Part shown: in pieces, positions 1 through 59,014 of the stretch
How positions within the stretch are numbered: the stretch's first letter is position 1
Layout of the letters: the number at the start of each line of letters is the position of its first letter
Program-made: the position numbers and the translations under genes
The notes under the pieces: model-generated
The model's input: the letters and a program-made list of their open reading frames with translations, nothing else
Database searches by the model: none
What the model was told of the DNA's origin: nothing
DNA from: Amoebophrya sp. A120
Lineage: Eukaryota; Protista; Dinoflagellata
Length of the DNA stretch: 59,014 nt
Assembly: GCA_905178155.1 (NCBI GenBank)
Contig: CAJINV010000004.1
Span: forward strand, 1,458,467-1,517,480
Reading direction: 5' to 3'

Positions 1-252
1 TATCAAATGTAAAAATGTCTGGGTCTGGAAACTTGTGATGCTGGGCGGCGCATCATGATGAGGCTCCAAATGCTGGCTCAGCATGACAAGTTTCTGAGCT
101 CCTCGGTGTTGCCTATTCCGCATGACAAACTGCGCTTCTGCATCACAGAAAAGCGGAGCTCTTGGGTAACGTGCATGACAGATTTAACAGTCATGCCAGA
201 CAAGCATGACAAACATGAATTCTTCCAGACCCAGACATTTTTACATTTGATA
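1..252. mobile_element. Introner family A (TIR TATCAAATGYAAAAATGTCTGGGTCTGGAA)
   Basis: About 30-bp TIRs; left TSD lies outside the window. Confidence 0.9.
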
Positions 253-3200
253 CGACGACCAGCAGTACCACTACGACCTATGAAATGCAAAAATGTCTGG
301 GTCTGGAAGATTGCAACTTGTCATGGTAAATCTGAATCATGCAAAAATCTGTGTTGCATGAGTGCCAAAAGCTGTACACTTTTGACCAAGTTGAAAGGGA
401 GTTTCTCATGCAGGATAGGCATGGCAGAGACCTCGCAGAGTCTGTCATGCCAAGTCCCGCATTCCAGACCTCATGGGTAATGGAAAATCTGCATGACAAG
501 CCTACACTTTTCCAGACCCAGACACTTTTGCATTTGATACGACCACCACAAGTACTATAACCTCAACCAGCACGATCACGACCACTTCTACTCTAACGAC
601 GACTACAACCACGACGAGTACAACCACTGTCAGTACAACCACGACAACAACCTCGACGTCGACAAGCACGACGACCGTTACAACGACTACAGCCACGACC
701 ACGACAATGACCTCGACAACCACGACCGCCACGACAACCACTACAACCGGAACTTCCACGACCACCACCTTTACTACCACTAGCACGGTAACGACGAGCA
801 GCACAACTACGACGACGTCCACTGTGACTACGACGGTAACCTCCACGACGACAACCGTCACCAGCACGACAATTACCAGTACCAGTACAACTACTTCTAC
901 GAGTAGTACTAGTAGTACAACGACGAGTAGTACAACTAGCACGACGACAGAAACCTCGACAACGACAACGACCTCAACAGTCACAACAACCACAACAGTC
1001 ACGACCTCCACGACGACGACGACGTTTACCACAACCGCTACCACGACGTCCACGGTGGCGGCGATTCTCCAAAAGGTCGTGCCGGAGACTCTGACCGCGA
1101 AGAAGGTGAAGGCACGGGTGACTTTGTCCATGACCCTCCCGGTCGGCACAACCGGGGCGGAGCTCCTGCAGAATCCGGAGATCGTGGGCAGCTTCAAGCA
1201 GGGTTTCAGTTGGCAGTACGAAGTGCCGGTCCGTGACGTGGAGATTGTGTCTTTTGACGTCACGCCGATGCCGGCCTCTGGCGGCCAGGGGACGACTCGT
1301 AGAAGAAGTGTGCGAACAAGGATGTTGACCACATCATATCAAATGTAAAAATGTCTGGGTCTGGAAGGGTTGGAGCTTGTGATGCAAACTCTGGAACACA
1401 CAAAAACTTGTATTGCATGAGCGCCAAAAGCTGTCCATTTCTTGGCACGCAAGTAGGAAGTTTCTCATGCGGGAGAGGCATCATGAGGCGTGCTCAAAAG
1501 CTGTGATGCTTTTGCCTGCATCAGACGCCATTTGCGTGATCCGAAATATGCATGACAAATCCCGCAATCTTCCAGACCCAGACACTTTTACATTTGATAC
1601 ATCAACCGCTAGTACAATTTCTCCGCAGACGAAGAAGATCTTCACAGCATCAACTCTTGAACTTTCCGAAACGGAACAAGAAGAAGTTCTCGACCAACAA
1701 GAAGGGCGCAAGATCAACAATTTGATCGACAGGCGAAGATCATTGCAAGGGGCGTCTTCGCAAATTATGCAGGTGATTTGCACGTACGCGATTTTCACAA
1801 ACGATCCTTATCAAATGCAAATATGTCTGGGTCTGGAAGAGTGTAACTTGTCATGCTACATCTGGATCGTGGAAAAATTTGTGTTGCATGATTACCAAAA
1901 GAGGTCCACTTTTGAACAAGTTTAGAGTCAGTTTCTCATGCAGGAAAGGCATGGTAGAGATCTCTCAGAGCCTGTCATGCTAGGCAGTGCATGCCAGACC
2001 GCGTGGGTCATGGAAAACCTGCATGACAAACTTGCATTCTTCCAGACCCAGACACTTTTCCATTGGATAAGCCTGCAGGGATGGCGACGAAGATGGGGAC
2101 CGCGACGGCCGGGTCCATGATGGGGTTCATGACCACCGCGCTCCAGACGGTGACGTCGTTGCCGGGGCTGTCGTTGTATGAAATGCAAAACTATCGTACT
2201 AGTAGAAATTGCATGACAAATATCCTTAGCATGACAAACGGAATTTGTCATGCTGTTTTAGCTTCGGAGGGAGATTTGTCATGCGTAATTGCGATTACTA
2301 CGAGTGCGATTTTTTTGCACGGGATACGTTGAACGGCGTTCTGGCCATGGTGTCCGCGGACTGCAGTACGGTGTTGGATGAGAAGCGGTGTCCGGACGGG
2401 TTGAAGGACGTGTGTGCGCAGGAGTGCTCCTTCCTGCAGTCCGGGGTCACGGTCGCGGAGCCGATCGGCGGGAATCTCGTTCCGGTGGCCGAACCCGCGG
2501 GGCAGGATATGACTTGCTCAAACGTCACAACCTCAAGCGTTACACTAGAATCTGGAATTTGTCTAGCATGATGGGCACGACAGACTCGCACAGCGTTCCA
2601 GCTTTTGCAATACAAATTTCGCCAGAATGTAGTCGGGTTTGGAGCTCCGGAACTTGTCATGCGCAACCCTATGACAGTTGGCTGGATCATGCTTATCATG
2701 CAAGACAAATCTCAGATTCTATTGTAACGTTTGAGATTGTAACACCTGAGCGGGTTATACAGGAGTCCACCAACGTCGACCCCGATGCGGTCTTGATTAG
2801 TTCTTTAGGCGAGAACGCGGGCCAAGACGGCACAGACGAAAATCTAGACGGTTCTGGGTCGGCGGACACAAATCTGAAAGTGCAAGAAACGCAGGCCGCG
2901 GGGCTGGGATCATCGGACGACGTCGGGGGGGAGTTTTGGGTTTTGGTGCTGATCGTCGCCATTCCGGGCGGGTTGCTGGCACTGTACGGGTTTGATGCGG
3001 CATTGTCCAAGTATAGTAGCTGGTACCGAAAAAACTGTACGGAAAGAAGGAAAAAAGCAGCGTTGCTGCCCAGCTACTGGCTATCGACGTGGTCCGACCG
3101 GGGAGGCTCCTCGTCGGCGGAAGACCGCCGGAGAGCGGCGGCAGGCGCAGCGTCCGGAACTCCCGGTCGGCCGACCGCCAACACCACGCGGGCGCGGCGG

Positions 3201-4503
3201 CGCGCGGCCGCCGAGGCGGCGGCGGCCGAGGAGCGCGCTCGGGCGGACAGGGACCGGTTATGCATTGCAAAAATGACTGGGTCTGGAATAAACTTGTGAT
3301 GCTAAAATGTGGATGATGGAAACAGCTCCGAATGCAACACAGCATGACAACTTTTCAGAACACTTTCTCATAGGAAATCCGCATGAGAAACTGCGTTTTT
3401 GCATGTACAAAAGAGGCTGCGACTTTTGTTGGCTATGCAATACAGATTTATTCCCAGGTGTGGAGAGCTAGCATGACAACTTGCTACCTTCGAGACCCAG
3501 ACACTTTTGCATTTGATACCGCTTCGAGATGAACGACAGCGAACAGTTATCGAGTCCGCGGTCAACTTTGTCAAGCGGAAGTGCAAGCGGCAGTGGCGGT
3601 GGTCCGCCGCCGCGGTTGGTCGTGACCGGGCAGCCGGTCATCGGTCCGGGCAGCGTGAGCCAGATGAACAGCCAGAATTACATCCCAACTGGGTACATCA
3701 AAGAGCAGAATGGGCAATTTTCACCAGGAGTAACAACAACGTCCTCCCATGGCGTTCCGATTTTCACGGCCCAGGGGGTCCCGGCCCGCGTGTACCACCC
3801 AGGGATGGGTCCGCCGCCGGTGGCGCCCCAGCCCGGACCGGCGCCCGGGGACGGTCAGCGACCCGACTTCGCGGGCCGGCGGCTGCGGCAGGCCGCCACC
3901 ACGGAGGCCGCCAATGATCGGATGAACAACCGGCCCAACACGAGCTCGCGTCGCTACTACCACGCCACGTTTCTGGAGCCGGGGGACGAATTTGACCCGT
4001 TTGAGTCCGTGCGGGTGGAGGGGCGGTGGCGGGATTTGCAGAACGAAAAAACGAGAACTTCTGCTGCGGCAGTGGATCAACAGCAGCAGCAAGAACAGCA
4101 GCAGCGGCAGCAGAACAACACTTCTATGAACGACGACATAGAAAACTTAAACGACGAAGATTTGAACAGCGTGAATGGTACTCCGGAATCGCAGTGGAGC
4201 GAAGACACGACAGAGATGTTGCATTTTGCGCAGCAATCGTCCAACCCCGGGAGGGGAGGAGGAGGGACTGCTACCAGTGGTGCAACAGGAACTTCTTCGT
4301 CTGGCGTTGGTGGTCCTTCGCCTCCTTCCTCTAGTACGGGGATGAATTCTAACCCGCACAGCAGAAGAGATCCCGCGCGACGTACTACGCCCGGCAGTAG
4401 AAGTACTAGAGCAGCAACTAATAGTAGTACCCACGACCCGATGACTCCCCCTGACTCCCCCACGCCAAATGGAGGCAACCGCCCAGGTCCTAATTTTGTT
4501 TGA
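1..4503 (+). CDS. Thr/Ser-rich mucin-like single-pass membrane protein, 5'-partial, interrupted by 7 introners
   Basis: Poly-Thr tract 539-1060, hydrophobic segment FWVLVLIVAIPGGLLALYGF near 2935-2995, low-complexity tail to stop at 4503. Frame is continuous after removing each element plus one 5-nt repeat (TTS|TAS, NDP|AGM, LSL|NGV, GQE|STN, DRF|EMN). Confidence 0.8.
279..539. mobile_element. Introner family A
   Basis: TIRs, TSD CGACC/CGACC. Confidence 0.92.
1337..1599. mobile_element. Introner family A
   Basis: TIRs, TSD CATCA/CATCA. Confidence 0.92.
1809..2069. mobile_element. Introner family A
   Basis: TIRs, TSD ATCCT/AGCCT. Confidence 0.9.
2177..2326. mobile_element. Introner family G (TATG-ATGCAAAA-ATCGTA)
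   Basis: Imperfect TIRs, TSD CGTTG/CGTTG, frame restored. Confidence 0.85.
2508..2759. mobile_element. Introner family C (TATGACTTGCTCA...GAGCGGGTTATA)
   Basis: About 50-bp imperfect TIRs, TSD CAGGA/CAGGA. Confidence 0.9.
3259..3518. mobile_element. Introner family A
   Basis: TIRs, TSD CCGGT/CCGCT. Confidence 0.88.
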
Positions 4504-5585
4504 AATGGACGCGCAAAAATTCGACAATAGTCATTGAACGAATTTACACGCACAAGCTGCAAGTACAAGTACGTATCTACGTATACAAGTGTAAAGCTAG
4601 ATGCAGGTACTGACGACGAAGAGGGCACTAGCGGTGAAACTCGAAACGTCCTCTCAGAGAAGGCAATCATCTACCCCATTTTCCTTCCCGAACTCTGTTT
4701 CGTTTGCGCATGATCCTCGCCTACGCACGCTAAGAAGTACATAGAAGCAGTGAAATGAAATTTTGAAGTAGAGTAACCACAGATAGTACGAAGACCTGCG
4801 GATAGATTCGTAGTGGATAAGGATGTAAAATGCACAGGTGTAGGTTGTTTTGCTGGGCTTGAAAAAAGCTCGACAAAGACAAAGCTTTCTCCTCAACTGT
4901 AGGCAAAATCTTACAGGAGCGCCTTCTGCTGCGGCTCGGAATGAGGAAGTGCTTACGTTCACTGCAGGATCGCATCAGGAAAGTCAAATCCTTACGAAGC
5001 TAGACTCGTGTCGTTCTTTCGTGGCATGAACAAAACAGGAAGACTTTATGGTTGTTCGTACAGTGAAAGGATCGTGAAAAAACAAAAGGATAGTGTAGTG
5101 ACACGTTCAGCGTATTCTTGCGTATTTTTCATCGTCTGCTGGAGAAGATATTGGGCGTCGTGCGAATACTAGTGGATGAATGAAACAGGTCGTGCTCCTG
5201 TTGAATTACGTACTTGACGTCGTGATGATGCTCGTAGTACATCAAGAAAAAGTAGCTAAAAGAGATATGCGGGACATTGTAAAGGTGTCCCCCCAAGAAC
5301 TCCTTTGTCGGAATAAGAAGTAGATTCGCTGATGGTGCAAGATGAACAAATGCAAGTGTTTACTCACTGCCTTCGTAGAAAGAAAACTTTTTGCTCCATC
5401 GTCTCTTCTCTCGGATTGGCCGTGCAGGATTTCAGCTCAAAAGTAGGGAAAAACGTGCGTCTTGCGGATTTTAGTTTTACTCTACGAATTTACTGAATAA
5501 TAACAGTTCCCAAATTTTTGTTGTTTTTTTTCCTCGGTCTGTTCTGCGAAGGGCACGACACAACATACAACTAGTCAGGTTGATT

Positions 5586-5864
5586 TATCCTGAGTAAAAA
5601 CGTACCCACGCCAGAGTTGTAATGCAGATCTGCAAAGACAGGAAGACTCGTAATGCGCATCCGCATGAGAGCCATTTCCAGTCGTGTTTTGGAATTTGTG
5701 ATGCTGTGAACAGGAAGAGCAGATGAATCTGTGACGCGGCTGCACTTGCTAACCTGCACTACGCTGCATAGTGCAACTTGTCATGCGTGACTCACAAGAC
5801 TCCTAGGTTTGTGTTGCAAAATCCCCATGCTGGCTATGGTGTGGGTACGTTTTTACTCAGGATA
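5586..5864. mobile_element. Family B element (TIR TATCCTGAGTAAAAACGTACCCAC), apparently non-coding location
   Basis: Perfect 24-bp TIR, TSD TGATT/TGATT; reverse complement of the copy at 51766-52044. Confidence 0.92.
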
Positions 5865-6604
5865 TGATTTAGTAGGGAATCAGTTAGCAACACCACCTAA
5901 TCATCAAGGGTTCGAAAACAAAAGGACCAAGATGTGGAAAAAAGTCGCCATTGTCGCCGTCGTCAACTTATCCACTGCAAACATGTCAGGTTCAGTTGAG
6001 TAGCACGCATCGTCACTATGCACAAGCAGTCTCTACAATACTGGAAACATGGCATGAAATTTTTGGTAACAACGCACAACCAACAAAAGGAGAAACTCTC
6101 GGCCATTTATTCAGGATCGATACTGTTACTGATGCTGATGCGTTTGCAGTTGATATGTCGGGGGGGGGGTGCCTCCGAGGTGCAGCGGAAAAAGAAGAAG
6201 CAGGAAGCTGCGACTCGTGTTCAGCGCGGCAGGCTCTCGCTTTCGTCTCGGAAGGCCTACATACCCGAAGATGAGAGAAATATCCTTCAAACGTAACACT
6301 GGCCCACCACAAAGTCAAGACGAAGAGATGTGTTCGATTAGGTGTAGAAGTTCAAGCTTTATGCAGATGCCACAACTTTTACTTTTAGCACCGAACCCGA
6401 ACCCGAAGTGAACAGCCAGCCCTGATTGGCAAGCACGATCGCATCATAAAGCAACTCGGTCGATGTGAATACAGCATGACAAACTTGCAAATGCAAACCC
6501 AATGTATCTACAAAACTACACTCTTTGTCGATATCGCCGGAGACGCACAGCACACACGCTCTGACATGACCAGATCTGCGTGACAAACTTCCTTTGATTT
6601 TGCG

Positions 6605-7174
6605 GTGAGGAGGTTGATTGCAAACGGTATAAACAACGTTGGGTGTGTGGCGAGCGACTGGATGAGAAAGCACTGCTTCACGACTGTGTGGGTGGACGAT
6701 CATCCGTGGCCGCTACCGGGTCGCCACCAGGAGTTTGCTGTGTTGTCCAATTCTCCTGCCTGGAACCCCATGTGTGATCGCTGCTTGCTCGATGATGGGT
6801 CGGCACTGCGGTGCAGCAAGAAAGTGGCCAGTCCCGGGCAATGTGACAAAATCCGGACTACTTCTGCAAACACACCGACAACAGAATGGAGCATTCGGTG
6901 CTGTCCTATCACAAAAAACAACATCACCATCACGCAAGAGAATTCGTATTCAAAAAGCATTTGCAGCATGTGCCGACTTGATGTTGCGGACAAAAGCAAA
7001 ACAAAAGTGCTAGATTCAATTTCCAGGCACTTTATTTCGAAAGTACTTTCACCAATGTTAAAGGGCCTTCACCGGGATGCGGTGGTGAGCCTGCTTATGC
7101 CCGCGGCTGCTTATGTCCATTTCCAATTCCAAGATCTGTTTTGCTCAGCAACGCCGCGACACAAAAGATCCTAG
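6605..7174 (+). CDS. Possible Cys-rich hypothetical ORF or relic
   Basis: 189 aa with several CxxC motifs, non-ATG start; no recognisable family. Confidence 0.2.
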   Translation: MRRLIANGINNVGCVASDWMRKHCFTTVWVDDHPWPLPGRHQEFAVLSNSPAWNPMCDRCLLDDGSALRCSKKVASPGQCDKIRTTSANTPTTEWSIRCCPITKNNITITQENSYSKSICSMCRLDVADKSKTKVLDSISRHFISKVLSPMLKGLHRDAVVSLLMPAAAYVHFQFQDLFCSATPRHKRS

Positions 7175-8639
7175 AGATCCGATACTTGAATTCGTAAAAA
7201 AAGTATGGTAGCTTTTTATGTAACTCTATTCCACGAATGAAAATCATTCTGCAATTGCAAATCTTAACTTTTCACTTTAATGTCGGCCGGCCCTCAGCTC
7301 AGCGAAACGGTTCAGCTGCATATGGTCTGGTGGTGATGTTTTTCATTGGATATGTAAGTGGCACGATCCCGTGCTTCCATCAGACGCAGTCACCAGAAGT
7401 GACTGAACCGGCGAGGGTGCATTCTTCAGAATTGATCGGGGAAGGGGTCCTGTTTCGCGATCACAGAGAAAGAAGTCGAAGCTAGAAGACCCGATCAATC
7501 TGAGTGTTTTTTTTTCCTGATTTCTCTCAATCACGTGCATCATGTGGTTCCGCTTTCTTTCTGCAGAAACATCAAGAAGGTACTTCAAATCCGTGCAAGT
7601 CTTTTTTTGAATTTCAACGTTAATGTTTCCCTTTCAATATTCTTTAAACTGTGAATCGGAACTGTAGATAACAGGACCGAGAAGAGTTCAAACATGCTGT
7701 ACTGAGAGCGACCTCTATACGAGATAGCTTCCTGTTCTTTTCCCGGTGTAATCAGGAAGTGCAGTTTTTGTTTTCCGCGTACCCTCTAGACACAAACTCT
7801 TTCTGAGTCGGAGGATATTACACATGTTTGAATATTATCCGCAGGAGGGCCGCAAGGTGGGGCCTCAGCGATGGGGTGGTCATGATACAAATACAAAATT
7901 TCAAGCACAGCGACAGGAAGCAAGTCGTAGTGCAAAGTTTGCAATACATGTTGCTGGACCTCCTTCATGACGAGGAAAACACGTTAAAACATTTGATTTT
8001 CTTCTTTCTCTTCGATCGTTTTTATTTCAGTACACTTTTCATCTTTTTAACAGCTACGCATATTTTAATCGTTTTACTTCCGCATGTTTTACTTCCGCTC
8101 ACGTTAATCAAGTTCCACTCACTTCCCTCCGGGATTTTGCAAGACAACCTTTTTTTGACTTTCCACATTCAATATCAATTTCAACTAGTTACATACTTTC
8201 ACATGTTCTTTTCATCTCACAACGGCTCCACACAATGTATTGCCCGCTCTGAACAACTATTTTTGCAGCTACCCACCTGCCCGAAGATATCTGTAGAACT
8301 TGCTCGACCCGCTGTCAGTTTGGACTCACACGTCATTGGGAAAAATAAAAGCTCATTAGAACAAATAAAGTTAATTGCAAGAATCATGTGACAACTACCA
8401 AAACCAGACCTGCATATAGATTCATGTATCCCGTCGAATTTGTCGCATCCCGACCGATTTGTGCTTTTTCACAACGTCTTTTCATGGGAATAAAAGCAAA
8501 AACCACGGAACCTCGGTCGTTGGGCCACCAGCTGGACGAGGAGACGTATGAACAATCGAAAAGACCCCAAGTCGCCTCGATACCCCAGCCCCAAGTTGCT
8601 CCAAGTCCTCCATGCAAACCCAAACGCATAGTCATAAAA

Positions 8640-8770
8640 TTACACATAGAAAAAAACAAAAAAAATTACATATAGAAAAAAACAAAAAAAATTACATATA
8701 GAAAAAAACAAAAAAAATTACATATGGAAAAACACAAAAAAACTGCATGTGTAAAAACACAAAAAAAAAT
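8640..8770. repeat. 26-bp A-rich tandem repeat
   Basis: TTACATATAGAAAAAAACAAAAAAAA about 4 times, decaying. Confidence 0.8.
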
Positions 8771-9884
8771 CCACGGTATTGTGAAACGCAAAAAAGTCCG
8801 CGGTTTGTTCATTTCGTCGTTGTTTATTTCGTCGTTGAGGACGGATACTACTTGAAATTCAATCAAAAACCCTGTGATCGCGGAGAAGCACAAGTGTGCC
8901 AGGGTGTTTTGCTGAGCTTGAAAAAAGCTCGACAAAGCTTTGTCCTCTATTGTTGGCAAAATTTTATTTCCCACAGGAGCTTCTTCTACGGTTTGGAATG
9001 AGGAAGATGCAGAATTGCTTGACTTTCCATGCAGGATCGCATCATGAAATGCAACTTTTATTGAAAGCCGTAGCCGTTGCCGTACTCGCAAACTCCTCGT
9101 CCTATACGTATTCATGGCTGTTCGTACTCGAGTTAAGTGGTGCGACACGACGTACGAGATAAGAACAATGCCTCGTTTTTCTATTTCCGTGAAGGTGATG
9201 AGAGTGTCTCTAGTTATTCGGTCCGTAATTTCAGCTTACTCTGCCCCGTGTGGAGGACGAGAGACGTGCTGCAGAGGTACTTGTAAGCACTACTCACCGT
9301 ACAGCAGAACGTACACAGAGTCGTATCTCTCGTGCACAAATTGTTCAAAGCTACGTGATCATTCGTGCAACCTCAAGAAAGAGCGGTGAGATACGGAACA
9401 AAGCGGGCCAACAGAGCACGCTAGTGTCACCAGTTGTTGTCACGAGAGAGGCAAGGTGAATTTCACTCTATTGCGCAAACGAAAAACATTGAAACAGAGC
9501 TAATATAGAAGAGCTTGATATACAACCCGGAACCCGTCCTATTGTGAGTACCACGGCCAAGTAGTGCAAGAATCTGCTAGTAAGAAAAAGACCCCCTAGA
9601 AGCTGGAACACCTTCGCACAAGCGAGTAAGCGACTTCGTCGTGTGTGAAGGTGTTTCTGACCCTTCTCAGAACTTGTTGCGGGTGGTAGTAGGCAAGTAG
9701 TTAGACGATTCTCCATGTAATTTTCACTCGTTTCAAGTAGAATTAGAGCATGTTCATCTTGAGCACAGAAATTCACTCCCATTGCAGTGCCATTTCTGCT
9801 TAATAATTGTCAGTACACGAAGAACAGCATCGTGCATAAAAAACGTAAAGCTCCTGCAAGGTAATTACTATCGGAAGGCGAACC

Positions 9885-10845
9885 ATGAGTATACCTTCTT
9901 GGGGGACGCTTTCTGTGGACGCCAATGGGGCTATCGTGCGGTCGGAACAGGTAAAAATTCATTTGTCATTCACATCCACGAAGTTGCAGTTCCAGTTGCT
10001 TCTCAATACTGTCGCCTTTCTGTCGTGTAGGACTACGAGCATAAGCATCACAAAAAGAACTGCAGTTTTGTTCTTTTGTATGACAAATAAAACTAAAGCA
10101 GGCCGAGCGCAATGCCATGGTGCAGTTGACCCAGCTGAAGTTTCCGGACGAGGACCAACAGCCCACCCTGCCGCGCAATGCAAGCCAGCGCCAAACACCG
10201 CCCACTTTGCTGGCGTACCCCGGGAACGCACCCTTAGGCGCTGCTGGGAACAGGCAACAGGTCTGGCGGGAGCAACCGGGCAAGGACATCCCCGCGACGG
10301 CCGTGTCGCCGAAAAGGAGAAGTCAGAACAAAGTGATCGGGATGTCCGGTACTAGTCCTCCGACGTCGTTAGGAGCGGCAATACAGCAGAACAACAAGAA
10401 CTCAACGTCTACTTCACCAGTGTTTAACACAAGTAATACAACCACCTCCATACTAACAGGAACAAGTCCACCGGCGGGCCCGGCGGCCGCATTGAATGCG
10501 CTGAACGAGAGAGGGAATATGCAGGAGCAGAGTTGTGGCACGATAGCGCAACAACAGCACAACTCCATGTCTTCCACCTCGCCCGTGGCGGCCGCGGGCG
10601 GTAGTGGTGGTGTTTACTACAGCAGTACCGGAACAATGTTGGCCGCGGGGGCAGCTGCAACTAGCGGAACTACTGGTGCCGCGACGGTCTTTCATCAACA
10701 AAACCTCCCAGAACAGCAATTTATTTCCGACTCTTCTTCCGCGTCGCCCCCCCTGCCGAAAGAGCGCCAGGGTTTCTCTTCCCGCCTGGCGCGCAAGATG
10801 CGCAGCGAGGGAAACTTCGGAAATTTTCTGCAAAATTACAAATAG
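9885..10845 (+). CDS. Hypothetical low-complexity protein, 2 exons, canonical intron 9951-10101
   Basis: MSIPSW...RSEQ|AERNAMVQL join in frame through GT...CAG; stop at 10845. Confidence 0.7.
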
Positions 10846-12177
10846 GATAGCAGCGTAGGTTGTCGAGGAGTTTTATTTCTTTTAATGGTCTTTTTGCTCT
10901 CCTCCGAAAGAGTAAAAGTAATCTTTGAAATTAGAAATAGAATAAGAGCCCCCTTTTTTGCTGCTTCTTCTACCCAGAAGATGGTCAGTTCTTCAGGTAC
11001 CCGCCCCCATGAAATAATTCATTCTTATTCCTCCACCGTCGTGTGCTGCAGTGCAGCTCACTCTTCTACTTACTGCTCGCCCGAAGCAAATATTGGAAGG
11101 GCAAAAGGCCGAGCGACTTTTCGGACCGACGTAAAAAGAGCCCCTTGTTCAGACACAGCAATCGCAAGCGCAAGAAAACAACACTCATACGAAATACAAG
11201 TTTCGGCATCGGCTCGATTCTTGTTTCTGCTTCCCGCGCCTGGAAAGCATAAGCAAGAACGGGCAAATTCTGATTGCAGACATTTTATTTTGCTGAATAC
11301 TAGTAGTCACGTTCAAGACATCTATCTTCGAATCGCGCGAGTATATAAAATCCTGTCTCGGAGGAGACGATCGCGGGGGTGCGATATGCGTCACTGCAAA
11401 TGGTCGGGTTCTTCGTCTCAGAAGTGAAGTCGTTCGGTCTGCCACGGCTGTTCGCCTCTTGCTTTTTTGACAATTTGGATTTGGACGTCTTTGGTTCCGT
11501 CTTCACGACGGGAACCAGATTCATTCCTGTGGCATGAAGAGAAGCTAGTATTGATTCGGGGAAGTAAGTAGTTGTAAACGTCGTAAGCTCGTGAGTTGAG
11601 GATGTGAGACGAGAGAAGATGAAGGTTTCGAAAGTAATATAACAAACGCGATCCTCACAACTGACACTGAGTAAACGTGTACAGCACACGACCAGTCGCA
11701 CTGATGTCTACAAGTGGTCCTTAATGTATCACTACATCCGAAGTAGAATTTTTTTAAACGTTTTATTGAAATTTTTGTTGGACGACCACAATCTTCGTCG
11801 CGCCTGTTATGTGCTGCAAGCGCCTTCTTTATAGTTTTATCCAACGCGAAGCGGAGTAGATTTATTCGACAACTTTTGCTTCAGGCGACACGAGCTAGCA
11901 CGACGGAATGCAAGACTCACCTGTATCACTTTTTCCTAGTTCTGCTTAGTCACTTTCCTAATCGACGATAAGAGAACTTGTCCTCGCAATAAGGTCTTCG
12001 CAATAGGTAGGAGGCCGACGAGGTTGTAGCTCATGTGCAAGCTGCCATAGTGCAGAATGACAATCGTCAAGATGAAGTGTCTTTGATTTGTTTTCAAATA
12101 TCATTGCAGTGCCACCTGCTGTGTAGCAAGTCGCAATAGAAGAGTATCAGAAGCAGAAAATTTAAATTTTCATCAAA

Positions 12178-15100
12178 ATGGGCGACCCATCCGGGCAGGC
12201 GGACGGCAACGCCGAGAAGGAGACGTGGATTCTTGGTTACATCAAGGATCTCATGGACGTGTCCCTTGATGCGAAGAATTTTACGGCGAAGGAGCGACGC
12301 GAGATGGCTGAGGACGCCTGGGAGGACGAGTTTGGCACTGTGAAAATAAACCAGAGCGTTCTAGAGAAGGATCAGAACAAAAATGGCGAAAAAAATAAGA
12401 CGTCGAGAACCTCCTCCGGGAACAAGGAAACGCTTCTCGTCCCTCTCTCTTCGGATGATGAGGGATTTCTTCCAAACGAGATGATGAAAAGTGGCAAAAG
12501 AACTCTGTCGGAAAGAGGAGCCACGTCATCAAAGAAGCAGGTAACCTACCGGCACCTTGAGAAGCTAGACGCGAAGATGAAGGCGAAAGAAGCTTCTGCG
12601 AAAGGGCCCGGTAAAATAAACAGGAGGCAGGACCACGCGGACCTGAACGACTCGATGCTATGGGATCACCAGCATGAGGGGGCGGGTGACTTCCTCTCCT
12701 CCTCGGTAGAAGACGACATTTTAGATCCGTTTTCGCTCGACGACGCGTTTTACTTTCCCACAGGTGCAGCAGCTTCATCTGGTGCTGCCGGTGCGGCTGC
12801 TGCGTCCTCCTCGTCCGTAGCAGGTCCAACATCTTCTGCGAAGGGAAATAAAAGTGCTAATGGTCGTGAAAACGGCGCGTCTGGAGCTGCGGCGGAAATT
12901 TTTGATGTAGACGACATGCTGGACGAGGACGACGATGCGAACGAGCATCCGAACGAGTACTACCTGCTATCAAATGCAAAAATGTCTGGGTCTGGAAGAA
13001 TGCAACTTGTGATGCTGCATTTGGATTCCAGAAAAATCTGTATTGTATGAGTACCAAAAGGAATGTAGTCTTTGCTACGCGGTGACGGCATCTGTCATGC
13101 GGAATATGCATCCAGTTCCAGAAGCTCTCAAAAAGTCTGTGGTGCTAGGGCATGCATCACAGACATCAGGGCTCATGCAAAACGTGCATGACAAGTGTCA
13201 GAATCTTCCAGACCCAGACATTTTTACAGTTGATACCTGCGCACGCTGTACAAGAGCGAGATCGAGAGCGGGCGAATCTGGGAGATTTTAAGTGACTCCG
13301 AGGAAGAAGAAGGGACTACCTCGATGTCGACCAAGATGACGAAAAAGCGAAAGATAGAAGAGGAGGAAACACCTACCGACTTGAACAAGAACACCACAAA
13401 AGCAGGCGGAACAAGGACTTATCCTATGTAAAAACGTCCCCACACCATAGTCAAGATGGGAAGTCTGCAACACAAATCCCCAAGTTTTGGGGGTTCTGCA
13501 TGACAAGTTTCCATCTGCAGTGTAGTACTGGCTGGCAAGGAAAGCCGCATGACAAAGCCATTTTCTCGTCCTGTTTACAGCATTACAAATTTCAAAACAC
13601 GACTGGAAATGCCTCTCATGGAAGGGCGCATTACAAATCTTCCTGTCATTGCACATTTGCATGACAACTCTGGGGTGGGGACGTTTTTACACAGGATAGG
13701 ACTGGTAGTGTGTTCGCGCGCGTGGCGGCGGAGGAGGAGGAGGAGCGGCAGAAGCTGGCGGCCTTGGGGAAGAAGGCACCAAAAAGGAAGAACAACAAGA
13801 AGAAGGCCGCGAACCCGACGTGGTTGTGGCAGGAGGCGGACGTGGCCACAGGGTACGACCACTTTGGCATATTAAATGCAAAAATGTCTGGGTCTGGAAG
13901 ATTGCGAGACTTGTCATGCTTGTCTGGCAGGACCAAAAAGTTTGTGATGCGTGTCCAAGAAGAGACTCTTTTGCCTGTCATGCAAAAACGCAGTTTGTCA
14001 CGCGAAAAACGCAAGCGCAACACAAAGAAGCGCAGACATTTCTCATGCTTGGCTGTGCATTACAGAGCATTCATTATTCCCAACGCAGCATTACAAGTTT
14101 CCAGACCCAGACATTTTTGTAATCCATATGGCAACCAGGAAGACTACGGTGTGACCGAGAAGATCGCGATGGACTTGGATGACACGGCTGTGGAGTCGTT
14201 CAAACTGGAGAACTTCAATGCAGTCGAGGTCGCAGAGAAGGAAACTGCCAAACCGATGACAAGCGGAAATAAACTAGTATCGAACAAGAGCAAGAAGCAG
14301 GGAGGACCACCAGCTGCTGGCGCGGCAAGCCGAAAGGACTCATCGGGTGCTAATTTCGCAGGATCAACAACTACGAGCCGGCACCTGCGAGCGGGCAGTG
14401 AGGATCTCGACGCGGGAAAGCGGCAGGCGTTTGTGCAGTACTGCCTGGGTCGTTCTTGCGCGGCGAGCAGCAGTTCTGGTGTCATCTCTACTGTGCAGCA
14501 AAGCTCGGCGTCTGCGTCGTCGTCAGGAACTACGAGAGGTAAGAAGAAAGCACAAGGACATCAAGCAGAAGCAAGTCACCAATTATCACAAAATACAACA
14601 ACCTCCACACCCGGAAACTCCCTCTACGAGCCGTTGCCGCTGACGTACCTCGCGGGAAAATCGACGGCGCTGCAGAATTTCACCGAGGTTCCGCCAGAAT
14701 CTTTGCAGGCGTATCTGGAAAGCAGCAGCTGCTGCAACGGGTCGCTGGATGTGGACGTGGAGAAAGTTCTGAAGCCGTACGAGGCGGACGCGAATCTGCA
14801 GAACCAGGTCGCACGGGTTCTGTTGGGGGACTTTCGCGAAGACTGCATGTGGGATTTTTCATCGGGCAGTTCAAGTTCTTCTACTTCTGGGAGTTCTGCT
14901 ACTGCAGGAGATTTTAGCGCCGGGGTCGTGAACAAGAAGGGCAAGGCAGCCAGTTCTTCTTCCTCTTCCTCCTCAGCGCTGAACAATCTGAACACAACAA
15001 CCCATGATACATCAAACGACGGCATAAACTCCACAAACCAGCAAATAAACCATGTGCCGGTGATATGCATTGCAAATATGTCTGGGTCTGGAAGATTGCA

Positions 15101-18100
15101 ACTTGTGATGCAAATTTCAGACAACACAAAGATCTGTCATGCATAAACAGCAAATGCGGCCCAGAAATTGGCACCAAAATAGGAGATTTGTCATGCGGAT
15201 TAGGCATGAGGACACCTTCTCAAGACTTGTGATGCTACGGCTTGCATGACAGACCTCCTTGGTAATGCAAGAGCAGCATGACAAACATGCGCACTCATCC
15301 AGACCCAGACATTTTTACAGTTGATAGGTGACCGGTTTTTCGCCCCACGTGCTGTTCAAGGGCATCTTATTGTGAGGAAAAATCCCCCCTCCCCATATCG
15401 AAAAGGTACGTCGCAGAAAATTTGCATTGCTGATTTGCGGCCACAAATCACCTCTGTCTTGCAAGAAGGCAACGCCACAGGCTCCGCCGCATTTATTATG
15501 CAGGCGGTTTGTGATGCTGCTGGGCCTACAGCGCGGACGTTTCTCATGCTGAGAGCCTAGGCCGAAACCTCTCTGCTCAGGCTCGGCATGGGCCGGCAGT
15601 CCTATCCAGCAAGACAAATCCGATTTGTGTACGCAAATCCCGCATCACAAACTTCGTTTTGATGTGGGGAGGGGGGATCTTTCATTTTGATACATCTGTG
15701 AGGGTTTCTACGGGGGGTTCGAGCCGTGTATGCAGTGCAAAAGCATCGTAAGAAGTACTACAAATTGCATCTTGTTCACAATGAAATTTTTCAAGTAGAA
15801 GAAAAGTGGAATTTGGATTTGCAATGTTTTTTACCTTAGGAGGGAGATCGAGATTTGTCATGTTTGAGTGCAATTTTTAGCTACAACAAGCGCGATGGTT
15901 TTTCAATGCATACCGTGGCTGAAGGAGCAAAATTGTGTTCTACCCCGCGTGGCCTGGCGTGTCGTGAAGAACAAGCCGCTGAAGGAATTCGCCAGTGGCT
16001 ACGGAGTTCTGAACAACAGAAGTAGCAGTGCAAGTTTCACAGGTGCGGGGCAGCTGCAAGGAGGTTTACTGCCTCGGGGACACCACCAGGTCAACACCAG
16101 CTATACGCGCTTACTCGACGCAGATCCGGTCACGAAAAAGGCCGGGGCGACGGGGACCGGGAGCAAGATCACGATTCTGGACCCTTGTCGGGATGACAAG
16201 GTGCTCGTCGAAGCGTCCTCTCCTCTGGACGCCGCCCCCGGTGTAGTAAACCCCTCCGCAGGAGGATCCCCGTCGGACTCCGTCTTTGGCGAGCAGTCGG
16301 AACTAGTTTCATCACGGGCAAATAATCTTCACCAGCCTCCGCAGGAGGAAAATGGACAGCCCGCAGATCAAAATAGTGTCAACCCAGCGAACATCAAAAA
16401 AGCTGCTGCCATGAAGAAAAAGCAACCGCCGCAGCGGGCAGGTTCGAAGGGTAGTGCGAACAACACCGATGGAAGTTCTGATCTGCTGCAGAAGCAGCAG
16501 GACTGGCCAAAGACGCAGAAGTCCAGCGCCACGGTATTCGACGCGGCCTCTTTGGTTGCGCAAGACAACAGTGGCAACGCGGCGGCCCCGCAGCCCCGGC
16601 ACTTCACGCAGCACAGCTTTCAGCTGCGGCCGGAGCAGATGCGCGAGTTGCAGTGGATGAAGGAGCAGGAGCAGGAGAACACGAAAAACTACCTGCAACT
16701 GGCGAACGTGGAGTATCAAATGTAAAAGTGTCTGGGTCTGGAAGAATGCAACTTGTGATGCTGCGTCTGCATTATCCAAAAATCTGTATTGCATGAAGAG
16801 CAAACGAGGTCTGGTTTTGGCCACGGCGAGAGGGCATTTTTCATGCGGTAGAGGCATCAGAAAGCCCTCACAAGATCTGTGATGCCAGGGCATGCATCGC
16901 AGACATCAGGAGTCATGCAGAATGTGCATGACAAACCTTGCATCCTTCCAGACCCAGACATTTTTGCATTGGATATGGAGTGGCGCGAGCCGATTCCCAA
17001 CGAGAAGATGGTGTTTCAGTTATCAGAGAAGTACACAAGAACTCCCCCTCTCCCTCACTTGTGATGCAAAATCCCAAATCCAGTTGCTGCCTTGTGGCAC
17101 TGTATGCATTGCAAATTTTGGAACCTCAAGCAGTATTCTCGTCGTGCACGAGCTCCACGCGAGCTGGCGTGCGTACTATTGCTGTTCATGCTATACAAAT
17201 GAGGGGGAGCAGGGGCGGGAGTTGTGCACTCGCATATCAGTCCGCAAGCGATCAGAAGCGTGAGAAAAAGATTGAGGACTTGGAGCAGCTGGTGAGCGCG
17301 AGTGAGAACGCCGTGGCGACGCTGAACCTGTTCAGCGGGGAGACGACCCGCGAGGCGCTGGAGGAGCCGTTGAACGACGTGCTTCGGCTATGCAAGCAAA
17401 AAACTGAGTAAGTGTAAATTTGTGTTGCAGAACATGCAACAGAGTTACACCTGTCATGCCAAACAGCCACGAAGTCCTATTTTCATGCGTGTTTTCCCTT
17501 ACAAGCGACGCATGACAGGTTTTCTCTGTCATGTAGAGCAAATTTGTGATGCTGTCAGCCAAAGACAGTTACACTTACACACTTTTTTTCTGGATGTCGG
17601 CAGTTTTCGCACACCCAGATTGACCGGGACCAGCACAGCAGTCGGTGCGACAGCCTGCGGATTCAGCAGCCACTGCTCTTTCCCACGCACTTCGCCGCCA
17701 GCCGGCAGGTCACGATTGACATGCTGCTGGAGCTGAAGACAAGAACACAGAAGGAGGTGGCGAAAGCGAGGGAAAATCTCGAACATTTTCAGGCGGCGGA
17801 CAAGAAGAAGGAGTTCTTCCACCTGCAGTATTAAAATGAAAAATGCCCCCACCCCACAGGTTGGCAGCATTTGTATTGCAAACCTTTCAAAAAGAAACTA
17901 TTCCCCGTCTTGCATATATCAGCATCACAAATTTTCCATGCTGAAGAGCTCAAATTTGTATTGCAAAGAGCCCAACACCAGCCGGATCTCTTATGCAAAA
18001 GATGCCTTGCGTGCCTAGATTCTGCATTAGAAAGACTCGCAGTCCTTCCATGCAAGACAAACAGTTTTCATTTGGAAACTTTGCATCAGAAACTTTTGCA

Positions 18101-21100
18101 CATTCTGGGGTGGGGGCATTTTTCATTGCAATATGCAAAAAAACTACCCCGCCGCGCTGCAGCAGAACTTGCTGCTGAACAGCACCTCGAAGAGCGGCGG
18201 CAAGCTTCAACTACCCTCCGCCGACGGTGGCGGCGGTGGTACTGCGAGTGGCGCTATCAAGACGGACTTCGTCGAGATGCGGGTGCAGGGGCCGAAGATC
18301 CGGGTGCGCGGCGGGATTCTGAATGACCAACTGGGGTACGGAAAGACGTGTTTGTATCATGAGGAAAAATCCCCCCTCCCCATATCGAAAACGATTTGAG
18401 TACACAAGTCGACTTGTATTGCTAGAAGGCCAAGACCAAGAGATGCAGTTGGGGCCCCGCTTGCCGGCAATTTGTCATGCTGTTTCCCACTTCCAGCTGC
18501 CTCCTGGCATGGTGAAGAGGCGAGGCTTTCCCACGCCACCCAGCACTACACTTCGCATCTTTCTCCTTCTAGCATGAGAAAATGACTTGTGTACACAAAT
18601 CCCGCATCACAGACTTCCAATTTGATAGGGGGGGAAGTTTTTCACTTTGATAGTTTGATGATCGGCCTGATGGACTGGACGCTGAAGCAGCAGTGCCCGA
18701 AGCGCACCGACCTGAAGTTCTGGGGCGAACGGACGGGGTCCCACCGGACCCACCGCGGCACCCTGGTGGTGATGCCGCCCCACCTCCTCGCGCAGTGGTT
18801 CGAGGAGATCACCAGGTTTGTGGGCAACGACTTTGCCGTGATGCAAATCGCGACGCTGAGCGACCTGAAGGCGCGCACCGTCGCGGACATCCTGAACCAC
18901 GACGTGATTCTTTGCAACAGCAAGGTGTTTGACTCCCCGGGCTACAAGCACCGGGTGCAGGAGCTCTGCAAGTACTGCAACACCGACGCGAAGTTCACGT
19001 CCTTCGCGAGGAAGGAGGAAAAGTACGGTGTGGGCAAGGTCTCAGAAATGGATCTCCAGGCCAGTAAAGCGAACGCGTATAATACAACTAGTGGCGTACA
19101 AGCAGAACAAGCGCAATCGCGATCTGTTGTGGGTGGAAATAAGAATGATGGCAACTACGGAAAAATGCCAGCTTTTGGTTCAACAACTTCGCACAACAGC
19201 GGTGCTTCTTCCAGTACAGCCGGCGGCTTGTTTTTTGGCGCAGCAGCTGGTGCCGGAGGAGCATCGGCCTCCGATGCTGGTGCAGTCCCCTCCACCTCCT
19301 CGACGGGAAATAATTTGTTCGCGGACTTCCTCGATAAGCAGGCGAAGCAAGCCACGTCCTCTTCTTCGTCTTCTTCCGCCGAAGAGCAGGATAATTTTCA
19401 CACCGCCGCGACGAACAACACGAGCAAGCAAGCGGTGCACAACCGCAAGCTGAACTGGGGTTTGTCCTCCCTGTGGGAGAACGAGTTCGAGTGCAAGTTC
19501 GCGGACTTACGGGATCTCGCGGACCGCATATCAAATGTAAAAATGTCTGGGTCTGGAAGATTCTGAGATTTGTCATGCAGTTTTTCCAAGCTCCGCCAAG
19601 TCTCGAATGCAGCGCGTAGCATAACAGGTTCTGCAGCCCCTTGGTGATGCCTATTCTGCATGAGAAATGCCCCCTCGGTATGGCTAGAAATGGGGACCTT
19701 TTGCAAGTCGTGCAACACAGATTTTTGTATGATCCGCAACACCCATCACAAGTTCGCATCCTTCCAGACCCAGACATTTTTACATTTGATACCGCATGCA
19801 GCGCTACGATGAGGTCAGCTTCCGGTTTCCAGTTATGACCCGCTCAGACGTTACAATCTCAACTGTTACATTGGAATCTGGATTTTGTGATGCTAGAAGT
19901 GCAACATGATCCAGCCAACTCGCACAGGATTGCGCATGACAAGTTCTGGAGTGCCAAACCGCACTAGAATTATCTGGCGAAATTTGTATTGCGAAAAGCG
20001 CAAGACTCTGTACGTTCCTTATGCTCTTCATGCAAGGCAAATTCCAGATTCTATTGTGACGTTTGAGATTGTAACACTTGAGCAGGTTATACCAGTCTTG
20101 GAGCTCTTCTATTTCCGTCGCGTGGTGGCCGACGAACTGCACGAAGCCGCGGAGTTTGCGCAAGATTTGCAGTCTATCCCACAGAAAAAAGGCGGCACGG
20201 CATATTTGTTATGCAAAAATAAATGCACAGAAAAATCTGCCATGCTTGGCTCCATAGCATGCTGTTTCAGATATGCAATGCAGATTTTTTGTGTATTTAT
20301 TTTTGCATTACAAACATGCCCTGCCAGCTTTTTTCTGTGTGATACAGTCCTTCGACACGAAACTGCCTTCCTCGGAGGCCAACGCGCGGACCGCCGTGCG
20401 AAACTCGAAATTGGACGATCTGCAGAATGTGGTCGCGGCCGTGGGAACTGCTGCAGGTGGAACTGCAGGGGGGTACGCCGCATTGAAATCCAGCTCGCCG
20501 CGCGACGTGGTTTCCTCCTTGTCTTCCTCCGCGCACGCAGCGAGCCTGTACCCGCACACGTACTACTATCAGATGAGGAAAAGTTTGTACGTAGAGTGTA
20601 GTACCTTTTTTTTGAATGAATGCCCCCTACGAAGATAGACCCAGACGCAAGATAGACCAGCGTGAAGATAGACACAAACGCAATCATCTTGCATGCTGTC
20701 GTGTGGCATCACAAAGTTTTTTTTTACACTAACAAAACAATCTTTTTCTCTTCCATAACGACCGACTCGGCCGCGCTCTGATCTGCCTGCAAAAGATCCG
20801 GAGCTCCTACCGCTGGGCCCTGTCCGGCACGCTACCGCTGCAGAACAGGATGGTGCTGAACCAATTCTTGTCGTTTTTCACGTACGGGAAGTCCGTGCTG
20901 GCGCCGGTGCATATCAAATGCAAAAATGTCTGGGTCTGGAAACTTGTGATGCAAGTCCCTCTGTAAGGCGCCGCCAGGCATGACAAGTTTTTTCGTGTTT
21001 CTGTGCTGCGTATTTCGCATGAGAAACTTCGCTTTTGCATGACAGGCAAGAGGGCCTGTTGGTGGCCACTCAATACAGAGTGAAGAGTCATGCCAGACTA

Positions 21101-24100
21101 GCATGACGAATCTCGCAATCTTCCAGACCCAGACATTTTTGCATTTGATAGTGCAGCACAACGAGCAAGTGTTTCGAGATTTCGTGCGGTCCAACACCTT
21201 GGCCAACGTAACAATTCCGAAAGAAGAGAAGGTGGTGGTGGTGCAGCAGTCGAAATACGAGCACGCCATCTACCTGGACTGCGCCCACCAACTGAAGGAT
21301 GACGCGAGCGCCGCGGGCGCCGGGGGCGGGGTGGCCACCAGCAGTATCATCTCGCTCAGCATGAACGAGAAGAAGCAGTTGCAGCAGGTGTCCCGGAAAT
21401 CCAATTCGAAAAAGGAGACGCTGCTAAAACTCTGCTCCCATTTCTTGCGCGACGACCACGGAGAGGGGGATCTGACCAAGAGCGACCAGGGCGAAACCGG
21501 CCGTATTAAGGATCGGTATCAAATGCAAAAATGTCTGGGTCAGGAAGAGTGCCAGGTTTGTCATGCATATTTTCCATGACCCATGATGTCTGTGATGCAT
21601 GCCCAAGCGTCAGAGATTCTGCGAGAGCTCCCTGATGCTCGTACCGCATGAGAAATTCTCTTTCCGCGTAGCAAAAGTGCATCTCTTTTGCCGTTCATGC
21701 AATACAGATCTTACGTAGAGTGCAACTGTAGCATCACAAGTTAAACCCTTCCAGACCCAGACATTTTTACATTTGATAATCGGAAAAAGGACGCGATCGA
21801 AGCGTGTCGGCGGACTATCACAGGTGAAAAAAAACTTCTGTATAAAGAAGTTCCGTGCTGACACTTTTCGCTTTTCCTTTTTGCATAATCGCGAGCATGT
21901 TGATCATGTGCATGACTAGATCCGGTTCGCGTGCGCGATCTGTTGACGAAGAAAATTCGCAGTTGGTGTTTGATGAACTATACGACGCCCTCGCGATGAA
22001 ATACAAAAAGCATTTTTGGGCCTTCTTCAAGAACTTTGTGCAATATGGATGTCAACACAGTGAAGTTTTTTGGCTGGATACAGAAGCTGCAGGACAGCTG
22101 CCGGAAGTTCGAAGCCTGTCTTCGTGGGTACATGATCACCCTGCAGGACACGCGAAACGAAACCAAGCGCGAGGAAATGAAGGACCAGCGCAGAGCCCGG
22201 CTGAAGAAATACTTTTTGGTATTATACCACCACTAGTATTTATTTACTTTTTTCGACAACTACAGGAACACCAGTTTCCCTATCGATTGTGTACGCTGTC
22301 TCTCGTTTGTCTTTGTTTCATTGAATTTCGTGACTGTAGTTTACTTCCGACATGATCTTCCCGCTCGGGGTATCTGCCTCCTGCAGACCCTTTCCAGAAC
22401 CGACATGAAATTTATTTGCGCAAAACACACAGCGGTACGGCGAAAGTGAGGAGGTGAAAACTGACGACGGACGGACGGTCCGGAAGCAGGCGCAGCCGGA
22501 GAAGGGCTCGGCGGAGGAGATCATGGCCACGGAGATTGTTAACGCGGCCAAGGATGACCCCAAGCACTTGCGGACCGACCGAGACGTAAACACGCTCGAA
22601 AAATTCCAAGACGCGGTGAACCACTACGAGGCTATCGAAAAGGAGGCCTTCGCCAAACTCCAGCGCGCCGTGCGTTATCCAAACGCAAAAGGTCTTCTTC
22701 TTCGTGTAGTTGTCTTATGGTGATCTTCGCGATGTGCAGCTTGCATGACAAACGTTCGCCGCTAAGAGCGAAATAATTTGTGATGCGGTCTGTCAACCTA
22801 GAGACGACTTTTGTGAAGGTGCATAGTTCCGACAAAATGTTTTTTGACGAGATGATGAAGGTGATGGAGAAGGACCGCTTCGAATGCGAAGCCTGCATGT
22901 ATGGAGTTCTCAAATGTTACATTTTCAACTGTATACACGAATTTATGATACAAACGCACAATCAGAATCGGCACGAGCAAGCTGCTTCGCATGACAAATT
23001 CTCGAAGCGCTAAACAGGCTCAGAATCTGCGCCAAACTTGTAATGCAACTGGCGCAATCTTCCCCTTTTCAGTTCTGTCATTCTTGCATCACAAGTTCAT
23101 GCAACAGTTGAGAATGTAACGGTTGAGAACGCCATAGCATGGACGAAGACTGCACGGAGGCCGGAATGTGGCCGTGCTCGCACTTCCTCTGCTACGACTG
23201 CGCCGTATGCATTGCAAATGTATCTGGGGCTGGTTTTGTGATGCGAAATCTGAAGGACAACAAGAACTGTAAAAGTGCACCATGGATGTTGAGTATTACC
23301 ACGGTGCTGGTCGTCCAACTTTTCTGTCGTGCTGGAAGCCAGTTTTTCGGTCGTTTTGCAAATAAGTATGCAATAACGAGCCTCGTAAAATTTCTGATGC
23401 TTTTAAGTATGCCGTGCAAGTGCAAGTGGCTACTCTGCTATGCGAGCGTCGCGAGCAACACAAATTTCCACACCTCCAGGGGTACTTATTTCCGATGTAT
23501 ACCTTGTGCAGCAGTGCAATCGGCAACAGGGCAATGCCCACGGCCCGACGTGCCCGAAGAGGTGTCCGGGGCACGTAAAGGCGAGCGAACTGTGCCGGCT
23601 AACGCTCGGGCGCAACGAGGCCGAAGAGTTGCTCGACAAGCTAGAATATGCATTGCAAATATGTCTGGGTCCGGAAAGAATGGGATTTGTGATGCTACCT
23701 TTGGACTCTACATAAAATCTGTATTGCATGAACAGCACCATAAGAGGCGCAATCTGTGCTACGCGGAGAGGGCATTTCTCATGCGGTATGAGCATCAGAA
23801 AGCCCTCGCAGAATCTCTGATGCTAGGGCATGCGTCACAGATCTCATGGGTCATGGAAAATCTGCATGACAAACTTCTGCATTCTTCCAGACCCAGACAT
23901 TTTTGCATTTGATATGGAAGACGACTCCAGTATCATCGGGAAGTACGGCTCAAAACTGAAGCAGATCGTGCAACTGCTAAAAACGAGCGGCGACGTGACA
24001 ACATCGTCCGGTGGAGGTTTTAATACAACAACCGGAGCTGCAACTGCAACGAATCCGAACGGAGCTGCTGCTGCTTCTTCTGTTGCGCCAGTAGCTCTTG

Positions 24101-25730
24101 GTGGAGCCGGCGGGAAAAAGACCAGTAATGGAACATCAAGTTCGATGTTCATTCCCGCGGAGGACAAGGTGATTCTCTTCGTCCAGTGGGAGGACCTGAA
24201 GCGGAAAATTGCCAAGGCCTTCGACGAATTCGGAGTGCCGCACCTCACCCTGCAGGGCACAACGCACCAGAAGAGAATCATTTTCGATAAATTTGCGAAG
24301 GACGACAAGAAGTACCGGGTTTTGATCCTCTCGATGGAAGACGCGGCGAGCGGGGCTAACCTGACCCAAGCGAATCACGTTTTCTTGGTGCATCCGGTAT
24401 GTGGGGGAAAAAAGAATAGCATATTTCGATCTTCAGTCATCATCGTCGGGTCGTGCAGAAGGTCCTAAATCGATACCCAATTGGCTGAATATCATTGCCG
24501 ACTCAAAATCTTCAGACAGAGTCAGAAGCTAAACTATCTCTTTGCGCTGTCGCGCACTCACCTGCTCGGACAAACGTGCTTGGCAAGATAGAAAAGAAAA
24601 AGATTTCAGTCTTTGTTTGCGCATTAGAGGTGAACAATATGCTAGCTTTTTTTTCCACTTCATATCCGTTTTTCGACGCGGAATCCGAGGAAAAGTGTTT
24701 GAATTACGAGAAGCAGGCGGTCGGGCGAGTGTTGCGATACGGCCAGAAGAAGCCTGTGAATATGCCATGCTCAGCGGGAACAAAAATCTGACCTGGAACA
24801 GTGTAGCGCGGAAATTTGTCTTGCATAATGTGCCGAAGCGGAGGGTGCGCCTTTCTGCTTTGCATGACAGGTTGTGTATCATTTTGATTTTCACTGCGAG
24901 TGCGAACCCAGCGATTTGGGGTTTCATAGGTTTGCTACGCGAATCGCAAAGACGCTTTACCGAGATTATTCGCTCTCTTCATCACAAATTGATGTTCCTG
25001 TCAAGACTTTCGTTCTGTCTGAGCGCGTCATAGGGAAGATCTGGCGTTTCGTGGCGAAAAACACAATCGAGGAGGAAATCCTGGTATTAAAATGAAAAAT
25101 GCCCCCCACCCCACAAGTTGGCAGCATTTGTATTGCAAACCTTTCAAAAAGAAACATTCCCCGTCTTGCATATATCAGCATCACAAATTTTTCACGCTGA
25201 AGAGCTCAAATTTGTATTGCAAAGAGCCCAACACCAGCCGGATCTCTTATGCAAAAGATGCCTTGCGTGCCTAGATTCTGCATTAGAAAGACTCGCAGTC
25301 CTTCCATGCAAGACAAAAAGTTTTCATTTGGAAACTTTGCATCAGAAACTTTTGCACATTCTGGGGTGGGGGCATTTTTCATTGCAATACCTGGAAGACC
25401 GGCGGAAAGCGGCTTCGGCGTCGCAAGAAACGGTCCCCGATGATCTGGGTTATCAAATGTAAAAATGTCTGGGTCTGGAAGATTCTAAACTTGTGACGCT
25501 GTCTCTGGATTCTAAAAAAATTTGTATTGCATGACCAGCAAAAGGACTCCAGTTTGTGCTACGTGGAGAGGGCATGTCTCATGCGGTAGAGGCATCACAA
25601 AGGCCTCGAAAAATCTGTCATGCTAGAGCATGCATCACAGACATCACGAGTCTTCCAAAATATGCAACACAAACCTGGCAAGCTTCCAGACCCAGACATT
25701 TTTCCATTTGATATGGGTGCTGGTGAGTAG
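12178..25730 (+). CDS. SNF2-family helicase/ATPase with C3HC4 RING (RAD5/RAD16/SHPRH-like), about 27 introns (26 introners, 1 GT-AG at 22219-22432)
   Basis: Reconstructed motifs: GGILNDQLGYGKT (I), TLVVMPPHLLAQWFEEI (Ia), FRRVVADELHE (II), YRWALSGTLPLQN (III), RING CEAC...PCSHFLCYDC...CPKRC, GSKL, KVILFVQW (IV), ASGANLTQANHVFLVHP (V), EKQAVGRVLRYGQ (VI), IWRFVAKNTIEEEIL. Confidence 0.92.
12968..13235. mobile_element. Introner family A
   Basis: TSD CCTGC/CCTGC; close relative of 53953-54214. Confidence 0.92.
13420..13698. mobile_element. Introner family B
   Basis: TIRs, TSD GGACT/GGACT. Confidence 0.92.
13870..14128. mobile_element. Introner family A (stop-free in host frame)
   Basis: TSD TGGCA/TGGCA. 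Confidence 0.9.
15064..15326. mobile_element. Introner family A
   Basis: TSD GGTGA/GGTGA. Confidence 0.92.
15368..15692. mobile_element. Introner family D (TATTGTGAGGAAAAATCCCCCCTCCCC)
   Basis: C-rich/G-rich TIRs, TSD CATCT/CATCT. Confidence 0.9.
15729..15912. mobile_element. Introner family G
   Basis: TSD CCGTG/CCGTG. Confidence 0.85.
16714..16975. mobile_element. Introner family A
   Basis: TSD TGGAG/TGGAG. Confidence 0.92.
17021..17236. mobile_element. Introner family H (TATCAGAG..GTACA)
   Basis: TSD TCAGT/TCAGT; related to 37844-38075. Confidence 0.87.
17389..17596. mobile_element. Introner family I (TATGCAAGCAAAAAACTG)
   Basis: TSD TCGGC/TCGGC, right end GATG. Confidence 0.82.
17829..18133. 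mobile_element. Introner family E (TATTAAAATGAAAAATGCCCCCACCCC)
   Basis: TSD TGCAG/TGCAA; near-identical to 25085-25389. Confidence 0.92.
18355..18652. mobile_element. Introner family D, directly after Walker A
   Basis: TSD GTTTG/GTTTG; GKTCL|MIGL. Confidence 0.9.
19529..19791. mobile_element. Introner family A
   Basis: TSD CCGCA/CCGCA. Confidence 0.92.
19834..20091. mobile_element. Introner family C
   Basis: TSD CCAGT/CCAGT. Confidence 0.9.
20175..20344. mobile_element. Introner family F (TATCCCACAGAAAAAAG), 170 bp, largely foldback
   Basis: TSD CAGTC/CAGTC; sister copy at 45112-45281. Confidence 0.9.
20567..20757. mobile_element. Degenerate introner
   Basis: TAT...ATA, TSD ACTAC/ACGAC, restores the frame into motif III. 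Confidence 0.75.
20912..21150. mobile_element. Introner family A
   Basis: TSD GTGCA/GTGCA. Confidence 0.92.
21517..21778. mobile_element. Introner family A
   Basis: TSD ATCGG/ATCGG. Confidence 0.92.
21816..22080. mobile_element. Degenerate introner
   Basis: TATCACAGG...GGCTGGATA, TSD CGGAC/CAGAA, frame CRRT|LQDS. Confidence 0.7.
22676..22819. mobile_element. Degenerate introner (right end eroded)
   Basis: TSD TGCGT/TGCAT, frame AVR|SSDKMFF. Confidence 0.55.
22900..23136. mobile_element. Introner, family C-like, inside the RING finger
   Basis: TSD GCATG/GCATG; CEACM|DEDC. Confidence 0.88.
23206..23501. mobile_element. Degenerate family A introner inside the RING finger
   Basis: TSD CGCCG/CCTTG, frame restored. 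Confidence 0.72.
23647..23914. mobile_element. Introner family A
   Basis: TSD TAGAA/TGGAA. Confidence 0.9.
24398..24664. mobile_element. Introner (old)
   Basis: Imperfect TIRs, TSD TCCGG/TCCGT, between motifs V and VI. Confidence 0.8.
24761..25032. mobile_element. Introner (old)
   Basis: TATGCCATGCTCAG...CTGAGCGCGTCATA, TSD GTGAA/GGGAA; KPV|KIWRF. Confidence 0.8.
25085..25389. mobile_element. Introner family E
   Basis: TSD CCTGG/CCTGG. Confidence 0.92.
25451..25713. mobile_element. Introner family A, 4 codons before the stop
   Basis: TSD TGGGT/TGGGT. Confidence 0.92.
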
Positions 25731-26844
25731 AAACTCTCAACCACGAGCGTTGTGAGGGCGACTGCCGGGGAGGGGAGACGAAACCCGAGACGCGGCAGGA
25801 TGCTTCGACAGGCGTACAGTTTTACTTTTATCACAGAAGAAGTAGTAAGTACGATATTGACTTCTTCGACTGCCAGGGAGTCGTATCGACATGCAAGGAG
25901 CGAATTTCTGTTTTTGCAGCCATGTTGAAGTTGACACACTACATGATGGTGAAGCCAAGGACTTTGGTGGAAACACAACAAGGAGTGAACCTCTACAATC
26001 AGTCATGAATGATTCCGATTTCGAACTTTCATTTGTTTTTTTGCGCGAGCAAATTGATTGCCTGCTTCCCCCCGGAAGATCCTCGTCCAACCAAAAGTAG
26101 TGCAACCGTTTTTTAGCAACGAACTGTGCGTCGTCTCCAGCTGCTGAGCTTGTGGTGAGGTGTTGAAGCTGTGTTTACTCAAAACCAGCTACACCCACAA
26201 GAAGTGACGAGAAAATGATCTTCGAGGCAGCGACAAAAACTATTACTCAGTCATCGATCTCCTTCCTTGGCACGACTCATACATCACAACTACGTGAGCA
26301 TCAAAAATAAACTGTCGTGACAACTGGCTTTCTGCTCGTCCGTCGATGGCGTATTCGTGCAGAAATGATACTTGAACAGATTCCGTGTAGTGTGTACAAC
26401 ACCTCTGCTCGCTCCTCGTCGCACTTCGACGTTCACCAAAATCGTTTCGTAAACAACGGATTTAACAAAGTGATCGTACTGGAGCTGTCATTTCGTTCGG
26501 ACCCATCGTCGCACAACTCCGGGCAAGATTTTGACCACGTCGTTTCGATTCTAGAACCGAAGGTCATTGATGAAAGTGGTCGTCTCCGTATATGGATTGT
26601 CATACCTTACCGAAGCCAAATCATTTCATTTTTCATCCATTAATTCCATGTCAACGACAGGAATTTTCGTTTTTTTCCCCGGGGAAATAAACCAAACACC
26701 ACGTCGTCGACCTCTGTGCCTCGGTGTACAGTGTAGTTCGAAGAAAAAGCTCAAAACTAGAAACAACCTAATTAGACCAAGCAAGCCTTGTTCGCTGCTT
26801 TGTTGTACTCTGGAGGAATAAACGAGGACAAAAAACCCAAAATC

Positions 26845-29800
26845 ATGAAGAAGTTTGCGAAGATCGGAGCGGCCGGTTCTGGCCTGCTGCCGCTGGCGGG
26901 CGAGCAAATGTTTGCGGCGGCGGTCCAGAAAGCCGGGAAGGCGACCCACGAATGGGCTGGGAGCGAGTCCTCGGCCAAGGGGTTCATGGAAGTGGATCGC
27001 GTGCGCGTGGATTCGTCCAAGGGCAAGATATGGAGGTGGAATATCACTTTCACTTTCTGCGCCAAGAACATGAATCGTTGCATCGGAGAAGATGATATGT
27101 ACTGAAGCATATTAAGTTTAACTTTATTTCTGCAAGGAATGGTAGATGTTAATCACTTTCGAGAGTGCCACTGAGAGTGCGTACTGAGAGTGCGTACTGA
27201 GTACTGATAGTTGAGAGCGCTAGCCTCCAGGCGCCTTCCGTTGGAGTTAAGATGTTTCTCCTGATCGCAACTTTTTGATTGCGGCTTACCTACACCCTGC
27301 GACCTGACTGCGGCACTTCCGACGTTCCGGCTGCCTCGAGCGCTACGGCGCGTCGAGGATGGCCGTTGACAGCGACGTCACGATGCAGGAGAGCGCAATG
27401 GCAAATGCAACGGCGTCGTCCTCCACCACGTTCCCGGCGTTCGGTGGTGCGGACGAAAACAACAGCTACACCGGCAGGAAACAAGTCTACAGTGCTACGC
27501 TCGACAGCAGTGATGTGGAGCCTGCTGGTCTGAACTGCCTCCTCCCTGGCGGATATGTACTGGGGCAGATCTTGAATCTCGGGCGGGACCCCAAGACGAA
27601 AGCAGTGACCAACGGTTTTTTCTGGGTGCAGCCCCTCCGCGCGACGAGAATCGGGGAGTGGAGATCGGAGCGGACCGAACGGGGCTGGTTCAAGGGCATC
27701 TACTCGACAATCGGCAGCGTTAAGTACGGACAGCGACCGAGCGAACTGCAGCCGGGCGCCCATGTGAAGTTTGTTATCGACACGTACAAGCGGAGGAACC
27801 CGCTCACCGGGGAGCAGCACTGGTCCTGGATTGCGCGTGACGTCCAACTCGTAACGGAAACCGGTCAGCCGCTCACCTTTGCAGAACCGACGCCCGCGCC
27901 GTGGCGTAACGCCCAGGCTTTGCAGGAGGGCGGTACGTTTCCTGCTTTAGGCGCCAACCCCGGCCGCGACAACATGCTTACGCGGGACGAGGTCCGGGTG
28001 CTCATCGACGAAGCATTGGCGGCCCGCGACGAGGAATTCGAACAGATGAAGGCCAAGGTCGAGGACCAGGGGGCGAAGATCGACGCGGCGACCTCCGGCA
28101 TCGAAGCGGCGCGGGACCACTTCTCGACCTTACAGGGACAATGTGATACGGAGTTTGCCACGCTGCGCGAGGACATGCTCACCACGCGCGAGGAATTGCA
28201 GAGGAGGGTCGGGGCTTGTGAGAACCACATCGAGGGGTTCAAGGTCGAAGTTAACGCCCAGCTCCAGGCCATGATGCAGTCGATACAGACAGGGATGAGT
28301 CAGGTAATAAATGTTTGTAACGCACTCCGCAATCCATCGCTCGAGCCGGCGAGGCCTCCGCCTACGAATGTGGAGGTGGTCACCGAGCAGAAGAGCCAGA
28401 ATAACGAGGTGGCCAATCACGACATCGTGCTCGATCCATCTCTAGTTCGAGTTGCGGGTCGCAAAGCCTACAAGACCTCACTCTCCTCGACCGGAAGCAC
28501 GTACGCAGCAAATATGACGAACACCTATGGCAATGGCGCTAAGTACTTCCCTATCCATGCGCATCACGATCTTCATGACTCCTCTAAAATCACAGATATC
28601 GCTGTTCGGGAAGAAAGGCGCTACGCTGGGCATGAAGGGAGCGGTGGGCGGACCGGTGGGAGCCCAGGCCTCGGCAGCGACGGCAGCCCCGCCACAACTC
28701 GTAGTACCGCCGCAGGAACCGAGGCCGGGAAGCGAGCAAGCAGCGGATCTGGACACCGGTCCCCCCGCTTCAAAGCGGCAGCGGGACGACGGTGTGGACA
28801 AGAACACGGAGGATTCGCGCGCGAAGCGGACGGTGCCGGTGCTGGGATCGGGAGCGGCGGCTGCCGCAGCATCGATGGCTGCTGGCGCTACGGCGACGGC
28901 GTCCCGCTAGGCGGAGTTGTGGTCGACTTTCTCATTGTTCTCTTCTGCCTCATTACTTGGAGCTGGGTCACCACCTTTCACCTTCTCGCGCCCTTGATCC
29001 AGCTGCTCACCCTGCCCTCCGTTTATGATTTCGCTCGACATCTTTTTTATCACCGGAAATTGCTCTACAACGTTCTCAGCGACATCTACAGTTTTGGAAC
29101 CGAAGCAGTCAAAATTTGTGCAAGATCTTCTACATGCACATCTCCAGTAGTTTTCTCACGAGCAGTATTTTTTCAACCCGGCATTACCGACCCAGATCGG
29201 AGATCTCGCAACTGCATCCCGAAGGGAGTTGTATTTTTTCAGCACGGCGCGGAGACAAAGGGCTCCAGCACCTGCGCAGACGGATTTGCGGGCTTTCTCT
29301 TACGCACCGGGGCCGCTTGCTGCATTGTGGCGGCGCTTGAATTGAAGATAAAGATGAGCTACTTTGTTGGAATCGCGAACACATCACTGAAGCACTGTGG
29401 CCGTTTTTTGACGAATGTTTGGAAGAAATGCAGCACTCTGTTTCGCTCGTCTCTCGGAAAAGCAAAGAAGAAGTGCCTACGGAAGAATAAGTTGTTTGAA
29501 ATTCGCCGCGCAAATAGAAGTTCCTGTGTTCGACATGCTGTGAAGGTCGTCGTCGGTCTTGCGAGTGAGGGGATAGCAATGCAGCCGTCCAGCAGTGGCG
29601 GTGGCTTTCGGGTCTCGAAGTACAGCTTGCGGCTTACGAGTGGGCGCGCTTCCCGTCCAGCCGACTACGCAGCGGAGATACGGCCCTCCTACGCGGAAAC
29701 TGTTCTTGCTAGCCGCCAAGCACGACAAGCAAGGAAAGCCGCAGCAGGCTCGGCAGCAGATGCGGACGCGGGGACTGAGGCGAGGGCGGGCCCTACCCCG

Positions 29801-32800
29801 CAGGACAACAAGAAGAAGGTGAACAGCGGGAAGACCTGTGACTACTCCCGTTTTGCGCACAAGCCTTGTGCCGACTACAACGTATTCAATGTGGGGCAGG
29901 CGGGCGACTGCGACAGCATAGAAATCACGACGCAAAATGTGCGGGAGGCGGTGATAGGGGTCGACGCTCGTGACCGCATTCTGCAAAACGCCCCGGAGCG
30001 GTTCGGGGTCATCGCCCTCTCGGAGACACGGTGGGGCAAGTCGGGGTGCGGGCTTGTCGGTGTCAAGCGCCTAAACGGGGAGATCATGCGGGAAGTCGGA
30101 GCAGCAAATGATGGCGCAGATTCCTGCCCCGACCACCCCCCGCCCTGTTTCGCTGCGACGAAGGACTACGTGACGCGGGGGCGGGGATACATTGCCTGCC
30201 TTGGACCGGGCGCAGGCATTGCAGTCCGCGGTGGGCCGGTGCTCGATGAGCTCACCAGGTTGACCGACGAAGACCTCGCAGAAAAATTCGAAGTACGGGA
30301 GCGAACTTGCACGGGGTTTTTCCGCAACTTCACGCTGTTCAGCGCCTACGCACCCGCTAATGCTGACCCCGCTGACGTTTCAGCCTACCTGCGGGACCTT
30401 GGCAGGTACGTACGCCGTACGCTGCGGCGGAAGGGCCGCCGCGACCTTCCGTTCTTCATCGCGGGGGACCTGAACTGCCATGTTGGGGCCGAGGTTTCCG
30501 GGTTTGCGGTCGGGGAGCACGCATGTACGACGAAGGCCACAAGCCCCAAGGGGCACGCGCTGCTGCGGTTCTTGTCCAAGAACAACCTCCGCCTCGTTGA
30601 TTCGTTCTTCGAGATTGGCGACAACGGCGACGACCGCTTTACCTTTTTTCGGGGGGAGCAGCGATCCGAGGTTGACGGCTTCATCACGGCTGGCCGCTTC
30701 TTGGGGCGGGTCCAGAAGATTGAGCGGTGCGAAGTTCTACGCGACGAGACTACGCTACGGGAAGATGGCACAACAGCGCTGGACCACTACGGGAAGACCA
30801 TCACGCTCGCGGTTCCCCGGGTTGACGTAGAGCACGGGGCGACGGGGCAAACACGGAAAGGGCAGAAATGGGTCGGGGTTGTCCCGATCACGCCGGAGAT
30901 ACGGACCTTCTTCTCCGACCAGGTGCTGTCCACCCTGCGTTCCCAGACCGCTGCCAGCCAGTCCCCCGCCGACGGTAGTGAGGAAGCACCCACTGATCCT
31001 GACGGCGATGCGCCTTCGGGCCTGCAAAAGTTTCTGGAGGCGATGTCGGAGTCAGAGGCAGTTTTGATGGAAACTGGGCAGGAGCGGGCTCTCCGCATTC
31101 GGGCCGACAAGAAAGAGCAGAAGCGCATCCGCGAAGAATGCGCCCCTGCTGCTGCAGCTGCTCCAGCGGGCTGCCCATCGAAGCTCCGGGCGCTTTGGGC
31201 GCACATCGGAGGGTGCAAGAAGCAGCGGGGTCCGTCGACTGCGCCGGGCGGCTGGGCGGATTTCTACCTCACGCAGGTCGTCGCGAAGGCACATCCGCAC
31301 TGCAGTTTCGACGCCACAGAGTATGTTGACCCGCTTCCGCCGAGCTGTGTGCAAGACCTTGATCGGCCAATCGACCTCGCCGAGTGGCGGAAGGCGCTGA
31401 AGGAGGTGCGGCCGGGGAACGACTCCCAATCCTGGTCGAAGCAGGTCTTCGACGCGCTGGACGACACTTGCACGCAGATCTTTTTAGACGAACTGAACTG
31501 CGAGCTTGCGGCCGGGTGGGGCCTCCAACGCGTCGATCGCAAGTACCGGCGGGCCAGGATCACGCTACAACACAAATCGGGAGACAGGACTAAACTCACG
31601 AATTATCGTGGGATATCGGCGGTTCCGACGGTGACAAAAGTGCTCGCGCACTGCCTCACGAAGCGGCTTCAGGCCGTCATCGTCAAGCACGGCCTGATAG
31701 ATCCCGAAAATTTCGGGTTTGTTCCCGGGAGAAACGCAAGCGACGCCCTGGTGCTCTTCCGGCGCATGCTTGAGGATGCTCGCGACTTCCAGAGTCATGA
31801 ACAGTATGCGGTCCCCTGGGGGCTGTTTCTTGATTTAAGGAAGGCATTCCCATCATTGAGCTGGGAATGTGTCACGTCGGTCAGCGATCGGCTCGGGATT
31901 TCGCAAACACGCACCTGGGCAGGGTTGTCGGCCTGCCACCGCGACGTATGGTGCCAGGAAGCGCGCGAGCAGGAAGATTTTATTCTTCCGATTGGACTCC
32001 AAGAGGGTTGTCCGTCAAGTCCTTGCATGTTTACACTCACGTATGCAGTGGTATCCGAATCGATGCGGCGCGCGCGGGCAGTAATTCCACCGGAGCAGAA
32101 GAACCTCGACAATGCGGGCCTTTTGTTGCGCTACCCCACGGACAGTTCCTACGCGGCAACAGAAAAGGAGAAGCTGGAGAATTTGCTGAGGGCGTCGCAG
32201 GCGAGCAAGCGGGGCGAGAGACGGGTCGGCAGCGGGAAGTTCGCCGACGACACCAACCTGGTTGGCGAATCGTTAGGAGGGCAGCCCAATGCGGACGTGA
32301 TCCAGGCCACACTGGATGTTTTGGCATCTGCGCAGATGGAGGAGAACCTCTCGAAACGTGAGATGGGGCCGCTGGCGGAGCAGATCTGCAAGTTTCTCGG
32401 AGTGTACTTGTGCGACTCCCGTGACATGCAGCAACGGATCAACAGGGGGTGGCGGGCGTACTACGGCGCGCAGCGCTTACTGGTCGGGTTCGGCAGGTTG
32501 TCCGCGAAGCAGCGCCGCGCGATTCTCGTATCGCTCGTTCGGGGGACAATGTTGTACGGCGCAAACGGCAGGAACTTTTCTTCGAGTGAGCTCGCAACGC
32601 TGCAAAAAGAGGAGAGTGCGATACTGCGCCGCGTCTTCAACACGTGCCGGCCGCAGATGGAGGCCGAAAATTTGTCCCACCACACGCTCCGCCGCCACTT
32701 GGAGCTTGCGCCGATCTCTGCCGAGATTGCGTTTGCACGTCTTGCACACGGTGGCCACCTGCTACGGCGGGACCCCTCGTTTTTACCCCGACAGGCCTTC

Positions 32801-34433
32801 CTGGGCAGGTTCGTCATCAGTAGCGCCAACCCCGACATCACCCCGGACGCGAACCCCGAGCATTTCTTGCTACCCCGTCGGCCATCTCGCCTGCCCTCCG
32901 TGTATGAGGCGTTTGTGGATGCGTGTGCGGACGCGCGCATAGCTACGAGCGACTTTGGGGAATTTTCGCAGCCGGACTCGCGCCGGATTTGGTACGTCTC
33001 GACACGCTCGTGGTACATCGACGCAACAATGCGGCACTGGTTCTACCCGACTTGGCGCACTGCTAGAGCCGCAAAGCCGGAAGTAGAGTGCGCTTTCGCA
33101 AATCTGTTGAAGCGCTTCGACGTGTCCCAGCAGGAGTACGAGCGGTACTACGAGCATCGCCCGCCGGTCAACAACAGGCGCGCCGCGGGTCAGCCGACGC
33201 GAAGCGTCCAGCGACTTCGGGCGAAACAGGTGGAGCTCAGCACTGACACAACGGCGCGACAGGAGGAGAAGATTATTGCGGACTCGGGCGGGATATACGG
33301 GCCTGCCCCTGGTGAGGGCGGGGTGTTGCGATGCAGAGCCTGCGACGTGAACCTTGGTGGGAGCCTCCGAGCACTGCGGGCGCACTTGAACTTGCACAAA
33401 GCGGATGACTTCGCGCGTCTCGTGTCGGAGCCAGGAGATTACTGCGTTCCGGTCGAAGAATTTTTGCATGGTAAGTCCGGCAATTGTATTATACCACCGA
33501 AGTACACGAATAAGATGAAGCACGTTCTTCCACCGGAACGCTTCCTGCCTGACAACGAGGCGAGCAAGTTCAAGGTGACGCGGATCCGATGCCCGGTATG
33601 CGCCAGCCACGAGGTCCCGTGGCCACGGAAGTACCAGCGAAAAATCGGGGCGAAGACGAGGATGCTGAACCACGAAAAGCAGTGCAAGAAGAAAAGGGCG
33701 CTGCAACTCGACAAAGAAACAGATCGAGATGCTGCTGACGCTGCTAGCTCTTCTGGAAGCGAAAACGAAGATGAACTGGCCGACGGAGTTGAGGACGAAG
33801 AATGATCGCGAAATGAGCACGAGGAAAATAAGTTTTTGATCGTAGACGGATTCGCAAGTCGTAGCATGTCGTGCTGTGCCCTGACTAAGACATGCTCTAA
33901 ACGTTGAACTTGAACCAGGTCCCAACCCATTGCACGCTCCCCCCCCAGTGCAGTTAGATGATGATGATGATGATGATTTCCAGCAACTTGTATGGCCGTA
34001 TGTCCATGTCGTACTGACGGCTGATCTAGATCTAGTAGCTTTTCGGCTAAAGCTGAGCAAATGCATCTGCAATATGCGAAATTCTTTCAGTTTTGCACCA
34101 CTGCGCTGTGCGACAGCAAGCTGTTTAGCAGTTTGGCGTGGAGTTTGAAGACAGTTTCGATTTTGATAAAGCAAGAAGGAGAAGTCGGAGGGGCACGCGA
34201 AGGCGGAGCGCAAGACGGGACAGGGGGAAAAGAAGGCGACGGAGGAGAAGAAGAAAGCGAGCGAGGCAAAGGCGAAAAGTGCGTCCTCTGGTCGTGTCGC
34301 CGCGGCCCAAGATGGCACCGGAGGTGGACCGAATCCTGACAAGGATGTCGGCACCGAGGAGGCTTCTCTGGGTGGTTACGAATCTTCGCACACCCAAGAC
34401 CAGCATGCCCAACCGAAGCAAGCTCTAGCATGA
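26845..34433 (+). CDS. Small hypothetical protein (possible signal-like N-terminus, Lys/Glu-rich), exons about 26845-27028 and 34174-34433, intron carrying the LINE
   Basis: MKKFAKIGAAGSGLLPLAG...DSSKGK|KKEKSEGHAK...QALA* joins in frame across a TAT...ATA intron with degenerate TIRs (27029-34168). Confidence 0.6.
27161..33977 (+). mobile_element. Full-length non-LTR retrotransposon (APE-type LINE)
   Basis: 5' tandem GAGAGTGCGTACT repeats, intact ORF, 3' (GAT)7 tail, possible short TTC/TTTC TSD. Confidence 0.85.
27359..33805 (+). CDS. LINE polyprotein: ORF1-like (OB/cold-shock-like fold, coiled coil), APE endonuclease, reverse transcriptase, C-terminal zinc fingers
   Basis: APE: TQNVR, LSETRW, SAYAP, AGDLN, SEVD, LDH. 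RT: NYRGIS, NFGF, FLDLRKAF, GLQEGCPSSP, KFADD, KFLGV. ZnF: CRAC-x12-HLNLH, CPVC...H...C. Confidence 0.93.
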   Translation: MAVDSDVTMQESAMANATASSSTTFPAFGGADENNSYTGRKQVYSATLDSSDVEPAGLNCLLPGGYVLGQILNLGRDPKTKAVTNGFFWVQPLRATRIGEWRSERTERGWFKGIYSTIGSVKYGQRPSELQPGAHVKFVIDTYKRRNPLTGEQHWSWIARDVQLVTETGQPLTFAEPTPAPWRNAQALQEGGTFPALGANPGRDNMLTRDEVRVLIDEALAARDEEFEQMKAKVEDQGAKIDAATSGIEAARDHFSTLQGQCDTEFATLREDMLTTREELQRRVGACENHIEGFKVEVNAQLQAMMQSIQTGMSQVINVCNALRNPSLEPARPPPTNVEVVTEQKSQNNEVANHDIVLDPSLVRVAGRKAYKTSLSSTGSTYAANMTNTYGNGAKYFPIHAHHDLHDSSKITDIAVREERRYAGHEGSGGRTGGSPGLGSDGSPATTRSTAAGTEAGKRASSGSGHRSPRFKAAAGRRCGQEHGGFAREADGAGAGIGSGGCRSIDGCWRYGDGVPLGGVVVDFLIVLFCLITWSWVTTFHLLAPLIQLLTLPSVYDFARHLFYHRKLLYNVLSDIYSFGTEAVKICARSSTCTSPVVFSRAVFFQPGITDPDRRSRNCIPKGVVFFQHGAETKGSSTCADGFAGFLLRTGAACCIVAALELKIKMSYFVGIANTSLKHCGRFLTNVWKKCSTLFRSSLGKAKKKCLRKNKLFEIRRANRSSCVRHAVKVVVGLASEGIAMQPSSSGGGFRVSKYSLRLTSGRASRPADYAAEIRPSYAETVLASRQARQARKAAAGSAADADAGTEARAGPTPQDNKKKVNSGKTCDYSRFAHKPCADYNVFNVGQAGDCDSIEITTQNVREAVIGVDARDRILQNAPERFGVIALSETRWGKSGCGLVGVKRLNGEIMREVGAANDGADSCPDHPPPCFAATKDYVTRGRGYIACLGPGAGIAVRGGPVLDELTRLTDEDLAEKFEVRERTCTGFFRNFTLFSAYAPANADPADVSAYLRDLGRYVRRTLRRKGRRDLPFFIAGDLNCHVGAEVSGFAVGEHACTTKATSPKGHALLRFLSKNNLRLVDSFFEIGDNGDDRFTFFRGEQRSEVDGFITAGRFLGRVQKIERCEVLRDETTLREDGTTALDHYGKTITLAVPRVDVEHGATGQTRKGQKWVGVVPITPEIRTFFSDQVLSTLRSQTAASQSPADGSEEAPTDPDGDAPSGLQKFLEAMSESEAVLMETGQERALRIRADKKEQKRIREECAPAAAAAPAGCPSKLRALWAHIGGCKKQRGPSTAPGGWADFYLTQVVAKAHPHCSFDATEYVDPLPPSCVQDLDRPIDLAEWRKALKEVRPGNDSQSWSKQVFDALDDTCTQIFLDELNCELAAGWGLQRVDRKYRRARITLQHKSGDRTKLTNYRGISAVPTVTKVLAHCLTKRLQAVIVKHGLIDPENFGFVPGRNASDALVLFRRMLEDARDFQSHEQYAVPWGLFLDLRKAFPSLSWECVTSVSDRLGISQTRTWAGLSACHRDVWCQEAREQEDFILPIGLQEGCPSSPCMFTLTYAVVSESMRRARAVIPPEQKNLDNAGLLLRYPTDSSYAATEKEKLENLLRASQASKRGERRVGSGKFADDTNLVGESLGGQPNADVIQATLDVLASAQMEENLSKREMGPLAEQICKFLGVYLCDSRDMQQRINRGWRAYYGAQRLLVGFGRLSAKQRRAILVSLVRGTMLYGANGRNFSSSELATLQKEESAILRRVFNTCRPQMEAENLSHHTLRRHLELAPISAEIAFARLAHGGHLLRRDPSFLPRQAFLGRFVISSANPDITPDANPEHFLLPRRPSRLPSVYEAFVDACADARIATSDFGEFSQPDSRRIWYVSTRSWYIDATMRHWFYPTWRTARAAKPEVECAFANLLKRFDVSQQEYERYYEHRPPVNNRRAAGQPTRSVQRLRAKQVELSTDTTARQEEKIIADSGGIYGPAPGEGGVLRCRACDVNLGGSLRALRAHLNLHKADDFARLVSEPGDYCVPVEEFLHGKSGNCIIPPKYTNKMKHVLPPERFLPDNEASKFKVTRIRCPVCASHEVPWPRKYQRKIGAKTRMLNHEKQCKKKRALQLDKETDRDAADAASSSGSENEDELADGVEDEE

Positions 34434-34778
34434 AAACGTTTTTCTTTTAGAAAAATCATGGAATAAGTAGATGAAGGCACGCAACTGTTTACAACAAGTA
34501 TTAAGAAAGAAGTTGTTACTTCTTCTACAAAAGGTCAACAATCCACCAAATCAAATGCCGCAGACAACAAGTTGTCGTGTTGCGTCTTCTGTTATTTGTA
34601 AAGGTTGATTAGTTTATCTCTATGATGATGGTGAAGCCGATCAATTTATTATTCGCCCGAGACGCGAATTATCTCGTTTTCGTTTTCCTAGTCAAATTTC
34701 GCCTTTATAGGAAATCAAGTAGGTTCTGGTTTTCGAGTTTTCGTAACGTACTGACAAGCTGCAAACTGCAGAGCACGC

Positions 34779-34900
34779 GCGAGCTGACGGACTGCGCAGC
34801 TGCGCGAGCTGACGGACCGCGAACTGCGCAGCTGCGCGAACTGACGGACTGCGAACTGCGCAGCTGCGCGACCTGACGGACTGCGCAGCTGCGCGAACTG
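34779..34900. repeat. GC-rich minisatellite
   Basis: Variants of GCGAGCTGACGGACTGCGCAGCTGC, about 4-5 times. Confidence 0.75.
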
Positions 34901-35112
34901 CTTCCGCGCTCGCGGGGCACTGCGTAAATAAAACCAAGGCGCGGCGCTGCGCTTTTTTCGTGTTCGGGAGTCATCGCCGAAGTGGCTGCCCGCGGTGGGG
35001 CGCTGGTGGACTGCGCGAACTGCCTGCGCATTTGCTTAGGCAGCCTGTGCCGATTGGAATAGCTAGGGGAAAAAAGAAGGCGGGGGGCGGTAGGGCGGCG
35101 GCCCATTGGATA

Positions 35113-35360
35113 GCATGAGCGCGCAAAATGCAAAGCCGGACAACCTAAGCCATGGCAATGCTTTTCAATCTTGCCAAATTTCGGCAATTTCTTTTGCCGA
35201 AATTCGCCAAAACTTCGGCAAAGAGTTGGCTCTCGGCGAAGTTTTTATTTGCAAAACCAGGCAGACACTGAACTAAAGCAAAATTTTTTTTTTTTAAGTT
35301 GGCGCTTTGCGCTTCATGGCCTAGGTTGCCCGGTTTTCGTTGTATTTTGCGCGTTCGCAT
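35113..35360. repeat. Imperfect inverted repeat of about 45 bp (MITE-like)
   Basis: GCGCGCAAAATGCAAAGCCGGACAACCTAAGCCATG vs CATGGCCTAGGTTGCCCGG...TGTATTTTGCGCG. Confidence 0.55.
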
Positions 35361-35762
35361 TGAATAAACACTAAAACGCAAGAAAATGGGGGGGGGAGGG
35401 GGGAAAAGCGGGGCAACACATAGCCTGGGCGCCCCGCGCTCTTTTGCTCGACCTCCTTTCCTTCTCCGTTTCTTTCGGAGTGAAATCGGCCTAGTAACTG
35501 GGTGGCTTCTGAAACGCGCGCAAAACATCCACTACCATGGCCATCGGAGGCCAGGCAGTGGTCCGGAGAGAGTGGCGCTGTCGAAGTGTTTCTTTTGGTC
35601 ACAAAGCTCACACCAAGGAACACAAAAAGAAGCACAAATTGGACAAGTTCCCAGCTGCAAGCTGCCAAAAAAGGCCTCAGCTGGCGGCCAGTGCGCCCCC
35701 CTTCTTACCTTCTTCTCTCTCCGTTGTCCAGTTCGATCACCCCCATACACAAAGACTCTCCG

Positions 35763-35903
35763 TTTCTCGCCAGTTCGAACCCCTCCAAGAGGAAGAAACT
35801 TACTTTTCTCGCCAGTTCGAACCCCTCCAAGGGGAAGAAGCTTACTTTTCTCGCCAGTTCGAACCCCCCCAAGAGGAAGAAGCTTACTTCTCTCGTCAGT
35901 TCG
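35763..35903. repeat. 42-bp tandem repeat, about 3.3 copies
   Basis: TTTCTCGCCAGTTCGAACCCCTCCAAGAGGAAGAARCTTACT at 35763, 35805, 35847. Confidence 0.9.
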
Positions 35904-36993
35904 TTCTCTCTTTATTCATCTTCTCTGTTTTCAGTTCGTTGGTCGTTTACTAAAGTTGTAAAACTCGAAAACTAGAACCACTAGAAATCATCCCTGTCGT
36001 GCATGGGATGTAGGTACTGTGGTTACAACAAACAGCTCCAGATTCCAGAAATGCTACGGCGCAGTTGATGTCGTGGAAAAAACTTGACGCAGAACAAGAC
36101 CGGTTGTAAGTAAGTATTTGTTTGGGTGTTATTTTTTCTTGACTTGTGGCAGTATTACGATTACGTATCTTCAGTTTCAGTGGTTCGTGTGCTGGACGCA
36201 CAGATTTTTCATTATGCAATTTTAGTTTTTATTTTTGTTTCTGGCCGCGGTCGAAGGGCAACACATTAGAAAATGTACTACTTCGTTGTCATTTATTTCA
36301 CAGTGCCTCTTTAACATTTCACGTTATTCTCATTCTTAGCTACCCGTTCTTTCGTCTTACTGCATTCTCGATGATACCTGTACGATGTTCTTGGGAAAAT
36401 AAATCAAATCTATTATGCAACGCACGTAACGTCCATTTCGAAGAACCATGCACAACGGTCGTATCCCGCCTGAATTTTTTGTTGTTGCATGACCCGGGGA
36501 AAAAAAGCAAAATGGATGTCGAGGTCTCCACCAAAACGACAACGAATTGGACCAGTGGAAATGCTTTTGGATTGATCGTGTGCCAGCTCTGCCAGGGAAG
36601 GAGGGCACTATAGATATAAGTAGCTTTGCTTGCCTCTGAGACCTTACAATATATCATGAGAGTAAAAGAGATTGAAGATTAACATACACGTGAGGTGCAT
36701 TTTCAGTTTGGATCAGCCAGCCAGTCATGGCACCAATTCAAGAGAGACCGAGTTGTGGACGACGGAGTGATTATGGGACGACGCGTTTTTGTTTTTCATG
36801 AGGAGTTTAGGTTGGTTCACCATCACCACCGCGACGAAAAGAGCGGAGAGATATGAAAATTATCCCAAAGAAGTGATGAACTTCATACAAGAGCATCATC
36901 ACAAGTCACGATGTATTAAGTACCGTATCGCCCGCCGACCGGCCGTGGAATTGATTCATACGATAGTTTTTCTGTGCACAAGTACAAGACGCC

Positions 36994-39394
36994 ATGTCGT
37001 CCTCCCTCACCTCCTGCTTCCCCTGGGGCAGCAAGCGGCGGCGCGACCCGAACAAAATGCAGCTGACGGTCGAACTTGCGAACAAGATCGAAAAGGCGTT
37101 CGACAAGGTGGATATTGACAAAAGCGGCGAGGTCGAGTATGACGAGGCGCTCCGGATGTTTTCGCGGTTCAAAATATGAGAGTGCACTTCAGTATCCCCC
37201 CCTCTTTCATTCGAAGAGCATGAGCAGCAAGAACACAAGCAATGGCACAAATGTGGCTTCCGCATGACAAATTTCGTGCACACGGATTGTAGTGCTTACC
37301 CTTAGTTGCTCCGAAATTTGTCATGCATACAGTGCTTAAGGTCAAGCATAAGCCCAATCTGTCTCTGTGAATCTGCTATTAATTTGCACGATAAATGAGG
37401 CGAGGGAGATCTTCATGTGCACCCTCATACAGTGGGTTGGCCGCCAACAAACTCCTGGAGGACATGGATCTCGACGGGGACAAAATCATCACCCGACAGG
37501 TATCAAGTGCAAATATGTCTGGATCTGGAAAGAATGGAATTTCTGATGCTGTCCGTGGATTCGAAAAAAATCTGTATTGCATGACCAGCAAGAGGAGTCT
37601 AGTTTGTGCTACGCGGGGAGGGCATTTGTCATGCGGTGTAGGCATCAGGAAGCCCCCTGAAAATCTGTGATGCTAGGTCGTGCATTACACGCATCACGGG
37701 CCATGCAAAAAATGCATGACAAACCAGGCAATCTTCCAGACCCAGACATATTTGCAGTTGATACCAGGAGTGGTTCCACTATTTCAAGCGCGTCCTGTGC
37801 TTCCAGAACCACAAGGGCGAGTTCCTCTACTCGGAAGGGGATTTATCAGAGTGTACAGCTCCCTCTCCCCCTCACTTGTAGTGCAAAATCGCAAATCCAG
37901 TTGCTGCCTGGTGGCGCTGTTTCCATTACAAATTCTGGAAGCCCAAACAGTACTACACTCAGCGCATGAACTTGTCATGCGCAGCATCTACATGTATAGG
38001 GTGTTTGTATTGCACTTCATGCTATAGCCATATTACAAATAAGGGGGAGAGGCGGGAGAGCTGTGCACTCTCATACGATTTGCACGACGAGCTGGACCTT
38101 TTTCTGGAAGGGGAGACCTGCGTGCCCTTCAGTTTTCAAGTCCCCCCCGTCGCCGGGCCGATTGCGACCGTGGTGCAGCACCAGCAGAGCAGCCCGACCG
38201 GAAACTCCTTGCTCACTCGGGGAAGTGTATCGTGCCGGAAATTGCTAGCAGACCCTCATGAAATACATTGATTTCTGTAGAAAATGAAGACTAGTAACTC
38301 GTAAGTACTTCGTTCTTGATAGGGTTGTGGCGCCAACAAGACTTCTTGCTCAACAGCAGGCATGCGAAAGACCGAGCTCCTGAGCCCGGCGGTTTGTTTC
38401 TGCATGATGCATGTTAGACATGTCAGCTTTTTTCACCACGATACTACGCTCGCAGCCTGAAGATGAACGAAGACGACTTGGTGCCGGTCCAATGCAGCCG
38501 CAGTCGTGAGGAAGACAAAACTACAACAAGTGCTGCAGTAGAAATAAAGCCAGCTAACCTGCTTCAATCGGGGCCGTCGGACAACAATAAAGCCACGCAG
38601 GGAAGCACTAGTATTTCGAACAAAACCACAACTTCCAATAAGAACACGACGGAAGAAATCACCGCGAACGCCACAGGAAAAATAAACGCGGAAAACAAGG
38701 GTCACGACAGCACGACGCATTCAACAAATGGGGATCATGAGAAAGAAAAGAAGGGCTCTAGTAGCACTTTCGACGGGGTAGAAACGACCTGCAACAACGA
38801 CCCAACACTGCTTTCCGACAACGACGATATGGAGGAGCGCAGCGGCAACAAGATCGTTACCTTGCTGCACAGCATCTTGCCGTCGGCCGCAAACTTCAAT
38901 GCGGGGACAACTACCGGAACCATTTTGGGCAGCGCGTTGGGAGGGGGAGTCGCAGCGGCGGCGAGTAGTAGCCGGAGTTCGCGAACTTCGAAGGACAAGT
39001 TGAACGGGAGTGGCGGCCTCGTATCCTGAGCAAAAACGTCCTCACCCCATAGTCAAGTTGGTACATCTGCAACACAAATCGCCAAGCTTTGGGAGGTGTG
39101 CATGACAAGTTTCCGTCTGTCGTATAGTGGCGCTTAGCAAGGCAGGCCGCATGAGAAAGCCAGTTTCTCATCCTATTCACAGCATAACAAATGCTACATC
39201 ACGATTGGAAATGCTTCTCATGGAGATGCGCATTACAAATGTTCCTGTCATTGCGCATTTGCATTACAACTCTGGGGTGGGGACGTTTTTGCTGAGGATA
39301 CCTCGGCGGGAGTAACCAGCAAAATCACGTCGTGCAAAACGACGAGTTATTCGTGCTGGAGCAACAACGCCAGTGTATGAAGAAGGTGATGTGA
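36994..39394 (+). CDS. EF-hand calcium-binding protein with low-complexity tail, 5 introners
   Basis: EF loops DIDKSGEVEYDE and DLDGDKIITRQE; frame continuous after removing the elements; stop at 39394. Confidence 0.82.
37175..37429. mobile_element. Introner family H (old)
   Basis: TATGAGAGTGCAC...GTGCACCCTCATA; 5-nt flanks diverged (CAAAA/CAGTG). Confidence 0.78.
37501..37763. mobile_element. Introner family A, inside EF-hand 2
   Basis: TSD ACAGG/CCAGG. Confidence 0.9.
37844..38075. mobile_element. Introner family H
   Basis: TSD GGATT/CGATT. Confidence 0.87.
38228..38443. mobile_element. Degenerate introner
   Basis: TATCGTG...CACGATA; flanks diverged but element+5 joins to ORF 38463 in frame. 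Confidence 0.7.
39022..39300. mobile_element. Introner family B
   Basis: TSD CCTCG/CCTCG. Confidence 0.92.
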
Positions 39395-40785
39395 CGAGAA
39401 GCTTCGTCATAGATAAATAGAGTTCATTATCATTTTTAGCGCAGCATTTACAGTGGGTTCTTTGCGGTGGTGATTGTCCTCAGTGAACAAGGGCAGTACA
39501 ACATAAAACTTTTTCAAACCTTGCCTTATTAGCCTAGCAACGTCTACCTAGAATGGAGCTGGAACTACACGAGTAGGAAATGCGCAGCCATCAAGATGAT
39601 TTATTTTTGCATATGCGGAGTAGTGGCGGAAAGAACTGCACAAAGCCGCAAGCAGACAGAGTAAGTGGCAGAGTGAAGTAGAAATAAGTTGGAGATTGAA
39701 CAATTCAAGTAAAACGATCTTTTTCGGCAAAACTGATTGTCAGGCTCTGGTTGTCTCTGACCAGTGACAGTGAGCATATCTACTACTTGCACAGGGTCTT
39801 GTCCTCGTTCTTCATCTTTGATCGTGGATCATTATCCTCCACCTCGTCGTAACGGCAGGTCAGGCTGGAACAAACCGAGCATGCCAGCAGCTCTGCTGCG
39901 CCTACAATCCCGGTGGGTGGGCGCCTCTGTGTAAGTAGTTGCGTGACTTGATGTACGTCGGCTAGTGGTTTCTCTTCCTGAAGATTCAGAATGTCTTTTC
40001 TCTTTGAGGTGGGACATGAGGGAACGAGTTTATCGCTCTACACAACCAGCACTAGTGGTGCCGATTATGAAAACAAACAGGAGTGGTCGTGGTGTCCAGT
40101 GCGTCTGCTCGAGTGCAGGAGAGCAGGTTGTGATTTCTGTTTGGAGTTGTTGGGTTTTTGTCTCTGCGGCCACTGCCACGGGGGAGAGTTGTAGCTGCCT
40201 GGAAGGTCGTGCATAGATCCTTCTGCTTACGAAGAACGACGAGAAGAGAAGGCTGATGTAACTACTCTTGTGAAAAGAATCTGCTCTACTAGATAAGCCT
40301 GGATTTTTTATCAGCCGAGTGATGTGGTCGCTGGTGGTGTAAAAACAGGTAGTATGAATGATTCTTACTAGGGTTTTTACTTCGCTTCCTTTCGCACGCG
40401 TTTCCTTAATACCCATTCTGAATCTACTCAGCGACGTCGAAGCTCAGGGATAGAGCGCTAGGAACGTTGTATCTACTTATCAGGGCAGCACGTCTCCGGT
40501 GCTCCTTGGCTGCACGACTAAGATGAAATCAAGCTGAGTGCCACTACTTCTCTAACGGTGTAGTAGAATTTTGAGTTGCGCCCGCACCGACCATGAGTCT
40601 GGTGGTTTTCATCATGCTGTGGATATGAAAGAAAATAGACCTCCTGCTCCCGGAACCGGATCCTGAAGTAGGACGGCCTTCATCTTCATCTGCTCTACTT
40701 CGTGAAGACAGACTGTTTTCGTCACGGTCAAGGACGATTTCATCCTCGCCGCGTGGTACTTCTTCACCATCAAAAGCCCACGACC

Positions 40786-43700
40786 ATGCTTAAGAAGATG
40801 CACAATATCTTCCGCCTCCCCTTCCTCGCCCTGCTCCTGCCCCATGCGGTCCAGGCGGGTAACCCGGCCCTGGCTCTGGTAGACCATGCCAACCAGGTGT
40901 TGATGCTGGTGATCGTCTATCCAGTGCAAATCTGTCTGGGTCTGGACGGATGCAACTTGTGATGCTATCTTTGGATTCGAAAAAAATCTGTATTGCATGA
41001 CAGGCGAGACGAGGAGTCCAGGGTGTGCTACGTAGAGGGGGCATTTTTCATGCGTAAAGGGCATCAGAAAGCCCTTTAAAAATCTGTGATACTAGGTCAT
41101 GCATTACAGGCGTCATGGGTCGTGCCAAATATGCATGACAAGCCTGGCAATCTTCCAGACCCAGACATATTTGCAATGCATATCGTCGTGCTGCTGGGAA
41201 TCTTGGCGTTCAAATACAAGGACCGCGTCATTTGTGCAAGGAAAAAACTGTGTTAGTGATAGTTACTGTAAATCTGTAATGCAAAAAATGCACACCAGAG
41301 TTCTGAGTTCAGTTGACACGTGTTATTATCATGCCCGATAGATACCAGTAGAACTAGAAGTGATGAGCGGAGACTACGTGTGCTGATAGAGCATGCATCT
41401 TGTTTTGCTTTTATGCAAAGCGCGTTGGAATAAATGGAATTTGTGATGCTGCTGATCATTAAAATTAAAAGGAAAAACCAGTTACACCAACACAATTTTT
41501 TCCTGGATACTCGTTTTCTTTTCACGGGCGACGACCGGCTCCACGGAAACACGCTGGACGGCATCTGGTGGGGCTGCGCCCGCTGCTTCGGCGCCTGCGA
41601 CGGCACGTGGTCGTATTGTGAGGAAAAATCCCCCCTCCCCACATATTGAAAGCGCACGCTTCTAAAAATTTGTGATGCAGATGTGTGACCACACCCTCTG
41701 TGTTGCAAGAAGGCGAACCCAGAGAGTCCGCCGCATTATGCAGGCTGTTTGTGAGGCTGTTGGGCTTACAGCCTAGACGTTTGGCATGCTAGGCAACTAC
41801 GTCAAAACCTCTCGAGTCAGGCTTGGCATATGGTGCCTGCAGTCCTCTACTGCAAGACGATCTGACTTGTGTACGGAAATCCAGCATCAGCAACTTCGTT
41901 TCGATATGGGGAGGGGGGATTTTTCCTGTTGATAGGTCGATCCACGTGTTCGGCTTCAACGTGAAAAAGAAAATCGGCCAGTCCCTCGGCCTGGTCTCCA
42001 TCCCGCTGAAGATCAGCAATATCCGGGCGGGGGATCTCCCCTTCAAGGGCGGCGCGACGGGCGATTTTTACCTGATGTGCGAGTGCGGGTCCCACCCACC
42101 CATGATCACCTCGGTGCAGGAAAACGCCAGCCCGAAGGTGATATCAAGTGTAAAAGTGTCTGGCTCTGGAAGAGTTGGAACTTGCCATGCGGATTCTGGA
42201 ATGGGCAAAAATTTATATTGCATAAGCACCAAAAGCTTCTTGCTACGCAAACAGGGAATTTCTCATGCGGAATAGACATCAGGAGGCCTGCGCAAAATCT
42301 GTAAATGCTTTTGCGTGCATTAGAGACCAGTTGCGTGATCCAGAAGATGCATGACAAACTCCTGCAATCTTCGAGACCCAGACACTTTTGCATTTGATAG
42401 GTGATCACGTTTCCGGAGGAGCTGGTGCTGCGAATTCGGGACAGCCAGATGGAGGACAAGGTGCGGTTTGTGGTGAAGGAGGAAAATTTCTTCGGCTCGG
42501 ATATGACTTGTTCAAGCGTTACAATCTCAAACGTTACAATAGAATCTGGAATTTGTGTTGCATGGTGAGTATGACAGACTCGCAGACCGTTCCACTTTCT
42601 GCAATACAAATTTCGCCAGATTGTAGGGCGGTTTGGGGCTCCGGAACTTGTGATGCGCAATCCTATGCGAGTTGACTAGAAGATCATGCACTCTTGCATC
42701 ACAGATTTCCATATTCTATTGTGACGTTTGAGATTGTAACACCTGAGCGGGTTATATCGGAAGAGGTCGCCGAACTGGTAATCTCCGCGTCGGATATCAA
42801 ATGGGAAAAAAACCACGCCTTGTTGCAACATTGGTTCTTTCCTACAAATAAATCCTCTTGTTTGCCATGGATACGGATAGATGGAGTCAGTCTAAAGAAC
42901 TTTGCGTCCTCGTGAAGGTGTGCACATGCAAGCGGGCCGTGTTTGTACTGCGTTCTTGCACTGCCACTGTCTACGTAAAACTTATTGGATAATAAAGCGC
43001 GCGCAACATCATCAATCTGACCAGCGTTTAGCTTTATTGACTTTGCAGTTTTAGCATGTAGTACAACTTTGCCGTTGCTTGGTACACTGCCGGGGTTTAC
43101 AACGGTCGCAGGATTTATGTTGCAGCAAATCCCATCTTTTTTCCCCCGATACCGGATGTTTTCAATCTGATCTACGACCACGAGGCCAACCACCCCGGAA
43201 AGCCGATAATAAAACGGTTCAAGATGGAGCCTTCAGGTACTTACTTATTTATTTATAGATACGAGGTTGCATCCAGCCTCCACAAAAAAGATAGAAACTC
43301 CAATTCGTTTTCTTGATTTCTCATGCTATGAAAACAAAATTTCTAAAGATCGCAACAACGACTACGAAACGCCGGCTTGGCTGATTCTAGAGTTTTCGCA
43401 GGATTTCGATTCTGCACTCCGTATCGATCATGAAGAAGCTAGCGTAGGAGCGATTTTTTTTGCTACCACCCTATGCAGAAATGAAAATTTGTCGTATCCG
43501 CTTCCGCATGATCCCGCCGCGAAAAGGTCTCTCACGCGCTTACACAAGAGCCGCCTCCCGAGGGCCGGTCTACTCAGAGTGATGAAATTTTTGATTTTTG
43601 TGTGGATCCACTAAACATATAAACGCTTGTCGTGCTAGCTTTTTCCCACCGGATTTTGCGTAAAGTGTCCGAGGAGCCGGCGCACCGTGCAACTGTGACG

Positions 43701-46700
43701 CTGATGGACCGGGGCACTGGGATCTACCGCGACTACGATCCTTCCGAGCTGAAGGAGCAGCCGGAGTTCCAGCTAATCGACACGCAGGGCCGGGCGGTCA
43801 CCGAGCCCGCCGAACACATGCTGCAGGAGATACGCGCTATCCTCTGGGGGAAAATAAAGTATTGTTGAAGGCGCCGGCGTATACATGATGCGTACAAGAA
43901 TTGCAAGAGCGTACTTGGCCTTTACTGATGCAGCAGCGCATCAGGCGACAAGGCACAGCACTGTCTACATCATTTTGGATGTTGGAAAACAGTTCTGCGG
44001 CTAGATTTGGCTCTCTTGTGTGCGCGGCGGGAAGAAGGTACAACATTTTTTACACTGCATACACCCGATGCGATCAAAATTCCGTTTTCGCCGAAGAATA
44101 GTGGCCGCCACAATCATTCTCATCATCGTGGGTTACGCTGGGCTCAGGTACAGTTCTATGAATCGATTTTTTTATTCGGTCGCTTTTCGTTTTCTCGGCC
44201 ATCCCCAAGGTAGCGAAAAAAAAAGAAGAAAAAAAGGTTCTACGTCTGGTCGTGTTACCGCCAGTTCAAGGTGCTGGAAATGGGTATGCGTCGTAAATAT
44301 GTCTGGGTCGGAAACAAGATTGCAAGATTTGTTGTGCCTGTCTGACATGGCTCGGAGGTTCGTTGTGATGCCTGTGCACGAAGGAAAGCACGCGTCATTC
44401 GTTTTCTGTCATGCAAACTGATGCAATTTCCTGTGCGGAATGCGCAAGGGCAAGACCCAAGGCCGAACTTCTTATGCTTCGCTGCCTTTAGCACGCGCTC
44501 ATCTTCATTCACGTCCTTGTACTTATTGAAAGTGTCCAGACCCGGACATATTTGCGGTTGATAGTGTGTGTGCTGTCAGACAAGAAGTTCCCCATGACGG
44601 CGGCGGAAATGAAAGAAGTACTTACTTACGAGGTTTTCACTGTTTTGAGTAGTTGAAAAAATCCACTTCCACAAGAAAACCACGAGGCAACTGTGGTGAG
44701 TGTGAGCATCGTTGTCGTGTGTGGAAAAAACCTTCGAGAAATATATAAACCACACGCAGTATGGAAACGTCAGGTTTGAAATCGTCAAAGTTGAAATAAT
44801 TTGTAATGCATAAAATGCATGACCCGAGGTACGTGCGTTGCAGAGCAGGCAAGTGAGGCCGATTGTAAGCCTGTTTGGGGTTACAGCTCGAGCTGCTAAA
44901 GTAGCATGAGAAAATCGCTCTTCTTTGCCTAAACAGCACGACAAACTGGATTTAAGGGCCGCCAAGATTTGTCATGCGCCACTTGGAAACTGGGTTCCAA
45001 CTGGCATCCATTTGATGCATGACAAATTATTTCAACTTTGTCGATTTCAACTCTGACACATCCACACCCAGCTCCGGCAAGACTGCTCGACCATGACCAC
45101 ACCGGAATGCGTATCCCAGAGAAAAAAGCTGGCAGGGCATGTTTGTAATGCCAAAATAAATACACAGAAAAACTTCTCATGGGTGGCCCTATAGCATGCT
45201 GTTTCGGATATGCAATGCAGATTTTTTGTGTATTTCTTTTTGCATTACAAATATGCCCCTCCCGCTTTTTTCTGTGTGATAATGCGAGCCGAGCGAAGAC
45301 CAAGTCCTGCAGACGTGTATGGCTCCGCCGGTAGGCCAAGCGCGGCCCCATATGCATTGCAAAAGCATCGTACCAGTAGGAATTGCAAATGCAAGTAGTA
45401 TTCTATTATACAAATTAGCTCAGCATGCAATAACAGAGGGAATTTAAGTATTTGTCATGCTTGGAAAAAAGATGATTTGTGGTGCATAACTGGGACACGA
45501 TCACTACAAGAACGATACTCTTGCACTGGATACCCCGGGCGTTCCATCAACTTTGGCACGACTTGCTGGGATTGGACGTGTCCGCGGCCCTGACGCTGCC
45601 CTGCTTCCACGGGGTCTGCAAGCTACGCTCGAAGCTACGCATTGTAAATATCGATCTGTGTCTGGAATAAACTTGTGTTGCTGAAGATACTCGCGCCGCG
45701 GAGTAGTCGCTTGTATGGACGAATAATCGCATGATCACAAGTTTTGCGAGGCTCATTCCGAGATTGATTCGTCATGCGCATAAAAAAGTAGGTTCCGGCG
45801 AGGCAAAAAAGCGAGCGAGACTTCTTTTCATCCATCACAGAAGATGTTGCTGTCCTTGAAATCTTGCATGAGAAATTTACACCCAGATGACTACAGATTC
45901 GCAATGCATATAATCTGGCGGAGTACGATTTTCAGGCTGTTTTGATTGTGGTCGGCCTGATTTTCGGTGCGGTGCTCTACAACGATATCGTCAAGCAGCA
46001 AATGCTATCGGATAGATGCAAAAGTCCTTTTGGTGTCGTTGCATGACAGACTTCCAGTCTTTTACGTCGTTTCTGCATAATGGCACATCCTGCTATGAAC
46101 AAAAACATTTGTACTTTTGCACTGCATAGACCCGTAACAAGCAGCACGAAATGGTGACCGCCATGTCGCCAGGGCACTCGCCCATGCTATCGCACGAAAA
46201 AAGTGTCTTGAGCGTGTGATCATGCGGGGGAAGTTAGATCGCACAACAGCATAGAACTTGGAACAGCTCTGGTCTTTACCAAAAAGTTCTTATGCAGTGC
46301 CTGTTTTAAATAACAATGATGATGATCACAGGAGGAGAAAAATCTCTTATTTTTTTTCGTGCGATACCGAAACCGAATGCAGCAATCTATGGTGGTCAAT
46401 TCCTACGGCGGCGGTCTTATCCTTTATAAAAACGTCCCCACCTCCCCATGGTCAAGTCGGAACCTTTGCGAACACAAATCCAGAAGTTTTGGGAGTCACG
46501 CATGACAAGTTTTGCACTGTAATACTGTAGTGCAGGATAGCAAGAAAAGCCGCATCACAAATCCATCCCCTTTTCCTGTTTGCAGAATTACAAATTTCGA
46601 AACTGCACGACGGACGAGAGACGCCACTTGTGTGGATGCGCACTAGCAACGTTCCTGTGCGCCGTGGAAATCTGCATGACACCTACTATGGTCGTGTGGG

Positions 46701-47208
46701 GACGTCTTTACACAGGAGACGCCTGGACGGCTACGGTGGCTATGCGGGTGGTCCAGAGACGTCCAAGACCAATCAGAAAGTGGTTTACAGTCCCGTGCTA
46801 TCCAAGGAAAAAAATGTGCTTTTATTTCAACATTCCCTGAGTTTGACTTTGATGCATGATTTTTTGCACGGCGTGGAATATTAATCTCCGGTGTTTCCAC
46901 GCCCATGCGGCAGGTTGGTTTAACGCGACTGAGGACGTCGATTAGGCGTGGTCATGATTCACCTGATCCTCTCAGCTTTCCGCTCACAGTGCCTCGACGC
47001 ACTGTGTCTTTTTTTGTGGCAGATGTGAGTAGTAGAGATTGTTTTCGGTAGAAAAGAAACCAACTTGTGGACTAGTAAAGTAAGGACATAAAGAAATACA
47101 TGCAGTCTTTTCCTTCGATAATCTCTACAGCAGCAGATGGCCGCTGCGCAACGGAACCCAGGGAGCACACCATTTTTGCCGCCCGCGGGGGGTGGGGCGT
47201 ACAACTGA
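40786..47208 (+). CDS. Multi-pass membrane protein with probable C2 domain, about 16 introners plus 2-3 GT-AG introns (43237-43348, 44148-44236)
   Basis: Signal-like N-terminus, TM VLMLVIVVLLGILAF, C2-like LKISNIRAGDL...DFYLMCE...ITFPEELVLRI...VRFVVKEENFFGSEEVAELVI, two further TM segments. Junction at 44618-44745 is unresolved. Confidence 0.72.
40918..41182. mobile_element. Introner family A
   Basis: TSD TCGTC/TCGTC. Confidence 0.92.
41233..41509. mobile_element. Introner family I (old, starts TGT)
   Basis: Imperfect TIR; RVI|FLF in frame. Confidence 0.7.
41614..41934. mobile_element. Introner family D
   Basis: TSD GGTCG/GGTCG. Confidence 0.9.
42142..42399. mobile_element. Introner family A
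   Basis: TSD GGTGA/GGTGA. Confidence 0.92.
42502..42756. mobile_element. Introner family C
   Basis: TSD TCGGA/TCGGA. Confidence 0.9.
42795..43151. mobile_element. Degenerate introner
   Basis: TSD TCGGA/CCGGA. Confidence 0.72.
43422..43655. mobile_element. Degenerate introner
   Basis: TATCG start, eroded right end, ALR|KVSE in frame. Confidence 0.55.
43838..44061. mobile_element. Degenerate introner
   Basis: TATCC...GCATA, flanks CGCGC/CACCC, frame restored. Confidence 0.65.
44285..44563. mobile_element. Introner family A (diverged)
   Basis: ATGTCTGGGTC/GACCCGGACAT TIR core, flanks ATGGG/GTGTG. Confidence 0.82.
44760..45066. mobile_element. Introner with long distinct TIR
   Basis: GTCAG.TTTGAAATCG.CAAAGTTGAAATAATTTG inverted at both ends; TSD CGCAG/CCCAG. 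Confidence 0.82.
45112..45281. mobile_element. Introner family F
   Basis: TSD ATGCG/ATGCG. Confidence 0.9.
45351..45532. mobile_element. Introner family G
   Basis: TSD CCCCA/CCCCG. Confidence 0.85.
45636..45910. mobile_element. Degenerate family A introner
   Basis: Flanks GAAGC/TAATC, frame restored. Confidence 0.72.
46006..46366. mobile_element. Degenerate introner
   Basis: TATCG...CGATA; element+5 restores the frame. Confidence 0.6.
46418..46719. mobile_element. Introner family B (diverged)
   Basis: AAAACGTCCCCA TIR core; flanks GGTCT/CGCCT. Confidence 0.82.
46799..47120. mobile_element. Degenerate introner
   Basis: TATCCAAGGAAAAA...TTTTCCTTCGATA; frame restored to stop at 47208. Confidence 0.68.
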
Positions 47209-48287
47209 GGATGATCGTAAGTCTGCTTAGTACTTATCTTATGGACTCGCTTCAACAAGAATAAAAGAAGATTACATTACGAGCGTGTCAGTATATAATG
47301 AAAGTTCCACCTGTCTGAATAAACCGCCAACACACTGGACTCCCGATTGCAATTTCGTTGCTGCGGGAGCAGCGCTGCACATTTTCCACCAAACCGTCAG
47401 AGGAGTGCACTAAAGCGTCCCAGTTTCAACAGCTTCGATTTCCAGTAGCTGTGGCCGACGTAATACTTTTGCTCCTCTACTACTTACAAGAACGGCAGTT
47501 GTCACACAGGACTACGACATCGAATGCTTTGCAAGATTTTTTAGACAGTGGCGGTCAAGTAAGTAGAAGACGCGACTTAGGCGGGGGCATGAGCGAAACG
47601 AGAGTGGTCTTCAGATGAAACGGAACAAAAAATGCGTACAACATTTTGTCCACCGCGACCTCCAGCTCCAGCAGCAGAGCTGTTGAACTTGTTGATCAGC
47701 ATGTTCGAGGATTTGGGCATTTGAGCAGGCTCAACAAATGAAACCGGATGCACTTGATTGCCGTTGAATATACTTTCATCTTTGCATTGAATTCATCGGC
47801 AGAAAAGGAAAGAGCGAGGGTGAGAAGATCAAGGCAAAATAATGACATCAAACAGCTATCCTGCAAGAAACGGGATATTGATTTGTTGCGTTTCTGTTGT
47901 GATATACCCCCTAAATAAGGAGGAAAGTGCGTGCTGTGGACGAGCGCCGGGGCTTTACTGCTGTAGTTGCGGTGGATGCAGCGGTTGATGCACAGCTTGG
48001 AAGATGTGCATCTTATTGGTCGTTGTTCTTCAAAAAGGCATGAGATCTAAGTAGATGGATAGATGGTTCTTAAAGGAGGAGGAGCGAAGCCATCGTCGTT
48101 TCTTATCTTTGAAGTGACTTTGCTGTGTCCTTTTGGCCGGGGCGGCCGCTGCTTCTCTGAAACAGTTTCTAAATTGTTTTCCGTCGGAACAAAGAAGATT
48201 CTGTCGTGAGTTGTGATACTCATATTGGGACAAAAGAAAAAGTAAGTGGCCTGACCACTAACGCCTGGTCACCAAAAAGTTTTAAAC

Positions 48288-51200
48288 ATGAGCTCGCGAG
48301 GAGGTACCGTGTCAGGAGGTGTTGGGGAAGCTGGTAAGGGCACTTCTGGCGCGGGTGGGAGTAATTACACCGCCCCAACGGGGCCAGCAGACGCGACCAC
48401 GACGATGCCAGCGATTGTCGTGCCGTTGCAGACCGTTGCAGTTATCGGGAGGGGGAAACAACGAGGAGCATAACTACAACCCATTGTCTTCAACTACACT
48501 TTTTCGTGTGAGTAAGCGCATGGATTTATTTTTTTGCATTCCAAAAAGTTTTTGTTTTGCAAAAATTTTTGCTTCCGTTTTCCTCAAGACAAACACAAGT
48601 ATACTTTCACCTTCCCGGTGATTGCTTTCCCGCGCTGGAAGCGTAGCCACGACAGATTAATAGAAAGTGACTATTGTAAAGACGATCACTGCGGGAATTG
48701 CACTTGGGTGCTTTAGAAATTTGTTTTTCCCCCATGATAACTGCAACCGACCACCAGCAGGATCAGCATTCCAGTGCGCAACATCATGCAGTCGGTTGCT
48801 CTGGTGCTGAAGCAGACAGGGCTACCCCTTCATCCTTCGCTTCCAACAGGACACCAACCGCGTCCTCAAACCCTGCCGCCAGCTCCTCTGCGTCTGCGAG
48901 AAGCAGTGGGAAGGCCACGAAGAGCAAGAGCAAAACGAAAACGGGGGCGAACAAGGTTTCTGTCAGCGCTTCGGAGGTGGTCGTTTTGGACGAGCCTTTA
49001 CGGCAGTCGGAACAAGCAGGTGGTGCGTCGTCCTCGAGGAGTGGCATTGCAACAGGAGGAGGACACCGCAATAAAGCTGCAGCCGGCAGCACCAGCACGA
49101 CGGGGGCACCGCAACAGCACAGTACTAGTGGCAGCAACAACCAGCTGGTTCCTGTGGCAGACCAGCAACAGCTGGAACTACACGCGACGCGCAGCAGTTC
49201 GTCCAGTTCGGGCGGCGCGCGGGGCAAGCCGAGCTCCTCATCATCAGCTTCCTCATCTACCAACGCAGCCGCGCAAATGAATTACCAGCAGTTGGTATGA
49301 TCGTGTGGGAAACATAAAGTGTGTCAATGCCCAGACAGTGCAAGAACATGTTATGGTTTATTGTTCGGACTGGCAGCATGTTGGCAAGTTCATTCTGCAT
49401 GATGACAGAGAAATATTAAGCCTGGCCTGTCTAGCTAGTAGAGTCAAAACGGATGATGTGAAAAAAGAGGACTTCAACATGGCTGTCCGGTATGACAAGT
49501 GTGAAGATGCTGTTGCATGATCATGCTAGTTCGCATTGCAACACCCTTTTTTTCGTTCGGACACTTGGAAACGTTGCACCAGCTTCGCATGGATCAGGAC
49601 ATTTTAGCGAGAGGATTGACCGAACTCGAGGACCAGTTGCACCACCGACTTTCCGATCTTGCTGAAGAAACGGAGCGGAACGCGAACTACCACAAGGCTC
49701 TGGAGAAAGCGGTGCAGCAGTTTGGGCAGCGGCTCCACCAGAGCAGTACTTCTATTGCGAACGGTAGTTGTAGTACTTCTTCTTCGGCGACAGCACAGCA
49801 TCAGTTGGACTACAGCAGCAAGCATGCCCAACACCTGGAGCACCTGGAGCAAATGTGCCAACAAACCGTGGCCGACCAGGACCATTTGCACGCGCAGATG
49901 CAACAGTTTGCCGACGAACAAGACCGCAAGTACGACCAGCTGTCCCTGCAGCTACAGCACGTCGTGCAGGAGCAGCGGCAGCTGCAGGAGCAGCTCGCGG
50001 CGGCGGTACTTGCGGCGCAAGGAGCTCCGGCGGCGGTGCACCAGAACCGCGACCTCGGGGACGTTGACCAAAAGTTTTTGGGGACGAGCAGCGGCTCCTC
50101 CGCAGAGATAAAAGAGAAAGAAGCACACCTAGTACTACGCTCGGAGGAGCCCGAGCAGGAAAGTAGAAATCAAGGAGAGCATGAAGCAGCAGCTGCTAGT
50201 ACTATCGGCCACGAGAAGCGTATTGTGGATCTGGAAAAGCAAGTAGCCGCGATGTCGGAACTCTGCCAAACGGTACTGCAAACGATGTCGCTATCAACTG
50301 TAAAAATGTCTGGGTCTGGAAGAATTCATGTCTGTCATGCTTGTCTGGCATGACTCTTAAATCTGTCATGCACGTTACCCAAGAGCTCCGTTTTTCTGTG
50401 ATGCAGAGCCGCAGTTTGTCATGCAGAATAGGCAACACCTAGGAGCTCAGAAACTTGTCATGCTGAGCCAGTATTCGTAGCCTCATCATGAGACGCCACC
50501 CAGCATCACAAGTTTCCAGACCCAGACATTTTTATTTTTGATAATCGCAGCAGATGCGCGATTTGCAGGGCAAGTGGAAGAAGCGCGACCAGACGTTTGA
50601 CCTGCGGCTACATATGCATTGCAAATATAATTTATGTCTGGAGGTGGAGATTTGTGATGCTGAACTGTGGATGATGAAAACACTATCGTGATCGTGAATT
50701 ATGCAGACAAGCATGACAAGTTTGCAGAACGTTTTCTCCTACGCAGTCCGCATGAGATGACACTGCGTTTTCCTATGGCGACTTTTGTCGGTCCTGCAAT
50801 ACAGATTTCACACCAAAAATGTACGACCAGCATTTTTACAAGTTCCAACTTTATTCCAGACCCAGACATATTGTTTGCATTTGATGCTGTAGGAGTTCGC
50901 GCAAAAGGTCGAAACCATAGAGACCACGGTAGCGACGTCTTCGGACGTTCTTTTCCGCCAAGGCGATATTAACACTCTCGGTAAACAACAGCCACGAGGA
51001 CCCGGTGAAGAGCCAGATCGCTCCGCGGAATTGGTAAGGCCAGGGTCATCATCCGCTGCTGCGGCTGCTTCAAGTAAAAACACCGAGCAGGTCACCATGG
51101 TTTCTCCTTCCTCGGACCTACAGAAGGTAGAACACGGGTTGCGGGATGAGCTCTCGCACGTTCATGCGGACGTGCAGGAAAAAATTCAGCGGTTGCAGCA

Positions 51201-54200
51201 GCACATGAACAAGCTGGACCAGAATAGCCGCAGCTCCCTGCTGCAGCTGAGTGAGATGTGCGACCAGAGCATTCGTCGGGCCGTGGAAAAAGTGGTGGCC
51301 ACCGAAGTGGAGCCGTGGCGCAAGCAGCTCGGAGAGAAAACCCAATTCGATCTAGACCGTTTTGGGGACCTGGAGTGCCGTGTGCTGCAGGTAGAAAAGT
51401 ACGCAAGGAAAAAACTACTGCATCAGTGTAAGTACGTTGGTCTGTGTTCTTGCAGAGGACGATGCATAACGCCTACACTCAGCATGCTTGATGTGCGCCG
51501 TCACAGTCAGGCTAAGGCTATTTGATTTTCCTATGTTTTTTTTCTCTTTTTTTCACACGCTCACCACTCATGACAGGTCACGCGAAACAAGACATTTGTG
51601 ATGCTGCTGATCCAAAAAAATCAAAAAAGCTTTGTATTGCTTCCGCTAAGACAGTTTTTTTTTCCGGTATGAAAACAAAGTTACGTGCACTGGCGCCGTT
51701 GGCAAGACCGACGTGGAGGCGAGCACAACTAGAGAGGCAGCTGCCAGCACCTCCACAAGGGCAACTATCCTGAGTAAAAACGTACCCACACCAGAGTCAG
51801 GATGGGGATTTTGCAACACAAGCCTAAGAGTTTTGTGAGTCACGCATGACAAGTTGCACTCTGCAGTGTAGTGCAGGTTAGCAAGTGCAGCCGCATCACA
51901 GATTCATCTGCTCATCCTGTTCACAGCATCACAAACTCCAAAACACGACTGGAATTGGCTCTCATGGGGATGCGCATTACAAGTCTTCCTGTCTTTGCAA
52001 ATCTGGATTACAACTCTGGTGTGGGTACGTTTTTACTCAGGATAGCAACTTCACTTCTGCAAGATCAACTCGGCGACTTGGCGAAGCGCTTCCAGCGCCT
52101 GGAAAGGTAGAGAAAATTCGCTAGCTCAGGAACTGGGCGAGCTGCTGGCTTTTTATTGCAGAGTGCTTGCGTCGTGTACATGGTTCTATGTATCATTTTG
52201 AGCATTTTTGTTGCGCAACCTTTTCTGTTTGTTACATTTTTTCAAAACAAGTCCACACAAAAAAAAATCACGCAGCTCCGTGGGCGATTTTCGGTCCTCC
52301 ATGACGGAACCCAGACTAGCCAGATTGGAAGCCGTCCTGCTGCACGGTGGCGGAGCTACAGAAGTGTCGGCCGCATCAGGACCCGTGGGCAGAAAAGATA
52401 AAAGCCTCGAGGAGCGCCGGCCAGGAGGTGGTGTTCCAAGCTCACCCGAAGACCAAGAAGATCTCCCTGCTTGTGCCAGCAGCCCGCCTGGTGCGGGTCG
52501 TGGGGCGACCGCGTCTGTAGCAGACACAACCGGTGGAGGTCACCAACGCCAGAGAGATGTTGAACAAGCTGGCGCTACATCACCGAGCGGCGGTTGTTCA
52601 TCCGCTTCGTCTTTCTCTGTTAAGAGCGGTCGGATTTGGGAGAACAAGCTGAGTCGCTTGGAGCACCGCTTGGTCGCTATTGCAAGGAAAAATCTTCCCT
52701 CCCGGGGTCCCCATGTTGAAAGCGCATTCCTCCGAAAATTTGTCATGGTGAAGATTTGTGACCACAAATTGCGTCTGGCTTGCAAGAAGGCAAGAGCAGA
52801 AAGTCCGCCGCGTTTTTATTTTATGCAGGCGGTTTGTGAAGATGCTGTTGCGGCCTACAGACAAGACGTCTAGCATGCTAAGTGCCTCCGTCAAGTCATT
52901 CCGTTCCAGGCACTGCAGCTGCCTGCAATCCTTTACTGCAAGACACAGCTGCGTTGTGTACCCAAATTCCGCGCCACAAACATTTCTATTTTGATTATGG
53001 GGAGGGGGGACTTTTCATTTTGATGGTCGCGCGTCTGACGGAACTGGAGACCAAATGCGCAGCGTTTTTGGAGAGCGACGACTTCGGGTCTCCGCAAGTG
53101 GAAGATGGTGTAATCGACCAGCAGACTTGTTCCAGAACTGGTTTGAGAATGGGACCAACTTCCACAAATAATGCCGGGGGGTCGCAGCACAGCAAGGTGG
53201 TCAGCCGCCGCGGGCTCGAGCAGCGACTCTCCGCCGTTGAGCAGACGGCCTATGCATTGCAAATATGTCTGGGTCTTCTGGAAACTCGTGATGCAAGTGC
53301 TCGATGGATATGCAAACAAAGCTGCGCGCTGATGTTGCAATACGTGGCCAGGCATTGCAAGTACTTACTAAAGTAGTTTTCGAGCTACTGCTACGTTTAG
53401 CGTGTTCCTCATAGCAAGCTACCTTTTTGCATGCCAGGCAAGATGTTGAGGATGTTCTAGCGCATAAGCATCACAGAATTCCGAACATATGCCAGATGAG
53501 CATAAAGAAAAAGAATAGTCATTTCTTTTCAATAATCTTCCAGATCCAGACATGTTTGAAATCCATACGGCGACGGAGGCGACCAAACGGGCGGAAGCGC
53601 GGCTGCAGGAGAAGGTGCAGACTATGCATGGCAAATGTGTCCTCCTCTGCGTTTGGATATCCGTTTATTCGTTCATTTCTGTGTGGCGACCAGATCTGTA
53701 TTATGTGTTTATACGTGTGCATGAGCAGGAATTATCGCGAGTTATGTTGTCACTCTGCAACGAGCCAGCTTCTTTTTTGTTTTTCATGCGATTATTTACG
53801 AATTGAACTTATATATGCGGTGCAGCAACTACAAAACGCAGTTCTGATGTGGTGCAAAACTCAGCGAATGGAAATGCTTCGCTGTACTATGTTCTGTCCA
53901 AGCCAGCACTATGTTCTGTCCAAGCCAAGACATGTTTGCAGTGGATACAGACTATCAAATGTAAAAATGTCTGGGTCTGGAAGAATGCAACTTGTGACGC
54001 TGCATTTGGATTCCAGAAAAATCTGTGTTGCATGAGTACCAGATGGAATGTAATTTTTGCTACGCGGAGAGGGCATTTGTCATGCGGAATAGGCATCAAG
54101 AAGCTCTCAAAAAATCTGCGATGCTAGGGCATGCATCACAGACATCAGGGCTCATGCAAAACGTGCGTGACAAGTGTCAGAATCTTCCAGACCCAGACAT

Positions 54201-56086
54201 TTTTGCAATGGATACAGACTGCTCTAACGCAAAAGGCCGAGGAGCTCGAAGCAAGAACCAGGGAGGGCCTACAGTACATTCATAGTTTTTTGCGCATGAA
54301 CAAGTAAGAGCTAGACATGAAAGTGAACCAAAACTACAAAATTGTAGAATTGAACGCTTGATGACAAAGCAAGGTGGTACTTGTTGTTTTCTCACCGCTC
54401 AACATCCTCTTCAAATGTGTTTTCGTTCTATATCTTTAGGCACTTAGAGGACGAGTTGCGCGTGTTGCTGGGCTATGAATTGCAAATGTGTCTGGGTCTG
54501 GAAGGATGCCAGATTTGTCGTGCAGGTTTTCCATGACCCATGAGGCCTGGTATGTAAGACATAGCATGACAGATTCTGTGAGTGTTCTATCATGCCTATC
54601 CTGCATGAGAAAAAACCGCCTCTCGATTGGCTCAAAAGTGGACAGCTTTTGGTAATCACGCAACACAGAATCTTACATGATTCCGTGATTAGCATGACAA
54701 CTTGCAGCTTTGTTCCAGACCCAGACTTTTTTGCATTTGATATGGGCGAAAGCGTGCAGGCCGACCTGGAGCGGAGAACTGTGGCATTGATCAGCCAAGC
54801 GGAGCGTCGCATCCTCGAACAGCAGGAAAAGGCACTGGAAGCGACGTTCAAGAAGGCTGAAAATTATAGTTTGGCAACAACAAAAATGAGCGCGCCAAGT
54901 CCGGGAGAAGTGGGGACAGCGGCGACAGAAATGGTCGTCCAACAGGAGGTATCAAATGCAAAAATGTCTGGGTCTGGGAGATTGCGAGATTTGTCATGCT
55001 AGTCTGGCATGACTCTGAGCTCTGTGTTGCATGGCCGCGAAGAGCTCCTCCCCCCTGTCATGCAAAAACGCAGTTTGTCATGCGGAATACGCAACTCAGA
55101 ACCATGAAAAAAACTTGTCATGCTTGGCAGCGCATCATAGTGAGTTCACTATTCCTTTTCTTGCATCACAAGTTTCCAGACCCAGACATATTTGCAATGC
55201 ATAGGAGGAGTTGCAGCGTGACGTGCGCAGTATGGAAACGCGGCTCTATCACAGGGAGAAAAGCATTTTTACATACAGCTGCTAGCATGGGATTGATTTT
55301 GCATGATAGGAGATACAAACCTGCTTCTGGATTTATTGTGTGCCGGTCTATTATAGTTTAAGCATATGATTATCCCAACCTGCTGTAGTTGTACTGTGGG
55401 GCGCTTTTCTCTCTGGGATAGGCTCGAGGATTTGGTCTTGCGCCTGTCCGCGCTGGAAACGCAGGCGATTGCGAGGATAAGCGACTCGGGCATCGCAACT
55501 GGTGGTTCTTTTGCTGCTCCTGCAGCGCCAGAAGTGGATCACGACGCTATGGTGAGGAAAAATCCCCTCTCCCCATAGATAATATTGAAAATTGATGCTT
55601 CTGCAAATCAGTGCTTCTTATTTGTGGTCACAAATCCTGTGTCTGTCTTGATGGAAGAGAGCAAATCCAAAGGGTGCGCCCCATGTTCCATGCGATCTGT
55701 AATGCTTTTGCGCCTCCAACTGCACTCCAGGCTCAGGCCACTGCTATACGAAGAGCCTACACGACGACGACCAAAACGCCCCAACAAAGCAGGCTCAGTG
55801 AGTCTCCGCCTGCAGAAGCTCCTCACTGGTGCGCGTGTACAACAAATCGCGCTGCACAGATTTCGCGTTGACTATGAGCCAGGGGCTGGATTTTTTTATA
55901 TTTCCATAGCGTTCCTTGCGAGCAAAGTCCTCGCTCTTTCCGGAAATGCAATTCCGCCGCCGGCAGTGCGCGAGGTGGCTTCGCGAGTGCAGCAGGACGT
56001 TCTCGCAGAGGTGCAGCTGGTTTTGGGCGACCAGATTCGGCAGCACAGCCGGGACCAGGCAACGCGGGTGGTGCACACACGCATGG
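48288..56086 (+). CDS. Large coiled-coil/low-complexity hypothetical protein, 3'-partial or disrupted; 15 introners plus GT-AG introns 52107-52275 and 54274-54439
   Basis: Heptad-rich exons (LTELEDQLHHRLSDLAEE, LEQRLSAVEQTA) join in frame from ATG 48288 to the interrupted element at 56087. Confidence 0.75.
48443..48739. mobile_element. Degenerate introner
   Basis: TATCGGGAGGGGGAAAC...TTTTTCCCCCATGATA; frame restored. Confidence 0.7.
49296..49563. mobile_element. Degenerate introner
   Basis: TSD GTTGG/CTTGG. Confidence 0.65.
50292..50543. mobile_element. Introner family A (reverse complement of 1-252)
   Basis: TSD GTCGC/ATCGC. Confidence 0.92.
50613..50886. mobile_element. Introner family A (diverged)
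   Basis: Flanks CTACA/CTGTA. Confidence 0.8.
51400..51671. mobile_element. Introner family I (old)
   Basis: Flanks AAAAG/AAAAC, frame restored. Confidence 0.65.
51766..52044. mobile_element. Introner family B
   Basis: Perfect TIR, TSD GCAAC/GCAAC. Confidence 0.93.
52678..53025. mobile_element. Introner family D
   Basis: TSD GTCGC/GTCGC. Confidence 0.87.
53251..53567. mobile_element. Introner family A (diverged)
   Basis: TSD CGGCC/CGGCG. Confidence 0.82.
53623..53947. mobile_element. Old introner, first of a tandem pair
   Basis: TATGCATGGCAAATGTGTC...GACATGTTTGCAGTGGATA, TSD CAGAC/CAGAC. Confidence 0.83.
53953..54214. mobile_element. Young family A introner, second of the tandem pair
   Basis: TSD CAGAC/CAGAC. 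Confidence 0.92.
54474..54742. mobile_element. Introner family A
   Basis: TSD TGGGC/TGGGC. Confidence 0.92.
54950..55203. mobile_element. Introner family A
   Basis: TSD GGAGG/GGAGG. Confidence 0.92.
55247..55420. mobile_element. Introner, family F-like
   Basis: TATCACAGGGAGAAAAGC...GCTTTTCTCTCTGGGATA, TSD GGCTC/GGCTC. Confidence 0.85.
55548..55908. mobile_element. Introner family D (diverged)
   Basis: Flanks diverged; HDA|LASK in frame. Confidence 0.78.
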
Positions 56087-56240
56087 TATGGATTGCAAAT
56101 ATGTCTGGGTCTGGAAACTTGTAATGCTAAAAGTGAATGATAGACGCACTGCAATACGCAGCTATGCATGACAAATTTTTTGGCTGCCATGTGTTCCGTA
56201 TTCCGCATGGTAAACTGCGTTTTTGCATGACAGGAGAAGG
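56087..56240. mobile_element. Left half of a family A introner, interrupted
   Basis: Left TIR plus body similar to 20912-21150; no right TIR in the window. Confidence 0.8.
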
Positions 56241-56250
56241 ATTCGCAGGA

Positions 56251-57846
56251 ATGTCCGACGCGGACATCGACGACCTGGAGGACAGACAGGACGCGGACAC
56301 CGCGCTGATAACGGCCGCAACGGACGGGGCGGCGACGAGGCTACCGCCGTCGAGCGACTTGAGAGTAGAGGGCTTTGTTCCAGATCGAAGCGACCAAGGC
56401 TCCCAGCCGTCGCAGAGAGCCGACGATCGCACAAGTGTCTACTTGTGGACGACCACTGACGGCGCGGGACTAGTCTGTACGGCGCGGATGAAAAACACGG
56501 CAACTGAAATCCGACTACCCCTCCAGTGTAGAACGAAGAGCGCGCACCTGAAGACCGAGGTAAGGAAGAAAGAGCAGAGATTCCTTGCGTATGCGAACAA
56601 CGTAATATGGGCAATGCCGATCCTGGCGGCAAATCTTGCAGGACCGACACCACGCGACACCCTCGTCTTTCACCTACAGAGCTACCAGGTACTTCTTCAG
56701 GCGACACGAGGCCCGATGAGACAGAAGCAAGGAATCCACCTAGACTTGGTCGAGAAGATCGAGGACCTGCAAGGACTCGGACATCGGGTCGTCAAAGGTG
56801 GAAGCAGCGAAGCAAGGACGCTCGACACGAAGTGCCAATGCTCAGAAATCAACCTGCAGTACATAAACGTCGCCGGACACGACAAAGCGGCCGAGTGGTT
56901 TCATTTCGATTTTGGGGACGATGCGCTACCGGGAATCCCCCCCGTGGTAGAGTGGCCACCGATGTCGATGAAAGAGCGGGCAGAATTTCTGACGAAAGCG
57001 TTAGAAAACGTTGGAGCGCGAACACGAGCAGAAGAGGCACCCCCGAGAGACGAGGAGGCCGAAAGAGGCGCGCAGGCAACGCAGGGACAAGAGACCGAGG
57101 CGGTGGGATCCCCACCGACACCGCGCCAGCTGTTCAACACACCCAAAAACGGAAACAGCGGGCAGGAAGAGAGAACAAGCCAAGGCGGCAAGCGGAACCC
57201 AAGCGGAAGCAGGCAGCCGAGCGGAGAAGCAGGTGCGCAACAGACGCACGGAGGCGCCGCGAAGGAGAGCGAAAACTCCCCAGGAGCAAAAAGGGCAGGC
57301 GCGGAAGAGCAGGTCGGCGAGAAACCAAAGGACGACAAAGACGGAAAGCTGCCGGACGAGCCCAGACGAGAGGCAGACGAAGAGGCCCAGCGGTGTAATT
57401 CGGAAAGGAAAAACACAAAAGCTGAAAACACGAACGCAGAACCAGTCTGGAAGCCACAGAGGAACGAGGCAGCGGGCGACGATGAAGAGCCGGAAGCTAG
57501 AGGCAGGAAACGACGAGAGTCGTCACCGATCTGGAAACCACCAGCGAAAAAGCGAAAGCCGGCCCATCTGTCGCAGTTCTCCAGCGTCACGGACCTGTTC
57601 GGACCCCTAGGCGCGGAACTTAGGGACAACATGTTCGGCAGCTCAGCCAGCTCCTCGCGGCCAGCGCAGCCACAACAACAGAACCCCCCCACGACAAAGC
57701 CCCCCCATGCCGAGAAACTTGGCAAAAACCCCCCCCGCACCGACCCCCACTCAGCAGACGTGCGACGACCAGCCGCTCACAGTGCGCGGACACCAGCCAG
57801 GAAGTCACGGGGATCGGAGGAGAAACAAAAAACACCACAGGACTAA
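56251..57846 (+). CDS. Intron-free orphan ORF (about 531 aa), probably part of a nested mobile element
   Basis: Long open frame, purine-rich, disordered C-terminal half, no introners; no recognised domain. Confidence 0.5.
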   Translation: MSDADIDDLEDRQDADTALITAATDGAATRLPPSSDLRVEGFVPDRSDQGSQPSQRADDRTSVYLWTTTDGAGLVCTARMKNTATEIRLPLQCRTKSAHLKTEVRKKEQRFLAYANNVIWAMPILAANLAGPTPRDTLVFHLQSYQVLLQATRGPMRQKQGIHLDLVEKIEDLQGLGHRVVKGGSSEARTLDTKCQCSEINLQYINVAGHDKAAEWFHFDFGDDALPGIPPVVEWPPMSMKERAEFLTKALENVGARTRAEEAPPRDEEAERGAQATQGQETEAVGSPPTPRQLFNTPKNGNSGQEERTSQGGKRNPSGSRQPSGEAGAQQTHGGAAKESENSPGAKRAGAEEQVGEKPKDDKDGKLPDEPRREADEEAQRCNSERKNTKAENTNAEPVWKPQRNEAAGDDEEPEARGRKRRESSPIWKPPAKKRKPAHLSQFSSVTDLFGPLGAELRDNMFGSSASSSRPAQPQQQNPPTTKPPHAEKLGKNPPRTDPHSADVRRPAAHSARTPARKSRGSEEKQKTPQD

Positions 57847-58449
57847 GTCAAGCGAGCAAGGCTAGCGGTCAACTCGAAACTCAAGAGGAAGACTTGCCTT
57901 TAAAAAAAAAAACAACAAAAAACAGGGACAGCTTCGTTTTTGTAAAACAGCAGAAATTTTGTTTTTTTTTTTAAAAAAAAAAGGGAAAAGATACAGCAGC
58001 TCCGAAGGGAGCTAGTGAGGCGCACACACAGCCGAACGACGGAAAACTGGAGCTCTACAGGAGAATCGCAGGGGGGAGGCTGTTCCGGCGGAGTGAAAAA
58101 GAAAAAGAGAAAATCTAAAGTAACAAGATGGCGCGCTACTCGTTCGTCCCCCCACGACAAAAACTCGGACCCCGAGTTCTCTTTGCGCCGCTGCTACGAC
58201 GAGCACCACAGCCACGACGGAAGGGGGCGGAGCGGGCCGACTAGAAAAGAGAGAGAAAAAAGGGGGACGAAGAAGACAAGTCCGAAACTACTAATCACCC
58301 CATGCGAGGCCACCTGTGCTAAAATTCCAGTGGAATTTGGCCCAACTTTGCCTGCGACCATGGAAGTGAATAGACCCGCCAACTTTTCATATCCAGCAGT
58401 AATCCGCCGAACAGTCCCAGTGCCCCCCAATATGGTGGGGGCGAGAGGC

Positions 58450-58887
58450 ATGTATGAGTTTTGCGATGTATGAGCCTCATACATCGCAAAACTCATACAT
58501 CACACATCGAAGATTTGAGGAGAACGACCTTTCGAACATTGTACATCATACATCATACATCGCAAATTCTGCGATGTATGTACCTCCTACATCATACATC
58601 AAACATCGCAAATTCTGCGCGGTAGGTACCTCGTACATCATACATCATACATCATACGTCGCAAGTTCTGCAATGTGACACATCCATGCGCAATGTATGA
58701 AGCATCAATGTATGATGTATGATGCATCAATGTGTCATACGTCGTACATTGATGTATCCAATTTGCAATGTATGATACACCAATGTACAGTGTATCATAC
58801 ATCGTGCATTGATGTATCCAATTTGCAATGTATGATACACCAATGCACAGTGTATCATACATCGCACATTGATGTATCCAATTTGCA
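58450..58887. repeat. Palindromic CATACATC/GATGTATG repeat array
   Basis: Perfect 25-bp-arm palindrome at 58450-58500; 60-bp tandem units at 58751, 58811, 58871 with internal hairpins. Confidence 0.85.
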
Positions 58888-59014
58888 TCCCGCCCTTGTA
58901 GGGAAGGGAGCCCATGTGCTCGGAGCACAAAAGTGCTTGGTCTGTCTTTAGGACCCAGCAGATGCCAGGACCGACTGGCAACGCGCTCAGAGTGAGACAA
59001 TGTATCCGCCTCAT

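Follow-up and report, generated by a model that had tools for sequence, protein, structure and literature searches.

The window, a stretch of 59,014 nucleotides from Amoebophrya sp. A120, holds 73 catalogued elements with terminal inverted repeats (TIRs), plus one truncated element at 56087, and 70 of the 73 interrupt the coding sequence of seven genes, in line with the roughly 70 gene-interrupting TIR elements described in a first-pass annotation of this DNA. That annotation placed elements in almost every gene; this holds for the seven host genes, but not for an expressed gene at 9498-11347, to which 360 raw RNA reads from run X10 map and which is free of elements and has only a GT-AG intron (9951..10101) with an internal inverted repeat.

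All features given here lie on the + strand. A family A element (1..252) is cut by the window edge, its left repeat falling outside, and precedes gene 1 (255..4503), a Thr-rich membrane protein whose start is outside the window and which gives a 923-aa frame upon removal of elements 279-539, 1337-1599, 1809-2069, 2177-2326, 2508-2759 and 3259-3518. A family B element (5586..5864) that runs opposite to the four remaining copies of its family precedes the ATG of gene 2, likely within the 5' UTR; gene 2 itself (5932..7410, a 184-aa frame) carries three old elements, 5969-6155, 6360-6631 and 6907-7352, with decayed direct repeats. Gene 4 (12178..25730) codes for a SNF2/RING helicase of 2211 aa and contains one GT-AG intron (22219-22432) and 26 elements, which start at 12968, 13420, 13870, 15064, 15368, 15729, 16714, 17021, 17389, 17829, 18355, 19529, 19834, 20175, 20567, 20912, 21517, 21816, 22676, 22900, 23206, 23647, 24398, 24761, 25085 and 25451. 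Its best homologue belongs to Amoebophrya sp. AT5.2 (46% across the exon used as query), in support of the genus, and its product is 41.8% identical to an AT5.2 protein across junctions.

Further along, at 27029..34168, an old element has grown to 7140 bp through a nested LINE (ORF 27359-33805, 2148 aa, RVT_1), and, judging from the reading frame, its removal would restore a 147-aa host gene. An EF-hand gene (36994..39390) is interrupted by elements 37175-37429, 37501-37763, 37844-38075, 38228-38443 and 39022-39300. Gene 7 (40786..47210, 554 aa) contains three GT-AG introns and 16 coding elements: 40918-41182, 41233-41509, 41614-41934, 42142-42399, 42502-42756 and those resolved by the joints described below. 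Gene 8 (48288..56085), coiled-coil-like, has a stop-free frame of more than 1137 aa with GT-AG introns at 49295-49597, 52107-52275 and 54274-54439 and elements starting at 48443, 50292, 50613, 51400, 51766, 52678, 53251, 53623, 53953, 54474, 54950, 55247 and 55548; those at 53623 and 53953 are in tandem, with one repeat between both. Behind it, a family A element without a right end (56087..56240) is followed by a 569-aa open frame with no Pfam match. Taking out each element with 5 nt, together with seven GT-AG introns, leaves stop-free frames in 7/7 host genes, as the first-pass annotation had found for removal of element plus one repeat.

The elements measure 123-446 bp, apart from the single one of 7140 bp with the LINE inside, a wider range than the 150-360 bp first given. 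A strict scan (T[AG]T..A[TC]A ends, an exact 5-nt repeat and TIR identity of at least 15/25) returned 34 matches in the window against 0-1 in each of 50 dinucleotide shuffles. Most ends follow this initially described pattern, with exceptions on both sides: left ends (n=73) are TAT in 70 cases, TAC in two and TGT in one, and right ends (n=73) are ATA in 66, ATG in four, and ATT, ACA and AGA in one each. The 5-nt direct repeats that had also been described are exact in 36 of 72 elements and have at most one mismatch in 51. Full-length BLAST comparison yields six multi-member groups (22, 5, 4, 3, 2 and 2 elements) and 34 singletons, but the earlier view of at least nine unrelated TIR families fails on relatedness, since TAT-N7-AAA ends and a subterminal GCAWNACAR motif are common to the families. 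A is found at TIR positions 11, 12 and 13 in 54, 60 and 67 of 73 elements, and this A-run supplies a U-tract near the 3' end. Of the 194 copies of GCAWNACAR in the window, 186 are within elements. In public contigs, 153 loci carry a family A TIR.

These features are best explained if the elements are non-autonomous TIR transposon copies of the Amoebophrya A120 introner type. They match the A120 introner elements published by Farhat et al. 2021 (PMC7789003), as far as that paper was covered, so the phenomenon is already known. There, inverted repeats start with TAT, followed by seven variable bases and an A run, in elements of about 240 nt; 3-5-nt direct repeats, hairpins, absence of an internal transposase and RNA-supported non-GT-AG junctions are likewise shared (PMC7789003). 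The first-pass identification as Amoebophrya-type introners is thereby upheld, from the TAT start, variable bases, A-run and direct repeats to repeated families and non-GT-AG removal. Lengths seen here (148-150, 252-263, 278-279 and 305) also recur among A120 families in Dataset sd07 of Gozashti et al. 2025 (PMC12130899).

How such elements spread is suggested by their 5-bp duplications and TA termini, which would fit movement in trans by an integrase-like DDE transposase. Ginger/TDD transposons have TIRs, a 4-6-bp target site duplication (TSD) and TG..CA-type termini; the elements here share the TIRs and 5-bp repeats, but end in TA..TA. A Ginger-like mover, as proposed in the first-pass annotation, has already been published for A120 family 38, described as a TIR introner with a 5-bp TSD, both features shared by our elements, although in the main text as being without homology to known Gingers or their expected termini and TSDs (PMC12130899). 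Family 38 measures about 810 bp and has ORFs resembling Copia/Gypsy (PMC12130899), whereas no element with such ORFs occurs in the window. As first noted, the window contains no transposase, and no integrase-like DDE transposase was found among 48 ORFs of at least 330 aa from 150 loci (480 kb), a small genome sample.

Removal was read from assembled contigs of runs X3 and X6, taken by inference as RNA and belonging to one study, and compared with run X1, presumably DNA; the raw RNA reads of X10 cover the element-free gene only. In contigs of the inferred-RNA runs, 33 elements are exactly absent, 11 by base-resolved joints and 22 by length sums. The latter are covered by a 7486-nt X3 contig of gene 4, which skips 821, 787, 1314 and 2868 nt, equal to the predicted sums. 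The former lie in gene 7 (42770-47330), where 11/11 element joints are present in both X3 and X6, each skipping the element plus 5 nt. As X3 and X6 contigs also lack GT-AG introns, they are mRNA-derived. The scarless removal first envisaged is supported, as is its taking place at the RNA level while the elements stay in the DNA.

The first-pass annotation had left room for excision from DNA, as for ciliate IESs, with transcripts stemming from element-free templates. TA-like termini and scarless removal fit this, and the X1 joint listing is swamped by repeats, which leaves room for rare element-free DNA. However, ciliate IESs are absent from the transcribed genome, whereas X1 contigs cross nine whole elements with no gaps at a depth of 41-44 and stop inside the young ones. 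Contig 5839-8284 keeps all three elements of gene 2, and the X3 contig lacks four of the nine elements kept in X1. Both forms of element 43838 are present in X6, retained at depth 11.9 and spliced at 72.1, and the cut register is asymmetric relative to transcription direction. DNA-level excision of the elements is therefore unlikely, and as a full account of the joints we consider it very improbable.

Strong hairpins flanked by direct repeats are a classic substrate for template switching by reverse transcriptase, and the joints might be artefacts of this kind in genes that are really pseudogenes. Hairpins here are strong indeed (z down to -12.9) and lie between direct repeats, but joints stay exact even for 46188 and 46799, whose repeats have just 1/5 bases in common, and for elements with a weak predicted stem. 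Joining gives a protein without stops that aligns colinearly with its AT5.2 homologue over 1464 columns, and in X3 as well as X6 the element-free form predominates, contrary to the retention that would have spoken against removal. We regard such artefacts as the least credible explanation, with hardly any probability.

The joints also define where the cut falls. Expressed as the number of retained repeat bases compatible with each, the ranges are 1-6 for intron 42794..43155 (element 42795-43151), 3-7 for 43421..43659 (43422-43655, ending ATT), 4-5 for 43837..44065 (43838-44061, with a weak predicted stem and the one also retained in X6), 4-6 for 44284..44567 (44285-44563), -1 to 5 for 45111..45285 (45112-45281, whose perfect repeat makes it uninformative for register), 0-4 for 45350..45536 (45351-45532, which gives the upper bound), 4-6 for 45635..45914 (45636-45910, starting TAC), 4-5 for 46005..46132 (46006-46128, at 123 bp the shortest), 3-5 for 46417..46723 (46418-46719, ending AGA) and 4-7 for 46798..47124 (46799-47120). 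The joint of intron 46187..46370 (46188-46366, ends CT..GA) is unambiguous, at exactly 4. A further joint skips the 454 nt of GT-AG intron 44618..45071, which has element 44760-45066 at its 3' end and takes its AG from the duplicated repeat of that element.

The 11 ranges intersect solely at 4, so that only one register is compatible with all: the intron takes in one base ahead of the TIR (N|TAT, which puts T at +2) and four bases beyond it, instead of being cut at the TIR borders as first supposed. This register is based on one gene (gene 7) and two piece ends, at 7357, where an X3 piece of gene 2 starts at the predicted base, and at 24391; AT5 protein residues at 21816, 22676 and 24398 are consistent with it. 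T at +2 and A at +3 are found in 11/11 resolved joints. Across 72 introns at this register, 20 start with GT, four end with AG and two do both, so the initial report of no GT or AG at the borders is right as to independence of GT-AG and wrong as an absolute. AG ends are not above chance (20/202, p 0.18), nor are G-G and A-C terminal pairs (33/202 against 15.6% expected, p 0.77). The first, last and penultimate intron bases are thus unconstrained, the direct repeat is dispensable for removal, and removal of one family takes place in either orientation.

All eight GT-AG introns examined start with GTA, four of them with GTAC, and TAC is also a tolerated 5' variant of the elements (five at 5' ends against one at 3' ends). 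Variation of the outermost TIR base is confined to 3' ends (5/73 in the window, 3/131 in the loci), with none at 5' ends, but because a T start was presupposed when the window elements were catalogued, the unbiased part of this contrast is 3 versus 0 in the loci and 1 versus 0 in the window. Six of the eight variants are A-to-G, which U-G wobble explains equally well.

The fixed register is the new contribution of the 11 joints. The Fig. 3 legend of Farhat et al. describes splice sites as variable relative to the hairpin, with the border unknown, whereas the Fig. S23 legend places the inverted repeats at '1-5' nt from splice sites and may already show the offset (PMC7789003). The sections of that paper covered do not mention independence of orientation, repeats that are dispensable or terminal bases that are free. 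Comparable introns are known elsewhere. Nonconventional introns of euglenids also have TIR-paired ends, TSD-like repeats, no GT-AG, a proposed MITE origin and an unpaired 3' overhang longer than the 5' one, but they pair +4..+6 with -8..-6 (CAG/CTG) and have a pyrimidine|purine junction bias, in contrast to +2/-5, TAT/ATA and free junction bases here; circular excision products have been shown for them (PMC11282704), while our elements are known from contig joints. In Fritillaria borealis, transposon-derived introns likewise escape GT-AG genome-wide and are handled by the U2 spliceosome with U1 and a duplicated U2AF, but their ends are biased (AG-AC, AG-AT; near-isosteric terminal pairs possible in at least 55%) (PMC13326754), whereas the terminal pair here is random.

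What does the cutting? We lean, with modest confidence, towards a modified, relaxed spliceosome that dispenses with G+1 and AG and is helped by the terminal stem. The TIR would supply N|UA(U/C), which copies the GUA of host 5' splice sites but is relaxed at position +1; the terminal stem and a factor reading the TAT-N7-AAA ends would unite both ends in place of U1; and the 3' cut would be placed by distance from AUA rather than by AG. The T+2 and A+3 of the joints, set beside the GTA of host introns, speak for this, as do the tolerated TAC at 5' ends, the contrast between 3' and 5' ends in the outermost TIR base and the U-tract from the A-run. Table S4 of Farhat et al. points the same way, since each of the nine predominant non-canonical ends listed for A120, and each of the nine for A25, has T at +2; these authors also found A120 spliceosomal proteins nearly complete and did not detect U1 snRNA (PMC7789003). 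Fritillaria offers a precedent for a relaxed U2 spliceosome, but splicing is said there to depend on the terminal first/last base pair (PMC13326754), which is unconstrained here, with AG ends at chance level. The GT/GC start plus AG end of U2-type introns occurs in just 2/72, U at +2 in 11/11, and no branch-point motif has a fixed place across all elements, GCAWNACAR being absent from 24/72 and present in both orientations.

A dedicated, non-spliceosomal system acting on pre-mRNA is possible, if rather doubtful: an endonuclease would read the TIR helix end and TAT/ATA, cut in a staggered manner, with overhangs of 1 nt on the 5' and 4 nt on the 3' side, and leave exon joining to a ligase, similar to what is suspected in euglenids for nonconventional introns. 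It would accommodate the free +1, -1 and -2 bases, the symmetric signal with removal in both orientations, and the undetected U1 snRNA (PMC7789003); a parallel comes from euglenid introns, whose pairing likewise leaves the longer overhang on the 3' side and which are released as circles (PMC11282704). The structure-guided removal first proposed has partial support, with a predicted +2:-5 pairing probability of at least 0.5 in 12/18 folded elements, and the only partly retained element (43838 in X6; n=1) has a weak predicted stem. However, the six elements with weak predicted stems are also removed, five of them base-exactly, and TIR arm mismatches show no bias of G-U over C-A (63 versus 54 in the window, 129 versus 116 in the loci). 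Moreover, the cut reproduces the U+2/A+3 of host GT-AG introns, needless for a new nuclease, and no candidate enzyme was found. It is thus only tentatively that we entertain a second machine removing most mRNA introns here by reading the palindromic transposon end, whatever its flanks or orientation, and erasing insertions from the message.

Amoebophrya removes more than 60% of its introns without GT-AG, a question posed since 2021. The fixed register N|TAT ... ATA-NNNN predicts the place of a lariat 5' end or a circle junction, and guides re-annotation of the A120 genome, published splice-site tables being blurred by repeat ambiguity. If the relaxed spliceosome is the true agent, it is one for which U+2 suffices and a terminal pair is not required; if the cut-and-ligate alternative holds, there is a separate splicing machine. 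With a palindromic signal, and 5 nt taken out along with the element, an insertion in either orientation would leave the protein unchanged, and this would account for the invasion. Such a target-independent removal signal would be a candidate scarless, self-erasing insertion tag, and would explain how transposons came to saturate exons at low cost.

A full reading of the window, combined with a scan for terminal inverted repeats (TIRs) flanked by a direct repeat and followed by curation, gives a list of 73 elements and an additional truncated copy at 56087. This agrees with the first-pass annotation, which had proposed about 70 TIR elements with 5-nt target duplications; 36 of the 72 elements have an exact 5-nt direct repeat, and in 13 only 0-2 bases still match. 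A strict TIR/direct-repeat scan returns 34 matches in the window against 0-1 in each of 50 shuffles. The 72 short elements measure 123-446 bp each and together occupy 31.7% of the window. Left ends read TAT in 70/73 and right ends ATA in 66/73, and an A-run at TIR positions 11-15 is common to the elements, which fit exactly the description of A120 introners by Farhat et al. 2021 (an inverted repeat starting with TAT, seven variable bases, at least three A, and 3-5-nt repeats; PMC7789003, as far as its accessible text goes). Full-length BLAST divides them into six groups (22, 5, 4, 3, 2 and 2 members, the largest being family A) and 34 singletons. The groups had been called unrelated, a description we abandon because the end consensus is common to them, as is the motif GCAWNACAR, present at 9.9 per kb inside elements versus 0.2 per kb outside. 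An Rfam search of the window gave no match, and neither a bias in intron phase nor one in element length modulo 3 was found. Other repeats are also present: an intergenic inverted-repeat element at 35117-35356 has 17-nt arms and an inner hairpin and is without TAT ends, and a dispersed non-TIR repeat lies at 4799-4990 and 8901-9060. In sequencing run X10, reads at 8901-8937 have a poly(A) tail and run on into 4810-like sequence, which shows that there is a short repeated transcript.

Coding sequence contains seventy of the elements, spread over seven genes, all on the + strand. As had been claimed for removal of an element plus one repeat, all seven host frames are stop-free once each element + 5 nt and seven GT-AG introns are taken out. 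For one exon (23920-24396) of the SNF2/RING helicase gene at 12178-25730, 5755 candidates yielded two homologues, the stronger being that of Amoebophrya sp. AT5.2, and the joined gene aligns with the latter at 41.8% over 1464 columns, unbroken at element sites. This homologue and the element anatomy together point to A120 or a close relative as the probable host.

Transcript-like contigs omit the same stretches. A 7486-nt contig from run X3 is colinear with the helicase gene (stretch examined 5550-25549), and its four internal spans leave out 821, 787, 1314 and 2868 nt, exactly the sums predicted from (element + 5) for 22 elements with a GT-AG intron of 214 nt added. At 42770-47330, X3 and X6 have an identical set of 14 joints, three at GT-AG introns and 11 at elements, and each of the 11 omits the element + 5. 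X3 and X6 are two samples of one study, and we infer that their contigs derive from mRNA because GT-AG introns are also missing from them; among the eleven runs, none of the eight that contain the sequence is on record as RNA. Retention in transcripts, which would have made the genes pseudogenes, is seen in part at element 43838 in X6 (retained form at depth 11.9 versus 72.1), where the element-free joint is present as at the other ten. Contigs from X1, at depth 41-44, run without interruption through nine complete elements and one GT-AG intron, and X1 is therefore read as DNA. Excision from DNA, in the manner of ciliate IESs as the first-pass annotation had allowed, is accordingly very improbable given these nine intact elements, the X1 joint table being so swamped by repeats that a rare excision could escape notice there; that the joints are artefacts of reverse transcription we consider more improbable still. 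The evidence for removal consists of assembled contigs: raw reads number 15 in X9, those from X10 on 5550-25549 cover only the element-free gene at 9498-11347, and none from X10 or X11 fall on 42770-47330. That element-free gene has a GT-AG intron, an X10 depth of ~450 and reads with a template-switch adapter at the 5' end, and no sign of a spliced leader appears among the loose X10 read ends listed. RNA supports 33 of the 70 coding elements, and the remaining 37 are placed by frame only, two of them with one agreeing contig end. Element removal thus takes place at the RNA level, as one branch of the original proposal had it, and is scarless, fixed in register and independent of target sequence and orientation.

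The register, counted as bases of the left repeat kept in the transcript, can be read where the two repeat copies differ, since the transcript then tells which copy supplied each base. Eleven joints allow 1-6, 3-7, 4-5, 4-6, -1-5, 0-4, 4-6, 4-5, 4-4, 3-5 and 4-7, and the sole value compatible with all of them is 4; all eleven come from one gene, resolved to the base, and a second gene contributes through its skipped lengths. The piece ends seen in contigs at 7357 and 24391 agree with a value of 4, and at three junctions the AT5 residues do so too. This gives an intron of the form N-TAT ... ATA-NNNN, starting 1 base 5' of the TIR and ending 4 bases 3' of it, and not cut at the TIR border as first proposed. 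The direct repeat itself is dispensable for the cut: the copies at elements 46188 and 46799 match at 1/5 bases. The splice border relative to the hairpin is called unknown and variable in the legend to Fig. 3 of Farhat et al. (PMC7789003). Because all the A120 ends that predominate in their Table S4 begin N-T, and the legend to their Fig. S23 places the inverted repeat '1-5' nt away from splice sites, the offset may already be visible in that figure (PMC7789003).

Among 202 elements (71 from the window and 131 strand-called from public loci), first and last intron bases do not covary, +1 and -1 being independent at the fixed register (chi-square p 0.29); G-G plus A-C terminal pairs number 33/202 versus 15.6% expected, and 20/202 introns end in AG (p 0.18). 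Positions +1, -1 and -2 are free at the fixed register, and the suggestion that GT-AG borders are not needed holds. Family A copies are found in sense transcripts in either orientation (7 one way and 15 the other, by spanning tree); element 12968 runs in the opposite direction to 19529 and 21517, and all three are within spans that are removed. Of 18 folded introns, 12 have a predicted terminal stem that closes at +2:-5, and the six whose predicted stem is weak are nevertheless removed; mismatches of the TIR arms have no G-U wobble bias. The fixed part is the sequence at +2..+4 and -7..-5. Its outermost TIR base varies at 3' ends only (5/73 in the window, 3/131 in the loci, none at 5' ends), an asymmetry that must be read bearing in mind that a T start was presumed for the window list and that A-to-G retains a wobble. 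The TAC variant is tolerated at 5' ends, occurring five times there versus once at 3' ends, and host GT-AG introns begin GTA in 8/8 cases, four of them GTAC. We set GCAWNACAR aside as a branch point: it is missing from 24/72 elements and 7/8 GT-AG introns, its distance to the end ranges over 40-357 nt, and both orientations are found. Its variable centre is compatible with a UNA(C) pattern; given the absences, variable distance and mixed orientation, it is no less likely to be a subterminal repeat that binds a protein.

We lean slightly towards removal by a spliceosome that is relaxed at +1 and can do without AG. The TIR would mimic U+2 A+3 of the 5' splice site and its A-run would supply a U-tract near the 3' end, while the stem plus an end-binding factor would take over the role of U1, which was not detected in A120 (PMC7789003, accessible text); the 3' cut would be set by distance from AUA. 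Splicing is said to depend on the terminal base pair (PMC13326754, in part), and the free terminal pair is the main argument against a spliceosomal reading. An endonuclease specific for structure and sequence, acting together with a ligase, is a possible though less favoured alternative; such a system is suspected in euglenids, where introns with a similar staggered geometry are released as circles (PMC11282704, accessible text). In openly readable literature we found no paper resolving the mechanism for Amoebophrya, and no report of lariats or circles there.

The window holds no transposase, as the first reading had noted; of its long mobile ORFs only one matches a Pfam entry, and that one encodes a LINE reverse transcriptase. 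Across 480 kb of public sequence, comprising 150 loci that carry the family A TIR, nearly all of 287 TIR pairs are <400 bp; those >450 bp measure 457-1031 bp, plus one doubtful pair of 6197 bp spanning host exons. The six long pairs examined contain no transposase-sized frame, and Pfam finds nothing but host domains in 48 long ORFs from these loci. At L065:4001-5031, L071:4001-4972 and L024:632-1465, family A elements have grown to 0.8-1.0 kb; the first of these is a composite with other element families nested inside. Farhat et al. found no transposase in A120 (PMC7789003, accessible text). The idea of an integrase-like, Ginger-type mover is in print, an A120 family of ~810 bp with integrase-related ORFs, a 5-bp TSD and TA/TA termini being listed as Ginger (Gozashti et al. 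2025, PMC12130899, in part), and is unproven for the families here.

Several insertions are unusual. At 27029-34168 an apparently intact 2148-aa LINE ORF (RVT_1) with a (GAT)n tail lies within an old TIR element, and taking out the whole 7145 nt, LINE included, restores the frame of a host gene of 147 aa; introners may thus offer LINEs a safe place to land. A 569-aa open frame at 56137-57846, with no Pfam match, follows the truncated family A element and is probably another mobile insertion; palindromic tandem repeats lie downstream at 58450-58883. Two tandem elements at 53623-54214 share one CAGAC, the central one of three copies, and the fixed register would leave a zero-length exon between them, implying recursive or joint removal. 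At 44618-45071 an element has landed on the AG of a GT-AG intron, and the whole 454 nt are removed as a single GT-AG intron whose new AG comes from the duplicated repeat. GT-AG introns at 9951-10101 and 49295-49597 have traces of element anatomy (an internal inverted repeat, a GTATG start), which suggests from sequence that old elements can become canonical introns.

The elements of the window are Amoebophrya introner elements, a phenomenon that is real, striking and published before; added here are the fixed register of their removal and a list of the features that removal ignores.

Follow-up and report, generated by a model that had tools for sequence, protein, structure and literature searches.

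Inverted-repeat elements of Amoebophrya sp. A120 are missing from RNA-like contigs in both orientations and at one polar register

How does Amoebophrya remove the more than 60% of its introns that lack GT-AG? The locus described here sharpens this question by two details, since its elements are removed exactly in both orientations and since one polar register is compatible with every junction examined. The window, i.e. the whole 59,014-nt stretch of DNA that was analysed, contains 58 elements, which form eight families of 2-20 members and 18 singletons. The weak candidates 6907-7352 and 33274-33511 were dropped by hand before this count; the elements starting at 1, 17021, 20567, 21816 and 55548 were added by hand, and 51400 was added after.

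The elements are short (median length of 262 nt in loci outside the window), non-coding and present in many copies, and they carry terminal inverted repeats (TIR) and a target-site duplication (TSD), the features by which MITEs are recognised. Their ends consist of TAT, seven variable bases and AAA, together with an inward-pointing motif resembling TTGT-N-ATGC. Among 94 arms, T, A and T reach frequencies of 0.97, 0.96 and 0.98, the first two positions being partly forced by the detector, and A reaches 0.84, 0.84 and 0.95 at positions 11-13. The 5-nt duplication was also seen in 272 outside elements, with identities of 0.90-0.94 at offsets -5 to -1 against 0.17-0.31 elsewhere. In a metagenome collection the core motif was estimated to occur in about 790 stored stretches, and a search of viral contigs for the element end pattern gave 0 matches.

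The largest family, family 0, has 20 members joined by 114 edges, among which there are 0 conflicts of orientation. The two orientations are not equally common, though the bias is mild: 15 members lie one way and 5 the other, and the corresponding counts in loci elsewhere are 70 and 49. The sequence-only reading had claimed that copies of one subfamily sit in opposite orientations, and its four comparisons proved real. With 32 nt of terminal repeat trimmed, interior identity is 68-93% for the reversed and 49-56% for the forward alignment, and the reversed local scores are far higher than the chance level (400 shuffles, mean 18.5, maximum 34):

1-252 against 50292-50543: 93% reversed, 56% forward; local score 312 against 22
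20912-21150 against 54950-55203: 75% reversed, 49% forward; local score 194.5 against 30
20912-21150 against 13870-14128: 68% reversed, 53% forward; local score 146.5 against 32.5
21517-21778 against 23647-23914: 81% reversed, 55% forward; local score 259.5 against 30

Family-0 copies lie in the following stretches, among others:

279-2069, + strand: family-0 elements 279-539, 1337-1599 and 1809-2069, all in the majority orientation, within a Thr-rich gene
12178-25760, + strand: SNF2/RAD5-like host gene; 25 elements are catalogued in it, besides two unplaced introns
37501-42399, + strand: family-0 elements 37501-37763, 40918-41182 and 42142-42399, in the majority orientation
49620-56086, + strand: second host frame; it contains 12 complete elements, and two GT-AG introns are inferred in it

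That the host genes are on the + strand, as had been supposed, is borne out by the reading frames. In the SNF2/RAD5-like gene, 1806 codons without a stop are obtained once 18 elements, each with 5 additional nt, are taken out. Element-only removal, which leaves no repeat copy out, gives 26 stops, and this reading was therefore rejected. The joined frame shows 29-50% identity to protein P0001 of Amoebophrya AT5.2, its closest protein homolog, with the alignment crossing element junctions; a domain search placed Helicase_C above and SNF2 below the cut-off. The spliced length of 4983 equals that of the RNA-like contig. The two unplaced introns measure 369 nt together and lie between 22210 and 22890, where a GT-AG search gave many chance pairs. 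Similarly, the Thr-rich gene has 922 codons without a stop after six elements, each with 5 nt, are taken out. The second host frame extends over 2682 nt without a stop after element removal; its inferred GT-AG introns are 52107-52275 and 54274-54439, and it is matched by contig pieces of X3, X5 and X6 whose length sums balance close to 0.

Removal was assessed in two stretches compared with contigs that come from two samples of a single study. That these contigs are RNA is a tool's guess, and they discard rare variants, so that minor imprecision would not show. None of the listed data sets with matches is annotated as RNA, which speaks neither for nor against. Among all complete elements catalogued there, 36 of 37 are missing together with 5 nt, as judged from 14 listed joints, 2 adjacent pieces and 20 length sums. 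Where the DNA-like run X1 was included, the 15 joints listed, with 298 more beyond the listing, were taken up by its repeat-to-repeat joins, and pieces and length sums were used instead. From the raw RNA runs, X9 yielded 8 reads and X10 yielded 2, each matching the stretch only in part. Thirteen of the 20 family-0 copies fall in the compared stretches. Each of these is removed together with exactly one copy of the 5-nt duplication; 9 have one orientation and 4 the other. Individual copies are listed below, 1-252 being outside these 13:

1-252, no strand assigned: minority orientation, at the window edge without upstream flank; 30-nt perfect inverted repeat
13870-14128, + strand: majority; inferred intron 13869-14132 (AT..GC); length sum 821 = 273+284+264
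19529-19791, + strand: minority; inferred intron 19528-19795 (AT..GC); 268-nt skip in X3 and X5
20912-21150, + strand: minority; inferred intron 20911-21154 (AT..GC); 244-nt skip in X3 and X5
21517-21778, + strand: minority; inferred intron 21516-21782 (GT..CG); 267-nt skip in X3 and X5
23647-23914, + strand: majority; inferred intron 23646-23918 (AT..GA); 273-nt skip in X3 and X5, the joint retaining base 2 of the left repeat
25451-25713, + strand: majority; 268-nt skip in X3 and X5
50292-50543, + strand: majority; inferred intron 50291-50547 (CT..CG); X3 record 10, 536 nt missing = 257+279; a DNA contig of X1 runs into this element
53953-54214, + strand: majority; in tandem with 53623-53947, one 5-nt repeat common to both (three identical repeats); X3 record 12 length sum
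54474-54742, + strand: minority; inferred intron 54473-54746 (CT..GG); X3 record 12 length sum, the following exon piece beginning at 54743 in X3, X5 and X6
54950-55203, + strand: majority; inferred intron 54949-55207, by chance GT..AG; 438 nt missing = 259+179

Removal in both orientations, the central claim of the earlier reading, is thus seen in the contigs: five of the six named copies are missing from them (element 1-252, at the window edge, is outside the count). The opposed elements at 21517 and 23647 do belong to one SNF2 gene, since a single RNA-like contig (X5 record 5) crosses 18138-24391 without both, and the AT5.2 protein aligns over both junctions. In this gene, for 16 of the 18 elements, retention of the single element would end the protein short of codon 1790. 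Element 13870 is removed though its retention would keep the frame open, and a retained 20175 would delay the stop.

The position of the cuts could be fixed because mismatches between the duplication copies leave a single register, in which the introns read N-T-A-T...A-T-A-NNNN. Only the k=4 register fits all 19 junctions examined, 10 of them informative; if registers were uniform, P would be about 0.007. Its mirror image is excluded by 7 junctions. The first cut precedes the 5' arm by 1 nt, and the second follows the 3' arm at a distance of 4 nt. These offsets add up to the 5-nt duplication, so that the original coding sequence is restored, which explains why the protein stays the same wherever in an exon an element inserts. 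An element of another family is unambiguous in this respect:

55548-55908, + strand: intron 55547-55912; duplication decayed to 1/5 matches, 0 nt of junction homology; pieces end at 55546 and restart at 55913 in X3, X5 and X6

This register gives the true intron ends, as needed for a search for lariats or end chemistry, and allows rule-based correction of gene models. A codon-usage test of the exonic repeat copy in outside loci gave 18/36 and was without power.

The introns can indeed be called non-standard because GT-AG is missing: of the 57 window elements, 2 show it at the inferred register, and of 188 at outside loci 9 do, against 7.0 expected by chance. At any register, GT or GC with AG is found in 6 of 57 and 17 of 188, so that the canonical sites characteristic of spliceosomal introners are lacking in most elements. 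The 57 window elements end in 15 different 3' dinucleotides. Among the 188 outside elements, G at +1 is present in 69 (p=0.047 against flanks, p=0.30 against other repeat bases) and a terminal AG in 19 (p=0.084).

Orientation independence had itself been offered as an argument for a non-standard mechanism, and this argument fails. The inverted repeat presents the same first and last 30-35 nt or so whichever way the element lies; if it contained a donor or branch signal, this would be equally accessible in either orientation, and orientation independence therefore cannot separate the spliceosome from another enzyme. The related proposal that the signal resides in the symmetric ends holds for its location, whereas removal is asymmetric, the cuts lying 1 nt (5') and 4 nt (3') outside the stem. 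All 20 family-0 copies are predicted to fold with their two ends paired; this involves 22-30 of the first 30 bases, and the fold energy is similar on both strands; the predicted stems of 21517-21778 and 23647-23914 have z scores of -6.45 and -6.42. Watson-Crick pairs occur at positions 1-3 and 11-13 in 227-237 of 239 elements, and at positions 4, 5 and 7 in 119, 130 and 78, a pattern that, from sequence, looks like motif conservation.

With about even confidence, we favour the view that these miniature DNA-transposon-like elements are taken out of pre-mRNA by an adapted spliceosome reading their symmetric ends instead of GT-AG. An element would insert in either orientation, carrying ends with common motifs that could pair. 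Some factor that binds these ends or the stem would set the 5' cut, which precedes the first T by 1 nt; the intron would then start N-U-A and resemble a G-U-A donor in which the first base is free. The 3' cut would be set by distance, 4 nt after the last A, and U2/U5/U6 chemistry is supposed for the removal. U at +2 and A at +3 are shared with the two inferred canonical donors of the window (GTAC and GTAG). Furthermore, only 1 element has a changed first T, whereas 8 have a changed partner A (0 and 4 of 58 in the window, 1 and 4 of 215 outside; p=0.039). This asymmetry is slight, however: a U-G wobble is retained in 6 of the 8 changes, and p is 0.125 when the window is taken by itself. According to PMC7789003, all nine predominant A120 splice types (Table S4) have T at +2, and A25 types start with TT, though the table may be biased by the read aligner. 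The same source reports that A120 keeps U2, U4, U5 and U6 and lacks 6 of 89 spliceosomal proteins, no U1 snRNA having been found; U1 is present in a strain with GT-AG introns (PMC12005148). Against an adapted spliceosome, the 188 outside elements show no G at +1 and no terminal AG beyond weak trends, the donor would sit inside a predicted 22-30 bp stem, and a branch consensus common to all families was not identified. Conservation of the end motifs, which counts in favour of this view, may also reflect transposase binding. Since all host genes here are on the + strand, transcript polarity is not separable from chromosome strand.

The same ends could serve a spliceosome-independent pathway, in which the paired ends are recognised, cut 1 nt and 4 nt off the stem and joined by an RtcB-type or other RNA ligase, as in SOS splicing or in euglenids; we consider this quite possible, somewhat short of even. 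The essentially free junction dinucleotides (15 at the 3' end among 57 elements) and the predicted end-to-end folding of 20/20 family-0 copies at similar energy on both strands speak for it. SOS splicing depends on AKAP17A, CAAP1 and RTCB. In the literature searched no paper joins Amoebophrya non-canonical splicing, or dinoflagellate transposon inverted-repeat introns, with RTCB. SOS splicing is set off by inverted-repeat pairing and rarely uses GU-AG (PMC12779559), and euglenid nonconventional introns, bounded by TIR, leave as circles (PMC11282704). On the other side, SOS splicing is imprecise and leaves indels (PMC12779559), as opposed to one register at 19 junctions, though contigs hide minor imprecision. 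U is retained at +2, and stem mismatches on the transcribed strand show no preference for G-U over A-C (174 against 176 in 239 elements; 55 against 42, p=0.22, in the window alone), a test weakened by inherited mismatches. A bolder form can be put forward tentatively: A120-type cells might possess a precise spliceosome-independent pathway that would be to animal SOS splicing a base-exact counterpart. It would cut at distances of 1 nt and 4 nt measured from the foot of any TAT...ATA hairpin, and transposon insertions in their tens of thousands, whatever their orientation and target sequence, would thereby become harmless introns.

Excision at the DNA level in the transcribed cells or stage, like that of ciliate internal eliminated sequences, such that RNA never holds the elements, is improbable. 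It would account for the TA-starting inverted repeats and the precise loss, and precursor RNA is invisible in contigs. However, single X1 contigs run through whole elements (50840-51791, 52020-53273 and 55180-56110) at an exon-like depth of 42-46, although X1 may be the window's own source, and the retained repeat bases follow one direction in 10/10 informative junctions. Reverse-transcriptase template switching is still harder to credit. This artefact classically arises at hairpins that have short direct repeats on either side, but the same register is seen where the junction homology amounts to 0, 1 or 2 nt (55548, 50613, 20567, 21816 and 23206), retention of one element truncates the protein in 16/18 cases, and the joined frame aligns to the AT5.2 protein across junctions. 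Either of the two leading views is of interest: an adapted spliceosome would have no need for G+1 or AG, and the alternative would be a second precise nuclear splicing route.

In their features the elements agree with the introner elements described for Amoebophrya A120 by Farhat et al. (2021, PMC7789003), so that elements and hairpins were already known. The homology to P0001 supports the genus, and the end motif points to the strain. In that paper, the introner elements have inverted repeats of TAT, seven variable bases and at least three A, 5-bp direct repeats (3-5 nt is also given), a length of about 240 nt, no GT-AG, a proposed hairpin and several copies per gene; here we found TAT+7+AAA ends, a 5-nt repeat, non-GT-AG introns supported by RNA-like contigs, and repeated families. 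Putative transposases are reported there only in A25, and its main and supplementary text uses 'orientation' for genes only. A literature search on introners with terminal inverted repeats in either orientation gave no paper on this point.

Spliceosomal introners of Micromonas pusilla and Aureococcus anophagefferens share TIR and TSD, one duplication copy being removed in many families (Gozashti et al. 2022, PMC9860276), and they insert both ways round, with biases (PMC10228655 on Huff et al. 2016; PMC9860276). They carry or co-opt canonical splice sites, whereas here element and duplication supply no GT-AG. In SOS splicing of C. elegans and human cells (PMC12779559), DNA transposons likewise leave mRNA near paired inverted-repeat ends without GU-AG; that process is imprecise and often out of frame, in contrast to the base-exact removal in the contig consensus. 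PMC12779559 does not mention dinoflagellates, Amoebophrya or introners. Euglenid nonconventional introns and the non-canonical introns of Fritillaria borealis (PMC11282704) share TIR/TSD and non-canonical ends; pairing brings the ends together in euglenids, and an adapted U2 spliceosome is the Fritillaria feature. Their motifs, CAG/CTG at +4 to 6 and -8 to -6 in euglenids and AG-AC and AG-AT in Fritillaria, differ from those of the present elements in sequence and offset; here the 3' dinucleotide is free and only U at +2, A at +3 and U at +4 are fixed. Finally, where the legends of Fig. 3 and S23 in PMC7789003 give the splice position relative to the hairpin as variable or unknown, it is fixed here. 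This fixed register, which was not found in the literature searched, and the sense/antisense counts are additions to the published A120 system.

The window is eukaryotic DNA in which short repeats break up genes that all lie on the + strand. Self-comparison of the window and an end search gave 22 complete elements sharing one 30-nt terminal inverted repeat, and a wider, hand-curated search (two weak candidates removed, five put in) yielded 58 elements, each about 150-360 nt long, falling into eight families and 18 singletons. Nearly all of the 58 run from TAT to ATA between the copies of a 5-nt direct repeat. The first T is altered in none of them, and the four elements ending in ATG instead of ATA (17389-17596, 50613-50886, 51400-51671 and 52678-53025) are all still removed from transcripts. 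A 9-nt subterminal motif, directed inward from either element end, has 122 of its 133 occurrences in the window inside elements, which make up 26% of the bases. End-to-end folding is predicted on both strands for all 20 copies of the main family, with z about -6.4 for two of them. Several individual copies, and some other features of the window, are listed here:

5586-5864: element that matches 51766-52044 in reverse at 94% identity, outside any coding frame identified
17829-18133 and 25085-25389: elements 98% identical, in one + strand gene and in the same orientation, which suggests recent local copying
27308-33805: LINE-like open frame of 2165 codons with a reverse transcriptase domain, free of TAT...ATA elements
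34747-34900 and 58440-58890: short satellite-like repeat arrays, one with internal palindromes
34960-35330: downstream of the LINE-like frame, a long, imperfect inverted repeat that was spotted by eye and differs from the TAT...ATA elements
56087-57846: element with a left arm only, whose interior stops near 56234, then a frame of 569 codons without a Pfam match; transcript pieces end at 56086 and then go on in sequence not displayed; this may be a long nested insertion whose right arm lies past the window end

The sequence-only reading had held that copies of one subfamily lie in opposite orientations, comparing the elements that begin at 1, 13870, 20912, 21517, 23647, 50292 and 54950. With repeats trimmed, interior identity of these pairs is indeed 68-93% reversed vs 49-56% forward (93/56, 75/49, 68/53 and 81/55%), and their local alignment scores of 146-312 lie far above the shuffle maximum of 34. 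Of the 20 main-family members, 15 point one way and 5 the other, and none of the 114 links conflicts with this. Both orientations also occur in two smaller families (4:1 and 2:1), and five families have a single orientation (one 4:0 and four 2:0).

A run search yielded contig sets, some DNA-like and others RNA-like, as well as three runs of raw RNA. In 12100-26000, joints of two RNA-like sets (X3 and X5) skip exactly the element plus 5 nt at five main-family elements, three in the minority orientation (19529, 20912 and 21517) and two in the majority one (23647 and 25451); elements 21517 and 23647 are both missing from a single contig of 3888 nt. In 49900-56300, where the joint table is swamped by a DNA run, losses were read from contig pieces and match their exact length sums. 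Across both stretches, 36 of 37 complete catalogued elements are absent together with 5 nt (14 by listed joints, 2 by adjacent pieces and 20 by sums), and the remaining one, at 22900, is covered solely by a sum that includes two unplaced introns. Two sums came out only with one more intron (166 or 169 nt), fitted from the residual, which then proved to be GT-AG. All 13 covered main-family copies are removed, 9 in the majority and 4 in the minority orientation; 1-252 is among the seven outside coverage. The sequence-only observation is right, and transcripts now back removal in both orientations. All RNA-like contigs stem from one study (two samples), their RNA status is guessed by a tool, and they report consensus removal only, giving no measure of efficiency or of minor isoforms; two raw RNA runs contributed 8 and 2 reads.

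Taking the element plus 5 nt out of 18 elements leaves 1806 open codons and a spliced length of 4983, equal to that of the contig, and the joined frame aligns over the junctions with an SNF2/RING protein of Amoebophrya AT5.2. Removal of the element alone, without a repeat copy, was rejected, as 26 stops arise. Contigs of the DNA-like set X1, possibly the window's own source, pass through entire elements at exon-like depth. The element at 13870-14128 is absent from the contig, yet its retention would keep the reading frame open.

Mismatches between the repeat copies define the cut, the transcript telling which base survives. The position is defined at 19 junctions, 10 of them informative. Only one register fits them all, with four left-copy bases kept and the fifth taken from the right copy (P about 0.007, assuming a uniform and independent register). 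Since all junctions allow this single register, the intron consists of one base, the element and four bases. With its decayed repeat, the junction at 55548 is unambiguous. The mirror register is ruled out by seven junctions, with a chance of 0.008 if the register tracked the element and orientations were even; of these seven, 23647 has a known orientation and 50613 a weakly supported one (scores 57.5 vs 27), and every host gene in the window is on the + strand. At the inferred register, introns start with N-T-A-T and end with any dinucleotide; their 5' dinucleotides are CT (17), GT (17), AT (13) and TT (10), and only 2 of 57 are GT-AG, one of them the 54950 element. At 53618-54219, tandem elements with one 5-nt repeat in common (three identical copies) are both absent from RNA-like contigs; at this register a zero-length exon lies between them, implying two back-to-back steps or one 597-nt intron.

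Outside the window, a metagenome scan (10 of 64 parts of the collection) found 182 core-motif loci, all in assembly JACKZZ01, which hold 272 distinct complete elements with the identical 5-nt repeat pattern, up to 95% identical to window copies. Host strand was called by a coding model that, on 56 window elements, was right for 50, wrong for one and undecided for 5. Main-family elements at these loci split 70:49, with 49 undecided (p=0.066), 45:27 and 32:16 under stricter cut-offs, and 85:54 once the window elements were added (p=0.011); the ratio in other families was 18:17. Across the window and the JACKZZ01 loci, both orientations are common, and there is a mild bias, which may stem from insertion or selection. 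Removal of the element plus 5 nt gave the best coding score for 48 of 66 and 58 of 82 elements in the two orientations, a partly circular figure, the same join having served for the strand calls.

The inference of the sequence-only reading is half right: its step from removal in both orientations to a non-standard mechanism does not hold. The first and last 30-35 nt of an element read the same in the transcript whichever way it points, so the inverted-repeat anatomy predicts orientation-independent removal whatever the mechanism, and such independence by itself is no pointer away from the spliceosome. We give spliceosome-based removal an even chance. Four points favour it: bases +2 U and +3 A are kept; the first T is weakly conserved in a polar manner (1 change vs 8, p=0.039); stem positions 4, 5 and 7 pair poorly; and U2, U4, U5 and U6 are published as retained, with U1 apparently lost (PMC7789003). 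Removal by cutting and ligation, to which we lend somewhat less credence, would fit the free junction bases, the buried donor and the lack of an identified shared branch motif. Selection on RNA pairing was tested for, with a null result.

The elements are real, and the system is already known: Farhat et al. (2021, PMC7789003) describe introner elements in A120 whose inverted repeats follow the pattern TAT + 7 + AAA, with hairpins and with direct repeats of 3-5 nt. The accessible text of that paper counts 29,850 repeated introns, finds no U1 snRNA in A120, uses 'orientation' for genes only and describes splice positions as variable or leaves them open. Its Table S4 gives nine predominant splice types for A120, all with T at +2, which agrees with our register and may be shaped by the aligner; its Figures S19-S25 may also bear on the register. 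Elsewhere, a review (PMC10228655) says of the Huff 2016 introners that they insert either way round, and the method of Gozashti 2022 admits opposite-orientation copies (PMC9860276); Gozashti 2025, in its accessible part, treats A120 introners without their splicing orientation. SOS splicing is described as triggered by pairing and imprecise (PMC12779559). Further context came from portions of a Mobile DNA review (PMC11282704), a 2024 dinoflagellate review and a Karlodinium-strain genome paper (PMC12005148). Orientation counts or a fixed register were not reported in the literature searched, whose reach excluded most subscription papers. To the known system, the present analysis adds removal in both orientations, a register cutting 1 nt before the 5' arm and 4 nt after the 3' arm, and a mild orientation bias.

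Follow-up and report, generated by a model that had tools for sequence, protein, structure and literature searches.

Introduction

In Amoebophrya, over 60% of the introns are removed although they lack GT-AG ends, and U1 was not found, according to the parts of Farhat et al. 2021 (PMC7789003) on which we draw throughout; how these introns are spliced is treated there as an open question. The locus studied here raises one such question: what sets the cut sites of a transposon-derived intron once its duplicated flanks no longer match? We analyzed a window of 59,014 nucleotides from Amoebophrya sp. A120 (contig CAJINV010000004.1, positions 1,458,467 to 1,517,480), for which a first-pass annotation had proposed a 5-nt ruler measured from the element end.

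Introner elements and their host genes

Exons of the window are 100% identical to P0001 and P0002, both named Amoebophrya sp. A120 by their source. The window is dense in known introner elements with TAT...ATA inverted ends and 5-nt target-site duplications (TSDs). In the sections of PMC7789003 used here, A120 elements are inverted repeats starting with TAT, with an A-run, direct repeats of 3-5 nt, non-GT-AG ends and RNA-supported removal. By position counts, the window elements carry an 8-20 nt terminal inverted repeat (TIR) from TAT, about seven variable bases and an A-run, and contigs of runs guessed to be RNA lack them with non-GT-AG ends. The TSD is a perfect 5-nt repeat in 35 of 66 elements, matches at 4/5 in 15 and at 3/5 or less in 16; several old elements would fall outside the direct-repeat definition of PMC7789003. 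Multi-copy families are present: 42 of 67 elements have an internal relative within the window and 25 are singletons there. Elements with a close relative in the window tend to have better-matching TSDs (Spearman 0.56, p=8e-7, n=67), which supports the view that mismatched-TSD elements are old. Element 43472 is counted in the n=67 statistics and left out of the 66-element set.

Five genes were examined. The SNF2/Helicase_C gene (Pfam; 12178..25728, + strand) has 26 TIR introns and one GT-AG intron and codes for 2211 aa. The EF-hand gene (36994..39394, +) has five TIR introns, and its 376-aa product is identical to P0001. A third gene (40786..47208, +) contains at least 15 TIR introns plus GT-AG introns; at least 12 joints are listed there, 10 at TIR elements and two GT-AG, reading frames give further evidence, and the gene includes segment 43237-43667, the possible exception discussed below. 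The gene at 48288..56085 (+), with 14 TIR elements and two GT-AG introns, codes in the window for 1147 aa of a 1652-aa protein, matching P0002 residues 1-1147 exactly. With exon 2766-3254 of the window's first gene as query, a protein search gave no match, so the six elements of that gene are placed by frame alone.

A fixed register of removal

The length removed equals the element plus 5 nt in all 22 TIR introns placed by RNA-like contigs, 16 from listed joints and six via contig pieces. This bears out the first-pass claim of element+5 removal, and does so exactly rather than modulo 3. Only a single offset accommodates the whole set, with the cuts 1 nt upstream of TAT and 4 nt downstream of ATA (1+4, offset 1). 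Offset 0 is excluded by six introns and offset 2 by 10. With cuts placed randomly among the six +5 positions, a common offset for all 22 would have P ~5e-7, and for the 16 listed joints alone P ~1e-4. The proposed ruler is thus constant in offset but is not a single 5-nt distance; it is 1 nt on the 5' side plus 4 nt on the 3' side. The exons keep bases 1-4 of the upstream TSD and base 5 of the downstream one.

The same rule reproduces P0001 (376 aa) and P0004 (2211 aa) whole, as well as the 1147 in-window residues of P0002. The SNF2 model, with its 27 introns, was built by the rule before comparison with P0004 and proved identical to it; any other single offset in this gene gives 1-6 wrong residues. 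No exception was found among 55 elements compared with RNA joints or database proteins. We regard the 1+4 ruler itself, whatever the catalyst, as very probably correct. Segment 43237-43667 may be an exception; it violates either the +5 rule or both of the invariant bases described below, which counts against the whole reading.

Window cover came from contigs, since the raw-read runs X8 and X9 gave only five and three reads, and bin 47837-48497 had no contig cover in any of four runs. The RNA status of the spliced contig runs (X1, X2, X4) is a guess; X5 contigs are DNA-like. Joints at 41641-41797, 42756-46471 and 55086-56132 were set aside because their ends lie in or at multi-copy elements and presumably come from contigs of other copies, as were nine X5-only joints on the same grounds.

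Introns with decayed duplications

Of six mismatched flank pairs in the first-pass annotation, five (21816, 37175, 38228, 48443 and 55548) hold up, each flanking a single element, while the pair at 46006 was wrong. That pair, AATGC/CCGAA, combined the left flank of element 46006-46128 with the right flank of 46188-46366. Contigs of two guessed-RNA runs show two introns here, separated by a 54-nt exon, and the merged site stayed in frame only because that exon length is divisible by 3. Intron 46005..46132 (+; AATGC/GACCC) has a listed joint 46004-46133 that skips 128 nt (123+5) and permits offsets 0-1; intron 46187..46370 (+; CATGC/CCGAA) has an unslidable listed joint, 46186-46371, at exactly 1+4.

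Three such introns lie in the SNF2 gene. Intron 21815..22084 (+; element 21816-22080, CGGAC/CAGAA) is skipped as 270 nt (265+5); contig pieces exit a 34-nt exon and pick up again at 22083, allowing offsets 1-3, as does P0004. At intron 22675..22829 (+; element 22676-22825, TGCGT/GTTCC, TSD match 0/5) three runs have a piece that stops at 22674, a 133-nt gap serves to infer the 3' end, and only offset 1 fits; P0004 permits 0-1, and the in-frame cryptic GC..AG available at offset 4 goes unused. Intron 23205..23505 (+; element 23206-23501, CGCCG/CCTTG) has the listed joint 23204-23506 in X1, X2 and X4 and none in X5; one X1 contig is unspliced there. The AT-rich stretch 22219-22432 was considered as a degenerate element and rejected, being a GT-AG intron.

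In the EF-hand gene, P0001 is reproduced by offset 1 only at intron 37174..37433 (+; element 37175-37429, CAAAA/CAGTG), where a piece ends at 37173 in X1 and X4 and a 288-nt gap agrees. At intron 38227..38447 (+; element 38228-38443, AAGTG/CTACG) a piece resumes at 38448, giving offsets 0-1, and P0001 gives 0-2. Introns 48442..48743 (+; element 48443-48739, GCAGT/ACTGC) and 55547..55912 (+; element 55548-55908, GACGC/GCGTT) are without usable RNA cover and are placed by a spliced translation identical to P0002, which fixes +5 with offsets 1-4 in the former and is reproduced by offset 1 only in the latter.

The mismatched-TSD introns share a constant offset from the element end, as the first-pass annotation expected, and its claim that cutting does not depend on repeat homology holds: the TSD at 22676 matches at no position, and the junctions at 46188 and 37175 cannot slide. 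Nor do the cuts track cryptic dinucleotides, since none of the 22 RNA-placed introns can be slid to GT/GC..AG; the GT/GC donor and AG acceptor of U2 introns are absent from these 22.

Bases and pairing at the intron ends

Under 1+4, TAT occupies +2..4 and ATA -7..-5, with T at +2 in 66/66, A at +3 in 65/66 and A at -7 in 66/66. Position +1 is unconstrained (C21/G19/A14/T12) and -1 to -4 are mixed; four of the 66 introns end in AG, and two read GT..AG at offset 1. The first-pass statement that cuts are set "not by sequence" holds for the TSD, but TAT/ATA is near-invariant and may itself be read as sequence. All six canonical introns of the window begin GTA, placing T+2/A+3 in the same register as in the TIR introns, a point absent from the first-pass annotation. 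The six share no A at -7. A YTRAY branch motif occurs in only 6/66 TIR introns, and in 2/6 canonical ones, hence is uninformative.

In the 17 elements with a TSD match of 3/5 or less (mean identity 0.39 over a background of 0.26), arm positions 1-3 pair at 0.90 and positions 4-10 at 0.57, where swapped partners give 0.33 (permutation p=0.0005). The predicted arm duplex is -12.9 kcal/mol for cognate and -6.8 for swapped arms, and -0.1 to -3.4 for canonical introns. In-register folds are predicted in 56/66 elements; four of 16 old elements are without one. We rejected a stem extending into the TSD (5/16 old elements and 9/35 young ones are complementary at -1/+1), an intron-length bias modulo 3 (19/23/24) and special conservation of TSD position 5 (0.64 vs 0.56-0.64 in singletons).

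What makes the cuts

Our main reading, to which we give a probability of about 0.5, is fixed 1+4 removal from RNA by a remodelled spliceosome blind to terminal GT and AG. Because 1+4 equals the 5-nt duplication made at insertion, the mRNA would return to its original sequence whichever way round a new copy lands. The intronic TSD bases could later drift, whereas spacer indels, as frameshifts, would be selected against. Pairing of the inverted ends may take over the role of U1/U2AF recognition by bringing both sites together, U+2/A+3 may dock where a canonical GUA donor does, and the invariant A at -7 could be the branch nucleotide from which the 3' cut is measured. The spliceosome second step normally uses the bases at +1, -1 and -2. 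Against a spliceosome, +1, -1 and -2 are unconstrained, the stem spans exactly the bases that U6 and U2 would need for pairing, YTRAY motifs are few and canonical introns share no A at -7, no excised intron turned up, and Euglena, the closest geometric analogue, yields full-length circles, not lariats. In its favor, the 66-element set and the six canonical donors share T+2/A+3. Table S4 of PMC7789003, in the part used, has T at +2 in 9/9 top A120 non-canonical classes, while 9/9 A25 classes begin TT; these classes may carry bias from annotators' boundary sliding. A25 repeats start TTA there, so TA probably occupies +2/+3 in both strains. The same source gives A120 nearly all spliceosome proteins and U2/U4/U5/U6, with U1 not found, and in Fritillaria the U2 spliceosome processes MITE-derived non-GT/AG introns (PMC13326754, PMC11282704).

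The same ruler could instead belong to a protein endonuclease that reads the TAT/ATA hairpin end and makes fixed cuts on both strands, with a ligase joining the exons. Such a cutter, proposed for Euglena and by the first-pass annotation, implies a net 3-nt 3' overhang. We give it a substantial minority share: terminal bases are free, arm pairing outlasts the TSD, and in Euglena, where excised introns are circular, spacers fixed at 3 and 5 nt have been tested (PMC12501133). However, the kept pairing may be inherited from TIRs, choosing the old class by TSD decay inflates the contrast, the old elements predicted to fold out of register do not fit, and the T+2/A+3 match to canonical donors becomes coincidence. 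We lean to the remodelled spliceosome because of that match. A local rule, with 1+4 only the commonest register of TAT elements and cuts varying elsewhere in the genome, seems unlikely. It agrees with the Fig. 3 legend of PMC7789003, where splice sites vary relative to the hairpin, and with Fig. S23 (1-5 nt), at least in those items; only five genes were covered, with 15/48 and 15/74 joints listed, and contigs hide minor isoforms, besides the possible exception at 43237-43667. But the 55 elements checked are uniform, and the 35/66 junctions that slide over offsets 0-5 through intact 5-nt TSDs would alone give an apparent 1-5 spread.

Repeat-flanked hairpins can cause template switching, and the RNA status of the spliced runs is a guess, so direct-repeat-based excision from DNA or reverse-transcriptase skipping might be invoked. 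We consider this highly improbable. Some joins have no microhomology (46188 listed; 22676 and 37175 placed by contig pieces), GT-AG introns are skipped in the same contigs, and X5 contigs run unbroken through elements and have none of six listed joints. Members of one family inserted forward (23647, 44285, 23206) and reverse (50613, 45636) all exclude offset 4, so the asymmetry follows transcript direction. DNA excision is contradicted, as the first-pass annotation had argued.

A fixed 1+4 likely explains the scarless loss of insertions and the tolerance of transposons in exons. It is quite possible, though less likely than not, that this is a second GT-AG-independent nuclear splicing pathway, cutting 1+4 from a TAT/ATA hairpin, evolved independently of the Euglena 3+5 code and turning erased insertions into scarless portable introns. 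If so, an insertion in any exon, phase or orientation would be erased from mRNA, 1+4 being the transposon's own 5-bp duplication, and tens of thousands of intron gains would be explained. A single register makes "variable" boundaries a mutable code, names T+2 and A-7 for interrogation, separates lariat from circle models and makes the machinery testable.

Comparison with known systems

In tRNA-intron endonuclease and IRE1-XBP1 splicing, cut positions come from RNA structure, not GT-AG, in few substrates; these are bulge-helix-bulge or twin seven-base-loop stem-loops with cyclic-phosphate ends. The likeness is one of general description, and no feature of the window introns ties them to either system. 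Farhat et al. 2021 (PMC7789003) described the same elements in the same organism, so the elements are already published; new is one fixed 1+4, kept after direct-repeat loss, in place of cut sites described, in the parts used, as variable or unknown relative to the hairpin. Fritillaria borealis (PMC13326754, PMC11282704) likewise has MITE-derived non-GT/AG introns with TIRs and TSDs that dominate its genome, as in Amoebophrya, but with preferred termini AG-AC and AG-AT and an intact U1, whereas in A120 the termini are unconstrained and no U1 was found. Euglena (PMC12501133) differs in lineage, in CAG at +4..6 and CTG at -8..-6 with 3+5 spacers rather than TAT/ATA with 1+4, in a purine opening the next exon (C6/G5/A3/T3 in 17 decayed elements here), and in circles shown there while the window introns are known from contigs. 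Shared with Euglena are a MITE-like origin, paired ends (predicted here), fixed spacers of free sequence with the longer one 3', and coexistence with GT-AG introns in one gene, which would make Amoebophrya a second lineage for ruler-type splicing.

Elements in the window

Scanning for inverted ends of the form TAT...ATA flanked by 5 nt showed five co-oriented (+) genes dense in MITE-like elements. Two exons match, at 100%, database proteins named Amoebophrya sp. A120 by their sources. The elements match published A120 introners, described in the accessible part of PMC7789003 (section 11) as inverted repeats starting with TAT, about seven variable bases, an A-run and direct repeats of 3-5 nt. 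We curated 66 elements within the five genes, excluding those at 4574, 5586 and 5969 (outside reading frames), one cut by the window start, 56087 (no right end in the window) and 43472 (ambiguous). The target-site duplication (TSD) is perfect in 35 elements, matches at 4/5 in 15 and at ≤3/5 in 16. The first-pass annotation called elements with decayed TSDs old, fairly, because elements without a relative elsewhere in the window tend to have the more decayed TSDs (Spearman 0.56, n=67). Five of its six mismatched flank pairs are as it gave them; the sixth, AATGC/CCGAA at 46006, fuses two elements with a 54-nt exon between.

Three elements (4574-4785, 5586-5864 and 5969-6155) lie outside long reading frames, in UTR or intergenic DNA, two of them with a perfect TSD; 5586 and 51766 share 94% identity and lie in opposite orientations. 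Copies at 17829-18133 and 25085-25389 in one gene are 98% identical and appear to represent very recent local spread. The stretches 6156-12177 and 25714-37174 are without strong TIR pairs, the latter being partly GC-rich (up to 62%).

Cut positions

Contigs of runs guessed to be RNA were placed on 36600-56400 (15 of 48 joints listed) and 20400-25084 (15 of 74 listed). They also skip GT-AG introns and therefore behave as mRNA. Among the joints listed, 16 fall at TIR elements, and six further introns were placed using record coordinates together with the ends of contig pieces. At 21517, 21816, 22676, 37175 and 38228, one end was taken from a shared gap (34, 133 or 288 nt), which is filled exactly if the intron starts 1 nt before TAT and ends 4 nt after ATA (the 1+4 rule). 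The element plus 5 nt is removed in all 22 RNA-placed introns, the length previously proposed to survive TSD decay.

With k as the number of flank bases staying inside the intron at its 5' side, k=1 is compatible with 22/22 introns, k=0 with 16, k=2 with 12, k=3 with 10, and k=4 and k=5 with 7 each. It is the sole possible offset at 46188 (direct joint) and at 22676 and 37175 (from pieces). Were each cut drawn at random from the six placements, the probability of one shared offset would be ~5e-7 for the 22 introns, or 1e-4 for the listed joints only. Two tests had been named against a constant offset: variation between introns, and cuts tracking cryptic GT/GC and AG. Neither refutes it, since k=1 fits throughout and sliding yields GT/GC..AG in 0/22 RNA-placed introns; the in-frame cryptic GC..AG that k=4 would give at 22676 is bypassed.

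With k=1, the EF-hand protein P0001 and residues 1-1147 of P0002 are reproduced exactly. Solely k=1 works at 37175 in the former and at 55548 in the latter, where 48443 allows k=1-4. A 2211-aa SNF2 model built beforehand is identical to P0004, retrieved later, and other uniform offsets give 1-6 mismatches to it. These three proteins probably derive from RNA-based annotation of the same genome, and are therefore independent of the 1+4 rule, not necessarily of RNA. Exceptions number 0/55 among elements checked by RNA joint or protein; the remaining 11 of the 66 are supported by reading frame alone.

Bases near the cuts and atypical sites

Under the 1+4 rule any base may stand at +1 and at -1 to -4. 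On the 5' side of the 66 elements, T is at +2 in all, A at +3 in 65 and T at +4 in 64; on the 3' side, A is at -7 in all, T at -6 in 64 and A at -5 in 62. The other four have G at -5, an A-to-G change that retains pairing as U-G. Pairing between the arms persists after the TSD has decayed and may simply be inherited. The proposal that cuts are set by distance from the stem, not by sequence, holds in that they are blind to TSD sequence and fixed at 1+4, while motif and stem are inseparable here.

Canonical introns in the window all start GTA (6/6). In Table S4 of PMC7789003, as far as accessible, the top non-canonical classes all have T at +2 in A120 and all begin TT in A25, where repeats start TTA. 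We infer TA at +2/+3 in both, though boundary sliding may bias that table. An offset giving GT/GC..AG exists for seven of the 66 elements, which may explain part of the reported 15% of A120 'canonical' introns with repeats.

Degenerate ends (ATG/ACA for ATA; TGT/TAC for TAT) occur at 17389, 41233, 49296, 50613, 51400 and 52678, and +5 still fits. At 43237-43667, 351 nt must be lost in the transcript, either as a GT-AG intron together with a 1+4 intron whose degenerate ends read CAT..GTA, or as a GT-AG intron plus a TAT element losing +6; either reading strains part of the rule. At 53623-54214 two tandem elements have a common middle CAGAC copy. Under the 1+4 rule their introns abut with a zero-length exon between, and P0002 drops all 597 nt, in one step or two. 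At 56086-59014 a family-type left TIR (G then TAT) opens an intron according to P0002, whose other 505 residues are outside the window. This intron (>2.9 kb) contains short tandem repeats at ~58480-58880 and a 531-codon ORF (56251-57843) with no Pfam match.

Removal at the RNA level

Homology-based DNA excision had been argued against, and two observations agree. Contigs of X5, a run of unrecorded kind with even depth over introns and possibly the source of the assembly itself, continue unbroken through 20567, 21816, 22676, 23206, 24398 and 24761. None of the six RNA joints was seen in X5 contigs, which show presence, not absence. In the main family, k=4 is excluded by forward members (23647 clearly; 44285 and 23206 weakly) and by reverse members (50613 clearly; 45636 weakly). 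The asymmetry therefore goes with transcript direction and not with element orientation, as observed on the one strand that carries all five genes. At the decayed element 23206 (23177-23535), one unspliced contig of X1, a run guessed to be RNA, stands beside the spliced form (depth 8 vs 65); it is retention, pre-mRNA or DNA.

Possible catalysts and known systems

The count is thus fixed at 1+4 at the RNA level and blind to TSD sequence. Its sum equals the 5-bp target-site duplication, so new insertions would be scarless and spacer indels purged. The putative catalyst may be a remodelled spliceosome (probability about 0.5), as suggested by the donor-like register of 1+4 introns, the invariant A at -7 and, by analogy, a Fritillaria precedent. 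A branch A near the 3' end occurs in tiny-intron protists and group II introns. Free intron termini, an occluding stem and the analogy of Euglena circles point, more tentatively, to a putative endonuclease-ligase.

The earlier observation is real, mostly as described. The elements were already known; a fixed Amoebophrya offset was not found in the accessible parts of the open-access texts PMC7789003, PMC12501133, PMC11282704, PMC12130899, PMC13326754, PMC12621601 and PMC12787238. The legends of PMC7789003 give a variable splice position (Fig. 3) and 1-5 nt (Fig. S23), and either figure may already show a peak at 1+4 offsets. From what is accessible of PMC12501133, the nonconventional introns of Euglena are the known analogue of the 1+4 cut rule.

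What the first reader, a model, noticed from the sequence alone, without database searches (positions are those of the whole stretch)
28304..28910. LINE may switch between ORF1 and the ORF1-APE-RT polyprotein using a GT-AG intron
Seen: donor CAG|GTAATA at 28304 and acceptor TCACAG| at 28595 (292 nt, both at codon boundaries). Splicing joins ...QTGMSQ to ISLFGKKGATLG... in the overlapping +1 frame, which reads like natural protein and stops at 28910 (about 419 aa). Unspliced RNA stays open for 2148 aa. Known: copia-type LTR elements make Gag from a spliced RNA. Inference: the same logic in a non-LTR element, where RT cis-preference would copy only the unspliced RNA and so preserve the intron. 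I do not know of this being described for LINEs.
Basis: partly seen in the sequence, partly recalled or inferred. Interest (0 to 1): 0.8.

Follow-up and report, generated by a model that had tools for sequence, protein, structure and literature searches.

The report
LINE splices intron to switch proteins
A LINE-type jumping gene, likely from a parasitic marine dinoflagellate, appears in transcript data both with and without a 292-base intron, which would let it make a short, probably RNA-coating protein from the spliced message and one long copying enzyme from the unspliced message, a trick known from copia-type elements.

Summary
The unspliced frame 27359-33805 is 2148 aa; removing 28304-28595 (292 nt, GT-AG) gives 315+104 = 419 aa. 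The exact junction stands in contigs of 2 of 3 RNA-like runs of one sample, beside intron-retaining contigs, and in 0 of 2 DNA-like runs. The donor is the only AGGTAA in the ORF. Exon 2 is the one segment whose codon score favours +1 over frame 0 (0 of 41 control windows do). Frame 0 stays open through intron, exon 2 and a UTR-like spacer (joint chance about 7e-7). Against: the open +1 frame is unremarkable in itself; the element lies sense inside a host intron, so its RNA may be host read-through; splice-site conservation in a second copy could not be read; no protein data. Best reading (0.6): a BARE1/EVD-like splice switch giving ORF1p from spliced RNA and the ORF1-APE-RT polyprotein plus template from unspliced RNA. 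Nine literature searches showed no LINE doing this. The host is Amoebophrya-like (inferred). New variant of a known kind.

The parts
27160..33977 (+). Full-length non-LTR retrotransposon (LINE); 5' end approximate
   Evidence: 5' tandem 9-13 nt repeats at 27160-27220; (GAT)7 tail 33957-33977; no internal repeat in self-BLAST, so no LTRs; no TSD of 6 nt or more at the ends
27359..33805 (+). Unspliced single ORF, 2148 aa (ORF1 part, linker, APE, RT, Cys/His C-terminus)
   Evidence: Pfam RVT_1 E 1.6e-12; 51% identical over 1367 aa to Amoebophrya sp. A120 protein P0002
27359..28303 (+). ORF1 exon 1, 315 aa: beta-rich N-terminal domain of unresolved fold and a long helix (aa 209-314, likely coiled coil) ending at the donor
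   Evidence: AlphaFold2 single-sequence model, helix pLDDT 70-90; differences to other copies mostly synonymous, 20 of 29 changed codons
28304..28595 (+). Facultative GT-AG intron, 292 nt, open in frame 0 (97 codons)
   Evidence: joint in X4 and X5, retained form in X2, X4 and X5, no joint in X1 or X3; frame 0 open in 413 of 20000 shuffles
28596..28910 (+). Exon 2: dual-frame region, 104 aa + TAG in +1 (spliced product), also open in frame 0
   Evidence: codon log-likelihood frame 0 minus +1 is -0.22 against +0.40 +/- 0.15 in 41 control windows; 28634-28733 aligns to the second copy
28911..29578 (+). Spacer: 49% GC, weak codon bias, stop-free in frame 0 with hydrophobic stretches; would be 3' UTR of the spliced RNA and linker of the polyprotein
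   Evidence: open in 8 of 20000 dinucleotide shuffles; hydropathy peaks at aa 514, 537 and 642
29579..29581 (+). In-frame ATG that could start a separate ORF2 (rival reading)
   Evidence: the annotated start of P0002 aligns 16 residues downstream
29966..30791 (+). APE-type endonuclease (approximate limits)
   Evidence: motifs at aa 886, 1036 and 1141 (motif names recalled); Pfam Exo_endo_phos only E 0.041, below its cut-off
31580..32404 (+). Reverse transcriptase domain, non-LTR type
   Evidence: Pfam RVT_1; the 6 solved relatives found are 5 LINE-1 ORF2p-type chains (E 3e-8 to 1e-7) and R2
27028..34172 (+). Host non-canonical intron, 7145 nt, that contains the whole LINE in sense; host exons 26845-27027 and 34173-34433
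   Evidence: joint 27027->34173 in X2 (69.3) and X4 (28.3), not X1; matching loose ends in X4, X5, X6; exons in frame
27099..34090 (+). Likely inner GT-AG intron nested in the host intron (twintron-like), also enclosing the LINE
   Evidence: X5 loose end after 27098 matches 34091 onward in 29 of 30 letters; X4 and X5 contigs start at 27069, as a branch there would cause

Best explanation
This intact LINE has one 2148-codon frame and a 292-nt GT-AG intron that is removed in part of its RNA, and it likely uses that intron as a switch: spliced RNA would shift frame and stop after 419 aa to give free ORF1 protein, while unspliced RNA would give the ORF1-APE-RT polyprotein and likely serve as the template for copying. 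Shown: the ORF, the splice junction, both RNA forms in one sample, no spliced DNA copy in two DNA-like runs, selection on frame 0 in exon 1 and RT. Inferred: translation of both products, an RNA-binding role for the 419-aa protein, cis-preference of RT for the unspliced RNA as what preserves the intron, and any early polyadenylation of the spliced RNA. A possible history (inference): a two-ORF LINE whose ORF1 ended in today's +1 frame gained a 3n+1 intron, and stops were then purged so that unspliced RNA reads through exon 2 and the old spacer into ORF2.
For: Exact predicted junction in X4 and X5, retained intron in X2, X4 and X5, none in X1 or X3. In X5 the junction contig (4.3) and the retained contig (6.2) have similar depth, so splicing is unlikely to be a trace event (contig depth is only a rough guide). 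Unique AGGTAA donor right after the 106-residue helix; acceptor tied first of 158 for upstream A+T. Codon score favours frame 0 in 41 of 41 held-out windows and in intron and spacer, but +1 in exon 2. Frame 0 is open in intron, exon 2 and spacer with shuffle chances 0.021, 0.091 and 0.0004, product 7e-7 if independent. A second genomic copy matches exon 1 to 16 nt past the donor, a 31-nt island in the intron and 100 nt of exon 2, and does not align from 28734 to 29300, as extra constraint on a dual-coded exon would give. Same layout as BARE1 and EVD.
Against: All junction evidence is from one biological sample, 2 of its 3 runs, as assembled contigs at depth 4-7; the runs are only guessed to be RNA by the tool. 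An X2 contig runs from the host exon into the LINE (26999-27601), so the RNA may be host pre-mRNA. The open +1 frame is expected by chance about half the time. The synonymous-usage score in exon 2 is best in +2 (0.224 against 0.161 for +1 and 0.038 for frame 0), and the 100 nt shared with the second copy do not prefer +1. Exon 2 is low-complexity and GC-rich, which can bias codon scores. The second copy carries a 4-nt insertion and a stop in exon 1, its acceptor region did not align, and its donor letters were not displayed. No full ORF1 relative was found; the N-terminal fold is unresolved.
Confidence: 0.6

Rival explanations
1. Incidental splicing. The LINE lies in sense inside a host intron, host transcripts read through it, and the spliceosome uses a good but functionless GT-AG pair, as with cryptic L1 splicing. 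Only the single long ORF matters to the element.
For: Host-exon-to-LINE contigs at depth 4-8, like the LINE body. The +1 frame being open is not significant. L1 has functional splice sites whose use harms retrotransposition (PMC5860796, passages). No conservation of the acceptor shown.
Against: The sites are the best in the element and sit exactly after the helix. Codon score flips to +1 only in exon 2. In X6 the host exon has depth 107.8 while almost none of 27029-29300 is covered, so LINE RNA is not a fixed share of host RNA (contigs show presence, not absence).
Confidence: 0.2
2. Ordinary two-ORF LINE with an intron in ORF1. The spliced RNA is the working bicistronic message: ORF1 (419 aa), a 668-nt spacer, and ORF2 from ATG 29579 by reinitiation or internal entry. 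The long fused frame is a by-product or only shields unspliced RNA from decay.
For: In-frame ATG at 29579 just ahead of the part that aligns to P0002, whose annotated start lies 16 residues further on. The spacer has UTR-like composition and weak codon bias. Reinitiation is how L1 and SART1 reach ORF2 (PMC5972666, passages).
Against: The spacer is stop-free in frame 0 (8 of 20000 shuffles). If spliced RNA made RT, spliced copies should arise; none is seen in X1 or X3, and the second copy keeps intron sequence, though that is only 2 copies. The L1 spacer is 63 nt, against 668 here.
Confidence: 0.15
3. Artefact or DNA variant. The joint is a template switch in one library or comes from a deleted DNA copy.
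For: One sample only; X4 and X5 may share a library; X2 lacks the joint; 3 letters fit on both sides.
Against: The joint falls on GT-AG at the sites predicted beforehand. DNA-like runs carry one unbranched contig across the region. The same runs remove two other introns that X1 and X3 retain (the host intron and the P0006 intron).
Confidence: 0.05

Closest known systems
BARE1 (barley Ty1/copia) Gag splicing (PMC3735527; abstract and section 11 read)
   Same: One ORF; a short GT-AG intron at the end of the structural domain; splicing shifts the frame and gives a structural-protein-only RNA; donor CAG/GTA; the intron is more AT-rich than its exons; both forms coexist.
   Different: BARE1 is an LTR element with particles and a protease; its intron is 104 nt and the stop comes 3 aa after Gag. 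Here a non-LTR element, a 292-nt intron and a 104-aa dual-coded tail; no protease was found for the polyprotein.
EVD/Ty1-copia shGAG RNA in Arabidopsis and Drosophila copia (PMC5580714; passages read)
   Same: Splicing-induced frameshift and stop set the structural-to-enzyme ratio; full-length RNA keeps the intron.
   Different: In EVD the splice is coupled to early polyadenylation and the protein output was measured; neither could be tested here. Drosophila copia removes the whole pol region.
Human L1 splicing and SpIREs (PMC5860796; passages read)
   Same: A LINE with working splice donor and acceptor; cis-preference of its proteins.
   Different: L1 is bicistronic; its splices delete promoter or ORF1 sequence and are dead ends. 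Here the splice completes a short ORF1 while the unspliced RNA is one fused frame.
Intron-retaining Penelope-like elements (PMC8557442; passages read)
   Same: Retroelements that keep an intron through retrotransposition.
   Different: Different order (GIY-YIG, telomerase-like RT); the characterised introns lie in the 5' UTR and are not described as a switch between a structural protein and a polyprotein.
SART1/L1 termination-reinitiation and StopGo (2A) in trypanosome and sea-urchin non-LTR elements (PMC5972666; passages read)
   Same: Ways for a non-LTR element to get two proteins from one RNA.
   Different: Those act during translation; this one acts by splicing.

Membership tests
APE-type non-LTR retrotransposon (LINE) | Non-LTR-type reverse transcriptase | tested here: met
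   Pfam RVT_1 E 1.6e-12; 6 of 6 solved-structure hits are L1 ORF2p-type or R2 proteins
APE-type non-LTR retrotransposon (LINE) | APE endonuclease upstream of RT | tested here: inconclusive
   Motifs in the expected order, also in P0002 (motif identity recalled); Pfam Exo_endo_phos E 0.041, below cut-off
APE-type non-LTR retrotransposon (LINE) | No LTRs; 3' simple-repeat tail | tested here: met
   (GAT)7 at 33957-33977; self-BLAST gives only the full self-hit
APE-type non-LTR retrotransposon (LINE) | Target-site duplication | tested here: inconclusive
   None of 6 nt or more at the element ends; a 4-nt candidate by eye only
APE-type non-LTR retrotransposon (LINE) | Dispersed copies under purifying selection | tested here: met
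   Other copies in X1 and X3; 20 of 29 and 21 of 29 changed codons synonymous against 23-29% expected; only the 40 displayed rows of each lay were scored
APE-type non-LTR retrotransposon (LINE) | ORF1 nucleic-acid-binding protein (coiled coil plus RRM, CCHC or other) | tested here: inconclusive
   Long helix predicted; no Pfam hit under 0.05; Atlas gives a weak cold-shock-domain lead (0.86, 15% of members); fold searches best E 0.18 and Z 5.4
RTE clade | RT phylogeny groups with RTE elements | not tested
   Resemblance of endonuclease and post-RT motifs is recalled, from no call; no named references were on hand
Ty1/copia splice-switch system (BARE1, EVD) | LTR element with gag-pol | tested here: not met
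   Non-LTR RT, no LTRs; so not a member, only works like it
Ty1/copia splice-switch system (BARE1, EVD) | Single ORF when unspliced; GT-AG intron after the structural domain; splice gives frameshift and stop | tested here: met
Ty1/copia splice-switch system (BARE1, EVD) | Spliced and unspliced RNA coexist; spliced form absent from DNA | tested here: met
   2 of 3 RNA-like runs of one sample, 0 of 2 DNA-like runs
Ty1/copia splice-switch system (BARE1, EVD) | Splice sites conserved across the family | tested here: inconclusive
   Second copy aligns across the donor region with the letters not displayed; acceptor region not aligned at 80%; no DNA for P0002; metagenome scans gave one uninformative locus
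Ty1/copia splice-switch system (BARE1, EVD) | Structural protein made from the spliced RNA; splicing coupled to early polyadenylation | not testable with these tools
   Only contigs cover the element; the one raw-read run laid (X8) had 0 reads
Amoebophrya introner (non-canonical intron) | Terminal inverted repeats, non-GT-AG ends, repeated in the genome | tested here: not met
   GT-AG ends; no inverted repeat pairing the intron ends; no second copy in the window; definition from PMC7789003 section 10

The most novel reading that the evidence does not exclude
A LINE lineage has independently evolved the copia splice switch: one facultative intron, coded through in frame 0 and followed by a dual-coded exon, sets the ratio of ORF1 protein to RT polyprotein and separates message from template, with RT cis-preference keeping a spliceosomal intron in an element that copies itself through RNA.
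Probability: 0.55. Interest if true: 0.85.

Novelty: new variant of a known kind. Interest (0 to 1): 0.72.

Why it matters
LINEs need far more ORF1 protein than RT (established knowledge, recalled) and are known to arrange this during translation. A splice switch would be a further solution, convergent with copia elements. It would show that a coding-region spliceosomal intron can persist in a target-primed retroelement, and it makes cis-preference testable from genomes alone: spliced copies should be missing. It also warns that single-ORF LINE annotations may hide a spliced ORF1. The splice junction, predicted from sequence, is now seen in transcript-like data.

Tried and rejected
No whole genome is held, so other copies could be seen only through laid contigs. 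No listed holder is on record as RNA. X6 barely covers the element. Protein searches with ORF1 exon 1 found no full relative: 0 hits, and only the 79-aa P0006. The unspliced protein is not in the collection as an exact sequence. Metagenome scans: 0 of 137 and 1 of 122 candidates confirmed; that locus (L001, 32% identity) shows no comparable long frame and was dropped. A cold-shock/OB fold for ORF1, guessed by eye, was not established; a second Atlas query did not complete. The open +1 frame was rejected as evidence by itself. An introner origin for the 292-nt intron was rejected for lack of terminal inverted repeats. No TSD of 6 nt or more. The spliced 419-aa product was not searched or folded as one piece, so relatives with that C-terminus remain untested except through exon 1 and a Pfam scan of exon 2 (no hit). 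Literature: 9 full-text searches listed no LINE with this switch; the library lacks most subscription papers and Repbase reports, and the supplements of PMC7789003 (TE survey, Fig. S4) were not read.

Full report
Observation. ATG 27359 opens a 2148-codon frame to 33805. The intron 28304-28595 is 292 nt, starts GTAATA after codon 315 and ends TCACAG. Joining puts exon 2 in the +1 frame for 104 codons to TAG at 28910: 419 aa in all.

What the element is. The long frame holds an RT domain (Pfam RVT_1, E 1.6e-12) whose 6 solved relatives are L1 ORF2p-type and R2 proteins, with APE-like motifs upstream (Pfam only E 0.041). It ends in (GAT)7, begins with short tandem repeats and has no LTRs. Its nearest protein is P0002 of Amoebophrya sp. 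A120, 51% identical over 1367 aa. The window is full of roughly 270-nt repeats with inverted ends, like the introners described for Amoebophrya (PMC7789003, passages and section 10). The host is therefore inferred to be Amoebophrya-like. Differences to other genomic copies are mostly synonymous in frame 0: 20 of 29 changed codons in exon 1 and 21 of 29 in the RT and 3' part, against 23-29% expected (p 5e-6 or less; only the 40 displayed rows of each lay were available, and rows outside the ORF or from the P0006 locus were left out of these two counts).

Is the intron spliced? Ten runs were listed and seven laid. The tool only guesses that X2, X4, X5 and X6 are RNA. Two internal controls support the guess. 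First, a host intron 27028-34172 is removed in X2 and X4 (joint, depth 69 and 28) and in X5 and X6 (loose ends), while X1 and X3 read straight on. Second, at another locus that shares 27530-27681, X1 and X3 continue into a GT intron while X2, X4 and X5 continue into sequence that translates to the C-terminus of the annotated protein P0006. In these data the joint 28300->28593, GT..AG when cut 3 places on, is in X4 (6.44) and X5 (4.3). Intron-retaining contigs are in X2 (7.7), X4 (5.1) and X5 (6.2). X1 and X3 show one unbranched 2475-nt contig over the region, so no spliced DNA copy with these flanks is seen. Limits: X2, X4 and X5 are one sample, X2 lacks the joint, X6 and X8 do not cover it, and contig depth cannot give a splice ratio.

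Are both outputs under selection? Frame 0 stays open through the intron (413 of 20000 dinucleotide shuffles), exon 2 (1814 of 20000) and the 668-nt spacer (8 of 20000); the product is 7e-7 if independent. The fused frame is thus very unlikely to be chance. For the +1 product the open frame says little (9491 of 20000 synonymous re-codings). A codon model trained on exon 1 and APE-RT, with stops ignored, prefers frame 0 over +1 in 41 of 41 held-out windows (mean +0.40, SD 0.15, minimum +0.10), in intron and spacer, and in three other long stop-free +1 runs, but prefers +1 in exon 2 (-0.22). A purely synonymous score is less clear: 2 of 41 windows are negative and +2 scores best in exon 2. The donor is the only AGGTAA in the ORF; the acceptor ties first of 158 YAG sites for upstream A+T. 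The donor falls at the end of a predicted 106-residue helix. A second copy in X3 (2485-nt contig against 2475) aligns over 28115-28319, a 31-nt island at 28446-28476 and 28634-28733, then not again up to 29300. It keeps intron sequence, and part of exon 2 is better kept than the spacer. But it has a 4-nt insertion and a stop in exon 1, its donor letters were among 22 rows not displayed, and its acceptor region did not align.

The whole LINE lies in sense inside the 7145-nt non-canonical intron of a small host gene, and probably inside a nested GT-AG intron 27099-34090 (X5 loose end, 29 of 30 letters). An X2 contig runs from host exon 1 into the LINE. So some or all LINE RNA may be host pre-mRNA, in which an 86-codon upstream frame precedes ORF1. 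Against a fixed read-through share, X6 has the host exon at depth 107.8 and almost no LINE cover up to 29300, though contigs show presence, not absence.

Mechanism. Most likely (0.6) a splice switch. Spliced RNA would give a 419-aa ORF1 protein: beta-rich domain, coiled coil, Ala/Gly/Pro-rich tail. Unspliced RNA would give the 2148-aa polyprotein and be the template; since only it makes RT, cis-preference as in L1 (PMC5860796, passages) would keep the intron in new copies. Splicing and both RNA forms are shown; translation, ORF1 function and cis-preference are inferred. Rivals: incidental splicing of read-through RNA (0.2); a bicistronic spliced message with ORF2 from ATG 29579 (0.15); artefact (0.05). 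The N-terminal fold is unresolved: model pLDDT 63, best Foldseek E 0.18, best Z 5.4, weak cold-shock lead at 0.86.

Comparison. BARE1 has a 104-nt GT-AG intron at the end of gag whose removal shifts the frame and stops translation (PMC3735527, abstract and section 11); EVD does the same with coupled early termination (PMC5580714, passages). This element works like them but is not an LTR element. Known LINE solutions are reinitiation and StopGo (PMC5972666, passages); known L1 splicing is a dead end; Penelope-like elements keep introns in 5' UTRs (PMC8557442, passages). An Arabidopsis atlas reports many isoforms for one LINE, with no such switch in the passages seen (PMC13547354). TART splice sites appeared only as a search listing (PMC1636488). 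Nine searches listed no LINE with this switch; subscription papers, Repbase notes and the supplements of PMC7789003 were not seen. Earlier AI notes from this scan mention similar ideas in other genomes without RNA evidence; they are leads, not support.

Verdict. A real, RNA-supported facultative intron in an intact LINE, arranged like the copia Gag switch. New variant of a known kind; interest 0.72.

Noticed in passing
window 26845-34433: Small host gene whose 7145-nt non-canonical intron (27028-34172) appears to hold a nested GT-AG intron (27099-34090): a twintron-like arrangement that removes the whole LINE, with a possible intermediate seen in X5.
   Followed up: partly
Possibly a captured or domesticated ORF1 fragment.
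   Followed up: partly
window 1-56127: Family of roughly 270-nt elements with inverted ends; 23 copies of each end motif listed, introner-like.
   Followed up: no
window 28898-29340: The frame-0 linker has strongly hydrophobic stretches (19-residue mean hydropathy 2.5 at aa 514, 1.4 at 537, 1.8 at 642) that could anchor or help process the polyprotein; untested.
   Followed up: no
window 33851-33975: Other loci share the LINE 3' end (loose ends before 33851 and 33913; bin depth 123 in X2), suggesting 5'-truncated copies or a SINE-like partner.
   Followed up: no
window 32234-33142: X1 holds a contig that skips 907 nt with 3 letters between, likely an internally deleted genomic copy.
   Followed up: no
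window 26837-26874: A 38-nt stretch at the host gene start is shared with another locus (loose ends on both sides in X1, X2 and X4).
   Followed up: no
window 32870-34375 (-) and 56137-57846 (+): Stop-free frames of 501 and 569 codons without Pfam hits; the first is antisense to the LINE 3' part, the second overlaps a region of extreme AT skew.
   Followed up: no
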